NCBI GenBank assembly: GCA_024137785.1
Contig: JAHRHZ010000289.1
Span: 23,625,512-23,689,511, forward strand
Source of the DNA: Ginglymostoma cirratum
Taxonomy: Eukaryota
Length of the DNA stretch: 64,000 bases
Direction of reading: 5' to 3'
Of this stretch, positions 1-64,000 are shown piece after piece. Positions within the stretch are counted from its first letter, which is position 1. Every line of letters starts with the position of its first letter. The notes under the pieces are model-generated. The model was not told the DNA's origin, did not search any database, and was given only the letters and a program-made list of their open reading frames with translations. Made by a program: the position numbers and the translations under genes.

Positions 1-3000
1 GTGTCACAAATGGATTGGATACAGATTGATAGTGACCAGTGATGTCTTTACTGCATCTGTAATATTCAATGCTGTGGCCAAACCCATAACTCAGGTCAGA
101 AAGATAAGTGCCCAATCTCTCCCTAAGTTTTATAATTACCAAAAATGTCAGACTCCGTTGACTACTTGACACAATCAGGGCATTCAGGGTTTATCTTCCG
201 AAGACCTAGATGAAGAACCAGCCTTAAAGCTGAGCTCAGAATGAAGAGGTTTCTCTCAGCCATACAGAGAGTTAAGGACTGTGAGAAATGGAGCTGCACA
301 ATCTCTTCGACAGTGGTCTGACAATCCCTAAATATTACATCCCATCAAAACTGGCAGAATAAACTACACCCTTAAAGCTATTTACTAGCTACCCACTACC
401 CGTTAAACAATCCACTGTCTAAAAGAAACTAAAGTGACAGCTTGCAATTTAGTAAGAACATCATTGACATGTGGGGAGTATTCAATACTTTAGATCATCA
501 CAAACAGCCAATTGTTTTACTGAATATTAATGACTAAATATGGATTTCTTACATGACAGCTTTGATTCAGGGATGGCACACTTACATCTGAATCAGAAAA
601 ACATGAGTTCAACATTATTTCAATGTCCTTAGATAAAATGGTAATTTCAGTGAAGACTAATATGTTTATTCCACATTGGTCTTCTGGACCTGCCTCAGTC
701 TGTGGTTAAGTCGACATGGGCAACCAATCAACCTCAATTTTAAATCATTTTTGTCCACATAAGAGCTCAGGCACAACAATCAGGTGACGGGTATTAAATT
801 TGATGGTTTGTATTTACCATTAACCATCATAAGGTACTAAACCCAAATGTGGAAATATTCTCATTATTTTAACCAGAATGCATGTTAATTTAACTCTTTC
901 ATTTTACTGTGCTTTGTTACTACCAACCAGTTCAAATGAAGATTTGAAAATAACCCAACTAAAATAAATGAGATCAATTGTATGAACTGTTTGATTTGTA
1001 AAGTGGGTTTTAAGTGGTAAGACTGAACTGATTACACCTTCAAGTTCAATGATCTTCACTGATTCCTTCCACAAACAAATGTGCTCAGGACCCTCATTAT
1101 GATATTCGATAAATTTGAAGTCAACTTGCACCTTAAAATGGAACCTTCCTGTACATCTGCAAAAGTCTATGCATTATGGTGCTTTTACTAGCGGATGTAC
1201 CACTCAAAATGAAACCTCCAGTCAAAAACCCGGGGAAAGTTTCCATTCAACCTGGTGGTTTGGTGAAAAAAAAACCTGTGCGATTACCAGACTGGAAATG
1301 CCTTATTACAAAATTAACTCAAAAGGCAAATTAACATATCCTTTCTGAAACTGCTTTTGATCTTCTCCGGGCTGTCTACGGTCCAGCAACTTTTACATTT
1401 CACTGCTGCAATTGAATTGCACTATAATGCTTTTTGTTGGTAGAATGGCGTGATTCCTCTGTAATAGCTTTTGCATAGATATAAATATACTTCCATTTTC
1501 GAGGAAATTCCATTAATTTCAAGATCCCTTATAGTTCAGTCCCTATATAGTTTCAGTTTTGAAAAACGATTTATCATTTTTACGCAAGAAGTAAGCTCTG
1601 ATGCAAACCTTATGGGATAGTGCAGTGGATTTGTAGTTATGCAGAGCACATTCTCATGAGTCACTTCACAGCGTGATGTTTGTCCATAAAGTGCATACTT
1701 GGGTACTGCGTAATTCATCTCTCCACCATAAAAAAGAATCGAAAAAGTCTGTCACAAATTTCAGGACCTAACGTGGTCCCAAAATGCTTTACAGTCAATT
1801 GAATACTTTTAAGAGACAGTCGCTGCTGTAATGCAGAGGACCAATAAGCTCATAGCAAAGTGACTTTTCGGGGCAGGCAGCTAGTTGAAGGATGTAAATG
1901 TAGCCCAGAATTAAAATAAATCAAAACCATGACATTGACAGCCTGTTATCTGCTACCTTGCTCCTGGTTAAAATCTTCCCTTTGGGATTGGTGGTGCAAC
2001 AACGTTAGCACATTGTTGTCACATCTCAGGGACTTGAACTTGAAACCACCTTACAAACATGGGCTAAAAGTCATCCGTCTGCTGTCTGCCGAGTTGAATT
2101 TAACACTAATCACCAATATTACTCAGTAGAAGAGAGACAAAGGTTGTATTTGCATAATGCGTTTCATGACTTCAGGATGCCCCCAAGTATTTGCAACCAA
2201 TGAAATTGTATTTTGTTGTGAAAGTGGCAAAATATGGACTTTCAATTTTCAACTTCCATCCTCTGATTTTAATAGCTGAGATCTGCCTGGCCTAAGATGG
2301 CTTTGAAAGGTAATAAAAATACCCAAACTGGCAACAGTGATCACCTGAACACAGATTCAGGAAAGTTCAAGAAAGCAATGTGGAATAAACAAATTTTCTC
2401 TGAACTGAAATTACCACTTTAGCTAAAGACATTGAAACCAGTCACCCAAGTCTGGCATCAAGAAATCTGCACCTCATATTTTGAGAAGTTGTCGATATTA
2501 GGTATATCCAGATTGGATAGAGCTAGATTCAGGAATACACAAATAAATTGCATTTCAGTAGTTGCTTCCAGAGCTGCAGAGAGAAAGAAAATGGAACGAT
2601 GACCACAAGGACAGGCAGACTCTTTCCATTTCCTTCTCAATATCTCAAAAGCTTGTACCAGTGTTTGAACAAATCAGAGAGACATACATTCACAAATTTT
2701 GCTTCTTTAAGCATACAAGCCAAAAATTAAACAACCCTGTTCTCAGGTTCAACTATAACAATTTAATGATTTTAAGAACTTGTTGAGCTGCCTCATCATT
2801 ATCTTCTTATTTTATGAGAAACTCTCTGCTTTTTAACCTTTGCACCTGTGTTTGCGTGTGTTGTTACAAGTGGTAATTTATCATTTTTCTCAGGGCTGAT
2901 AAGCAACAAAATTACTTTCTTTCTCTCAAAAACACCTTGTAATTGGCTCCTTAATGTTGGTTAGTAGTACATTTGAATTGAAATGTGATGCAGCTGCATG

Positions 3001-3134
3001 CTAAATAAGAATGAAAACTTTTTGGTGGCCACCAACTAAGGAGCTTAAAAAAGGAGCGAGTCAATTCATTTCTCCTCACCTGATCATACACACCGTTAAG
3101 ATATTTATAATGTAGGGAAATGGCAGTCAATCTA

Positions 3135-3300
3135 TCCACCGCAAAACTCCCATAGACAGCAACGAGGTAAGTGAGTAGATAATTTGCCTTAGTGGCATTG
3201 GTTGAAGGATAAAATATTGACCAGGACGGTGGGAAAATTTCCCTGATCTTCAAAAAAAGTGGTATGAGATCATTTACATTCAGCAATGCAACACTTCTGC
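3135..3300 (-). mobile_element. Deu-domain SINE (SacSINE1/AmnSINE-like) fragment
   Basis: Reverse complement of the Deu central domain: 'ttggttgaaggataaaatattgaccaggac...aaaattttccctgatcttc'. Smaller minus-strand tails at about 1750-1835 and 2140-2235. Recognised from recalled consensus. Confidence 0.55.
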
Positions 3301-4019
3301 AGGTCTGCACTTAGTTTCAGATTTGGTTTATATGCTGAGGACTTAGTTTCAATGGTGAGAGTGATACCCAGAGAACAACAGCTGACACACACAGTTTTGT
3401 AGGAAATCAAAATGTCACAACAATGCACTGAGGGATGCTGTTCTCAGATTAGACCTAAAGTCCACTGCTGCTACAGCAGCTGCTCTTTGCTGCAGGCTCT
3501 CCTAAATAGCTAATAATGCTCATGCTGAAACTAAATGCCTAAAAAAACCCAGCTCATTCCACAGTACCAATGGATATTGCTTTAATGTGCTTGACCATTC
3601 ACAAATTTCTGAGGCTGTTTTGGCAAATATGAAAGAATTATCACAGCAGATATTGTGAGAATGAATAGCATTACATTCAAATTATAAAGGATATCTCTTC
3701 AAAGGGTTAGCTTTTAGGAAGGAGCAGATATTCAAGATTAAAGCTTTTCAGCAGATCACAGCCTTGTAGTTCTCACCAGGTGTCTGTTCTTCTACATTTA
3801 ATCTGTACATCTGATTAACTCTTGTTCGAGACAGGAAAGATTTTTAATTTTGTCGATGCATATTCAGCAACTTCACGGCCTGTGTAATCAATTTTCACAT
3901 TGAAAAGGTGAAGGAAATAGTAACTTTCGCCAATGATTCCACAGAATGGAAGGATCAACTATTCCATTGGCCTGAAGTCCAGCAGCTCCTACTCGTAAAG
4001 TAGGAAGTGATAAAAGTGG

Positions 4020-4160
4020 AAGTCAGAGTAGTCCACTCTCCCATTACAGAGATAACCGATGGTGAGTTTAACGTGAAGGTCACCATACCAGTACAGAACC
4101 CTGCACTGTTGAAATCATTCTGCATTGCAATCTAGCTACCCAGCCAACTGAGCTAATTGA
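4020..4160 (-). mobile_element. tRNA-derived shark SINE (family B), degraded
   Basis: Ends in 'tctagctacccagccaactgagctaa'; homologous to copies at 4440-4650, 28905-29120 and 53230-53395 in this window. Confidence 0.55.
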
Positions 4161-4439
4161 ACAGCAATATGGTGGTTGGAGTGGGGGGTGGGGACTGGTC
4201 AGGGAATGGGAGGCTAGCCAAAGAACACCAGAGTGAATGAACCTGAAAAAATAGAAGCAAAAGTGTGTCCTGTAACTGGTACGGAAGCACTATTTGTGAC
4301 GCAGAGATAAAGGGGTTGTAAACTCTCAACTCAACTAAAGGTCAAATGGATGACAAGGTTGCAAACAGTCTGTCCACCTGAGACAATGAGGGTGATTAAA
4401 TGTATTACAAGATGCTGAGTTTTTGCCAGGGACTAAAGA

Positions 4440-4650
4440 AGAAGTCACCATACCAGGCCGTAGGGTTGCTCTCTTGTTATTGAGAATGGAATGGTGGTGG
4501 TTTAACCTAAGGTTCACAATGCCTTAGGAAAGGAGAGACATTGTGAAGGAGATTCCTTCATGGTAACCTCAGCCGGAGTGGGATTGACTCCACTCTGTTG
4601 GCATCTCTTTGTGTTGTAAACCAGTCATTTCGCAATGGAGCTAGCCAGTC
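4440..4650 (-). mobile_element. tRNA-derived shark SINE (family B)
   Basis: 'gaaggagattccttcatggtaacctcagccggagtgggattgactc' is nearly identical to 'gaaggagaatccttcatggtaacctcagccggtgtaggaattgaactg' at about 29010. Confidence 0.7.
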
Positions 4651-4689
4651 CTTGTGCCAGCGGCTGAAGATAATGGTTTTAGGTTTTTT

Positions 4690-5080
4690 TTGCCAATGAT
4701 TAATTGTAAAGAAATTGTACATTATCTAGGATTGGAAACTGGACAAGCAAATAGACACCAGAAAGGCAGTGGCGGGTTGGAACAAGTAGCGGATCAGTAG
4801 AACTTGACATTCTCAGCATACAATAGGCAAGTGGAAGCTGACCCTGTATTCACAAGTCATGATAAAAATGGAGAGACCAAGGACAGACTATTAAGAGATT
4901 CCAGGGTGGGGAAAGAAGCCTCTGCTGTCATTGAATAAGCAAGAATGAAACCAAGCAAGAATAGTCCCACAGAACCAGATAATGAACACCTTACATTAAA
5001 GGAGATGTTACATGATCAAAGGCTGCAGATAGGTTCAGGATCAAGAGTAGTGATAATACACCAGCGTGGTGCTAATGACA
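4690..5080 (-). mobile_element. Ancient L2-like LINE fragment
   Basis: Degraded reverse-complement RT segment ('gacattctcagcatacaat...gtggaagctgacc' resembles the YADD region). Confidence 0.35.
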
Positions 5081-5419
5081 ACAACCCATCTTTAGCAGTG
5101 GCTGAATGTGTGTACCTACGCTCAGGGACACATGTAGACTGCCTCATTTAAGTTTCAGTTTAGGGAGTGAGGTATTGTTCCTTGTCTTTTCCATTTTCTT
5201 ATCGTACAGCTAGAGATCTGGTTGGGATACACCAGTAGCCTTTTACTTCCTTACGTGCTTTCCACCCAAATGACACTATTCAATGCCTAGTTAAGAAAGG
5301 AGACAGGACCCACTTTCTATTGCAGTCCACCTTGGTTGGGCTGTGGGTAGAACAATGGACATTGGAACCCAAAGGCTTCAGTGACAAATCTAACCAATTA
5401 CGTGGTTGGCCATCAAGCA

Positions 5420-6170
5420 TTTTTTAAAAATTTATTCATATGGACATCACTGACATAGCCAGCAATTATTAATTCTTACCTATTATCCCATTCTTAATTT
5501 CCCCTGAGAAAGTGTTAGTCATCCAGCTCTTAAAGCACTGCAGTATATCTGCATAGATATACCCATTGCGCTGTTATTTCCGCGGGTTTAATTCCAGGGT
5601 TTCGACCCAGTAATGATGAAAGAGTACTGACATATTTCCATGTCAGGATAATGTTAAACTTGGAGGGGAGGGGAACTCGCCCATTGTGCTGTTAATGTGC
5701 ATCTACCGCCCTTGTTCTTTTGAGCAGTAGAGATCACAAGTTTGGAAAATGCTGCTGAAGAGTCTCAAAGAGTCCTTGAAGTGCATCTTGGACATTGTAC
5801 ACTCTGCTGCCACTGTGTGCTACTGGTGGAGTAAGTGAATGTTGAAGTTGTTGGATGGGCTGCCAAACAAGTGGGTTGCCTTGTCCTGGGTGGTGTTGAC
5901 TTTCTTAAGCGTTGTTAGAGCTGTACTCATTCAGAAATAGAATGTGTTCCATCATATTCCTGACCTGTGTCTTATGAATGGTGGACAAACACAGGGAGTC
6001 AGGAAGTGAGTCACTCAGAGCAGAACTCCCAGCCTCAGATTCACTCTGTAGATGCAGCATACTTTTTGGTTGTTCCGGTAAGTTTCTGATCAATGATGTC
6101 CCTCAGTATGTTGATGGCAGGGGTTTCAATGATGATAATGCTACGGAATGTCTAAGAGAGATGGCTCTTT
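5420..6170 (-). mobile_element. Non-LTR retrotransposon 3' part (CR1/L2-related), decayed
   Basis: ORF 5905-6093 gives 'LCLSTIHKTQVRNMMEH', matching the RT C-terminal 'SLSTIYKAQVRSVMEY'. Collinear with the better-preserved copy at 63300-64000. Confidence 0.8.
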
Positions 6171-6429
6171 GTTAGCTGCTAGTGATGAGTGCAGCCATAT
6201 AGTTCCCCATGTGGGCAGGGAATCTGACCAACTCCATTGGAGCCACTGACAAGTTGGGGAAAGGCAGGTGGTGGAAGGGGGAATAGAAATTTGGGCTCAA
6301 ATCCCAAGCCAATAAATTAAACACAAAAGCAAGGCTGAACATTCCTACTGGTGGTTTGCAGATGGAAATGTTAAACTGCAGTCATACTTATCCTTTCAGT
6401 AAGATGGTATGGATTTGAAGAAGATTAGA

Positions 6430-6650
6430 GGAATTCTCCCCAGTATCCTGTATAATACTTAACCTCCAACCAATATAATTTAAACTGATTATCTGGTCAA
6501 GATTACATGATTGTTTGTGGGAGCTTACTTTGAGCAAAATAAAATGTGTTTGGTTGCCACAACCGTACGCTATAACAATGAGTTAACTTAAAAGGTAATT
6601 TGCTGACTGTGAAGCGCTTTGGGACCCTCAGGTTGTAAAAAAGAGTGCTT
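6430..6650 (+). mobile_element. Deu-domain SINE 3' half
   Basis: 'gaattctccccagtatcctg...ccaaccaat...gattatctggtca...gtttgtgggagctt...ctgtgaagcgctttgggac' is the Deu domain plus L2-like tail. Confidence 0.7.
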
Positions 6651-7517
6651 TAGGATTTCTTTCTGGTCCCACAAAATAAACAAGCTTTCAGATCATTCCC
6701 TCGGCAACTTGCAGCAGTCTCTTTAAGGTCCTTTGAACACTTTGAAGCAATGGAGAGAGCATGAGTTGCACATGCTCTATTCACCTCTCGGTACTTTAAA
6801 GGTGCAGTCATTTCTCAACTTGTTGTAAGGAAATAAACACTTCAGCGGAATACTTAAAGACTGTAAGGCATCAAGTCAGGTGTGCTTGAGCTGTACATGC
6901 CAGACATTTGTACAATTTTCACCATGAGAAATGTCCTCCATGAATAAGATAAGGAGGGATGTTGACTGTTAAAATTTGTCCCACACAACTGATTTTAAAT
7001 GATAGTGCAATTCCTGGAACTTAACTATTGAGCAACTGTTGGCAAAGGGGAGGATGATTCTGCTCCTTGCACTCGATAATCGCTGTAAAGGTGTTAACAT
7101 TTTAAAGAAATGTCTCCTTAGAGAGATCTGCTGTCACAGGTACGAACAACTTAACAATTGGCAAAACACAACCAGAAGCTACTGCGTCGTCTATCACAAG
7201 CTTATAACACTAATTGCTACCTAGAATTAGGAGAAAAAGGATTGTCTATGGTAAATCTGCCACTTATTAGAACAATCTTCATGTTTTTCATTCGATTTTC
7301 GCTTGGCTGCCCCTGTACCATTAATTCTGGCAGCCTTCATTCTTCCCAGTGAGTTAGCAGTGTCCCTTCTACTGAACAAACCTTCAATTAGTAAGATAAC
7401 GTGCTGCTGCATGCTACCCAAGTCTATAATTTAACTCAATGACAACTTTTGTTTTTGCCACTGTACCTTTATGTCACCAGGCTCAGGACACCTGAGACAC
7501 TGTAGAAAATATGCTCG

Positions 7518-7548
7518 GCGCCACCTTCTGGTTTTATGTATCACTACA
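7518..7548 (-). promoter_or_regulatory. Candidate CTCF site with upstream motif
   Basis: Minus strand TGTAG-N12-CCAGAAGGTGGCGC. The core matches CCASYAGRKGGCRS at 13/14 positions, a TGCAG-like upstream element lies at plausible spacing, and CpGs are retained locally. Confidence 0.45.
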
Positions 7549-8429
7549 TTAGAGCTTGCAGAAGGCTAAAGTGAAAATATTGACCTTTGTGTATCTCAAA
7601 GTTATTTAATGTACAGACAAAATCACATTCAGCTTTGTCTATGCACTTTATTATAACTTAGTGCATATTTACTAAACTGTCCTTTCTGTTCACTTTAATC
7701 ACTGGAAATCTTTTTTCTTGCTCATGTATTTTATATACTCATTCTCGTTTTCATTGAATGTGGTGGTTACACTTTTCTATAAGAGCAAAGAGATATAGCT
7801 CAACAAGGTAAAGTATTGTAGAAATTAAACTGATCTTCAACTTGGTAAATGAACAGGAACTTCATACAACTGGCCAGGGTGTTCTAACTAGAGTTGCAAA
7901 CTTTCCTGGATTGCTTTGGAGCCTTCAGACATAAAAGAATCAAATCCAGGCCACTACTGTGAGCAAGCAGAGAATGGAATCGTGGGAGTATTAGTAAAAC
8001 TGCATCTTATTCTTTTTCATGAACTAATTACAAAAGCATTGTCAAGGATGTAAATATCTGCTAATTGTACACATTGCTTGGAGGGGTACATCATTTAATT
8101 CAAACGCCAGGAAAACATTGCACTTAAAGTTGGCAATTAGTAGAAATTTGGTTGTACATTTTTGGCATATGTATATATTCCTCCCTTGATGTCTACTTTA
8201 TGTCAATATTTCAGAGTTAGTTCATTACCATGGGTGGGACAAGTGCCAGCCAGACACGATTGCTACCTCTGATTTGACACTCACTCATTAGGTGGCTGAT
8301 GTCTGTGTTTTATTTCAGGCTGTGGAAAGTTAAAGTGTGATTTCTTTCATGAGCAAAAAAAATTGCCAATGTTGGAAATCTGAATTGTAACTGACGATTC
8401 TGGACAGAGACAGTAGGCCATTTGCCACT

Positions 8430-8612
8430 TAATAAAAACCAAAAGAACTGCAGATGCTGTAAATCAGGAACAAAAGCAGAAGTTGCTGGAAAAGCTCAGC
8501 TGTTTTGGCAGCATCTGTGAAGAAAAGGTCAGAGTTAATGTTCCGAGGAAGGGTCACTGGACCCAAAACATTAACTCTGATCTTTCTTTCGCAAATGCTG
8601 CCAGACCTGCTG
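8430..8612. mobile_element. Penelope-like terminal fragments (family 2), head-to-head inverted pair
   Basis: 'ggcagcatctgtgaagaaaaggtcagagttaatgtt' is inverted against 'aacattaactctgatctttctttcgcaaatgctgcc'. The centre holds a decayed hammerhead core, ccgaggaagggtcactggacccaaaacatt. Confidence 0.75.
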
Positions 8613-9064
8613 ACGATTTGCCACTTGTTGGGCAGATCATGGTAAGGCTACATCTACAGTTACCAAGCTGCTGCTATCCTCCTGTACTTGGACCATCTCG
8701 GTCATACATTCACTGACTCACTTTGCTCCCTAAGTCTAAGGAGCCTTGGATAGATATGGCCTTCAGCTATGTCACTGGCTTCAACTATAACCAAGAAAAT
8801 CAAGAAGCAGCGGGAGATTGGGTAGTGCAGCACAACAGACAAAAATTACTGGGGAGGGGAAGCACTTCCCAATGGGCACTAGAATCAACGATTTCACACA
8901 TTGGAAAATCACAAAATGGCAGCATTTCAGCTGCTGCATGTGCGGTTTCATTTCACATACCTCTGGACAAGATATGTGCAGTTGAGAAATGGTACGACAC
9001 GCTGATTATTAGACTTACTGTTTCAAACGGGGAGCATTATGATATATTTTTGGCAAATGAAAAA

Positions 9065-9240
9065 GATGGATATAAGACTGCTGATGCAAAGATAAACAGA
9101 AAATGCATCAAACACTCATCAGGTCAGGCAACATCTGTAGTAAAAGAAAAAGGGTTATTTCAAGTTGATGACCTTCCATTAGGTTTGTTTAGTGTTCATT
9201 TTCTGTTTTATTGCAAATTTCCCGCAATATTTTGCTTTCA
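9065..9240. mobile_element. Degenerate Penelope-like inverted terminal pair
   Basis: 'ctgctgatgcaaagataaacagaaaatg...aacactcatcaggtcaggcaacatctg' is inverted against 'cattttctgttttattgcaaatttcccgcaatat'. A similar decayed pair lies at about 19405-19560. Confidence 0.5.
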
Positions 9241-10900
9241 TTGATGCATTGGATAATTTAAAGGAAGTGGTCATCTGGGCATATTTGCCAAATGACTTTT
9301 GGAGTTGATAAGTAAGCTTGCTTGACGAGATCTCCTTGGTCACTCAGGCTCATCAGTAATATCCCCTTGACTGATATTCTGTGGGCTCTTGCTTAAATAG
9401 ATTCCACATAGAACAGTGAATGTACAAAGAATATCAGACACTTCAGCAAATTTCACAATTCCGTTCAGCTCTACCTCAGACTGATCTGTTAGAAAAGCTT
9501 CCTCACCACAACGTCATGTGCTTTCTGCCAACATTCACAGAGATATGGACCCACTTCAAATTCTGTTCGGCAGGTGTCTGAAGCTGCATCAGAAGGGCCA
9601 TGAACCAGAACTGCAAGTGTAGTTCTGATCTTTCACAATTCAGATTAGTATTTTTTTTTGACAAGTTGCATTGCAATGACTGCATTAATAGTACTATCAG
9701 GAAAGCTGGAATTCATCTGCATTAAATTGTGCAGATGGTCATTAAAGGGATGCACATTGATTAAGTGATACTTTCTCATTCATGTTTAGTTCACTATTAC
9801 ATATGCTTGGCACTATCTTGCATCTTGGGAAATTCTATCAAATGGAAGATCTTAGAATTGGGGCAAGTTATATTACTGCAACCTGTCACAAAAACTGCAA
9901 CAGATACTCGCAGAATGCACAATGCAAGCTGGCTATGCTACTGGTTTCCCTACTACCAACTGAGAAGGAACACGAGGCAAAGGAAATGAAGAGTGTGGCT
10001 CAAAGACACCTTGAGGCATAGGGTATAGTCTCAACCTCTGGATGTAATGACTTATCAGTTAAGTTCCAAGAATTGTACATGCTTGATTGATGCAATTGCC
10101 GGGCAATGGTGCAATGGAACACTCTATTGCTAATGTAGTCATTGTGTAACATAAACAGAAAACATCTGCCAAGACAAGCCCATTTCAATTTAAGATCTCC
10201 CCAAAATGGTCTTACGCTCCTGGGTGCAACTGTCCACTGGAATTGCACAAATTACAAACCATTTCTATTTGAAGAGTGATTGGAATATCTGTTGGATACA
10301 GCTGGCTGTTCTTTTACCAACCGTGCAGGAAAAGTGCAGCACAAGAACTGTGAACAGTCGTTTGTATGTGCAGATGTAGGAAGTGGCATACACCCAGCAT
10401 TGCGGCTGGAAAAAGGTGGAGGAGGTGTTATTACATCACTCTCGCGTCATTATTATAATAAAGTTCTCTTCTGTCTCAGGTGGAAGCTCCCTGATATCAA
10501 TGCTAGGCCTGGCAGAAACTCACTATGTCCAATAAAGAGCCAAACACCAGTTTGTGGATCTCTGGGTCTACTGTTGTATTGTAACGCTCTACTGATTGGC
10601 TGTTTCATAGCTCATTCATCATCCCTATAGTGTTACTATGTAAAAAGTACAAGAAGGTGGGAGAATATTTTTTACAATTGAAAAGTCTTGGTGTCAGCAA
10701 AAGTGACACAATACAGCACAGAGATTGAAAAGATAAATCGAGGTGAGATGGCAACAAAAGGAGCTGATTCTTCTCATTCTATCCTTCCAGATGTGAGCTG
10801 ACCATTTTTTGGTTTCAAGCAGACCCAGCCTTTCCCTCTCAACAAACAGTTGAATCAAGCATCACTTCAATTTCCCTTCGAATATTTAAACTGTCCGTAT

Positions 10901-11226
10901 TAGATCGATAGAATCCCTACAATGTGGGAACAGGCCCTTTCGCCCAACAAGTCCACACTGACCCTCACAGCATCCCACCCAGACTCATCCCCCTATAACC
11001 CACCTAATCTACACATCCCTGAACACTACGGGCAATTTAGCATGGCCAATCCACCTAGCCTGCACATCTTTGGACTGTGGGAGGAAACCAGAGCACCCAG
11101 AGGAAACCCACGCAGACACAGGGAGAATGTGCAAACCCCACACAGAGAGTCACCCAAGGGTCGAATTGAACCCAGGTTCCTGGTGCTGTGAGGCAGCAGT
11201 GCTAACCACTGTACCATCGTGCCGCC
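10901..11226 (-). mobile_element. HE1-type V-SINE, full length
   Basis: tRNA-like head (rc of ggcggcacgatggtacagtggttagcactgctgcctcacagc...ggttcaattc), V-domain 'gtgtggggtttgcacattctccctgtgtctgcgtgggtttcctc' and HER1-type tail; homologous to 50834-51143. Confidence 0.93.
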
Positions 11227-11419
11227 ACTGGTAAACCACTGGTTTACCTATTCAGTATTACTGCTCTACAGGTAGGATATTTCAGTAGCCAATGTTTCTA
11301 AATCGCTGACATTTATGATGAAGACACAGGCAAGGTGATGGTGATTTTAACTTTTCCTACAAAATTTATTAGTAGCGCCTGCTTGATTTGGTTGGAATTG
11401 CCTCCTGATCACAAGTAGC

Positions 11420-11548
11420 CAGACTGACAGGCTGATATTTCTGAAGAAGGGTCCAGACCCGAAACGTCAGCCTTCCTGCTCCTCTGATGCTGCTTGGCCT
11501 GCTGTGTTTATCCAGCTCTACACCTTGTTATTTCAGACTGACAGGCTG
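11420..11548 (+). mobile_element. Penelope-like terminal insert (family 1) with 15-bp TSD
   Basis: TSD cagactgacaggctg at 11420-11434 and 11534-11548; body 'ctgaagaagggtccagacccgaaacgtcagccttcctgctcctctgatgctgcttggcc'. Confidence 0.85.
11441..11468 (+). ncRNA. Minimal hammerhead ribozyme core
   Basis: CUGAAGA-A-GGGU(CCAG)ACCC-GAAA-C-GUC. Core boxes are intact and stem III is the palindrome ACGU; stem I is very weak. Confidence 0.6.
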
Positions 11549-13789
11549 CCCGGTTTTCCTCTAGGAAGGCCTATGAGACTATGTGACAATCAAGGACGGC
11601 AGAGGAACGATTGAGAGACTGCAGCTTGGGAGAAGACTGTTGGGAGTATCCGGGAGGAGAGAGGATAAAGGCACATCCATCAAGGAGATCAGGATGGGGT
11701 TGTGTGGGGGAATTCACAGGTTGGGAGGGCATGGTGAGTTGGGATATTGGGCCAGGGAAGATATTGCAAGGAGTGGACATTAGGAGTCGCATCAGATGAC
11801 AGGGACAGGGAGTGAGGCCAGAGTGCCCAATTACCAAGGAGTTTAGCAAGGTAGCTTGTTGGGGCTGTGAGGAGTACACCTGCACCTCGTGGTTAAGTAA
11901 TGTTGTAAATACTTGTTCCATTCAAAACTTCTTGCCTCTCTCCAGCTGCTGGCTTGCCTGAGGCCTGAAAAATGAACATACTTAAATAACTTCTGGAAAT
12001 GGTTGGTCATTTATGCCCCCTCCCCATTTCAGCTCCATTAAAACTAGCGGGTTGGTGGGTTCAAGGGCGGGTTAGGTTTAAGTTTGAAATGTTATACATT
12101 GTAACTTCTTTGCCAAAATAAACCCACTGGTTTACCTATTCAGTGACTTAATTTCCCTTGGTTTTCCTGGTTGTTAATATGTTGGTATAAATACCCTTTT
12201 GTTATTTTTTTAACCCAATCCCTAATACCATTTAAGAGCAATTTGTTAACTATTTTAAACAGGTACTAAAGAAACTTTATTTGAATGCATTACTCAATGT
12301 CCTAGCACAGTAAATTAAACCTGTAAGCACAACAAAGTCATCACAAAATACCTGCATTGGTGTATTTTAATGCTCCTTGGTTCTCCTAACCTTTTTTTGA
12401 AAATATATTCACCTTATTAATTGCTTCCATCATAATGTGAGGAAAAAGGTTCTTCAATGAAAATAGAATCTTGAACTCGATTCCAATTCTGCTAGGGTGG
12501 CAAGAATAACACTTTCATTTTCTCCTAAGTATATTGGTTTTCCATGAAATGGGGTCAGGCATACTCTGCTCACATCCTGACATGGGTGTGGACTCAATGC
12601 TGTTTGCAGTTTAATACTTATGGTAAATATCATAAAGGTATGCACATGGTCTGGAACTTTACCACAAGAACAGAAATTGAAAATTATTCAACGCTGCTGC
12701 CAATCTAGTGGGAGATCTTATTTTGCAGGCAATGCATTTAGAAATCCTGGCTGTAATTTCCCCCTTTTTATGAAATGAATGGATAAAAATTACAATCCAA
12801 GCACGTATTCCCCTGCAAGCACGGTATCCCAGTTGGATCTCACTTAAGCATGAACAAAGGAGAGTCTCAATTCTTCAGAATTTTCCATCCAGGAGTTCCA
12901 TGCCAGAAGTGCAAATTTATAAAATGACAATCTCACTCAGCAAGGCCATTAAGATGGCTTATGTGCGGAAAGGAAATATCACACTGCTGCAGTCACAGTC
13001 GTGTTTGTGAGACCGAAAAGGAAGCACATTATGAAGTTACTGTCAAGGCAAGTTTATTTTGTAGTTTAGTACTCAATACCTAGAATGGGCCTACTTGTTT
13101 TTAAAATTCAGAACCTAAAGTAGGGAATGGTTATAGTTTCCCAGCACAAGGCAAAGTCTTGTCTTTGTCTCTTTCTGAGGCAAATATCAAAGTAGAAATA
13201 AATTATCTTAGACAAATTCTGCAAAATATTTCTACAAAAGTCAAATTGGTTGGCAGCTCTGATCTCATTACCGAATAGCATTGCAGAAATTTAATGACCA
13301 GATAAAGATTTCTATATAACGCGTGTAAATTATGGAGTGTTCCGTTCAAATTACGTTCTGTGATTATCTGAGCATATGAGCAAGCATACAATTAAACTTA
13401 TGTTTCCACTATGCTTGGTGACTATGAGGATAGTCAATGCATTTTCATTAAAATGGCAAAGGACTTATAATTTTTTGCTTTTAGCAATTTAAAAATATTT
13501 AAAAGTATATTGACTTTTTTTTAGGCAAGATCAGTTCCTGGTACATACAGCATCTATTATGCTACTATGCTGGAGTTGTTTGAAAATTTACACGAAAGCA
13601 GATGCTCATGTTGTAGTGCCAAGTCCCATATTTCCATCATTCCTCTCCTCTTCCTAGCTTCATGACCCAGTGTGTGGACTTTAAAATAGTTTTCCAAACC
13701 ATCCTAAATTAATATTCAGCTTCTGTTGTTCTAAAAATCCGACAACTCATTCTTTTCCTCCTCTTCTTCCCTATCAAAAACAGCTACTA

Positions 13790-14315
13790 AACTTCTGCTC
13801 TATCACTGAGGTTCATAACTTCAGTTGCCTCAGCCCCATGTTTGGAAATATTCACCTTACACCTCTTTGTCTCAACCTCACTTTCCTAGTCATAGAGTCA
13901 TACAGCATGGAAACAGTCCCTTTCAAACTCGTCTCCAACAACTTACCATCAAAGTCAGACTCACAGGTCTATAGTTCCCAGGCTTCTCCTTATAACCTTT
14001 CGTAAATAAAGATACAACATTTGCCACCCTCTAGTCCTCTGGCACCTCACCTGTGGTTATAGATGACACAAATATCTCTGCTGGGGTCCCTCAATTTCTA
14101 CCCTAACTTCCCACAACGTCCTGGGATACACTTGATGAGGTCCCAGAGATTCCTCCAACCTATCTCCCTTCAAGAGACTCCTTAAAACCTACCCTGGTCT
14201 TATCTGATCTAATGTCTCCTAATGCGGCTGAGTGTCATGTTTTGTTTTATAACACTTCTGTGAAATGCTTTGAGATATTTCAATACATTAACAATGCTAT
14301 ACAAGTTGTTGTTGC
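13790..14315 (+). mobile_element. L2-like LINE 3' end interrupted by a CR1 fragment
   Basis: 'ttcagttgcctcagcccc...' resumes after the insert as 'ttcaagagactccttaaaacctac...ctgtgaaatgctttgagat...gctatacaagttgttgttg'. Confidence 0.6.
13889..14150 (-). mobile_element. CR1/HER1 LINE, internally deleted (3' tail joined to RT-proximal segment)
   Basis: 13889-13930 matches the tail at 15515-15560; 13933-14150 is homologous to 16672-16885. Confidence 0.8.
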
Positions 14316-15514
14316 ATGAAATTAGCATTCTGTGCCAGTTATACCTACGCCTAGACATCTGTTACTGATTTAACAGCAACAACAGTGGAAACCAGTTTAT
14401 ATCCAAAGGGATCTGAGAATTTGAATTAAAGGAGTTCCAAATAAAGGTGTGTAATATATGTAACATTAGAGTAGAGATGAGTCATTTCTTTGCATGCTAA
14501 TTTCCCAAACTGCACTAAGTCAGCATTGGGGTGATTTTGAGCAAGGAGTTAAATGTTTCCACATAAGTAGAAAGGTCTCTCTAGCATGTCCCCTAGTAGC
14601 TCATTTCAGAGTTGTATAAGTTTGCAAACATAGGCTGCAAGGACTCATCATGGGTAGGCAGGAGAACATAACTGAAAATAAAAGGGAAAGTTTTAGACTC
14701 AGCAAAAAGAAATGTTGGTCAATTAATATTCTTTGTTTGGTTCCTCCTTCTTCACTGCTTCTCAGCCATCTGAGACCTTAGACATCTTCTGCTGCCAAAA
14801 AATCTTTGGTCTGTTCTTTGTCAGAATCTGAATGTCTTAAATGATTCTCTTATTAAGTCAGCTAAATATTGCATGGCTTAAGGACAGGAAAACGATTGTT
14901 TGCACAGTGTTGAGTTCTTTATTGCTCTGAAGAGACCTAGCTCCAATAAAAAATGTTTCACTCTAATTCCTAAAGGTGTACAAGCTTGTTTTGGCTCTTT
15001 TGAACTGTACTTTAAAGTACTTGAAGCCTGAGGGAGATGAGCTAAGGCATCTCACACCACAGCAGCTAAACAGTCTATTGGGGGAAGGGATGTCATACTG
15101 ATCCTACTGCAAAAGATCTAAATACTCATTAGCAACCAGCTGAAAAAAAGATCAAAGACATGTAAAAGGCCGGCATGATCCCTTGGGGGTAATAATCTGC
15201 AGCCAGCAGCAGTCATTCCTGCTTCCTGTTGTACACCCACTTCACTGCAATATGGTTCACAACCACAGTACTGAACTAAAACACACACAAAAGAAAACAA
15301 AAAGGCTGCTGGCTCTGCCTCTCTCCAGCTTGGCAAAACCATGGAAAACATCTGATTAATATTTTTGTGCATGCTGGGATTGCCACTTTTTCTCATTTTG
15401 TCTTCAAAAAAGCTATGGGAGGATTGGGGTCTGAAATGTGGAAAATACCGTGACGTTCATCAAACAGTGAGACTGCACCATTAGGGGATGTAGGAAGTTC
15501 AGGATGGATTTCAC

Positions 15515-17255
15515 TCACAGAGTTATACAGCATGGAAGTAGACCCTTCATTCCAACTAGTCCATGCCACCATGTTCCCAAACTAAACTAGTCCCACCTGC
15601 CTGTGTTTGGCTCATGTCCCTCCAAACCTTTCCTTTTCATGAACTTATCCAAATGTCATTTAAATGTTGTAATTGTACCGACATTCACCGCTTCCTCTGG
15701 TAGTTCATTCCACACACAAACCACTCTCTGTGTAAAAAGTTGCCCCTCATGTTCTTTTTAAATCTTTCTCCTCTATAATTAAAAATATGCCCCCTAGTTT
15801 TGAACTCCCCTACCCTAGGGAAAAGACTCTTACTATTCATCCTGTCTAAGCCCCTCATGATTTTTTGACCTCAATAAGGTCACCCCTCAACCTCTTAAGC
15901 TCCAGTGGAAAATGTCCCAGCCTTGCAGTCTATTTTTATAACTCAAACTCTACATTCAAGGCACATCCTGGTAAATCTTTTCTGAGCCCACTCTAGTTTA
16001 CTAATATCCTTCCTACAACAGAGTGACCAGAACTGCACATAATACTCCAGATGAGGCCTCACCAACATCCAGTACAACCTCAACATGACATCCCAACTCC
16101 TATACTCAAAGGTTGAGCGATGAAGCCAAGCATGCTAAATGCCTCCTTAAACACCCTGTCTACCTGTGATGCAAATTTCTAAGAATTATGTACCTGAACC
16201 CGTGGGTCTCTATGTTCTACAACACTGGGCCCAACAATGAACTGTATAACTCCTGTCCTTGTTTGTATTACCAAAATGCAATTATCTAAATTAAACTCCG
16301 CCAGCCACTCCTCAGCCCATTGACCCAATTGATCAAGATCTCTCTGTAATCTTAGATAACCCCCACCACCACCCTCTGTCTCCGCCCATAAAGCCAACTT
16401 TGTATCCATTTGACAAGCTCACTCTGAATCCCATGTGATCTAACTTTACTACTTAGTCTACCATGTGGAACCTTGTTAAATGATTTACTACAATCCAAGT
16501 AGATAATGTCTTGGACTGTAGTAAATCTGCCCTCTTCAAACTTTTTGGTTGCTTCATTAAAAAAATCAATCAAGTTTGTGAGAAATGACTTTCCTTGCAT
16601 AAAACCATGCTGACTATCCTTAATCAATCCTTGCCTTTCCAGATGCATGTAAATCCTATTCTTCAGAATCATCTCCAACAACTTAGCCACCACCAAAGTC
16701 AGTCTCACAGGTCTATAGTTTCCAGGTTTTTCCTTACAGCCTTTCGTAAACAATGGCACAACATTAGCCACCCTCCTGTACATCACTTGTGTTTATAGAT
16801 GACACAAGTATTTCTGCTTGGGTCCCCGCAATTTCCTCCCTAACGTCCCACAATGTCCTGGGATACACTTGATTAGGTCCTGGGACTGAAAGACCTTTAT
16901 GTTTTCTAAGACCTCCAGCACTTCCTCATCTGTAAAACAAAAATATCTATTTCCCTGAGTTCTCTAGCCTCTATTTCTTTCTTAACAGTACAAACTGATG
17001 CAAAATATTCATTTAATATTTCTCCCATCTCCTGTGGTTCAACACAAAGATGACCTCGTTGCTCTTTAAGGGGTCCTACGCTCTCTCTAGTTGTTCTCTT
17101 GCTCTTAATGTATTTGTAGAATCTTTTCGGATTATCTTAAACATTACGTGTCAAGGCTATCTCATATCGCCTCTTTGCCTTCCTGACTTCTTTGTTAAGA
17201 ATGCCCCTACACTCTTTATACTCTTCAAGGGATTCAGTTGATCCCAGTTGCCTAT
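15515..17255 (-). mobile_element. CR1-clade LINE (HER1-like), 5'-truncated, decayed RT
   Basis: ORF 16352-16786 'VANVVPLFTKGCKEKPGNYRPVRLT...SQHGFMQGKSFLTNLIDFF...YLDCSKSFNKVPH...RQRVVVG' and 16179-16409 'LQRDLDQLGQWAEEW' are canonical CR1 ORF2 motifs. Confidence 0.95.
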
Positions 17256-17357
17256 ATAACATGATGTCAAATATACTAAAAACCATAGATGCCAGTACTT
17301 GACAGAGGAGTGCTACAAACATTTTCTGTTTGCAGTTTATTGAAGTTGATTAGTAGA

Positions 17358-17544
17358 AAAAATGGAAGCCAGGCGAAAATAGTGAAAGGTGCGCGTTGCC
17401 ACGCCAATGCCCCACCCACCCCATCCCATGACCACCACTTGCCCCAAGTGTAACAGAGCCTGCCGAAGCCATATTGATCTGTACTGCCACTTGTGGACTC
17501 ATCTTGAGAGTGTAAGAGAGTCATCCTCGTCAGCAAGGGACTGC

Positions 17545-17577
<33 letters not shown>
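17358..17577 (+). mobile_element. RTE-clade LINE 3' end with (TGA)n tail
   Basis: Translates '...TTTCPKCNRACRSHIDLYCHLWTH', the C-terminal CxxC...HxxxH motif of RTE ORFs, followed by a short UTR and a trinucleotide tail. Confidence 0.75.
17545..17577 (+). repeat. (TGA)11 microsatellite
   Basis: Direct reading; it is the tail of the RTE element. Confidence 0.95.
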
Positions 17578-17579
<2 letters not shown>

Positions 17580-19228
17580 ATTACAACTCTCGGCCTTGGT
17601 GAAATTTTAGAAGTGATTTGGAAAAAAACAGAATACATTCCAATACCCTAGAAACATCGGGATGTATTTAATTTTTCTAATACAAAATGCATCAAAATAA
17701 TTATCTCCTTTTTAAATGAACAAATCTCTTTTCATTCGAGTAATATATACTGTATCTTTAAAACAGTGAATTCAAAAACTGAATTTTCCTGTGTGATCTT
17801 AGTGTACCAGTACAGACCAATGTACTAGTCTAATCTGGCAAAATTTATGCAGCTGTAACCTGCAGAACAGGTTTACCATTAGAAAACAGTCTCCAATTTT
17901 GACATGAGAATCTCCTTACTGGCTATAAGAACAAGCCAAACACTGGCATGCAGGATGGTCAGACTGAACATTCTGATTCACTCAAATGAAGAAAGAAAAA
18001 TGGTGATTCCCACTCACCACACGTTGTCTGTTCATTAGTAATCCTGAGCACTCATTTTGTTTTGTAATAGTTTAGGTGAGTACAGGATGGCAGTTGGCTG
18101 TAATGCCTCAAGTGAGCAAATACAGACTGCTGATCACATTCTAGGTTCACCCATCTATGTTTCACCCACGATAGGCTCAAGAGATTGTAAGACTGCCAAT
18201 TATTGCGGATCCAGTCGAATGGCCCTGATGAAGGGATTCACAAATAATATTAGGAGGACTTAAGGGAAAAAAATATTTGCAAGATTATGAAGGGATTTTA
18301 TGGACTTTCCACCTTGTAAAGAAAAATCCACTTTTAAAAACGAATAAGGAGGCCTACAATTAACAACTGAGTACTCCATGATGCATATTTTCAATCAGTA
18401 TTCTCGCATTATATTCTTTACAATTTATTTTTAAAATCAGAACTGCCTGAAATTTATTGAACAGACTTTCCTCTTTTGCACTTACCTATAAATAATCATT
18501 TGAAAAAGGAAAATTGGGTAAGTTCTCCAATGGGCATGTCATCCTGCCCACTGACTTTCCTCTCTGTACTCTGTGCAAGGAGTCGTTTAATGCTTACCGC
18601 CAACACTTGTAAGTATTTGAAATCAATCATCATTATCGTGGAATTCCATTGAAGAAGCATTTGTGGAAACAATAATTGTTTGAACTTTTAACTACCAAAG
18701 GGGCTGATTTTACTCTAGAGCTGCAGTGACATCAGAAGCAAATGAGGAAACATTTCCTTTGCTTGATATTTTTAGTAGAATTGAACATGCTTTCTTCTTT
18801 CAAACGCGTTTTGCAACTTCACTATAAATACTGACAGGAGGAAATATTCTCATCAGTTTTTTTTTATGCAATTACACCCAGTGACTGCAAAATGATCCCT
18901 GAGGTTGAAACAAGTTATTCTGACCTTAACATAGATCACTGTCAGGCTGAATTTAGAATTCCTGCTAAGATATTGCTGGTGACGCAAAGTCTAACACTGG
19001 TGCTTGAAGTATGATAGCAGTCCGTGATCTTGAGAACAATTTCTTAATGCTTGGTTTTAGGCCTACAAAATCACTCCACAGACAGTGATTTATTCACTGT
19101 GATATGAGGCCAAGTATGTTGAGTTCATGCAGTACAGCAATTTAAAAATGTTCAGAGGGGTGGATTAGGCAATTAAGAAAGTTCATATTGCAGTACTAAT
19201 ATTTCCCTTGTCTGTTGCTTTAGTTTAA

Positions 19229-19399
19229 GTCTAAATTGCCCAAAGTGTTCAGGGATATGAAAGTTAGGTGAATTAGCCATGAGAATGCATGGTTAGAGAT
19301 ATAGCGTAGTGGGATATGGTCTGGGTGGGATGCTCTTCAGAGTGCAGACTTAATGGGCCGAAGGGCCTGTTTACACACTGTGGTGATTCTATGATTCTT
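19229..19399 (+). mobile_element. HE1-type SINE 3' fragment
   Basis: 'ctaaattgcccaaagtgttcagggat...ggtctgggtgggatgctcttc...gggccgaagggcctgtttacacactgtggtgattctatgattct'. Confidence 0.85.
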
Positions 19400-22149
19400 A
19401 ACTTACTGAAACAAGTAAGATGAAGAAACAGGAGTCTTTGCCAGAAGGAAAACAAGTAAAATTGGCTCATGAGACACATTTATCCGACTCATCTTGACAC
19501 TTCAACACTATGAACAGCGTATTTATTTTCCAGTATTACTGTTTTTCTACTGGTTTTCACTCTGGGTCATGTTCAGTGGTGGCGGGATTGTTTACAAATT
19601 CTCTTTTCAGCACTAGATTTGGGGGTGGGAGGCGGGGGAAGAATATGATTACAAACTGAAAGGTGACTGCTATTTATGGCACCTAAGGTGAACAATCCAC
19701 TCTCAGGTGTTGTGAATACGAGTCAGCCACATCCAGGAATGAATAAGTTTGTTGGTTTTCAGCCACTTCCTGTCATTCTGGTGCTTTTAAGGGGTAGAAC
19801 CATAAACATAAACTGTATTCCTCCTTACCTTGACTTTCCTCCTAGGGTTTATAGCGTCTCACCTGGAAACTAGCCTAACTTAGAATCTCTCATTTTGCTT
19901 GGTGGTGTTCACCTCTGCTTCAGGTACTTTTACCTAAAAGTACTCAGGTACCTTTATTTCAGGTACTTAGCTGTCTCTTATTTGTAGTACAGTTGATTTG
20001 CAAAGACTAGTGTTCTGTTGTTTTCATTGGCTGGTCTGCTGTGCAGGAGATTTCATATCCATTCAAGTATTCAGTATAAAGCTATCATGATTGAATGTAG
20101 CTTAACAAAAGTCTTTAGGAGTCCATATTAACCCTTAGTAGAACATCAACAACAAGTAGACCATTGTATGTAGTTTGAATGTCCAACAACAAAAGGGCAT
20201 TGAAGCATTAATAATATTTCATTGAAAAAGTCTTCAGCATGGCTGGTGATCTTAAATCCGGAAAGTCTTTTTTCCCAATAGATAAAAGATTCTTAACATA
20301 ATCTTTCTCTGCTTACATGTTTAGAGGACAACATGGATATTTGCAATCAATTGTGAGAGTAAAATTAGGAATATAAAATTAATGGATCTCGTGCAAAGCA
20401 GGGCGAGTGTAATTCTAGTTGGGAGTGGGAGATACCAACTTGAGATGGTGGGCAGGTTGCCTTGTTTTCAGTTTGCCTTGTGGAATACCTAGAGCATCAA
20501 TACCATATACTGTTGGTTGATTGCCTGATGAGGTTGAGAAAAAGAATTCATATCTTTACTGTTGGAGGTTTACATATGGTTACAGTTTTCCGCAGGAATT
20601 GAATTGGCAGGACAGCATCCATAATAAGACAACTATTACAAGGTCTATGACGGGAACAGGTTTACTGGGTGAATAACGTTTTCCCATAACATGTATTCCA
20701 AAAATGGTAAAAAGGAGTAAAAGGGGCTCAATTTATTTTAAAGTGGTAGCATTGTCTAATTTGATTCACAGATTCATTGGCAGCAGTTCAACAGACCACC
20801 CAGCTTCCATTATTTACAGATAATGCTCAATAAATCCCATTCACTTCTGAGGTAGTGCGGAAAAATAGTGCCCAATGTGTGCACGTTAGATACATGTGAC
20901 ACCCTCCCTGCGTTTCTGTCAACTGTTCTTTTCCACCGTAGATTAGGATCACATGGATCAGATCAAGGAAATAGTCAGATCAATGGAAGATGTTTTAAAA
21001 TTACAATATCTGAAAAGCTCTTCAACCTTGTCTTAAATCATGGGTGGAGAAGATAAATAACTCCTTCCATCTCTCACCAATACATTTTTTTAAAAAAGAA
21101 AGTTGCTTGTTTGACTTTTTAAAAGTTCAAAGATCAAGGTGAATCTTATAAACTGGCATAAGGCTTTGCTAAATCAGGAGCATGAATTTTTCGCCTGTTT
21201 CCACCCACATCTTTTGTGGTATTCAAATTATGTTTTAGCCTAATGATAGGCAAAAGGTTAAAAGATGTGCAATAAAGGTTTTGGTGTCAAGCATATCTGA
21301 AGGAATATTTTTAAATGCCTTTAACCATAGTGTAAGATCGAAGAAATGATAAACAGTCACACGTCAGGCAGGGCTCGTTTCATCTACCTGCTGCGTCACG
21401 GAACTACTGTGAGCCTCTTCAACGTTCAAATTGTTTGTAAGCAGTACGATGTGGTATTTCAATTTGTCAGGCAACTAAAAAACACAAACACCTGCTAAAC
21501 ACACTTGATGATAGCTCTGATAAGGACAAGAAGTGTTTTGGATTCTCCCGCAAGTAAACAGTGAGCCTTCAGCTTGTTGGCTTTCCAGTGTCTGTTGATT
21601 GATGTGCTGTTTTTCATTATATTTCTGTATATATTTAGCTAAATAAAATTTGTTATGAGTTAGTTGTTGGGGAAGTGGTATTGATAAGTGGGATTTAATG
21701 GACTGGTGTCCTTCAATGATGAGACAATTGGGGGAAGGTTAGTTGATCTCAGCAGAGGCAGTAGTGAGCTGGAATCTAAAGGTGGTATTCAGTGGAGACA
21801 ACAGGGCTCTTACCCACCAACTAGATAGCCAGGACCACCTCTTTTAGGGAAGCTCACCCTTTCAAGTGCCACTACACATATTAAAAAAGTGGTGGGCCTT
21901 CCCCATGATGAAAGATCCCTGGGGGCTCTGCCATCTCAAAGGCAGTGAGTGTTGCCACTTCACTGCTCACCCAAGGCCTAGCATTGTCACAGGATCAGAT
22001 GGTACAGGTAAGTGATGGCAGGCAGGAGATCATGAGGAGAGTGGCAGGGTGGTATGAATAGACAAGATGAGTGTGAATAGACATTGAATGCAGTCAATCT
22101 AACTTGGCCAATAACTGCAACGTTATCCTTCAATGCACATTCTTCACTG

Positions 22150-22682
22150 ACCTAAAAGGGTGAATTTATGAAGACAGGTTGCAAATACTCATCCTGTATT
22201 CCTTTGTTCACAGGAAATTAGATGGTGATCTAATTGAGGTGTTTGCAATGATCAATGATTTGATAGAGAATCTATTTTCCAGTTCTGAGGACCTGAAATG
22301 TTAAATTTGATTTCCCTTCACAGATGCCTCCAGACCTGCTGAGCTTTTCCAGCAACTTCTGTTTTTGACCGTATTTTCTTCGGTGGAAGAATCCAAAACA
22401 GGGAGATAAATCTTTTAAATTACAGCTACACTGTTGAGAGGTAATATAGGAATGCACTTCTTCACATAGAGGATGGTGTAACTCAGAACATGAAGTGCTG
22501 TAGAAGCTAAGCCAATTGAAATATTCAAAATGAAATTGATGAATCTTTTATTCAATAATAGCATTAAGGATTGTGTAAAGAAGGCAGCTATTAGGAGATA
22601 CGATACAAATTAGCCTTGACCCAATTGACTAGTAGAATAGGCCTTTGTCATTGAATGGCCTTTTCCTATCCCAATGTTCCAT
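22150..22682 (+). mobile_element. Old CR1 3' end with nested Penelope-like fragment (about 22275-22370)
   Basis: 'tatgaagacaggttg...gatggtgatctaattgaggtgtttgcaatg' (LSYEERL...GDLIEVFK-like); nested 'cacagatgcctccagacctgctgagcttttccagcaacttctgtttttg'. Confidence 0.7.
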
Positions 22683-23177
22683 CAGATTAAGACAGATTAA
22701 TGACGGCAAAATACACTAAGCGGAATTTAATATCAGTGACAGGAATCCCACCCACTGATTGGAAAACCAGGGGAGCAATAGGCTGTTTGTCTCAGGGAGG
22801 CTGAAAGCAATTAATAGGCAATTAGGTACTTACCTGGATAGCATCGTCCTTCCAAGCAATCCGTCTCCAGTAAGGAAGAAATCCCATTGCTGACAGCAAG
22901 TCGATCAGAGACCAGCAGCATTCAACTATTAGCAGTTCCACCAGACACAGTGGCCATTGATTGTACAACACTTTGGCCTATCTTTTGGATCTCCAGATAT
23001 TAGTGACCATGCTCAGGATCGGGGTAGCAGGAAGAGGGAAGTTGCCAAGGAAGCTGCCAAGGGGAGTGAGCGGGGGAGTAGCTTTCATTAGGTTCCCCTT
23101 TCCCAACGTCAGGTTCCTGAGTTAGGCACAGGGTGCCTGTGAATGAGCCTGCAGGCAAATTGGACGGAGTGTTTATT

Positions 23178-23528
23178 TAAATTTATTCTTTCATGTGGTG
23201 TGGCCCTCAGATCATTTGTTGCTGAGTTCCAATTGATCTGCGTGGCTTGCTAGGCCATTTCAGAGGGAGGTTAAGAGTCAATGACATTGCTGTGGGACTG
23301 AAGTCATGTGTAGCAAAGGGCAGCTTTTCTTCCCTCAGGCAATTAGTAAACCAGCAACAATTAATGATAGTTTCATGGTCACCAATACCGAGATCAGCTT
23401 TCAATACCAGATTGTATTAACTGAATTTAAACTCTACCAGCTGCTGTGATGGTGGGATTCAAACCTGTATCCTTACAGCATTAAACTGGGATTTAAGATT
23501 ACTAGCTAAGTGACAATACAGCGTCATC
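23178..23528 (-). mobile_element. tRNA-derived SINE (family C) sharing its tail with the 63300 LINE family
   Basis: rc B-box 'ggtgggattcaaacc'; body 'gtggcttgctaggccatttcagagggaggttaagagtcaa'; tail 'aatttattctttcatgtgg'. Confidence 0.7.
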
Positions 23529-25289
23529 TAACTTGCTGCACAGAATTCCCAGATAGCAATTCCCTGGGCCATGCATCTATGGCAACAGGACGAAGCTTAT
23601 AAGTGGCTACTTAAGATTAAGTTTAACTGCATCAGGGTAGTTGGAAAAGTCGTGGGTTCCACACCTCTCCACCTTCCTGATTGAAGAAATAGTGCACCCC
23701 ATCTCAGAATTCACCTCCAAATGCGGCCCATTCCTGTTGATGTCTGTTTTGGGGTAAATTTTCAGGTGAACTATACGAGTGTCTCAACAATCTGGTTATT
23801 ATAATGATAGCACTAACAATCAAAACAAACCTCCTTTCCTTCCTGAAGACTACACTGATCTAAATATTTGAACTGCTTCCGTGTGCAAATCATGTAAACA
23901 GAATCGAACTCGACCTTACCAAAACCAGCATCCATTAAACTAACAGAATACTTAGTATCTGACCAGACTAACTAATTAATTTCACTTCATAGCAAACTGG
24001 ATGAAGGATAGTTTCCAGGATTCTTTTGGTGTGAATCCAGTATACATTTCAGCGTGACTTTGCTACCTTACTGCCTGCTATGTTAGTGTTACTTTCAGAC
24101 AGAATGTACCCTGAAATACTATGAAAACAGTCAAAAACACACAATATAATATTTAATGTACAATCTGGTTGTTTTCGCTTGACAGTACTTATTCAAAAAC
24201 ACTGACTATCTTACAAGCTGTGTCAATACGTTTCCCTGATGGTGTAAGAAGGTCTGTTCAAGTTATTAACTGTCAAGGATGGTATAAAGAGAAATGTCAT
24301 TTCTTTTTAAGTGACTCAGAGGGTCATTTTAGGTCATCATCTCTCAGTAATAGTACAGGAGTCCAGTACAGCAGTATTTATTTAACCAATCCAAATCCCC
24401 AGAGATGTGATCACCTCTTCATTTGTTGAGTTTGAGGCGTCCGTCCACTACAATCTGAGGGACACTCCTCAATAATGTGCAGCAATGCATAACGCATTTG
24501 TAGTGAGGCCTATTGTTGGAGGTTGGATGCTCTGCCTTGTCCTGAACTTGTAGGGCAAGAACTACTCTGATTGTGGTCTGTTTGTCCCACTGATCATACA
24601 ACGAGTTCAATGGGTGAAGGGTATTGTGTACCTCCTTAAGGACAATGGGGTGTCAAGATAAAATGTCTAATAATATTACCAAAATTTAATAAAAGGTAGA
24701 AAAGTAATTCTTAGCAGAGTCACCGTTCGATTTATTATACTAAGTGAGAACAGCTACTGGCTGACAAAAGCTTCCTCCTTGATCCTTACAGGAGTTTAGA
24801 AATACTATTCAGTTTAAAATTCAAGCATTGCTGTACCTCTCAAGTGTTACAATGCAGTGGCATGCTCTACTGCTTTGGAAAAATTGTAGTTTATTGTAAA
24901 TTGCTACTAAATAATCCATATTACCACCTTTAGTTAATGCTTCTTGTAGTTTTCAAATGGCTGGCTGGTTGTTTAGAGGTTTCAAGATTAGATCATTTAT
25001 TAATTTATAATCTGGTAGGGAAAAAATGCATGCTTGATGTTTTCTTTTCATTTTTAACATGATTTGGAAATGGTTTAACAAGACTACAGTACGATAACTT
25101 TGCATTCAATTCGATTGTGGTATTTCACAAAGTCCATCTTTAATATTTTGCTTGTGTTACACATTAGACCTTTACTAGGTGGAGATACAAATGCTGAACT
25201 GATTTAAGACATGCTAATTCTGAGAATAACATGGTGACGCAGAGTTACAAACCTCTCCTGCGGATTACACATGTTCCCACCCTCTCCAT

Positions 25290-25520
25290 AACAACAACAA
25301 CAACTCATGTTTATATAGCAGCATTATCAGACAAAATGTGACACAGAATCAGATAAAGAGATATTAAGAGAGGTGACCAAATGCTTGATCTAACAGATAA
25401 GTTTTAAATAGCGTCAAAATAGAAGACTGAGACAAAAAAAGACTTCTGCACGGGAACTCCAAATCTACTGGCGGAATGATGGAAATCAAGAACACACAAG
25501 AGAGCAGAATTGGAGAGGTT
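25290..25520 (-). mobile_element. L2-like LINE 3' end
   Basis: (aac)n tail followed by 'atgtttatatagc...cattatcagacaaaat...gagatattaag...ggtgaccaaatgcttg'; reverse complement of the 14160-14315 type. Confidence 0.65.
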
Positions 25521-27550
25521 GCCAGGAATGATATATCCTGTGAGGCACAATTGACACACTAACTTGCTGTCTCTGGATCTGGATTTAGATCCAGCACAGA
25601 ATGCAAAGACAAAAAGTGTGGCCTCCTGGATAGCTGTGCACTTATATGAGAAACAAATTAGGGCAATCTCAGCACAGTACCTAACAGGGACTGTGCATAA
25701 ACTGACAATCTCACAAAGAAAATCGCACATGATAGCTGGTATCAGATACAGGAAAGTTCACGCTGATACCATCGACAGCACTGAAACCAAAGCTACGGCT
25801 AATTTTTGCATTGTTTGTCGAACCCTGCTTTGGGAGTAATTGAAGCTGATCCTAGGTGCCTGAAATACGAAAGTCTTCCATATTCCTCACAGTATCCATG
25901 TCCTCACTTTAAGAATACGAACATTTGCCAAGATTTTTTTTCAATTTTGTCCTAAAATTTACAGAATTACAATACAGAATACAAGCGTCTCATTCATGAA
26001 GATTCCAGATGAAGATTCCAGATGATCTTTGCGAGTTAAAGTTCGATATATCTCTGTTCAGCAATGCTACGTAAATAATCTCCAATTTGGAATACTGTCA
26101 CACTTTGCTACTTCAGAGCTGTGATTATATCCCGCGACTATTAACTAATTGTCCACTTACCGCATCATTATATATGACAGTGTTGACAAAGCCAGTGGGA
26201 TTTCGCAAGCCCACAAACATCACTGAGACAGCAGCAGCTAGACACCCACAGGAGAACTTGCTATTGGTGTGCAGAATCAACTTATTTAATCACAAAAACA
26301 AAACAGATAAAAAAAAACACCTTGAAGGAAGAGAGCTGCTTATATACATAGACAGGAAGGCAGCAAGGAAGAAATGAATTAACCACTGTGTGCACTACAT
26401 AAAATGCAATTAAAAGGCCACACCTTTGTGACACTCCACAAATAGCTTCTCTTAGAACACAACCACAAACTAGGTGCAATTTTGTAAGTGTGCAGCTGGA
26501 AATTAAACATTCATAATTTGAATTTCACTTAAATCTCGTTTTGACATACCCCCATGCTCCTGTAATAACCAGACTGTTACAGTATTGATGTACTGTACTT
26601 ACCAAGCTAGCTGAACAAATGACAAGTAATAACTGCAACATTTAAGCACCGCAAAGTAATTACATCACTAGGTTTTACTGCAGGTTACATGTTGCTACTG
26701 AAAGTTCGAATCTGCTGGCAAAATGATGCTAATAGTGGAATATTACAATTCATCATTGAAATCCAACCAATAAATCCCAAATCACTGTCTGTTTCCTGTT
26801 TACCTGATGGAAATAGCAGTATGATGAGCTCTATTTCCTAAATGATATATCTTTTAACTTTCTCAATAACTGATCTCGATGAGAAGACATAACACTCAAT
26901 AGCTGAGGTCTTCATTGGCATAGTTGAACTAACTGCGGACTTTTGGTCCTCTAATGTACTTTGCCAGTATACTGCAGCTGCAGTGGCCACAGTATAATGT
27001 GTTAATATTTCCCTTTTCATATTGGGGTGCTTGCATTTATTGGTGAGAATCCTGTTTGGCATGGGCTCTGCATCAACAATATGTCCTGGCCAAGGGAAAT
27101 GGGTTGGATTCAGTTGGATGGGTGGATGTTCAAAGCTCTTCCATGAACTTGGTGATCCCAACCTCAGTTACTACACTAACGCATAAAGAACAGGAACTTT
27201 GATCAGGTATGGAAAGTTACTCATTCTCATGCAACTGTGGCCCAAGGTAAAGTACTGTGTCAGTTCGTAGTAGTGGAGTAAGATGACCACAAAAGAAATA
27301 AAATTAAAATGAAATCTGCAAGATGCAAGAGCTAAATCGCAAAGTTTGTTTGTAACTTTGACCCTTACAATGAAGTTCAGATGAAAAAATAAAGGCAATT
27401 CAACAAATAAAGGCAACAGCACATGTAATGCAGAGGAACATCATGAGGTCAAATTGAAGGACATGTGTGGCATTTTTTTTTAAAGAAAATGACAGATGCA
27501 GCAGTAGAGATAAACACGCAAAGTCGTTACACAGATGCAGTTCAAAAATT

Positions 27551-27700
27551 TCAGACAAGGACTCCGGTACAGTCTTGTGCTTCTCTAAATTCAATTGGCT
27601 TTCCAAGAGTGAGTTTTACATGTTCAAAGAACCCCAGGTGCGACATCTCCACTTCCTTGAAGCCTTGAAACTTAGCACTGAAACATAGCAGCTTAGTCAT
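27551..27700 (-). CDS. Candidate 49-aa small ORF in a putative spliced exon (unidentified)
   Basis: GCCACC-ATG, MTKLLCFSAKFQGFKEVEMSHLGFFEHVKLTLGKPIEFREAQDCTGVLV*; a strong acceptor (pyrimidine tract, ctctttaatccag|G) lies 54 nt upstream at 27754. No homologue recognised. Confidence 0.3.
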   Translation of the reverse strand: MTKLLCFSAKFQGFKEVEMSHLGFFEHVKLTLGKPIEFREAQDCTGVLV

Positions 27701-28904
27701 GGTGGCAATATTACTGGTCAAGCAAATTCAAGTTTCAACCATTTGGAAGATCTCCTGGATTAAAGAGGATGACATAGGTCAGGAAGACAAGCACAGCAAA
27801 ATGTGAAGTACAATCATACATAGTAGAGATGACTAAATATTGTGGCATGAATCACTCCACTGCATCATCTGCTTTTCTAACAAAAGGAAAACTATGCACT
27901 AAATGAAAAGAAGTTCCTTTAGTTTTATAAAGGGAAAATAATAGAAACATCTGGTTGAAAAGTAAGCAGAAAAAATATATTTTGCTTCAGTAGAAAATTG
28001 CTGTTAAGTTCCTGAAAATACATGAAGTGGAAAATAGGATTTTGTTGTTTTTCATGTTTTATGCTCACGGGTTGTGGATACATTAGGATATATTTTTCTT
28101 CTGCTAATTTTAGTGAAAAAGCAGATTTTAATGAGTGAAGTGGTCTTGTAAATGTTGCCACTTGTGTGAAATTATCAATGAGCAAGTTATTATCTCTTTG
28201 GATGTGGACTTTGGCAACCACTTCTTTTGTAGTCAATCTCACCTCAAATTACTAGGTCACACATGTGATATAAGAACTCTTATTAAAATATCACTACCCT
28301 TATGCAAATATATTTGAACTGGCAGAGGAGACAACACCACCAGATCCTGCCAGCATGGTCTGAGGCTGTCATCTGTGTCAGTGCAGTTTTAACTCTCTCA
28401 AGGAATGCCCAGCAGTGTACAAAGAAGGTTAATGACCTCTGGCCCACCAGAAAGCCATCTGCTACCCCACACTCACTCTTTCTCTGCTACTGAATCTATT
28501 TCCCATAGACTCATGCTGTACTATTCTGGCGATTGCATGTACCATGTTCCCTCACTCGGTCTAATTTACCCTAACACCCCACATTACTGAGAGACCTACA
28601 TGGCCTCTGGACTGCCTACTTGGGAAGCCTCACCTCTTTTGCTCCACCTGCACCAGCATTAACAGCCACCCGCTTATCTCACTCAAACCCTTCCTTTGTT
28701 TCATTGCAGGAGAAAACAGCCAAATGGGGCTAAATGAGGCAGGACGGGTGTTGGGTAGTCTGACATTTGGCTCTTTAACCCCTATGAATAGAGGATCTTG
28801 GCCCTGACTAGTGATAACTGGGGCCAGTTTTGTGACGATGCAGAAACATCCATATCTTGGCAACAGGTTAAGAAGCATTGTTCATTTCTGGGCTACTCTC
28901 CTAT

Positions 28905-29120
28905 TAAAGTTTCCAGAGTCCCATGGGGTGCTGTCTCATTAGACAGTGATACAGCTCCTGATGAATTTAACCTGAGGGTCACTACACCTCAGGCAAGGGG
29001 TGAGATTGAGAAGGAGAATCCTTCATGGTAACCTCAGCCGGTGTAGGAATTGAACTGATGCTACTGACGTCACCGTATGAGAGAAACCAGCCATCCAGCT
29101 AACTGAGCTAACCAACCTCC
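28905..29120 (-). mobile_element. tRNA-derived SINE (family B) inserted in the Harbinger gene intron
   Basis: 'tttaacctgagggtcactacacctcaggcaagggg...ccttcatggtaacctcagccgg...ccagccatccagctaactgagctaacc'. Confidence 0.8.
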
Positions 29121-29738
29121 TATTATCCTACTAACCCCACGATGAATGTACTCTTAACCCGCCACAACATTTACCCTGTACTCATGACTCATTCTCTCTT
29201 TTGTTTCCACAGGTACATGTGGCATAAGCATGGACAAGAGGGTGGTCCCACAAGACAGCTCCTTCTCCATATCTAAGGATGCAAGCACAGATATAGCAAA
29301 GGATGTATTAGCAAGGCTACTTTCTGTATCCCACCCCACCAGCTCGGATACTGGCACCTCACGGTTGAGCGTTACCTAGATTAGAGTTGGGAGCTGGTCG
29401 ATGAAAAAATGCCGGAAGGACTGCCAGAGATCAGGCACCTGCTTAGCCACAGATTAGAGAGGACCCATGGTGTTGGCTATTCACGATCTCATTGACATAC
29501 CGATGCAGACACAGAAGCAGCAGGCAGGGGAACCTGACACAAGGTTGCAGGTCTGCAACATCACCATTGGGTGTTACTCCCTCTGGAATGCAAGTGCCAG
29601 GCTGCCTCTGTGGGGAGGTTGATGGCTGTCATGGGGAGCCACATCCTGCTAGTCTGCAGGACACATGTAATGACCTACAGTTCATTGCTCTAGGCACAGA
29701 AGCTCAGAGTCGATAGCAAGGCAATGGGGGAACAAGGG

Positions 29739-29996
29739 ACCTTAACCTCACTAGAGATAACAAGGTGTAGAGCTGGATGAACACAGCAGTCCAAACAGTA
29801 TCAGAGGAGCAGTAAGGCTGACGTTTCAGGCCTAGACCCTTCTTCAGAAAATGAAGAAGGGTCTAGGCCCAAAACGTCAGCTTTCTTGCTCCTCTGATGC
29901 TGCTTGGCCTGCTGTGTTCATCCAGTCTATGCCTTGTTATCTCAGATTCTCCAGCATCTGCAGTTCCTACTATCTCTGTAACACCTTAACCTCACT
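29739..29996. mobile_element. Penelope-like palindromic insert (family 1) with 14-bp TSD
   Basis: Inverted arms of about 95 bp meet at 'cccttcttcagaaaatgaagaaggg'; TSD accttaacctcact at 29739-29752 and 29983-29996. Confidence 0.88.
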
Positions 29997-31264
29997 GTTC
30001 CCTACGAGGAGACAGAGCAGTGCCAACAGGCACCCAGCTGGAAGAGGAGCCACATACAAGCAGCATCCACCCCCTCCCCCTCCCCCCACAAAGAAGTCTC
30101 CTCTCAGGACAATCCTGAAGTGACAAGGCCTTCCATCTCCACTCTACCTGATTCCCTCAACCCTTTGGAATGTCCAACTGAGAAAGATTCATTCGCCTCT
30201 GGGCAGGGCACACTCAGTACGTCTGGAGCCTCTCGACACAAATGTCCCCAAGTTTCCCAACCAAAGTCTCCACTGCAGGGCAAGCTCCTCCACCCCAGCT
30301 GTGGAACCCAGAAATATGCCAAGACGCAGTGGGAAGAAAAGAAACAAGAAGGTTTTGTAAGAACACACAGGTGAAGTTAGGTGAAAATATTCTGACATTT
30401 GTAAATATACGTGTTCACTTTGCTTCATCAGCTGTGTGACTGAATGACTGTCCAGTCACAACGACAAGACTGAAGGTACAGACCCTAGCCATCCTTAGCG
30501 CAATGCCAGGTTTGTTAGTTCAATGTGTGAATTAAGCAGTTCCTGTACCATGCGTAGGCTTTAAGAATTTGAAAGGTGATTGCTACCTTAGCAATAATGG
30601 TGAATCTTTCCAGGCCTTAAAACATTGCTTGTGCATCAGAACCATTATATCATTATATCAGAACCATCAGAACCAGATACTGCCTGATGTCTTCAACAGC
30701 TTTTGGGGCAAGGATTTGGACTGCACACAGGGTGTGTACCTAAAGTTCACATAGCATTAGTACTCTCAGGTGTGTTTCAGCTTCAGTATATGGATGTCTG
30801 TGTAATGCAGTTGCCATTTGAAAAACTCACATCACTCAAAATTGAAGGCCGTTGCCCTCACTGACCAAAACACTTATCTGCCAACTCGAGGTGTGGTATC
30901 AGCCATTTTCAGCTCCATTGCACACATTTGTTATTTAAAGCATAACAGAAAGAAACTGTGGTAGCTCCTCATTCAATGAATCTCAACGCAGCCTCTTATT
31001 ATTGGTGAGCCCCCAAATATACGCGTTCCCTGGTTGGTAGCCCGCTCTGTCAACCACGTAGGATTTGAACTTCCTCACATTTCTATCTGCCGCATTTCAA
31101 GAAGGTAGTTCAACTCAAGGACAATAAATGCTGACCCAACCAGCTTTACCCACATCCCGTGAATGAATTTCTAAAAATGCTAATGCATGCAAATAGTATT
31201 CTCACCATTCATCAGTGACAATCTCATTTCGCCATTCAACACTTGGTTGGAAAATGGAACTTCT

Positions 31265-31505
31265 TTGCTCTTGGCATTGAGAAGCTGTTAAGAATTCCTA
31301 TGGAATTCTGTCATCGAAAACAGTTGTGGCCAAAAGTGTTTTCAAGAAGGGGTTCAATACAGTTCTCAGGTTGAAAAGGATTGAAGGCCAACAGGAGAAA
31401 GTGGGAACAGGGTATTGAATTGGATGATCATCCATGATTATGTTGAATAGTGGGGAAGGCTCAAAGAGCCAAATGGACTACTCTGTTTCTATTTTCTATA
31501 TTTTT
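31265..31505 (+). mobile_element. CR1 3' end
   Basis: 'ctatggaattctgtc...gttgtgg...ggatgatcatccatgattatgttgaatagtgggg...ggctcaaagagccaaatggactactc...ttctattttctat'. Confidence 0.75.
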
Positions 31506-33639
31506 ACTTAGACTCTTGCTGGCCATTTTGCTTTTCTTTCAAAACGTTCTCATCAGTGTCAGTCTCACATCATTCAGGGCTCCATTAAGTAGATGCGATG
31601 CGTCAAGTTAGTTTTATACACCAACAGATGTCATTATCTGCCAATGCTACATACCTCTGAAACATGCTCCACATGCCTGCGCTGATGACCTCGCCAAAAT
31701 GATCCCAGAATGAGCCGCGCAGGCACAGCAGAAATGTACCTTTGTCACATACATGTCATTTTGCAAACAAAAAGGCAGCCACAGCACTGGAAACACAGAC
31801 ACTCTGGAGCCAAATTGTGTGGGCTAATTGTTAAAGATGATTCCATAAACCATGAAAGCAAACATCGAGTGGTTTAACAATACCATCGCAATTCAAGGCT
31901 GCTTAAACATTCTTCATTCTCTTGCATACGGAATCTGCATGACTTGAACTGTAGTGATATGAGGCTTTATTTCAATGCATATTATGGGAGAAGAAAAGAC
32001 ACTGGACATAGAATATCATGTGAAGAATAATGTTTAATATGGGAATGATTATGAGGCAGTATTCTGATCAATGGCATTAAAATTGTATATGAACCACAAA
32101 AGTGAAACTCAAGTGGTTTCTGTAATCTGAAAGCTGGGCTAGATTGCCGCCATAAAATTTCTTTTAAATATCTGTTATTAGACTAAAAAAAAACTTTAGG
32201 GGCAGTTCTACCAAGTTTCACATGCATTTTGGTGTGTCTTCCTTGAGGAAGAAGGCAGATTTGTCGCCAGTTCACGAATTGTAAGAAACAAGCCTGAAAA
32301 TAACGCAGAACCATACCGGTGTTGTAAGGTCCTGTGGCCTAAAGGCCATAGCAACAAATACATTCAAGTATCACCGTATTGTTTTTAGCTCCTCGGACTA
32401 AAATAAAAGTGGAGGAAAAGATGAAAGAAAACAGAAATGCTCACAGATTGAAACCAATCTTTTTCGGAGGCCCTGGGGCATTAAGCTGGTCTGTTCTTGA
32501 GCTAACAAAAGACCTTTAAGTTTTAGAGCACAATGACATTTCAGTAGGTAGTTTTTTTCTATGTACAAATGCATTCTCTGTCACATTTTCAACTGTTCAA
32601 ATGAGACAGAAAAAGACTGATTCCCACGTATTAGTTTATCACAATATTATCTTATTACACTACTCCCATGTAATATGTAACATCTTATCTCCTGATTATT
32701 TGATATTTTCTTATCCATCCAGCTGAAAGCTATTAGATCAGTGGCTCCTCTACTGTGAGCACAGTCACCTGCTGGGATGGGCTGACAGACCACGGCTTAA
32801 AGCAGACTGATCCTTGAATGAGGCAGTCACAGAGTCGCCAGAATTCCCTTGTTGAACAGCTGACGGCAACATAAGGCTGTGCTTCCTCTGTCTCTGGAAT
32901 CTCCAGCAACGACATTGCTGACAAAGGCACATTCTTCTAGGCTGCCCAATCTGTAATTGAACACCATCGAGAGGAAGCAGGTTTGGATTCAGGCCAAATA
33001 GTGCCTTCCTCTCCCTCTTTCCACAAGAGTCTTTGACTGTGCGCAAAGAACTTTTTTTTCCGTATCATTTCTTTAGTTAAACTGAGCAAATGTGTTTTGA
33101 GAAGAGTTACCAAGCAAACTCCACATAGAAGCCTCTTTTAGCATACATCGGCCTTTGACACAAAACCTTTCATGGTATGTAGGTCAGTCAGGCAGGAGCT
33201 TGAATGGTCCAGCTTGCTCAGTGCCAGAATCAGGGCAGAAGAACTCATTCAGCTTTTTATTTTATAAGGTGGGTATTATGACTGCATGTCTTCAGATGTG
33301 GCCAAAAATCTAAAGATTCCAAGAGCCTGAGAGGCTGTTGCCACATTCCCAATAAAACATGGATCAGCACCATACAGTCAGCATTTTGTGTTAACTGGAA
33401 GCCAATCTTACTGGGTTCTCTTTCTCTCTCTCTCCTAGCCATGGCCCCCTCTTCCCTCTAAACAAACCTAACTGACAGTCTTTACGATTGGTCAAGTTTA
33501 ATTTGTAATTGTGGACAGACAGGATACAAAGTGGCTTGCTTTCATGTGAAATTAAGTCAGAGTTTGGAACACTTCGAAACTATATCTAAATATTAGGAAA
33601 CATCATTGAAAAATCAAGTTGTTTCTTATTTCTATCCAT

Positions 33640-33920
33640 TTTCCTGCCAGTTTTTCCCATACTCCTTGATTTCCTGAGAGATCAAAAATTAATCAATCAA
33701 TCTCACTCTTCAACATATTCAATGATTGAGCTTTCACAGCCTCTGGAGGAGAAAATTCCAAAGATTCACAACCACCTGAGGGAAGAAATTTCTCATCTCA
33801 GCCCTAAATGATTGGTCTTTTGTCCCATGGCTCTCCTCTTGTTCTGGTTGGAGAAGTAACTTCCAGTGTTACTCTGCCAAACCCCTGCAGAATCTTGTCT
33901 GTTGCAATGAGATCACTAGG
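33640..33920 (-). mobile_element. CR1 3' fragment
   Basis: 'aaattccaaagattcacaaccacctgagggaagaaatttctcatctcagccctaaatg'; homologous to 40370-40550. Confidence 0.7.
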
Positions 33921-34114
33921 GCAAATCACTGTTCCTGATTTAGACTCTATATTTAATGAATGCGATATTTCATGTAATATAATAAAGAATTGACATTGGA
34001 TTTTGGTTCGCAAGGTTACAGCTACAAATCAAACATCTAGTAACAGCAATGTGAGCTCACAGGCCTCATGCTGCCTGCTGAAGTGGTGCTATGTGCATGT
34101 TTTGGTGAAACCAT

Positions 34115-34218
34115 CAAAACAGCAAAACAGAAATTGCTGAAAACTCAGCTGGTCTGGAAATATCTGTGGAAAGAAAACAAAGTTAAGGTTTTGTGTCCAG
34201 TGACCCTTCTTCAGAACT
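34115..34218 (-). mobile_element. Penelope-like terminal fragment (family 2) with decayed hammerhead
   Basis: Minus strand agtt-CTGAAGA-A-GGGTC-actg-GACaC-aAAA-ccTT-aact. Confidence 0.7.
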
Positions 34219-34459
34219 GCAAAATTCTCTTTTGTAAACCAAATTTCTCCACTAGGTCCCAATCATCTGGCAACTCTTTTATGTTCGTTTTCATCTCTCA
34301 AAATATTACATTGAAAATCATTGTTACTTTACCTTTCTCCGTGGCCTCACTCCACTCTATCTCCACAATTTCTTCCGATTCTATACTTCTGTCTGCAACA
34401 CATTGTTCCTTTGTCTCTAGGCTAATTCCATATTATTGTGTTGATGTCCCTGATCTGGG

Positions 34460-34900
34460 ACATGAGAGAGTGTTCTGAGTTCACGCCCCACTCCAGAAAG
34501 ATGTGCACACCATCTGAGCTGGTACATCAACAATGAATGTGTGGGCATTTAAGGCGTTTCCAGTCAGAAGCTAAACCAAAGCAATATATATCCTCTCAGG
34601 TAGATGTGAGGTCCCACAGCACAATTCAAGTAACAGAAGGTGAGTTTACCCCAGTTATACTGACCAATTCAGCCCTCAACCAACATCACTGTACCTAAAT
34701 CACATGAATTTCTCATGGTCACGTTACTGCTTTTGAGGCTATTGGCTACTGCATTGCAGTAAACTGGTACAAACCATTGACATAAAGTGGAGTGAGATCA
34801 TTGATAATGTTAAAATAAGCAAGACTTTCAAATATAATTCACTTATATCAAATAACTTGGGGCTTCTCGGTGTTGTAACACACTTGATATAAATGGAAGT
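34460..34900 (+). mobile_element. Deu-domain SINE, decayed near full length
   Basis: 'gagttcacgccccactccag...cctctcaggtagatgtg...gtcccacagcac...ccctcaaccaacatcact'. Another decayed copy lies at about 43560-43790. Confidence 0.6.
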
Positions 34901-36925
34901 TCATTCGTTTTTCTTTCTAAGGGTGTGCCATTGTCCAACAAATGCTGTTGGCAATTAAGTTTTTGATATGGGGATACACAATGGTATAACATGGTTTGAA
35001 AGCTATCTGCCGTAGACAATGTTCAGTTCACTGTTTGCTCAAGTTATTATTACATATTGTTATGTTTGCTTTCTCACTTCAAACAGTAATGGTGCTCCTT
35101 TCAAAAAAAGGGTCACTTTGTGTTAGAATACAAATTACTAAGACAGGCTCATATTCATTTAGACTGACTAGCTATTTATGTTGTCTGGCTGATGTAGCAC
35201 AATCTATGACCAAGGGCTCCACATCTGCAGCTGCCTATTTTACCAATATCTAGAGATTGGATCTGCGACCGGATTATCCCGTAACAGTAAAATTGGTGAT
35301 ATACACCATAACATTTACTATCCAATGTGCTGATCTTGCTGCCCATAAATTCATGAAGTGAATTAGAAGTGATGCAGCAGATGGCTTATGTTAACCAAAT
35401 GTAACCCAGGAACTAGAATGTTTTTTAAAAGGAATTTTAACTTGTGGTGCTGGTTTCGACATGTCCCTGACTGGATATGACAGTACCATTCACATTTTGT
35501 AATCTTGAAACTGCTCTGGTCATCTCCTCAGGGATTTGAAATCATAGCATTGTTTCAAATCTTTTGGGGACATGGGGGTATTCCTCTGTGACCACAGAAA
35601 TCAATAAAGACTTCTAGATTTTGAGCAAGTATAAGATTATGTAAGCACATAGCTCTGCTCACTGGTGTAAAACATGTCAGGTTAACGATGATGATTTCAT
35701 GATCAATCGCTCATCAGGAATCAGTAACTGTATGTTAGTTTATTTAAAACAGTATTGTACATTCCAAATTATTAAGACATTGCAGCAGATCAACTGATTT
35801 TTCTGTTTGCAGCTTGCAAACACAAAGGAGACCAACTGTCCATCTAGAGTTGCAACATTGTATACACACAGCAGATGGAGCTTTTAAGGTGAAAGATGCA
35901 AAACAACATGACCCTCCTTTGCAAAAGCAAGTTTGACTAATTACAATATCAAGTGAGCCAGAATAATTTGCTTATGCTAATATTTTGTTCCAGATTAGCC
36001 ACTGACTAACCTCATTCCTCAACAGCTTCCAGGTCATTTTGACACTTCCAGTTCCACACCCTGGGTTCTTCTAATTCTGTCAAAGTTTTAACTTTCTGTT
36101 GGTCCAGTGATTGTTTGGTGCCTCTACACCCTCCTTCAGTCATAAAGCATCATTGCTAGAATTCATTTTTGCAAGGGCTGTTTCATGAGTCTTTTGAAGC
36201 TTTTTGTTGTGTGTGTTCTCTATCTCCAGCCGGTTTTTTGCTGATCAGTCATTTTCTCCAGTACTGCTCTGAGTTTAAATGATGCTTCTGTAGCTGTTTC
36301 TGCTGAGAAGATCTGCTTTACTTGTGAGTTGCTCCAAACCTTCCTGTAAACTGCCAATTGTTTAACTAAATTGATGCTACTGAGCTTGTAGTTCATCCTG
36401 TTTCCTTTCTTTCTCTTTCGGCTCTTCATTCATCTTTGAAGGCTGAGCACAGGTTATCCCTTAAAGACTTAATCTTCTCATTCTCAAGTTTCGATTTAGT
36501 TGTTCAGCTTTTTCCTTTTCAACTTTCATTTTTCTCGTCAGCAATTCAGAAGTGTTCCATTCTTCTTTCATATTTGGTTCTTCAAGAATTTCTTGAATAG
36601 TCTGCTGCTGTTTCTGTCGTGTCTCTGATGTTTGACTAATTCCATGCATTTTGACCATTGTAAGGTCACAGCATGCTGCTTTCTATAATGTTGAACATTT
36701 GCAGTATCTGGCTGGGTTAATTAAACTATTGATCCTGCATGTGGAATTGGTGAACCATTGTATGCTGAAAATTTTATATTTATAGGTTTCATCATGGATT
36801 CCCAAATCAATTATAACAAGCATGGGGCTGGATGAACACAGCAGGTCAAGCAGCATCATAGGAGCAGGAAAACTTGACGTTTCGGGCCTAAACCCTTCAT
36901 CAGAAAATCTTTTTCTGATGAAGGG

Positions 36926-37325
36926 NNNNNNNNNNNNNNNNNNNNNNNNNNNNNNNNNNNNNNNNNNNNNNNNNNNNNNNNNNNNNNNNNNNNNNNNNNN
37001 NNNNNNNNNNNNNNNNNNNNNNNNNNNNNNNNNNNNNNNNNNNNNNNNNNNNNNNNNNNNNNNNNNNNNNNNNNNNNNNNNNNNNNNNNNNNNNNNNNNN
37101 NNNNNNNNNNNNNNNNNNNNNNNNNNNNNNNNNNNNNNNNNNNNNNNNNNNNNNNNNNNNNNNNNNNNNNNNNNNNNNNNNNNNNNNNNNNNNNNNNNNN
37201 NNNNNNNNNNNNNNNNNNNNNNNNNNNNNNNNNNNNNNNNNNNNNNNNNNNNNNNNNNNNNNNNNNNNNNNNNNNNNNNNNNNNNNNNNNNNNNNNNNNN
37301 NNNNNNNNNNNNNNNNNNNNNNNNN
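36926..37325. other. Assembly gap (400 N)
   Basis: Run of N. Confidence 1.
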
Positions 37326-37350
37326 AAACCCTTCATCAGAAAATCTTTTT

Positions 37351-37378
37351 CTGATGAAGGGTTTAGGCCCGAAACGTC
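37351..37378 (+). ncRNA. Minimal hammerhead ribozyme core
   Basis: CUGAUGA-A-GGG(uuuagg)CCC-GAAA-C-GUC with a 3-bp stem I (uuu/aag); mirror copy on the minus strand at 36876-36903. Confidence 0.65.
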
Positions 37379-38936
37379 AAGTTTTCCTGCTCCTATGATG
37401 CTGCTTGACCTGCTGTGTTCATCCAGCCCCATGCTTGTTATCTCGGATTCTCCAGCATCTGCAGTACCTTTTATCCCAAATCAATTGTTTTTTTTTGAAT
37501 CCACGGAAATAGTAAATTGGCAATTGGACGGTGTCAATCTTAGCCAATAATATATAATCACCAGTTTTCTGAGGACAAATTAACTGAATTTTTACAAACA
37601 CTTCAGGTGGTGTGTGAAAAGGATTTTTTCAATACAATTGACAGAGTGAAACTTGTGCTCACTACACTTTGTTTCATTGTGTACGTCACCAGGTTCTGGT
37701 TTGTGAAGAACTTCATGTGTACATTCCTGGCAAGATATGCCATTGCCTTATTGTTGCTGTAAGATACTCCATTTATATGGCTTGTTTGAATCAGTGCATG
37801 GCTTTTTATTGCTACATTAACCTTTGCTTCAATATATTGTCTCTGCCAATTGTGTTCTCTGCCACATGGCCTACAAAATTGATCACATACTTAGCATTTC
37901 ACTGGTGCATTCAGAAGACCACGCCTTTTCTTACATGTCTTGCAGTGTTTGGTTATTCTAGTGACTGTGTCAACCATCGTGTTTGTACTTAGGACCTGTA
38001 TGCTTTACTAGCCTGTGAGGACAGCTTCGTACTTACATATAACTTTTCAATGGTATAAGTATTTGGTTTGTCTCACAACTCCTTCTGGAAAGCTTCCAGG
38101 AGAAGTAGATGTGATCATCATATCAACAATTCTGTTTGCTGGCTCTCAATCTGAAAAATCACAAAATTAGTCCTTTTATCTGTGCCTGCTTATTAAGTGC
38201 TCTGTGGATTCCATTGGCTTATGTTTGAATGATGTGAATACTAGTCGATGAATATAGACCTTTAGTTTGATTCTGAATTGCTATCTTATTGTGGTTCATA
38301 TTGTTGAGGATCTTTTAGCTCCATGACTATTAATCCTGATGTGTTGCGTCTGTATAGAACTTTGTTCTGATTAATAAAGAAATCTTATTGGCTTGCTTTT
38401 CTGTGTTAGATATACCCAAATCTAGAAACCATTGCTCTTAAATTTAAAGAATGTAAACATTTTGTTAGGAGATCTGCTGTGTCCCAGTTGAAATCAGGGT
38501 ATTCTCAGGATATTTTCCAATATACTTTTGACCTTCCCTTGTTTGCTATTGACCCATCACACACCAGCAGGCTGTGTTTTCAATATACTCCAACACTAGT
38601 AACAAACAAATGCATTGAGGGTTGTTTCATGTACTTTAGCACAGTTTAATACTTTTGACTATGTCTTCTACTTGTAGTTTAACATGCTTGCTGACTATTC
38701 AATTGTGATAGGTTTCATTGGTACAACATTTTCTACTGCTGATCACCATGTTAAAATTAATGATAATGGTCTAGCAGTCAATTGCTGGTTAGGGATTGAG
38801 CAACTGTTGGTTAGTTTATTGGTAACAGTAAAACCAAGCTATGAAGCAGACATTACAATAAATCAATTGATTTCTGTGTGTGCAGGTTACAAATCCAGAG
38901 AAGACTTACTGTTCAGGAAGAACATTGTATATACAC

Positions 38937-39058
38937 ACGTATGGAGTCCTTAAACCTCTTAAAGGCAATGTACAGGGAATATAAAGCACAATAAGAACGT
39001 ATGGAGTCCTTAAACCTCTTAAAGGCAATGTACAGGGAATATAAAGCACAATAAGAAC
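38937..39058 (+). repeat. Perfect 60-bp tandem duplication
   Basis: acgtatggagtccttaaacctcttaaaggcaatgtacagggaatataaagcacaataaga x2, then 'ac'. Confidence 0.97.
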
Positions 39059-39599
39059 CCACTCTCAGTTCAGATGGTTTCAGAAATGTACCATAGCATA
39101 AGTTACATCATTGGTCATGGATGTTATAATTTCCTACAAAATCTTCACGAGAACAATAGTGCACAATTCAAAGAGTTTTCAAAAATTTCTGGACAAGTGT
39201 TTTTATCCAAATTTCCCAAACTATGGACTGAATTGATTCACACTTACAAATGTTAGTGTTTGAATGTCATTATATGGAGAATATTATGTGTCCCTGTGTC
39301 ATATAGCAAAAACTATCACTTCGGTTCAATGTAACTTGTATCAAATCAAATGACATTTTTCATGGCACATGACACCTTCCCAGATTGGCACTTTACTCAC
39401 TTGCTCTCATATAATGCTGAAAAGTTGAAAAATTAACCAATGTAGGAGCTTATTTTACATAGAGTACAACATGCACTGATGAGAACTGCACCAAGTTATG
39501 GAGAGGATACTACACACAATGGCGTGAATTCTGGACCAAAGTGGTAATTTACTGGTCAATCAGAAGATAAGTTAGAAAAAAATAGAAGAATCAGATGAC

Positions 39600-39770
39600 A
39601 AACTTCCTTCTGACGCTTATGAGCCTAACAATTCAGAAAATGATGCATTTTCTGAAAGCCCTGGTAGAGAGTGGAAACCAAATTTCCTTCTGACACATTT
39701 GAGTCTAACAGTACAGAAAATGATGAAGAAAGTGACTGATTTACTGATAGAGTTGGTAGAGAGTGGAAAC
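39600..39770 (+). repeat. Diverged tandem duplication (about 80-90 bp unit)
   Basis: 'aaacttccttctgac...gagcctaaca...cagaaaatgatg...tggtagagagtggaaac' occurs twice. Confidence 0.85.
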
Positions 39771-40164
39771 TAGTCCAAAGCAGCTACACCAAAGATGTAC
39801 TGTAACTGGGAAGAGACTTTGTGAGTCTTAGTACTGTCAAGTCTACTTTGAACTTTTCTCCTCCTTGAAAAAGATATGAAAATAATGAAGGAACTTTATA
39901 TTGTTTTGACTCTAATCACTAAATAGTTTAAGATTTTGCTAACTTTATTTTCGACTGTGGTTTCTGAGATAAAAGTGACACCAGTGAACGATATGACTAC
40001 ATTGGCTAGATTTTCTTTCCAGCAGCAGGGTTGCATTACGACCAGGACATCTGTTCAGACTTTCAACCCAACTGAAACTCCAACTCATTTATTCAGGTTT
40101 GGGTTTATTCGCTCTGCAGGGTGTGCTCATTGTTGGAATTCCTGTCACTAAAGTGTGGACCATA

Positions 40165-41525
40165 AAGCCATAGGACGTAAGAGCAGAAGAAGGCCATTAG
40201 GCCTATTGGATCTGCTCCACCGTTCAGTGAGAATGTGGCTGATCAGATAATCCTCAAGTCCACTTTCCTGCCTTTACACCATAACCCTTGACTGCCTTAC
40301 TGATTAAAAATCTGTCTACCTGAGCCTTGACTATACTTAATTACCCAGCCTCAACAACCCTCTGTGGTAAAGAATGCCACAGATTCAGCACCCTCTGAGT
40401 GAAAAAAAAATCCTCATCTCTGTCTTAAATGGACATGAAATGAGATTATGCTCTTTGGTTCTAGACTCTCCCACAAGGGCAAACAACCTCTCAGCATTCA
40501 CCCAGTCAAGCCCTCTAAGAATCTTAAAAATTTCAATAAGGTTGCTTCTCATTCTTTGAAACTCCACTGAGTACAGGCCCAACCTACTCAACTTCTCATA
40601 AGATGGTCCTTCCATACCTAGGATCAACTCAGTGAACCTCCTCTGGACTGCCTCCAATGCCAGTGTATCTTTTCCTTGGATAAAGGAACCAAAACTGTTT
40701 GCAGTATTCTAGGTGTGGTCCAACTGGTGTCTTGTTTAGCAAGATTTCCCTACTTTTATACTCCATTCACTTTGAAATCAAGCCCAACATTTAATTTACC
40801 TTTCCTATTACCTGCAGAAATTATAAGCGTTTTTTGTGATTTATGCAGGAGGAACCCCAAATTCCCTTGTGCTGCAGTTTTCTCCATTTAAACAGTCCTC
40901 AGATCGTCCTACCTTCACACCAAAGTACATAACAACAAATTTTCTCAAATTATAACCTATTTGCCAAGTTTTTGTCCATTCACTTAATCTGTCTATATCC
41001 CTCTGCGGACTCTTTGTGTCATCCTTACCACTTTCCTTCCTAACTACTTTTGTGTCATCTGCACAACTAAAGTACATTCACTTCCCAAATCTAAGTAATT
41101 AATATATACTGAAAACATATTTTATATATCTAATAGTACTGATCCCTGTAGCACTCCAGTAGTTACAAGTTGCACTCCTGAAAATGCCCCTCTTATCCCA
41201 ACTCTTCTTTTGGTTAACCAATCCTCAATCCATGTGAATATACCATGTCCAATACCATCGACTCATATCTTATGAGGTAGACTAATGAGTGGAACCTTAT
41301 GAAGCACCTTTTGGAATTCCAAATATATTACGTCCACTGGTTCCCCTTTAGTATCTGTTTGTACTTCCTCAAAGAACTCTTACATTTGTCAGGAATGACT
41401 TCCCCTTCATGAAGCCACGTTTGATTATGTTGTGTATTTCTAAATGTTCTGCTATTACATTATTATAGCCTCCAACATTTTCCCAATTACAGACAGTAAA
41501 ATAACTGTCCTATAGTTTCCTATTT
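40165..41525 (-). mobile_element. CR1-clade LINE, 5'-truncated, decayed
   Basis: ORFs 40841-41077 'CADDTKVVRK...QRDIDRLSEWTKTWQ' and 40385-40657 'EAVQRRFTELILGMEGPSYEKLSRLGLYSVEF.RMRSNLIEIFKIL'. Confidence 0.93.
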
Positions 41526-43919
41526 ATTCTGAACAGGAACTTAAAGCAATATTTTAGTAGATACATAACTGAAGCAGCTCAAAAACTAGTGAGGGATACT
41601 CGGGTGAAAACAACTCAGATGAAAGTAGAAGCTGCAATTTTACAGGGTTTGGTAGAGGCAGACAAAGGTAAACGAGTTGAAAAAAATTTGAAGGAATAGC
41701 AAGCATTCAGTAAATGCTCCATTTCTGGGCAGTGGAGCTCTTTTCACTCTAACCCTTGTTTATTGGCACGTAGTATCAGGTGATCCTGATGAATGGTGGT
41801 AATAAGTGAGGATGGCTGAGATTTAAATCCTAACTTGCTGTCGGCATTTACAGAAAGGGACGGTGCTGAAAGGTAAAGATAATTAAAAGTTGGGTTAGGT
41901 GTTGTTTGCAATTTTCGATAGGAAAGCAGTCTACATAGTGTGGTCTGCCAAAGGATGTATTAGTGCCAATAAAGGAGCATGTCATTGAATTCTGACTCAA
42001 CCTTTCATCCCTTGGTTTATGAGACAGCAATGTATCAAGTGTATTCTCATACACTTTTCCAAAATTATATCATTGGTAAATTAAAACCATGAGCATAGTT
42101 TTCCTGTAAAATTATACTAGGCTAATTATTCATAATCTCTTGAACAAACATTTGACTAATGCACTTATCCTACTCCCTCGAACACTTTTAACTTTTGAAG
42201 ACTATTTATGAGGTGCAATAGATAGCTAAGGTATTGTTAATTGCTCAATATTCCAACTCTCCAAGACTGCTGCATTAGAATGAAGTGACTCTTTTGCTCA
42301 GATGATGAGAAACTATGATCTTTATTAAAAGTAAATGAATAAACATTAGAATCTCTTGCTCTGTATTTGACCTCTGGCTTGAATCCATTCCAACAAAATA
42401 TTTGAAATTTTCTCTTTACTAGCTGTAGCTTAAGACTCAAGATTGTCAAGTCTCAATTCAATTTGTATAATTTCAAACTAAAATGGAAATATTAGACTGA
42501 TGTGTGGGCTATTGCTGGATTGGCAATGTGACATATTTTTGAAGAGTGACCTTTACTGTGAGCCGGCAGCACCTGGCCTGAGAATCTTTGATACCAACAC
42601 TGGGCACTCAAAGTAGATAAAAGCTCCATCTTCCATTGCTGACAACCTTCATCTTGAGTAACATAGAAATTATCAATCCATCCCTCTCTGTAATAAGACA
42701 AAACATCAACTTAATTGGCACAAAATGGACAGGTGGGACATTGAAAATTAGGGAGTTTTTTTATCCAGTCAAAACTCATCTGTTTTAACAATTTTGACTT
42801 GCAGGATTCTTCAGGCAGATTGTATGCTTGTCTAAAAACAAACAAGGGCCTTGCAGATCTATGCAAATCTGAGTGCCGTTATAACAAAACAACTTCTGTT
42901 GTATTTTGAACGGGGTCTCAGTTAGGGTGGAGGTTTGTGGGAGCAATATTTAGCATTGTAGCTTTCTTACTAAGCTGAAACAGGAATGGAAATGATCTGC
43001 AGACAGAAGGCGACTGTTAAATTTTCTTTTGTGGGGTCAGGAGGTGATGGTGTCACCACAGGCTATGCAAGGAAAGGTATGGTCTGCCTGCCTGAGACTC
43101 CGTCTCTTCCTTCCTGTGAACACCTCCTAAAATCCCCTCCCTTTGACTGTTTTGGCAGACAAATTTTCCTCTTCCACTAACCAGCCTAACAGCCTTTGTC
43201 ACTACCCATTCCCTTGCTGTCTTCTGTCACTTGAGCAGCAGCAGATTCTCAGCAAAACACCAGTTTAGAACCCATTCGGAGTTAAAATTGCTTCCTAAAT
43301 GTCAAATGAAATGTATGATGCAACCTCTCTGCCTTACCATCAATAACCTATATTTTCCTATAGCTAAATTAGGCAATATCAGAATATCTCAAAATAAAAG
43401 ACAGACTTTTCACTTGCTCAGATGTTTCAGCGATACGCTACAGTATTGCAACATTGTGGTCTTACAAGCATTTCTTTATGGCGCTGTCTTCTAAATTCTT
43501 ATCTGTTTTTCAAATGCGCATTGCTATCTTCTATCATTTTATGTCAACTATGCTGTATGGGAGGAATTCTGCCTCTGAGGCAGAAAATTGTGAATTTGAA
43601 CTACATTCCAGGGATTGAATCCTTGAACCGAGAGTGCTGTATTGGCAAAAGTGCTTTTGGATTAACGTAAAACTGGGTTAATCCTGCTTGTTTGGTGGTT
43701 TAAACAGATGCTAGAAATTCTACTCAATGAAATGCCAGCAAATTCCTGGTTTTCCCAGCCAATATTCCTTCCTTACATTACATTGAAAACAGGCTAACTG
43801 GCACACCTGGTATTTATTGCCTGTCCCAAGTGGTTCTACAGAAGGTGGCAAGGAGCTGCCTGGTTGAAATGTCGGACTGGGTGCTGGCTAAGCATTTGCT
43901 GAGTTACTTTGTTGAAGTG

Positions 43920-44165
43920 TTGGATCCTCTTAACATCCATCCTGTGAAGCCCCTTCAGAATCTTGTATGCTTCAACAAGATCACTCTTCATTCTCTAGAG
44001 CTCTAATGTTTAGTTGGTCTTGGTAACGCACATGAGCCCAGACTGTCCCACATTGTACTCCATCTGCCAAGTTTTTGCCTATTTCCTTAACCTGTCTATA
44101 TTCACTTGGTCCTTATCACTATATGCTCTTCCACCTTTCCTTCTATTACAGCAAATTTGGATATC
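43920..44165 (-). mobile_element. CR1 fragments
   Basis: 'cccacattgtactccatctgccaagtttttgcctatttccttaacctgtctatatt'; homologous to 40930-41000. Confidence 0.7.
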
Positions 44166-46819
44166 CTAGTGAATTACAGATTTTGACACAGTGATTATGA
44201 GTAATTACAATATACTTTCAAATCTGTGAGTCTGTAACTTGGAGGGGAATCTTGGAGCTGCTTGTGCTCCTAAAATAATAAGGAGACTGTCACGTAGAAG
44301 CCAATGATGACTACACTTGAATGTAAATGCATTTTTGTTATTTTGGGATATGACTGATACTGGCAAGGTGAAATTTATTCCCTATCCATAGTTAACCACA
44401 TAGTATGACATCTGAGTCAAAGCAGGTCAGAACAGTTCATGACTGACTGATTTTCCTCTCAGAAGAACATTAAAATGAATCATTTTTGAGTCATCTTTGA
44501 AAGATATGGATATAGGTTATAAATATTCCAGTTATTTTTCTTTCCTATTTAAACTTTATATTTTAAAATCAGCCTGAAACACTTATTTCATCAGAAGATT
44601 CCCACAATGAAATCGAAAATAATCACCTACCCTTTGTTATAAGATACACTGAGAATAGTGATGTTAGCTAGCTCTATGCAGAAGCCTATATGTACCTACT
44701 AGGGCTACAAATAGATACTTATGAAGACAGGATGTCACAATGACCCTTTCAAACTGTTGAGTTTAAGGGAATGCAAAGGAGTATTGCATTTCAGAGAAAA
44801 GTAGATAATGAAATACAGTAAATAATGGACACTTGCAAGTGAGCTACATGTTGCAACTAAACGAAACGGTTCAAATAGCTTGTAATAGTGCCATATTTTG
44901 GAAATAATTTTACAGTTCACTTCTGGAAATTCTGTGAGGCTATATATTGAGAACCTAAATATCGTAAATGAAAAAAAGTCTTTTGTTTTAAATCATTTAA
45001 GTTAATGAAGCAAGGATGTCTTCCTACACAAAGATCCTGTCAAGTGAGCAAAGACATTAAAAACAGGATGTACCTCAAAGAGATATATTAATGCAACTGT
45101 AACACAATGGTTACAGCATTGCAGCGGTAACAGGAGCTCCAATGTAGAAGTGACACTGACATAAACGATGCACTATTAGAGCCAAATTATCAAGCAACAA
45201 CATCTAAGAATAATATTACCTGCACAGCAATACTGCAATAGCCTAGAACTATTGTATGAATAGCATTACCATAACAGTGACAATGAAAGAGTCGTTCTGC
45301 TGTAAGAGACAAAGACAGCATCAGTGATATTAAAAGTGTTTATATTATGGTGTTCTCATGCTGCACCATGCAGTGCGGTACCAGCAGCCCAAGATATAAT
45401 GACCAGATGCAATATCGGACATAGTACTATAAGTGACAGAAGTGAATCTGACTTAGCTTTTGAGCAGCATGTCAATTTTTACTGCCTGCTATTAATCACA
45501 AAAATGTTGCTAAATACCACAAAATTCCTCTATCCACTCCCTTCTTTATTAGTAAGGCTTTAAACTTCTGTTGCTAGAAAAGGAATAGGTAGAAGAATAA
45601 CATGAAAAGAATTCCTGGAAAATGTTTAATTCTTAAATAATTAACAATGGTGCCAATCATTATTGAAAAAGAAATCATTTTGAAAAATGGTTTGCCTCCC
45701 TAATCAATGAACTCATCAAACAGTCCCCGTTGTGAAGTTTAATGTTGGTTATTTCATTTAAAATATCAAATGATTTTACAGTTACGTACATCTAGCAAAT
45801 TATGACACAGTGATAGTGTCTCTACCCCTGAACCAGGAGACCAGGCTTCAAGTCTCACCTGCTCTGGTGGTGTGTAACAACATCTGTGAACAGGTTGATT
45901 AGAAAAATATCTTCAACACACCATTAAACATTATTATCTTTGGAGACTTTTCAGTACTTCTCCCAATTATTGATACAATAGAATGCATGGCAACAAACAG
46001 CAATGAGAATGACAGAGTATGCTGGTGTAAATTGCAACATAATATACCTATTATTAGCTCAGACATTGCACCACTAAAACAGACAGACAGCCCCTCCGTC
46101 CTTGAATGAATAGAAATAAACTACCAAGTACAGAAGTTGGATCTTCCAGTCCTACAGAAATCGAGAAGCCAGGAGGGGGATCTTAAAAGGGTAAGCGGCC
46201 AAAATTCAGAATCCCAACTGTAGGATAAAATTTTGTACTTAAATTCTGTAACCTTGAAAGGTAGGTTGACCTCCCTAATGGCAAGAGTCAGGAAACCTAC
46301 TTGCATTCATTTGCACCTCATTAAAGAACAGTGTGTTTGGATTAAGTGCTCATCCCAATTAAGTTCTCCCCAATCGAGAAATGCTTGAGTTCAGATAAGC
46401 AACTGCACAAAAGAGGCAAGCATCTGGCAAGGTGGATTTCTTCCTGGAATCCAGAGGAAATACCTGCTGCTTTTTCCTTGTAGAAATAAATTTTTACAGC
46501 AATGCTTCTGACTGAGTTGCACAAGTGGAGCAAAGGAAGCACAAAGGAGGAACAGTTTGGTCTCCAGAATAGGGTGGAGTGGACAGCGCAGGAGACAAAG
46601 TGTGAATGGGTACGGGAGGAGTACTGTTTAGGAATTGTAGAACATTGACAGCGTAAGGTGCTGTCACTCATTCAGTGCTCATATTCCATCTCATGCTGAG
46701 GCTTGCATGCAATCCAGTTAGGTGACATCCCTCTGCGCTGGCACAGTTGGACTGTGATGCCATGAAGAGAGTCAGTTTGCACTGGCTACATAGCGCCACT
46801 TATCCTTGCAGAGTGCAGG

Positions 46820-48850
46820 GGATTATAAAATAGTAAGGGTTTCTATAGATATTTTTAAAAAGGGACAGAGTGAGTACTAGAAAGTGAGTCTGGAGAATTA
46901 ATAATGGAAAATAAACGGATGACAAATGAGCTGGAAGTGGCATCCTAACTTAGACATACATTACTGTTCCTTCAGTGTCACCGGGTGAAAATCATGGAAC
47001 TTCCAAATGGCATTGTGGGTCTATGTGCACCAAACAGACCGCAGTGGTTCAAGAAGGCAGCACACCATCACCTTCTCAAGGGTAACTCAGGGTGGGAAAT
47101 AACTGCTGGTCCAGCCGTTGATGCCTATGTCTCATGAATGAATATTATAAAACATTGAACAGATATTTCCAACAGTCTTCACCGTACAGAATAGGTAACA
47201 CACCAGAAATAGCTACTGATCAATATATGGGAGGCAGAAAGGAACTCAAGAAAATTGCAATCACTAGTTTTGGGCAAATTGTTGGAGCTGTGGAGCACCA
47301 TCCTGGAGTCTTAAAAGAAAGGGCTTGGTGAGATAGTTGATGTGTTGGTTTCAATTATCCAAAAATCCCTCAATTCAAGGAAGATTCTTTAGATTGTAAA
47401 GTAGTGAATGTATCTCCTTTACGCAAAAAGATGAGACAGAAAGCCAGAAAGTGCAGGCCAGTCAGCTGAACACCTGTCACTGGAAAGCTGTTAAAAACTA
47501 TTACTAAAGACGTTAACAGATGACAAAGTTCAAGGCAATTAGGAAGAGTTAACATGGATTTATGAGAGGTAAATTCCTTTTAACCAATTTATGGGAGTTC
47601 TTTAAGTAACATATGCTATGGATAAAGGGGGTCTGGCAGACGTACTGTACTTAGATTGCTAAGGTGTAACAACAAGGATTACTACGAAAAATAAATGTTC
47701 ATGCTGTTTTATTATGTCATAGATTTCAGACTAGACAGGCCTGTACTTTTGTACTAAAGCAATACGTTTTGTAATGCAATGTAACTGTCTTAAAGGTACA
47801 GGCCAGTCTGATATGGAATCTATACCATTAAACAACATGTAGCATAGGGGTAACATATTATTGGGGTAGAATAATGGATAGCCAACAGGAAAAAAGAACA
47901 GGCATAATTGGATCATTTTCTGATTGGCAAGATTTAACGAGTGATGTCCCCTAGGGACCAGTGCTGGGGCCTCAAAATTTACAACATATGTACATAACTT
48001 AGATGAAGGGACCAAAGGTATTGTTGCTAATTTTGCTGATGACATAAAAATAGGTAGGAAAGTAAGCTGTGAAAACAAACTAAAGGAGTGACAAAGGGAT
48101 AGAAATAGGTTAAGTGAGTAGACAAGGATTTCGCAAATTTTGTACACTGTTGGAAAATGTGAAATTGTCCACTTTGGCAGGAAAAATTAAAAAAATGTAT
48201 TATCTCAATGGTGAGAGATTGCAATGCTCTGATATGCAAAGGAATCTTGGTGATCTAGTGCACCAATGGTAAACAGGGTTAATGTGCTGGTACAGCAAGT
48301 AATTCAGAAAGCAAATCAAATGTTCTTAATTATTCAGAGGTGAAGGAGTAGAAAATTAGGGAGGTTATGCTTCAGTTGTACAGAGGATAAGACTATCTCT
48401 GGAGTACTGTGTTTAGCTTTGATCTCCTTATGTAAGGATAGATGCAAATGTGTGAATGCAGTTCAGAGAAGGTTTACTAACTAATACTGAAATGGATGTT
48501 TCATCTTCTGAAGAAAGGTTGGACAGGCTAGGATTGGATCTGTTGAAATTTGAAAGAGTAAGAGGTGGCGCGTTTAAAACATACAAGATGCTGAGGTGAC
48601 TTGACAGGATGCACTTGGAAAGGACGATTCCTCTTGTAGGGGAATTTAGAACCAGAGGTCACTGTTTCAAAGTAAAGGGTTGACCATTAAGATACAGATA
48701 AAGAGATTTGTTTTTTCCTCATAAAGAATCATGAGTCTTTGAAAATCTCTTCCTCGAAAGGCAGTGGAAGCAGAGTCCTTGAATATTTTAAAGGCCGGAA
48801 TAGATGCATTCTTGATAAGCAAAGAGGTATAAGTGGTAGGCAGAAATGTA
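46820..48850 (+). mobile_element. CR1-clade LINE, decayed, with nested LINE tail (about 46935-47145)
   Basis: 'DEGTKGIVANFADDIKIG' (FADD at 48032-48043), 'gatgtcccctagggaccagtgctggggcctc' (GVPQGSVLGP-like) and a CR1 3' UTR. The nested piece matches the reverse complement of 63300-63520. Confidence 0.92.
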
Positions 48851-48865
48851 GAGAATGACAGAAGT

Positions 48866-48988
48866 CTCACCTGATGAAGGAGCAGCGCTACAAAAGCTTG
48901 TGATTTCAAATAAACCCGTTGGACTTTAATCTAGTGTCATGTAACTTCTGACTTTGTCTACGCCAATCCAACATTGGCATCTCCACAC
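48866..48988 (+). mobile_element. Penelope-like terminal fragment (family 3) with hammerhead-type head
   Basis: tcac-CTGATGA-A-GGAGC-agc-GCTaC-aAAA-GC-TT-gtga, followed by 'caaataaacccgttggacttta'. Confidence 0.75.
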
Positions 48989-49000
48989 CTTGAGTTCTAC

Positions 49001-49177
49001 GTTCATCATCTTTCTGCATTTCAGCAAGGTGCTTTGGGTTGACCAGGGACACAAATCCTCCAGGCACCTTTGTCTCGGCCACTTCTGTCTGTTGAGGGGC
49101 TTCCTGCTATTATGCCTGGAGAACAGGAGCTCTCATCTTTCCTGAATGGCCTGCAGTGAGCAATCAGTGAACCATGG
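49001..49177 (-). pseudogene. Second Harbinger Myb/SANT relic
   Basis: PWFTDCSLQAIQER*ELLFS...RKP...KW...STLLKCRKMMN resembles PRF.D..L....ERRE.LF....W....RT..QCRK..NDL. Confidence 0.55.
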
Positions 49178-50833
49178 GACCGTTTTCTGTTTAGTCTGAG
49201 ATTTCTCTAACCAGCCTGGATGGGCAGAAGGAATAGGGGTGATCAACATTTAGTGATCCTCCTGGTGTGCAATCCAGTCAACCAGGCTGCAGGGCACACC
49301 TCACCCAGTGCCCTTTAAATATAGCTTCAAATCCGGAAGGTGCTGCGGGAGGTGAGAGAGAGAATATCTGGCCTATCCTCAGCAAAGTTTTACTTGGATA
49401 AAAACACATGCATATGCAATGAGCTGAGAACCACATGATGGTGTAAGGAATGTTGATCCACTCCTTAGTCAAAGTGACTCCCATGTCCAAGCCTGTTTAG
49501 GCCAAATAGTGAGAAGATTCCAGCCTGTTTTGTGAATATAAACTCATTTAGACTGTATAATTTGAAGAGCAATTTATACTTCTGTTTCAAGATTTGTATT
49601 TCCTTAGGATTCAGCTGTTATCTGCCACTCAAAAACAGGTTGAGAAGAAAATAATCTCCCAGTTTAACTGACAACGGTGCAAGATTATAAAATGATATAC
49701 CAATGATATATTTAGTTATGATAATTAGATTTGAATGGCTTTTGCCTGTGACATCATTAACTAGCAGTCTCTTCTGCAAGCTGGTTGCATTCTCTGGACT
49801 GATGCCAGAGAATATGTTTAACAGGAATCTTCTTTAAACAAACTGCTGCCTGTAGCCTTTGTTGAGATAGTCAGAGGCTTTAAACATGTAATGGCCAAGC
49901 ATTGACATAACAGCAGTCTAATTACTGAGAAGTTATTGCTCCAAATATATTTGTTTAAAAAACGAGTTTATGGAAGGCTTAACCTAGCTCGAGAGAAAGG
50001 AAATGGGTTAAAGGAAAGAAAAGCAAGCTTTGTTGCTCTCAGCATGCCCTCACCTCCTAGCCAAGCTAAACACGTTTTTCTTTCTCTCATTCAATCTGTT
50101 TTCAAAAATCTTTATTTTCCATAATATAATCTTTAAATAGTATTATTAGCAATAAGATGTTAATAGAAATAAGGATCACTTGAATTCTTACTTTAACATT
50201 TAATTTATGCATATTGTATTTTTCTTCCTTGTCAAAGTTTTTCCCTGATGTAGGTCTATTTTCTTGACCAAGAAAGTTAGATCAACTTGCTCCCAGTCCT
50301 CTGGCAAAGACGTTCAAAGGTTGAGAGAAAGTGAACTTGAAAATTTGTTCTGAAAGTTTTCCCTTTGACCTTTGGGAGGAACCCGATCCTCTTGATTTCC
50401 CTCCCGCTATGATATGAACAAGAACAAGAATTCAGTGCACAGGGAGTTCAGAGCATGTATTCAGTCATTCCACACTGCAAGTAAACCTGACATCTCACAA
50501 ACACAGCAGTAATACAAGGCTGTCAAAAAAAAAACAAAGGAACATGGAAAGATAGGAAAAATACAGTGAGGTAAGTTGCAGACCCATGCCAGGAACTTGA
50601 AATGATAATCTAACTTAACAACTCCGATAGAATGCTGCTTTGCTGATCTTTCATTGCATGAAATCTTAAATTGATGTCCCAATTGTTTCTATGGCTCAGG
50701 CGGGTATTAAAGATCTAATCACACACTACGAGGCAGAGCGTGTTCTACTAGGGTCCAGCCAACATTCCTGCCTCAAATCAAAACAATTAGAAACTGTTTA
50801 ACAAATCCTCTATCTGTGGTGTTTGCAGAATCT

Positions 50834-51143
50834 GCACAGTGGCTCAGCGGTTAGCACTGCTGCCTCACAGTGCCAGGGACCCAGGTTTGATTCCACCCTT
50901 GGGCGACTGTCTGTGTGGAGTTTGCACATTCTCCCTGTGTCTGTGTGGGTTTCCTCCGGGTGCTCTGGTTTCATCCTACGGTCCAAAGATGTGCAGGCTA
51001 GGTGGACTGGCCATGCTAAATTGCCTGTCATGTTCAGGGATGTGTAGATGAGGTGGATTTTAGGGGGATGGGTCTGTGTGGGATGCTCTGAGAGTCAGTT
51101 TGGGCTGAAGGGCCTGTTTCCACACTGTAGGGATTCTATGATC
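50834..51143 (+). mobile_element. HE1-type V-SINE, full length
   Basis: A-box 'gtggctcagcggttagcac', B-box 'ggtttgattcc', V-domain, and tail 'gggcctgtttccacactgtagggattctatg'. Confidence 0.93.
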
Positions 51144-53229
51144 TTGTTGTGCAGAAAATGGTTGCCATGTTCCACCTGCATGGCAGTAACCACCATACAT
51201 CATAAGCAGCTTGTTATCTTTGGAGAGCTTTGTTAGGTATGATAATCATAAGAATATTTTTCTTGCATAGGACCAGAGTACACCACTGGGGTCTATGTGC
51301 TTATTTCCGACATTTGAGAAATACCGCACACTACACTTTCTTTCAGTTCCCCAATCAATTTGTCTGCCAAATATCTGTCTAGCTCTCTAGCTCACCCAGG
51401 AAAATACAATCCTGGAACAAGATAAAAAGAAACAGGCTTTGTTTTAATGCTGAAGTTCTAAAAAAGTCCAGAATAGAAACAGATTGGCTGACATGATTCT
51501 GAGTTACGGATCTGAAGTATTTCTTCAAATGGAAGAAAAATAGAAATAAACACTGGGTCAGCATTTACAACAAATTAAAACAATCTGGAAACAACATCGA
51601 ATTCAATTGTCAGTGAAATGTAAAGGACAGTTAATTGGCAATGACAAGATAGCCTCCAGAATATTTCAGTATGGCTCTGCACTTAAAAGGCAACAAGACA
51701 AAACACAGCATTATGGCCCATATTTGGTGGTTGGAATAGACGTGAGCAGTGAATTGGCCATGCTCAGTAGTCATATTGGGTTGAAATTGATAGCATCTGA
51801 AAACAGACGTGTAGATCACAATGAATGATTGACCCTTGCCCATTCAATGTTATGTCATCTTCATGTAGCCTATTCATCTGAATGATTAGTGCATGTAACC
51901 AATACCAATCATGCAGTTCATTGGTTACTAACATCAGTAGAAGGCCCAAAATCAAAACTACCAAACATCACTTAAAACATGCTCAACTGAACATAAAATG
52001 TGGTTCATAAAAGATCCCAAAGATTGTAAGATCTGTGATCAGGACTCTCAGGTTGTCGAACTGATGGTAGTGCAGCATGCAGAGTCAGTCAGTTCACTCT
52101 TCCCTGCTTCTTACAATATCCAGTATTTTATAATCAATGAACAAACAATTGTTCATTTCACTTACAATGCATGTTTTAAGTGGTGATAGGGAGTCATGAT
52201 TTTTGGCTGTCTTTTGACTGGCTCAGCCAATGAACTGCACAGTTAGCTCTATCCCCGTGCAACAATTATTCAAATCAGCAGTCTACACGAAGTTAGCATA
52301 ACACTGAAAGATCCAGGGTTATTCCTACATCATGGTCCTAAAATTAATTTTCAGAGGCTATGCAATTTATCACACTATGCCGACCAATTATGATTGGTGT
52401 ATTCCAAATTTTTCCAGAGTCCTGCATACATTCAGGTTCATTATGAAATTCCTGATTTGCTTCTTCACGACTAGACTGAAGTATGGTAAACTCTTATACT
52501 TCTATTTCAGAGTAAGATAGCGACTTGATGTGACAATTGGAAACATTATAACTTTTAAGAAATCTCAGCTTTTTTACCAATTTGACTGGCCCTTGCCATT
52601 TCCACAATTTCCCACATCACTAAGGAGGACAAGAACCAGATTAAATGGACTCCATACATTTACTTATTGCATTGTCACAATAATAATTCAAAATCTTCAC
52701 TAAATTCACTATCTCCAAGCCTGACTCAAGACTTTTTTTTTGACTTGGTTGTAGACAGATATTCTTTTTAAATGACTCAAATGGTAGCATGAAGCCTTTT
52801 AGCAATGCTGTGTAAGGATTGACAGTTAATTGGAACAGGAATTGATGATGTAGCCCTTTCTGCTATGGAATGCATTTCAATATAGCCAACACACATATAG
52901 GTGACATTTTGTACTGAAACATTTATGCAAAAGTCCATTTACTCCATCCTTTATAAAGCAGGGCATTAGAAAGTTAATCTTGGCTGACAGCCGGAAGCAA
53001 AATCTCCCTTCTCTGCAGTGTCTGTTCCACCTTTCAGTCATGTTTCAGAGCCACAAAGACACTGCGACCACAGTCCACATATCCCTTACAGACTCATATA
53101 AAGATGACCAAATCCTGTGCCCACCCTGAATAGATGCATTAGTTCACCAAAAAACCTCTGAAACAAGACATCATAAATCCAAAAACTTTGCAACAGCAGA
53201 TTTTAGTTGTTGGCACCTTACCAGAAGAT

Positions 53230-53395
53230 GGGGATTTATTAACTCAGCTGGCTGAGTGGTTAGTTTACAATACAGAGTGACACCAATAGTTCAATTTCTG
53301 CAACCAGCTGATGTTACCATGAAGGTCCCTCCCTCTCAACTTCAGGTTAATCATGCTCTCTTTAAATGAAAGTGTGGAACTATGGTGACTTCACT
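53230..53395 (+). mobile_element. tRNA-derived SINE (family B)
   Basis: 'ctcagctggctgagtgg...gttcaatttctgcaaccagctgatgttaccatgaagg...ctatggtgactt'; reverse complement of the 28905-29120 type. Confidence 0.7.
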
Positions 53396-54544
53396 CATCT
53401 TTACCAGCATGGCACATGGGCATCTTTTTAACCCATGCTAACGGTGATCCCCACATAGCTGCAGTTAGTTTTGTTTTAGTTAACCTGTTTACACAGCTCT
53501 GGTGATGGTAGGGCTTGAACCCTGATCCTCTCCAGCTGCAGTTCACTTGATGATTTAATGCAGAGAAATCAGAAGACATGGATTTTATTAGGAAGAATGA
53601 GATGAGACAACACAAACACAATGGCACAATTTTAAAGTACATTAAGGTTTGGATGGATGTGGGGTATAGGCACATGGCAGAACAAGTTGAGATGGTTGTT
53701 AAAAGGCCTTGGATTGGTAAAAGCACCAGAGGCGAAAAGAAACTTTTAAAAAATTACTGCGACATCAGGTTAAGCACTTATATAAGATTGTAGAATCATT
53801 ATGTAAAAATCATTATATTGGTGATCCATTAGCTGTGTGTTCAACAAAGTCTTCTTTTTATCAAGATCATGAAAAGAACAACCGGGAGAGTGAGGTCAGT
53901 GTTGAGAGGTTCTGAGTTTTCTATACAAACCCCAGCCCCTTCCAACAATTAAACACCCTTCAAAAATTGGGAATCATATGTTACACAACTCTTTATTTGT
54001 GACACTAACCATTCAAAAGAAATGGTGCCTTGTAGACGTGACAATTTACTTCAACACATCTTCGCCAGCAACCACTCCCAGAAGATCTTCGGTAACACTG
54101 CTGCAGTCCTCACCTCATGTGTTCTACCAAATGTTCAGTGTGGTCAGAACAGCATGAAGCAAGCAGGACCTAGTGTACTGAATCTGTGAAAACCTCTGCA
54201 AATTATTGCTTGTCCCTCTTAAGGAATCCCTACCACCTACCTATTTTTTCATTCTTTAAAATGCACTGCTTTCATTAATGTGTATTATGACAGTCTTTCC
54301 ATTGCTGATTTGTTTACAAACACAAAATACGATGACACAATTTGCAGGAAAGCACGTCAACATTTGGTTATTGTTATGGAACTAATGATTCAAATCCTAC
54401 TGACCCCTTTTTTTTCCTGTTCTGCCCTCTAAAGGTTTGTGAATTTCTTTTTCCTCTAAGGTATTCTTTTTGTGCCATTATGTTGCAACAGGAATTTCTT
54501 CCCTGACAAATCATCTCCCTTCTTTATTAAACAAGTGTTTAAGT

Positions 54545-54645
54545 ACTGAAGAAGGGTCACGAGAGTCAAATCATAAACTCTTCTTTCTCTCTACAGATGC
54601 TGCAGATCTGCTGAGTTTTCCAGCAAATTCTGTTTTTGTTATTTA
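54545..54645 (+). mobile_element. Penelope-like terminal fragment (family 2)
   Basis: 'ctgaagaagggtcac...cagatgctgcagatctgctgagttttccagcaaattctgtttttg'. Confidence 0.7.
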
Positions 54646-55489
54646 AGGCAATGTCTCTGTTTCTGTTTGCAATACAACTCTTCAGCTAGCTACAACAGAA
54701 TAGAGCCAGATACTCAGGAAACATTCTTGCAGAAGTGCTACTGGGACATGTTCAAAGCTACCAGTTCACATAAAGCCTGCTGACTGCTATGCTTTTGCTG
54801 ATCTCTGCTATAACCGCTAAATAACATGCTTCCCTTTAATGCTATTCTCTATTATAGAAGCCTTTTTATTTCAGGAAGGTGACTTGACATGATGGAAGGA
54901 ATTGCAGATTTTCCTTTTCTCTGCTTCCTCTCTTTCTCTGTTTTGTTTTAATTGCTGAAGACCAACAAATATCAGTGATTCACGTACTTGTGAAGTCTAA
55001 CCACAAATACCATTAAACACTTACCTGGCCTTATAGATTGACATTGTGTTGTAACTCATATCTGCCTCCACACTCAATCATCAAAGCAGTTTCACTATTA
55101 AACATAAATTTGATCGATTTCCAGTTAAACAAATCAATAACCCTCAACCCATTCATTTCCTCTAACCTTTTTAGGTGCTTGATGATTAAGTAAATAAATT
55201 CATTACCATTTTATTTGAGAACTTGGAGCTGTACTATTGAAGTAAAAAGGAAAGAATTTGATCAATGACAATTACAGTAACTAAGTTAATTAATTAAGAG
55301 TTCTCATCGTTTTCATCAAAAGTTCAAGCAGTCGAATGTAAATCTTATGATGGCTAAATTGTGACCATCACTAGGTCCTTGAAATGAGTTCCATATTTAC
55401 AATATTTGCTGCCTTGCTTTAGTATTAAAGTAATGTTTTTGCTTCTCCAGTAATTTTACAGATTTGTTTCAAGAAGTAGCTGAGCAATT

Positions 55490-55690
55490 AGGGCCAGTTA
55501 ATCTCTGATCTGTGCTGAGTGAGCTGATGTTAGAGTGGTACGAAGTATTACAATGGCCTCAGTGCTTTGCAGTTAAGAAATAAAAATTGTTAGAGTTCCA
55601 GCTTCCAAACAGAATTCAGCGATGACTTCTGCTGTAGGCTAACATCTGTGAATCTTATAGGCAGACGGATTCAGACCTCCTGTAGATGGC
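55490..55690 (+). mobile_element. Ancient SINE fragment (AmnSINE2-like, tentative)
   Basis: 'tctgtgctgagtgagctgat...tacaatggcctcagtgc' resembles a recalled old gnathostome SINE; heavily diverged. Confidence 0.35.
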
Positions 55691-56249
55691 AGCTGGCATT
55701 AATGCCGGAAATGTCCTAAGGAGTTTTCCTCATCACTGTAAAAGGCATTGTACCTCCACAAGGTCTCTGGGTAAGATTTCTGCTCTTACCATCCTCTGCA
55801 TACAGATGTGTTCAACAAAGTTTATGCCGTTCACTCACAAGACGGTAGATATGATATTACTAAGACTGTTTGCTGTAATTTTTATAAATTCGTAGAAACT
55901 CCAAAAGCATTCATGAACAGGATTTAATAATCTTGCACCAAGTTTGTAATGTTAAATCAGAGGAGCTCCCAAAATATTTCCTGACATTTCTGTCATGGTA
56001 ACATGGCAGGATATCTCGTCGAACATAGCAACAGAAGTCTTGAGAAGAAAAGGGAAGGGGATAAAATAGCTGGGAAAAATTAGCAAGCAGAAAGGAGAGC
56101 CTGTCTTGAAGAAACAAAATATTTAGTCAAATCTTGTTTACCCATAAAGATACAGTATTATGATATAAGTCATATTGCCTGTGGCATTATCATGACACAA
56201 AATGATTCCCTAGCTCTTTCTCCCTGGTGAACAGAAATCTGTCAAACTT

Positions 56250-56373
56250 CCCTATGGAAATAACAAGGTGTGGAACTGGATGAACACAGCAGGCCAAGCA
56301 GCATCACAGGAGCAGGAAAGCTTGACGTTTCGGGCCTAGACCCTTCATCAGAAAATTTTAACCCTATGGAAAT
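56250..56373 (-). mobile_element. Penelope-like terminal insert (family 1) with 12-bp TSD
   Basis: TSD ccctatggaaat at 56250-56261 and 56362-56373; body homologous to 36813-36907. Confidence 0.88.
56324..56351 (-). ncRNA. Minimal hammerhead ribozyme core
   Basis: Minus strand CUGAUGA-A-GGG(ucuagg)CCC-GAAA-C-GUC, stem I uuu/aag. Confidence 0.65.
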
Positions 56374-59300
56374 CTTCATTTTGAATCTTTCTGCTGAAGC
56401 TAGAGAAAGATTTGCATGCTATCTCAGGATGCTGACACAGTAAATTTGACATATTTTCTCCCCAAAGTGCATCTCTATTATGTTCTCACCAGAGATTCTG
56501 TCTGCCTCATTCATGCTGCTACATAATTAGGGATAAGGGTCTGCACAGGGCTCAAATTGACTGCTTTTCATTTCTTCCCAGTTTGATTGTCCCTCTTGCA
56601 TGGGATCAGTTCTCTCCTTCACCAATTGCGTTTAGGAGATTATAAATATATGGGAAAGGAAAGGAAGAAAAAATATATCTTGTTTTTGATCAATCTGAGC
56701 TGGATATAAACTAAATGCATTAAATTCCTGTATAGCTTACTTTAAAAACAGCATCTGAGGTAGTACAGATGAACAATACAGTGGGCAAGTTTATATTGCC
56801 AGGCTCTACCGATTTTAAACTATGAATGCTGCAATGACCCTCAGCTCTCATGAGCGCATATGTGAATACCAGGTAAGATTACACTCGGCTGTTATATTTT
56901 CCATGGTTGCAGAGGTAACCTCAGAGATTGGCACTATTCTTGTCCAATGCATGATCTTTCTAGGAAGGTATATTTTGGCCTGGACAAGCAATTCTGTGAT
57001 ACGGGACAGAATGAGATTGGTCCAATTTGGATGAAACGTGCTTTCATCCAGAAGCTCTGCTCATGTTTTCCTAACTTGATATGCACTGCACACAAGTATT
57101 TTTGAACTAATTACTGCCACATTGATCTCTGACATTCTGGTATCTGTTCAGCAAGAAGGTGTGAATTGACTATGGCCTAACTTTGTTGGGTTTTATTTTA
57201 ATCTGAAATATATTCATTGATGTCTAAGCTCTATTCTTTTAATTTGTTTTCTCTTCTCTCCTTTTTGAGCCATGTAGTGCCGTATACCATCCCCTGACAA
57301 TGAAATGAGTCTGCTTCCAGACCTGCTTCCAGACCTGCCCTAAAGCTGGAATCAAATCAGGCCTGTGGACATTGCAAATCTAACTTGGAGATAATGACTC
57401 CTGACCACAGATATTCTTTCCCTCTTTTGTGGAGATAAAGCTGGATCTCCACAACGAACAACTAAGATTGGAAACTCTGGTTAAAAATAAACAAAAGGCA
57501 TCATCTTCACACTTGGCAGTGTAGCTCCTGTTTGGTCTCCATTGCTTTAGACACTTAAAGCAGAAGGTAGAGATCCAGGTAACCAGGAACAGCCTGCTCT
57601 GGAAATTGTAGCAGTTTTATAGTGGAATCTTTCAGAAAAGTCTTATTTCAAAGAAATACGTCATGTTGAGAATAGTTGATATAAAGATTGTTGCAAAAGG
57701 TAATTGTTGTGAAGTGGTTAATGTTCATGTTACATTGGCTCCAAACGTTCTACTGATATCACTCAGTCTATGAATGGAGACAAGGTGTTCTACTCCAACT
57801 TTCAGAGGAAGTGCATGTATCTGCACCAGCTTCCTAAGGCCATGTGATTGTACCTGACCAAATGTGGTTGAAATCATTGTTATTATTCAATACACCATCG
57901 TGTTATCTAAAAACCATGCCTCTTCTGTTGATATTCTATGGTGGTATATTCTCTGCAGCTAACCACTAAAATAGGCCCAAGACAGAGCAAAGGCAAAGGG
58001 GCATTGGTGATAGCAATCTTCTTCAAACCACCCTTCTCCAGTACCACATGTCGGTAGAGGTGGCAAATGCCATAAGGTACAAAGAATGCTCAACATGCAA
58101 AATAGCACAAGGTCAATATACTGTGATACAACACAGCACCAATTGGATAAAACAGTTTCTTACAGTTCTAGCACTGAGCTCTGGGATCAGTATTTAAAAA
58201 GCTAAACCGATTCTCAGTAGGTATAACTTTCATGAGGGTATTAGGATGTAAACTCATTTGGAACTTATCAAGGAAGCTCAGGAACTCTACCAGCTATTTC
58301 TATTTAATCTGGTGAGAGAAGGAAGTGAGAGCAAGACAAAGATTTGTTTCAGAGGAATTATCCCCTCTCCTCAGAATGTAGCGGAATCCCAGCAAGGCAT
58401 AGCGTTGCATCATTGTCCAAACCACCCCCAGCACTTACAGTAATGCACCTGCAATCAGCTTAGAATTGTAACCGTAATATGTTTTTAGCAGCTGGAAACT
58501 TAGGGACAGTCAAATCACCCACAGCTTATGGAAGAGAATGCTTACAGATTTCTCTTGTGGTCAGCGGCAGTATTTTCAGTTTTCTAGATTGTAAATATGT
58601 GGTTGCAGATGCAAACGTGACCTATCACTGGGCGATGGCTTCTGCTTAACTGGAGGAGACAGAAAAGAAACATGTGCGACTTCACTACGTGCTGTAAGGT
58701 TCAATCAGACACCTTGCCATTCCATCAACTCGCTGGCCCTCTCCGTGGTTCCTCACACTTCCTCACCTCCTTCAGCAGCGAATTCAGTGCAGATGTTGTT
58801 CAGGTGAAAAAAAAACACACAAAAAAATACTGTCTCTGCATTTTCCATTGGTAAACCACAGCATGGTTTAACCTCACATAACTGTACTTGCTCAGCAGCT
58901 CCAGCTTGCAAAGGCTGCGCTCTCCATTTTCGTGTTGTCTATAGAGACCTGTTTGCCACAGTGAGGAGGCAGCTTGTGAGGAGATCAAGGCCTGATAGCA
59001 GACTTCCACAACCTGTGCTGAGGCAGCCACTGCCTCGCTGTGCAACTGTAGACAAAGGACCTCACTAACAAGGGAGAAAAATGGGGGAGGTGATTCTGGC
59101 ATGTAATTCTGTCACATCTGTTCAGACCCTATCATCCCACAATGGCCAATGAGAGAAACAGCTTTATATAAGAACAGTTAAAGATAAATAAAAGACCACA
59201 CTTCCCCAAAGTACCTCTGATAAATGAGACATTAGTGTAATGTGTGTGGGTTTGGGGTTTAGGTTTGGCTACATAAGGTTTGCATGAGGGTCGACAATAA

Positions 59301-62300
59301 ATACAATTTGATGAAGGCCGAATTCAACATTTTCCACCCACACCGAGACACTTGGGTAGAGACTGTTTATGTGAAACACATAAAATCACAATATTTACCC
59401 TTTTTAAGTCGAATGTTTAGGTTTTGCAATTGTCAAAATGTCGATGGAAGCTCTTGGCAGGTTCCCACTGAAGGTGTACAATATCATTGCACCATAACTA
59501 ACCTGGATCTTTTTGACTATCTTCCCCACCTTTGCTGATAACAGCCTCTGTCAGGGAATGCAGTTTCCATTGACATCATGGTAGAAATGTCACCTCACAA
59601 CTTCAGAGGAAATACACAATTGCCCAATTGTTCAGTTAATTACTCAGTTTTCCAAACTAACCTCAGAGATCCCTGATTCCTGAATGAATTAATCTCAATT
59701 GGAACATGGCAAAGGTTGCTGTTCCTGCTTTCTCCCAAAGACTTTTGCTGGAAAGTGATATCAGATTAGGACTTGATTGTTACCTCCCCTCCCGCAACAC
59801 TTATGATATTGTTGTAAAGTTTGGTTTGTAAAGTTTGTCTAGAGTTAAACTGGAAGGTAGATGTTCCCTTAGGGCACAGAGTGACTGTACCCTAACTTAA
59901 ATTATTTGCTTCAGGAGAAGCGAAATTGGAAGCAGAAGTGCTAATTATTTGAGTGAGGGTTTCAGCTAGAAAGGTAGCCAAAAATATGCCTGTGGGTTGT
60001 GGAGTTCAAAGATTTCATGGCCAAATGATTTGACTGTCTTGTTTAGCCTTGAGCAGGGATATGTCTCAAGCCCTTAACAATGCACTTTGAAATCATTTGC
60101 ACGTATAGATAATCAAAATTTAGCAGACTGTCACTGATTTATTTTCTATAATATGTTTATTTAGAAATCAGTTTGAAAATTGTACTGGTATTAAGAATAT
60201 TTTGAAATGTTAGGTCTTCTGTTTGTATATAAATGCCAATGATGTGTGCTGTGTTTTAATTTACTTTTAGGGCTCACTTACACATTTGTCTACAATAACA
60301 GGACAGTCTAACTGGAAGCTGGTCAAATGTAAATTGCACATGAAAAAGTTCCATTTATGAATGAAAGAAATTTTATATGCTACACATCCCCATCTTTTAA
60401 TACAGGAACACCCACAGTACTCACACAAGGCTAGTAAGAAGCAAATTGTATACATATATATACTTTCAAATGGGCACACTACCAATACCCATTGCAGTGT
60501 GGTAACCAGCGAACTACTCTTTAAAAATCACTCTGTGAGCTTCTCTTGGAGGGCTTTAATTTAGTAAAGTCATAATTTTAAACCATGAGAAACTCAACTA
60601 ATTCTAAAACTACAAAGTCATCTCTGTAAACCACTCCCACCCCACATCACCACTACCCTCCCATTCTAGTTCCATAAGAATCAGACTGTGGGCGGTTTCT
60701 GTTGCACAGATGTCTTGGTCGTTGACTTCATTTGATGCACAGTTCATGAATTTTATTACAAGCTTCTATTATAACAGAGGATACTGCAGCACTTTGTTTG
60801 GGCTGCTTTGAAACTGTTTGACACTCACAGATTCCTATGGTTTTTACCCCAGTGTTTGTTCACTCACAGCACTATCAAATACACAATGAGTTTTTAGCAT
60901 TCGTGTGCAAGAGCAAAACAGATTTCTTACAGTATCCTTTCTCTCCCAAAAGCAGATCATTTTACCCCTAAAAATAATATTTGATTGTTCATTCATTCAG
61001 TTCAAGGATATTTTCCAAACCACTTTTGCTCTGTACTCCCATCTCAGACTTAGCTATATTGTAGTTTACCTGCGGCCCAGCTACTCAAAACTCTGGCAGG
61101 CAGCGCAATTCTACTCTGGTCAATGACAGAAGGTTGAAAGAGGGGTGACTCTACTCTCTCCTTCCCACAGTGCTCCTCTGGGGGGGAATGTCTGACTTTC
61201 TTACAGTGATGTCACTGCAACTGGGCACTCACTGGGAAATAGGAGATTGCAGTATCGAAGAGCAATGTCACAGAACAACATCAATGTGATGAACGCTGGA
61301 ACAGTTCTTACTTTCATTCTCTCTTTATGTATTTACTAAATTGGATGGGCTAGAGAGGCTGTCTGTGATTAAGGGAGTTAAAAACTCCAAGTGAGAACAT
61401 TGGATGGACATGAGTCAAGATTGTGAGCGACACTTGTGATCTTCTCTCTGTGATCTAATCAAATATTTCATTTTTAATATTGTTTGCTGTCTACAACTTC
61501 ACACCTTTTCACGTGTGTGAGGCTGAATTTCACAGGACACCCTCGTTCCTGTCCAGTCCCCTGCTAAAATGTCAGAGAATCTCTCCCACTCCCCCGATGG
61601 CCATCCCATAGTCAGTTAATGCTGGGAACAGCATTAATCACTTTAAGGTGAGGCTTTCACCCTTTAATCAGGAGGAAGTTCCATCTTACAGATCTTCCAA
61701 CCATTTCCTATTCCCACTATTTCCTCTGCACCCTCCTCCTGTGTGTAACATTTCACACAGATTGGGGGCAGGCAGCTGGCAGGCTGATGGGAGAAGGTCA
61801 CCTGCTGGATTTTATGTGCCACTTGCCTGTTGGCAGGGGGAACACCCACAGAGTCCTGAAAGGATGCTTACAATCTTTGCTCGTTGTCACTTTGGACAAA
61901 CTGTTTACTGTAGCGCTGCACTGGTGATGGCAGAATCAGATGTGGGAAGCACTGCTACTCTCTTGCATTTTGACTATCCCCATGCGAGTATAATTAAAAT
62001 GTAAAGTGTTGTTAGCATGCACAGGAGACAAGCACGATCACATGGAACCTTTTCAATGGTGAAGCCTGTCATCAGCTGATGACACTCACAGTATGGATGG
62101 GATGTTATATAGCCTTTTGGACAAACAGGGAGGATCTTCATTGCCGTAACTTCCCAATCCAATTCCATTCCCATCAAACTACCATTATGTTTCTGAATGC
62201 ACCCTGGAGACACTTGCTTGTTTCAAACTCAGATTTCACTTGTAAACATTTCATATTGTATTAGCTTCACTTTATTCTCATGTGCATCACCGTCATTTGT

Positions 62301-63296
62301 CGTGACTAGCTTAGTCAGAAAGTGTATGTACTGCCATGCTTTATACTTCGCAAAATTGACGATTAAAGGTGAGTTAGGGATTTTTTTTAATCATTGAAGA
62401 AACCTGTTTCTCTGGTTTTTTTTTTTGTGTCTCAACTGAATGTTCGTACTAGCCTACACTCAACAATCTGTGGAACTTGTAGGCTCAACTGGCCCTTTCT
62501 ACTACACTTTGGAAAAAGAAATTGTCCAACATCTGTCAACAGGAATAATTGAAATGTTTTAAGTGAGCTGAAAGCCCTAATAAGGAAGGCATTGCCAGCC
62601 AACAGATGTATGGACAGTAATGAATCTCCCTTTTAGACCCTTGTTTTCATGTCTGTTCCCCACCATGCTCAGAATGTGAGGCCCTTTCCACTTTACTCTT
62701 CTGTGCTCCCAACCTTACCTTCTGGCCTCCTTTAGACCACTCATACACTCCTTGACCTCATTCTTTAGCCTATCTCCCATTACCTTGACTTGCACTTGGT
62801 GGGCCTGAGGCCTCATGAGAGCTACAATTGTCCTTTTCACCTCATTGTGCCACTGAGTTCAACAACAAAAACTACTCAGCTCAGACACATAATGTCATAA
62901 AGCTGTGAGATGCAAGTTGCCTTTAAACAAACATGAGCCGGGTACCACAAGATTCTCATGCACTGCTAACTTAATCTTGAAGGTAATTATGAAAGGCTGT
63001 ATTGAGTACATTCATGACAATGCAAATGTATTAAATGTAGGAACCCACTAGCAGACAACAGACCTGACCACCATAAATACAGCACTGATTGAATCAATCA
63101 TTAAATTTAGAACTGTCATTAAGAAAGTGGGATTTTGGCTCCTCCTTAATTAAGTCACCCTATCTGCCATCTTTCTTGCTTTTGTAGACCCCATAAAATC
63201 TCTCCCTGCCCCCACCTCCTTGCCATTGTTCTCAATTTTACCAGGGAAACAAACAGAACAGACATGAGCCCTGAAGAATTCCCACATTTGCCTTCT

Positions 63297-64000
63297 TTTT
63301 TAAAAATTCATTTGTGGGAAGTGTGCGTCAATGGCTAGTCAGCATTTATTCCCCATCCCTTCTTGCTTTTGAGAATGTGGTGGTGAACTGCCTTCTTGGA
63401 CTGCTGCAGTCCACCTGCTGTGGGTTGACCTACAATGCCATTACGCATGGAATTCTAGGATATTGACCTAGCGATAGTGAAAGAGCGGTGAAATATTTCC
63501 AAGTCAGGATGGTGAGTGGCTGGGAGGGGAACTTGAAGGCGGTGGTATTTCCATATATTTGTTGTTCTTGTCCTTCTAGATGGAAGTGGTCATGGTTGGG
63601 AAGGTGCTGTCTGAGGATCTTTGGTGATTTCCAAAAGTGCACCTTGTAGATAGTACTCACTGCTGCTACTGAGCGTCGTTGGTGGGGGGAATGGATGCTT
63701 GTGGATGTAGTGCCAAACAAGTGTGCTGCTTTGTCTTGGAAGATGTCAAGCTTCGAGGGTTGTTGGAGCTGCACCCATCCAGACGAGTGGGGAGTATTCC
63801 ATCACACTCCTGAGTTAGGCCTTGTAGATGGTGGACAAGCTCTGGGGAGTCAGGAGGTGAGTTACTCGCTGCAATATTCCTAGCCTCTGACCTGCTCTTG
63901 TAGCCACAGTGTTTATGTCGCAAGTCCAGTTGAGTTTCTGGTCAATGGTAACCTCCAGGATGTTGATACTAGGGTATTCAATGATGGTAGCACCAATGAA
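63297..64000 (-). mobile_element. Non-LTR retrotransposon 3' region (CR1/L2-related), runs off the window end
   Basis: Minus frames give 'HLLTPQSLSTIYKA*LRSVMEYSPLVWMGAAPTTL' and 'KLDIFQDKAAHLFGT...RRSVAAVSTIYKVH'; 3' UTR ends in aatgaattttt. Confidence 0.88.

What the first reader, a model, noticed from the sequence alone, without database searches (positions are those of the whole stretch)
11420..56373. Three families of ~100-bp Penelope-type inserts, each headed by a minimal hammerhead ribozyme with covarying stems
Seen: about 10 short inserts, and wherever the head is legible it begins a few nt before CTGA[T/A]GA. Family 1 (11441, 29850 pair, 36900/37351, 56351): stem II GGG/CCC, stem III ACGU, stem I uu/aa. 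Family 2 (8540, 34214, 54546): stem II GGGUC/GACCC, stem I aguu/aacu. Family 3 (48871): stem II GGAGC/GCU[a]C, stem III AAGCUU, stem I ucac/guga. The helices differ in sequence between families but stay paired around the same core boxes, and all have an extra A after CUGANGA. Established: Penelope-like retroelements carry minimal type-I hammerheads in their pseudo-LTRs, with palindromic stem III thought to need dimerisation. Inference: shark DNA carries roughly one such ribozyme relic per 6 kb, as ORF-less terminal units that often have their own TSDs. They could be mobilised as a non-autonomous ribozyme-headed short element.
Basis: partly seen in the sequence, partly recalled or inferred. Interest (0 to 1): 0.7.

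Follow-up and report, generated by a model that had tools for sequence, protein, structure and literature searches.

The report
Penelope stubs record start and cut
These short repeats are the ribozyme-bearing end pieces of a known kind of jumping gene (Penelope-like retrotransposons), not a separate mini-element; most begin at one spot that is likely the capped start of the element's RNA, and a minority in the youngest family begin at the ribozyme's predicted cut site, which would be a fossil trace of it cutting in the animal.

Summary
The inserts are real: 13 units in 10 insertions, but only 5 keep an intact hammerhead core (chance: 0.03). All three families are terminal repeats of Penelope-like elements with RT and GIY-YIG ORFs. 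In family 1 the unit also opens full-length copies. Minimal hammerheads, solo copies, inverted pairs and tails are all in print. A separate non-autonomous element is not supported: every large subfamily has long and short copies.

Not found in print in my searches: (1) 5' ends pile up at the ribozyme's 5' edge, about 30 nt below a TATA-like box, and in family 1 usually follow an extra G, as expected for run-off at a capped RNA start; (2) young family-1 copies show a smaller class starting at the predicted cut site (5 of 19 host-joined ends, p=0.001), not seen in the older families. No RNA-level proof was obtained, and cleavage is untested. The scan's notes report both readings earlier on other DNA, in this genome and others.

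The parts
8431..8615 (.). Family-2 inverted pair (minus arm starts at +21 relative to C3 and carries the long tail; plus arm has C3 at 8543, core broken); 11-bp TSD at 8420-8430 and 8616-8626
   Evidence: TSD read by eye
9091..9181 (-).
   Evidence: 30.9 bits, E 1e-7
11435..11533 (+). Family-1 solo unit (older subfamily), intact core, C3 at 11441, 5' end at -4, weak stem I; predicted cut 11468/11469; 15-bp TSD at 11420-11434 and 11534-11548
22288..22367 (+).
29753..29982 (.). Family-1 head-to-head inverted pair: minus arm with intact core (C3 29847) and short tail, plus arm with broken core and long tail; 14-bp TSD at 29739-29752 and 29983-29996
34122..34218 (-). Family-2 solo unit, C3 34214, 5' end at -5, G12 and stem III mutated
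36813..37473 (.). Young family-1 inverted pair, both cores intact (C3 36903- and 37351+), one insertion with 13-bp TSD at 36800-36812 and 37474-37486
36926..37325 (.). 400-N assembly gap at the hairpin centre; 36890-36925 equals 37326-37361, so the partial heads at 36915+ and 37339- are probably artefactual duplicates
48867..48987 (+). Family-3 solo unit, C3 48871, 5' end at -4, G12 and stem II mutated
54542..54640 (+). Family-2 solo unit, C3 54546, core and stem II decayed
56262..56361 (-). Family-1 solo unit, intact core, C3 56351; predicted cut 56324/56323; 12-bp TSD at 56250-56261 and 56362-56373

Best explanation
The inserts are the terminal repeat (hammerhead plus 30-40-nt tail) of Neptune-type Penelope-like retrotransposons, and they are likely run-off copies of the first 100-130 nt of the element's own RNA, pasted in by the element's enzyme and dead on arrival. 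Shown: the unit ends ORF-bearing copies in all three families and also opens full-length family-1 copies; short copies have two 3' end points, 9-18-bp TSDs and often an inverted partner; their 5' ends pile up at the 5' strand of stem I; long copies carry a TATA-like box about 30 nt upstream of that point. Inferred: RNA polymerase II starts there, so the hammerhead is the first 32-36 nt of the RNA; reverse transcription starts internally at the tail (shown in vitro for the anole element, PMC11167929), reaches the cap after about 100-130 nt and adds the base read as an extra G; the cDNA is then joined to the target (solo unit), to a cDNA primed from the other strand (inverted pair), or jumps to another template position (long or composite copy). 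Inferred, weaker (about 0.55): a small share of RNAs is cut by the ribozyme, giving copies that start at +28.
For: Link to ORFs: 20 of 20 RT-selected copies carry the F1 unit downstream at 96-100%; RVT_1 and GIY-YIG in one frame with a CxxxxCxxC linker; F2 unit follows a diverged Neptune-like 3' end in 14 of 15 loci and F3 in 15 of 15 (each set includes the query's own locus). Unit at the 5' end joined to the ORF start in 9 of 30 loci; 809 exact tail-to-ORF junctions genome-wide. 5' ends within -10..+9 of C3: F1 42 of 65, F2 36 of 54 unselected units, F3 14 of 29 selected on downstream sequence; 16 of 79 young junction-selected copies end at -6..-2 against 45 spread over +2..+116 (p 4e-10); 18 of 74 internal joints enter a second unit exactly at its head. 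TATA-like box at -36..-34 in 37 of 40 F1, -36..-33 in 14 of 22 F2, -37 in 13 of 29 F3 long copies, initiator-like A at -4, -4 and -7 (38, 13, 21 copies); parent identity in short copies fades at -4/-5 in F1 and F2 but at -7 in F3. G before the end: 7 of 8 ends at -7..-4 against 5 of 38 internal ends (Fisher 1e-4), 9 of 14 in a second F1 set, 12 of 18 at internal joints; an extra G is read as the mRNA cap for L1 insertions (PMC11702581, passage). Cut-site class: of 91 hand-tallied ends between +16 and +40, 18 fall in +18..+27, 54 in +28..+35, 6 in +36..+40; 5 of 19 host-joined ends lie exactly at +28 (p 0.001), none at the AAA at +21..+23; further +28 ends in L257, L266, L311, L335. RNA reads step up threefold at the same 5' edge and strand-switch joints cluster there.
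Against: No RNA-level start or cut was seen: no place where many molecules begin or end in a poly(A) run with 43,884 laid reads, and both strands are equally covered. The first extra-G test, on the base before the initiator A only, gave 2 of 17 (F1), 4 of 19 (F2), 5 of 8 (F3); the end-defined test was chosen afterwards, and stays non-significant for F2 (7 of 16, 2 of 4) and host-joined F3 (3 of 8). In inverted and composite copies the G can come from the partner by microhomology; host-joined F1 alone is 8 of 11. The initiator pattern is loose (it also matches at -30 in 36 of 40 F1 copies), and copies of one family are not independent. The +28 class is absent from F2 (0 of 151 ends at +30) and F3 (0 of 61 at +29) and not in excess among the 79 junction-selected ends (3, 3, 0 in the three bins); ends at +33..+35 are as common as at +28..+30 in the tally. 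Predicted monomer folds do not form stem I. The Drosophila Penelope promoter is reported as internal and TATA-less (PMC2377424, passages).
Confidence: 0.72

Rival explanations
1. The units are an independent non-autonomous, ribozyme-headed short element (SINE- or retrozyme-like) that is transcribed on its own and copied by Penelope enzymes in trans.
For: Very high copy number with own TSDs; fixed 5' end; a few head-to-tail junctions (L014; one tail joined to +28); internally deleted unit-ORF start-3'UTR-unit copies are common (36 of 74 joints) and keep a promoter; retrozymes are proposed to derive from pLTRs (bioRxiv 10.64898/2026.07.22.740005).
Against: All clusters of 11 or more copies mix long and short members; short copies equal the ORF-linked unit and lack the TATA-like box; tandem units 1 of 122; 5' ends mostly not at the cut site, as a circular-RNA cycle would need. 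Templates from promoter-bearing truncated copies acting in trans cannot be excluded.
Confidence: 0.12
2. The units are ordinary 5'-truncated copies of the 3' end; the pile-ups come from RT stalling at RNA structure and from T-rich or A-rich microhomology during joining, with no transcription start or cleavage involved.
For: PLE insertions are known to be heavily 5'-truncated (PMC8557442, PMC4209133); many F1 ends sit in a T run (-3) and many inverted joints use microhomology; +27/+28 is a CpA step, labile to ordinary RNA breakage (own knowledge); ends at +33..+35 could be stalls below stem I.
Against: An RT moving 3' to 5' should stall at the 3' edge of a fold, not at its 5' edge; F2 and F3 heads are not T runs, yet pile up, with the family-specific shift; extra G; TATA-like box at a fixed distance in two lineages; full-length copies and internal joints end at the same point.
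Confidence: 0.13
3. Self-cleavage defines the unit: the ribozyme cuts the RNA and the short inserts are copies of the cleavage product.
For: A minor class of young F1 copies starts at +28.
Against: The 3' product would lack the CUGANGA box, yet most units include it; only 1 of 65 F1 and 2 of 54 F2 unselected ends lie within 5 nt of the cut; cleavage was not needed for insertion in vitro (PMC11167929).
Confidence: 0.03

Closest known systems
Minimal type-I hammerheads of metazoan PLE pseudo-LTRs (Cervera and De la Pena 2014, PMC4209133; parts 1-2 of 4 read, 2 of 3 supplementary files searched)
   Same: Core boxes, extra base between 9 and 10.1, G10.1-C11.1, palindromic 15.2-16.2, 4-bp stem I; mostly solo motifs from truncated elements; opposite-strand pairs; families with compensatory changes; reported in fish Neptune, Poseidon and Xena.
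   Different: No shark named in what I saw. About 1.6e5 intact cores by rough extrapolation against about 4,000 and 9,000 reported for coelacanth and Xenopus with another descriptor. The paper does not place the motif at the RNA start and states that in vivo evidence is absent.
EN+ Penelope-like elements, Neptune clade (Craig et al. 2021, PMC8557442; Arkhipova et al. 2013, PMC3846280; passages read)
   Same: Single ORF with RT, Zn-finger-like linker and C-terminal GIY-YIG; partial tandems; head-to-head inverted 5'-truncated copy; one-sided 30-40-bp tail; 8-10-bp or longer TSDs; a TATA plus initiator in a rotifer pLTR; solo pLTRs.
   Different: The passages do not describe a fixed 5' end at the ribozyme edge, an extra G, or ends at the cut site; hammerhead function is called unclear; head-to-head structures are ascribed to self-priming.
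Poseidon of Anolis carolinensis, PAc (Frangieh et al. 2024, PMC11167929; parts 1-2 of 4 read, supplements searched without hits)
   Same: Two internal RT start points bounding the tail; both target strands nicked and extended; hammerhead near the ORF start, protein-assisted and dispensable for insertion.
   Different: Different clade; there the ORF starts inside the ribozyme, here the long F1 ORF starts about 165 nt downstream (read by eye). No reads began at the cut site there; here genomic copies do.
Animal non-LTR retrozymes (PMC7229834, passages; bioRxiv 10.64898/2026.07.22.740005, parts 1-3 of 5)
   Same: Short ORF-less type-I hammerhead units related to PLE pLTRs; reported from one cartilaginous fish.
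   Different: Retrozymes are tandem arrays making circular RNA; these units are solo or inverted and share subfamilies with ORF-bearing copies.
Minus-strand strong-stop DNA of LTR retroelements (recalled, no call)
   Same: Priming a short way inside the RNA 5' end, run-off at the cap, then a jump via a terminal repeat.
   Different: Here priming is from nicked target DNA, and the short product is itself integrated.

Membership tests
EN+ Penelope-like element | RT and C-terminal GIY-YIG in one ORF | tested here: met
   F1: Pfam RVT_1 and GIY-YIG in L098, L100, L103 (RVT_1 passes its cut-off only in L098). F2 and F3: tblastn to the F1 protein; Pfam found no PLE domain in 3 decayed pieces.
EN+ Penelope-like element | Pseudo-LTR / partial tandem, inverted 5'-truncated copy, one-sided 30-40-bp tail | tested here: met
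   L253 and L267 partial tandems; L103, L105 inverted copies; two 3' end points in F1; window pairs at 29753 and 36813.
EN+ Penelope-like element | RT groups with PLE clades in a tree | not tested
   No reference PLE proteins were held.
Neptune clade | CX2-5CxxC linker between RT and endonuclease | tested here: met
   Present in F1, F2 and F3. It is shared with Nematis (PMC8557442), which was not excluded by a tree.
Minimal type-I hammerhead | CUGANGA, GAAA, UH core with stems I and II, extra base after A9, palindromic stem III | tested here: met
   Met for family majorities and 5 window copies; not met for the window's F2 and F3 copies. Rfam gave no hammerhead match.
Minimal type-I hammerhead | Compensatory changes in the stems | tested here: met
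   Among 181 F1+F2 heads (of 231): stem I pair 1 U-A/C-G, pair 3 U-G/G-C, stem II pair 2 G-C/A-U. These are three events between subfamilies, not independent copies; one older F1 subfamily has a U-C mismatch in stem I. No R-scape.
Minimal type-I hammerhead | Self-cleavage after NUH, as dimer or protein-assisted | tested here: inconclusive
   Indirect only: genomic ends at +28 in young F1; none in F2, F3; no RNA ends.
Non-LTR retrozyme | Tandem arrays with a hammerhead in each unit | tested here: not met
   1 tandem among 122 unselected units.
Non-LTR retrozyme | Abundant small circular RNA | not testable with these tools
   Only poly(A) reads and contigs were available.
Non-autonomous SINE-like element | Own lineage and own promoter, separate from the autonomous partner | tested here: not met
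   Subfamilies shared with long copies; TATA-like box lies outside the short unit. An internal promoter was not tested.

The most novel reading that the evidence does not exclude
Penelope-like elements place their hammerhead as the first 32-36 nt of a capped, TATA-driven RNA and copy it by a strong-stop-and-jump route; the genome holds on the order of a million run-off stubs of that step, and thousands of young copies starting at the scissile bond are direct fossil evidence that a minimal hammerhead cuts in vivo in a vertebrate germ line, removing the cap and leader from a fraction of the RNAs.
Probability: 0.45. Interest if true: 0.75.

Novelty: new member of a known kind. Interest (0 to 1): 0.52.

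Why it matters
How Penelope-like elements complete transposition, and what their hammerhead does, are open: the function is called unclear (PMC8557442), in vivo evidence was lacking (PMC4209133) and no RNA ends at the cut were found in the anole (PMC11167929). Insertion ends give two exact, testable positions: an RNA start at -4/-5 (F1, F2) or -7 (F3) and a cut at +28. A decapping cut so near the start would act on translation or template choice rather than on releasing unit-length RNA. The inserts in this window are themselves mostly dead relics.

Tried and rejected
Rfam: no hammerhead family matched; the miRNA-like hits are the inverted pairs. Two genome searches with only the downstream part of F1 returned no candidates because the words are too common. 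Laying contigs on 36500-37800 did not resolve the gap or show an empty allele among the joints listed (37 not shown). First extra-G test negative for F1 and F2. Apparent pile-ups at -247 (F1) and about -50 (F2, F3) are read as limits of homology to my reference subfamilies, not as ends. Pairing of the outer tail with the ribozyme core appears in F1 folds and is the commonest best window in F1 (39 of 115) and F3 (19 of 58), but is weak (about -6 kcal/mol) and absent in F2; kept as a lead only. A hand-picked alignment was not used for pair counts. Within-family pair counts mostly show neutral decay: G12 kept in 50 of 105 F2 and 34 of 57 F3 copies, no better than a loop CpG in F3. 29 of 60 scattered stretches read all N, so the unselected sample is 554 kb and may be biased. 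Papers not held: Lunse et al. 2016 (PMC5785218) and Arkhipova et al. 2017 (PMC5850863); they, one unsearched supplement of PMC4209133 and the preprint's supplements may bear on novelty. Passages of PMC12602865, PMC7353768, PMC8782182 and PMC6155905 added nothing specific.
Full report
Numbering. Positions are given relative to C3, the first base of CUGANGA (= 0). The predicted cut lies before +28 (F1), +30 (F2) and +29 (F3).

1. Observation. The heads are at the stated places. Profiles built from genome copies find 13 units in the window, and none in reversed sequence. A strict descriptor finds 5 intact cores against 0.03 expected; 8 in 292 kb of scattered DNA and 7 in 198 kb of neighbouring DNA against 0 in all shuffles. 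The 13 units are 10 insertions, three of them head-to-head pairs. The pair at 36813-37473 is one event cut by an assembly gap. All F2 and F3 copies in the window have broken cores, mostly by CpG decay of G12. Over 554 kb there is one unit per 3.6 kb and one intact core per 28 kb, roughly 1.2 million and 1.6e5 if extrapolated to 4.36 Gb; this is rough, since gaps are counted and 29 of 60 scattered stretches were unreadable.

2. What the units belong to. A search with an RT fragment found beside one unit gave young copies; 20 of 20 fetched carry the F1 unit downstream at 96-100%, two of them closer than normal. [quoted passage not shown] Upstream sequence of F2 and F3 copies led to older elements of the same build, followed by the F2 unit in 14 of 15 and the F3 unit in 15 of 15 loci; F3 proteins are only 23-34% identical to F1. 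The same unit opens full-length F1 copies and runs into the ORF start (9 of 30 loci), with 809 exact junctions genome-wide. So the unit is the terminal repeat of Neptune-type Penelope-like elements. TSDs of 9-18 bp were found for 26 of 64 solo and 15 of 23 inverted F1 events, 23 of 80 and 6 of 15 F2, 3 of 25 and 7 of 15 F3, against 2.3% of 389 random places.

3. The ribozyme. Subfamilies clustered on sequence downstream of the motif all show the minimal type-I layout. Between homologous F1 and F2 subfamilies three pairs change on both sides; F3 has different stems with the palindrome AGCU. After insertion the copies decay neutrally. Predicted folds of a natural F1 leader form stem II early but not stem I, and lose stem II once the tail is made, in line with published dimer or protein dependence (PMC4209133, PMC11167929; PMC6765202 passages). 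Inverted pairs put one motif in antisense and cannot serve as cis dimers (inference).

4. Where the copies start. Ends pile up at -10..+9 in all families (13 of 135 unselected units dropped for edge or gap). In 79 young copies chosen only by the tail-ORF junction (92 read, 13 dropped for N), 16 end at -6..-2. Of 74 copies that leave the ORF early, 36 jump to the 3' UTR, 18 enter a second unit at its head, 3 inside it, 7 further in the ORF, 10 elsewhere: footprints of template jumps. Long copies carry a TATA-like box 29-32 nt above an initiator-like A that is the outer edge of stem I, and the fade-out of parent identity shifts from -4/-5 to -7 in F3 as that A does. A G precedes such ends in 28 of 40 F1 cases over three sets, as for capped L1 templates (PMC11702581). 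My first test of this was negative, the effect is not significant in F2, and partner microhomology explains some cases. RNA reads show the same threefold step, which embedded copies would give anyway, and no direct start.

5. A second, smaller class. After chance sightings at +28 I searched for young F1 copies that end between +16 and +40: 1,663 matches, about 8,800 copies after correcting for the filter. In the first 100 (4 internal indels and 5 duplicates dropped) ends are 1.8 per nt over +18..+27, 6.8 over +28..+35 and 1.2 over +36..+40. Of 71 read with flanks, 21 are host-joined; 5 of the 19 between +18 and +40 start exactly at +28, and two more do so if read by their TSD. This mirrors the step-and-tail shape at the main end. 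It is not seen in the older F2 and F3 nor as an excess in the 79-copy set, and RT stalling, microhomology or breakage at a CpA are not excluded. It covers a few percent of copies at most (2 of 65 unselected F1 ends lie at +20..+45).

6. Mechanism. Shown: anatomy, end positions, TSDs, shared subfamilies. From the literature: internal RT starts bounding the tail and extension from both target strands (PMC11167929); transcription from the upstream pseudo-LTR (PMC2377424, PMC6765202). Inferred: a capped RNA begins at stem I; cDNA primed at the tail runs off after 100-130 nt; it is sealed as a solo stub, joined to a second cDNA as an inverted pair, or jumps and continues; stubs lack the TATA-like box and are dead; a minority of RNAs is cut at +28.

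7. Comparison and novelty. The motif, solo and opposite-strand copies, tail and inverted structure are in print (see Closest known systems). The fixed start at the ribozyme edge, the extra G and the cut-site class were not found in ten paper searches; two key papers were not held, and subscription papers and Repbase notes are not covered. After my reading was written down, the scan's own notes showed the same readings from other windows of this and other genomes; they are unchecked AI notes, not support.

8. Verdict. Interest rests on the mechanistic footprint: 0.52.

Noticed in passing
L097 (minus, near 4509); left neighbour stretch G000:C289:23525512-23625511 (minus, about 44.2 kb in): A fourth hammerhead family with an extra U after A9 and a longer stem II loop; three intact cores among all loci, none in the window.
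   Followed up: no
L343, L348, L346, L365, L290, L287 and others: Many internally deleted copies join the ORF start (often +240..+251) to the CT-rich 3' UTR, several at -118; they keep a promoter and could be a true non-autonomous derivative of about 500 bp, or a recurrent microhomology jump.
   Followed up: partly
window 36926-37325; many loci (L001, L003, L011, L012, L019, L258, L265): Assembly gaps sit at the centre of young inverted pairs, so these hairpins are a frequent cause of breaks and local duplications in this assembly.
   Followed up: partly
F2 unit, about +28..+55 (e.g. window 34160-34190, minus): F2 reads like a 3' splice site (branch-like TTAAC at the cut site, pyrimidine tract, CAG then ATG); F1 lacks the AG. 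Read by eye only.
   Followed up: no
L253, +2..+11 and +115..+126: The outer tail end is complementary to the ribozyme's 5' core in F1 and weakly in F3, a possible switch between RT-start fold and ribozyme fold.
   Followed up: partly
L253, L275 leader: Two short upstream ORFs (about 14 and 39 codons, read by eye) lie in the unit before the long ORF; a cut at +28 would remove the first start codon with the cap.
   Followed up: no
L384, L421 and listing: Several inverted joints are centred on the stem III palindrome, making a perfect hairpin there.
   Followed up: no
window 16352-16792 (minus), 13905-14143, 47006-47108, 10908-11222, 50834-51142: LINE RT fragment and other dispersed repeats; the resemblance to shark CR1/HER1 and HE1 repeats is recalled, not tested.
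   Followed up: no
window 38937-39056 and 39599-39770: Exact 60-bp tandem duplication and 80-92-bp spaced imperfect repeats.
   Followed up: no
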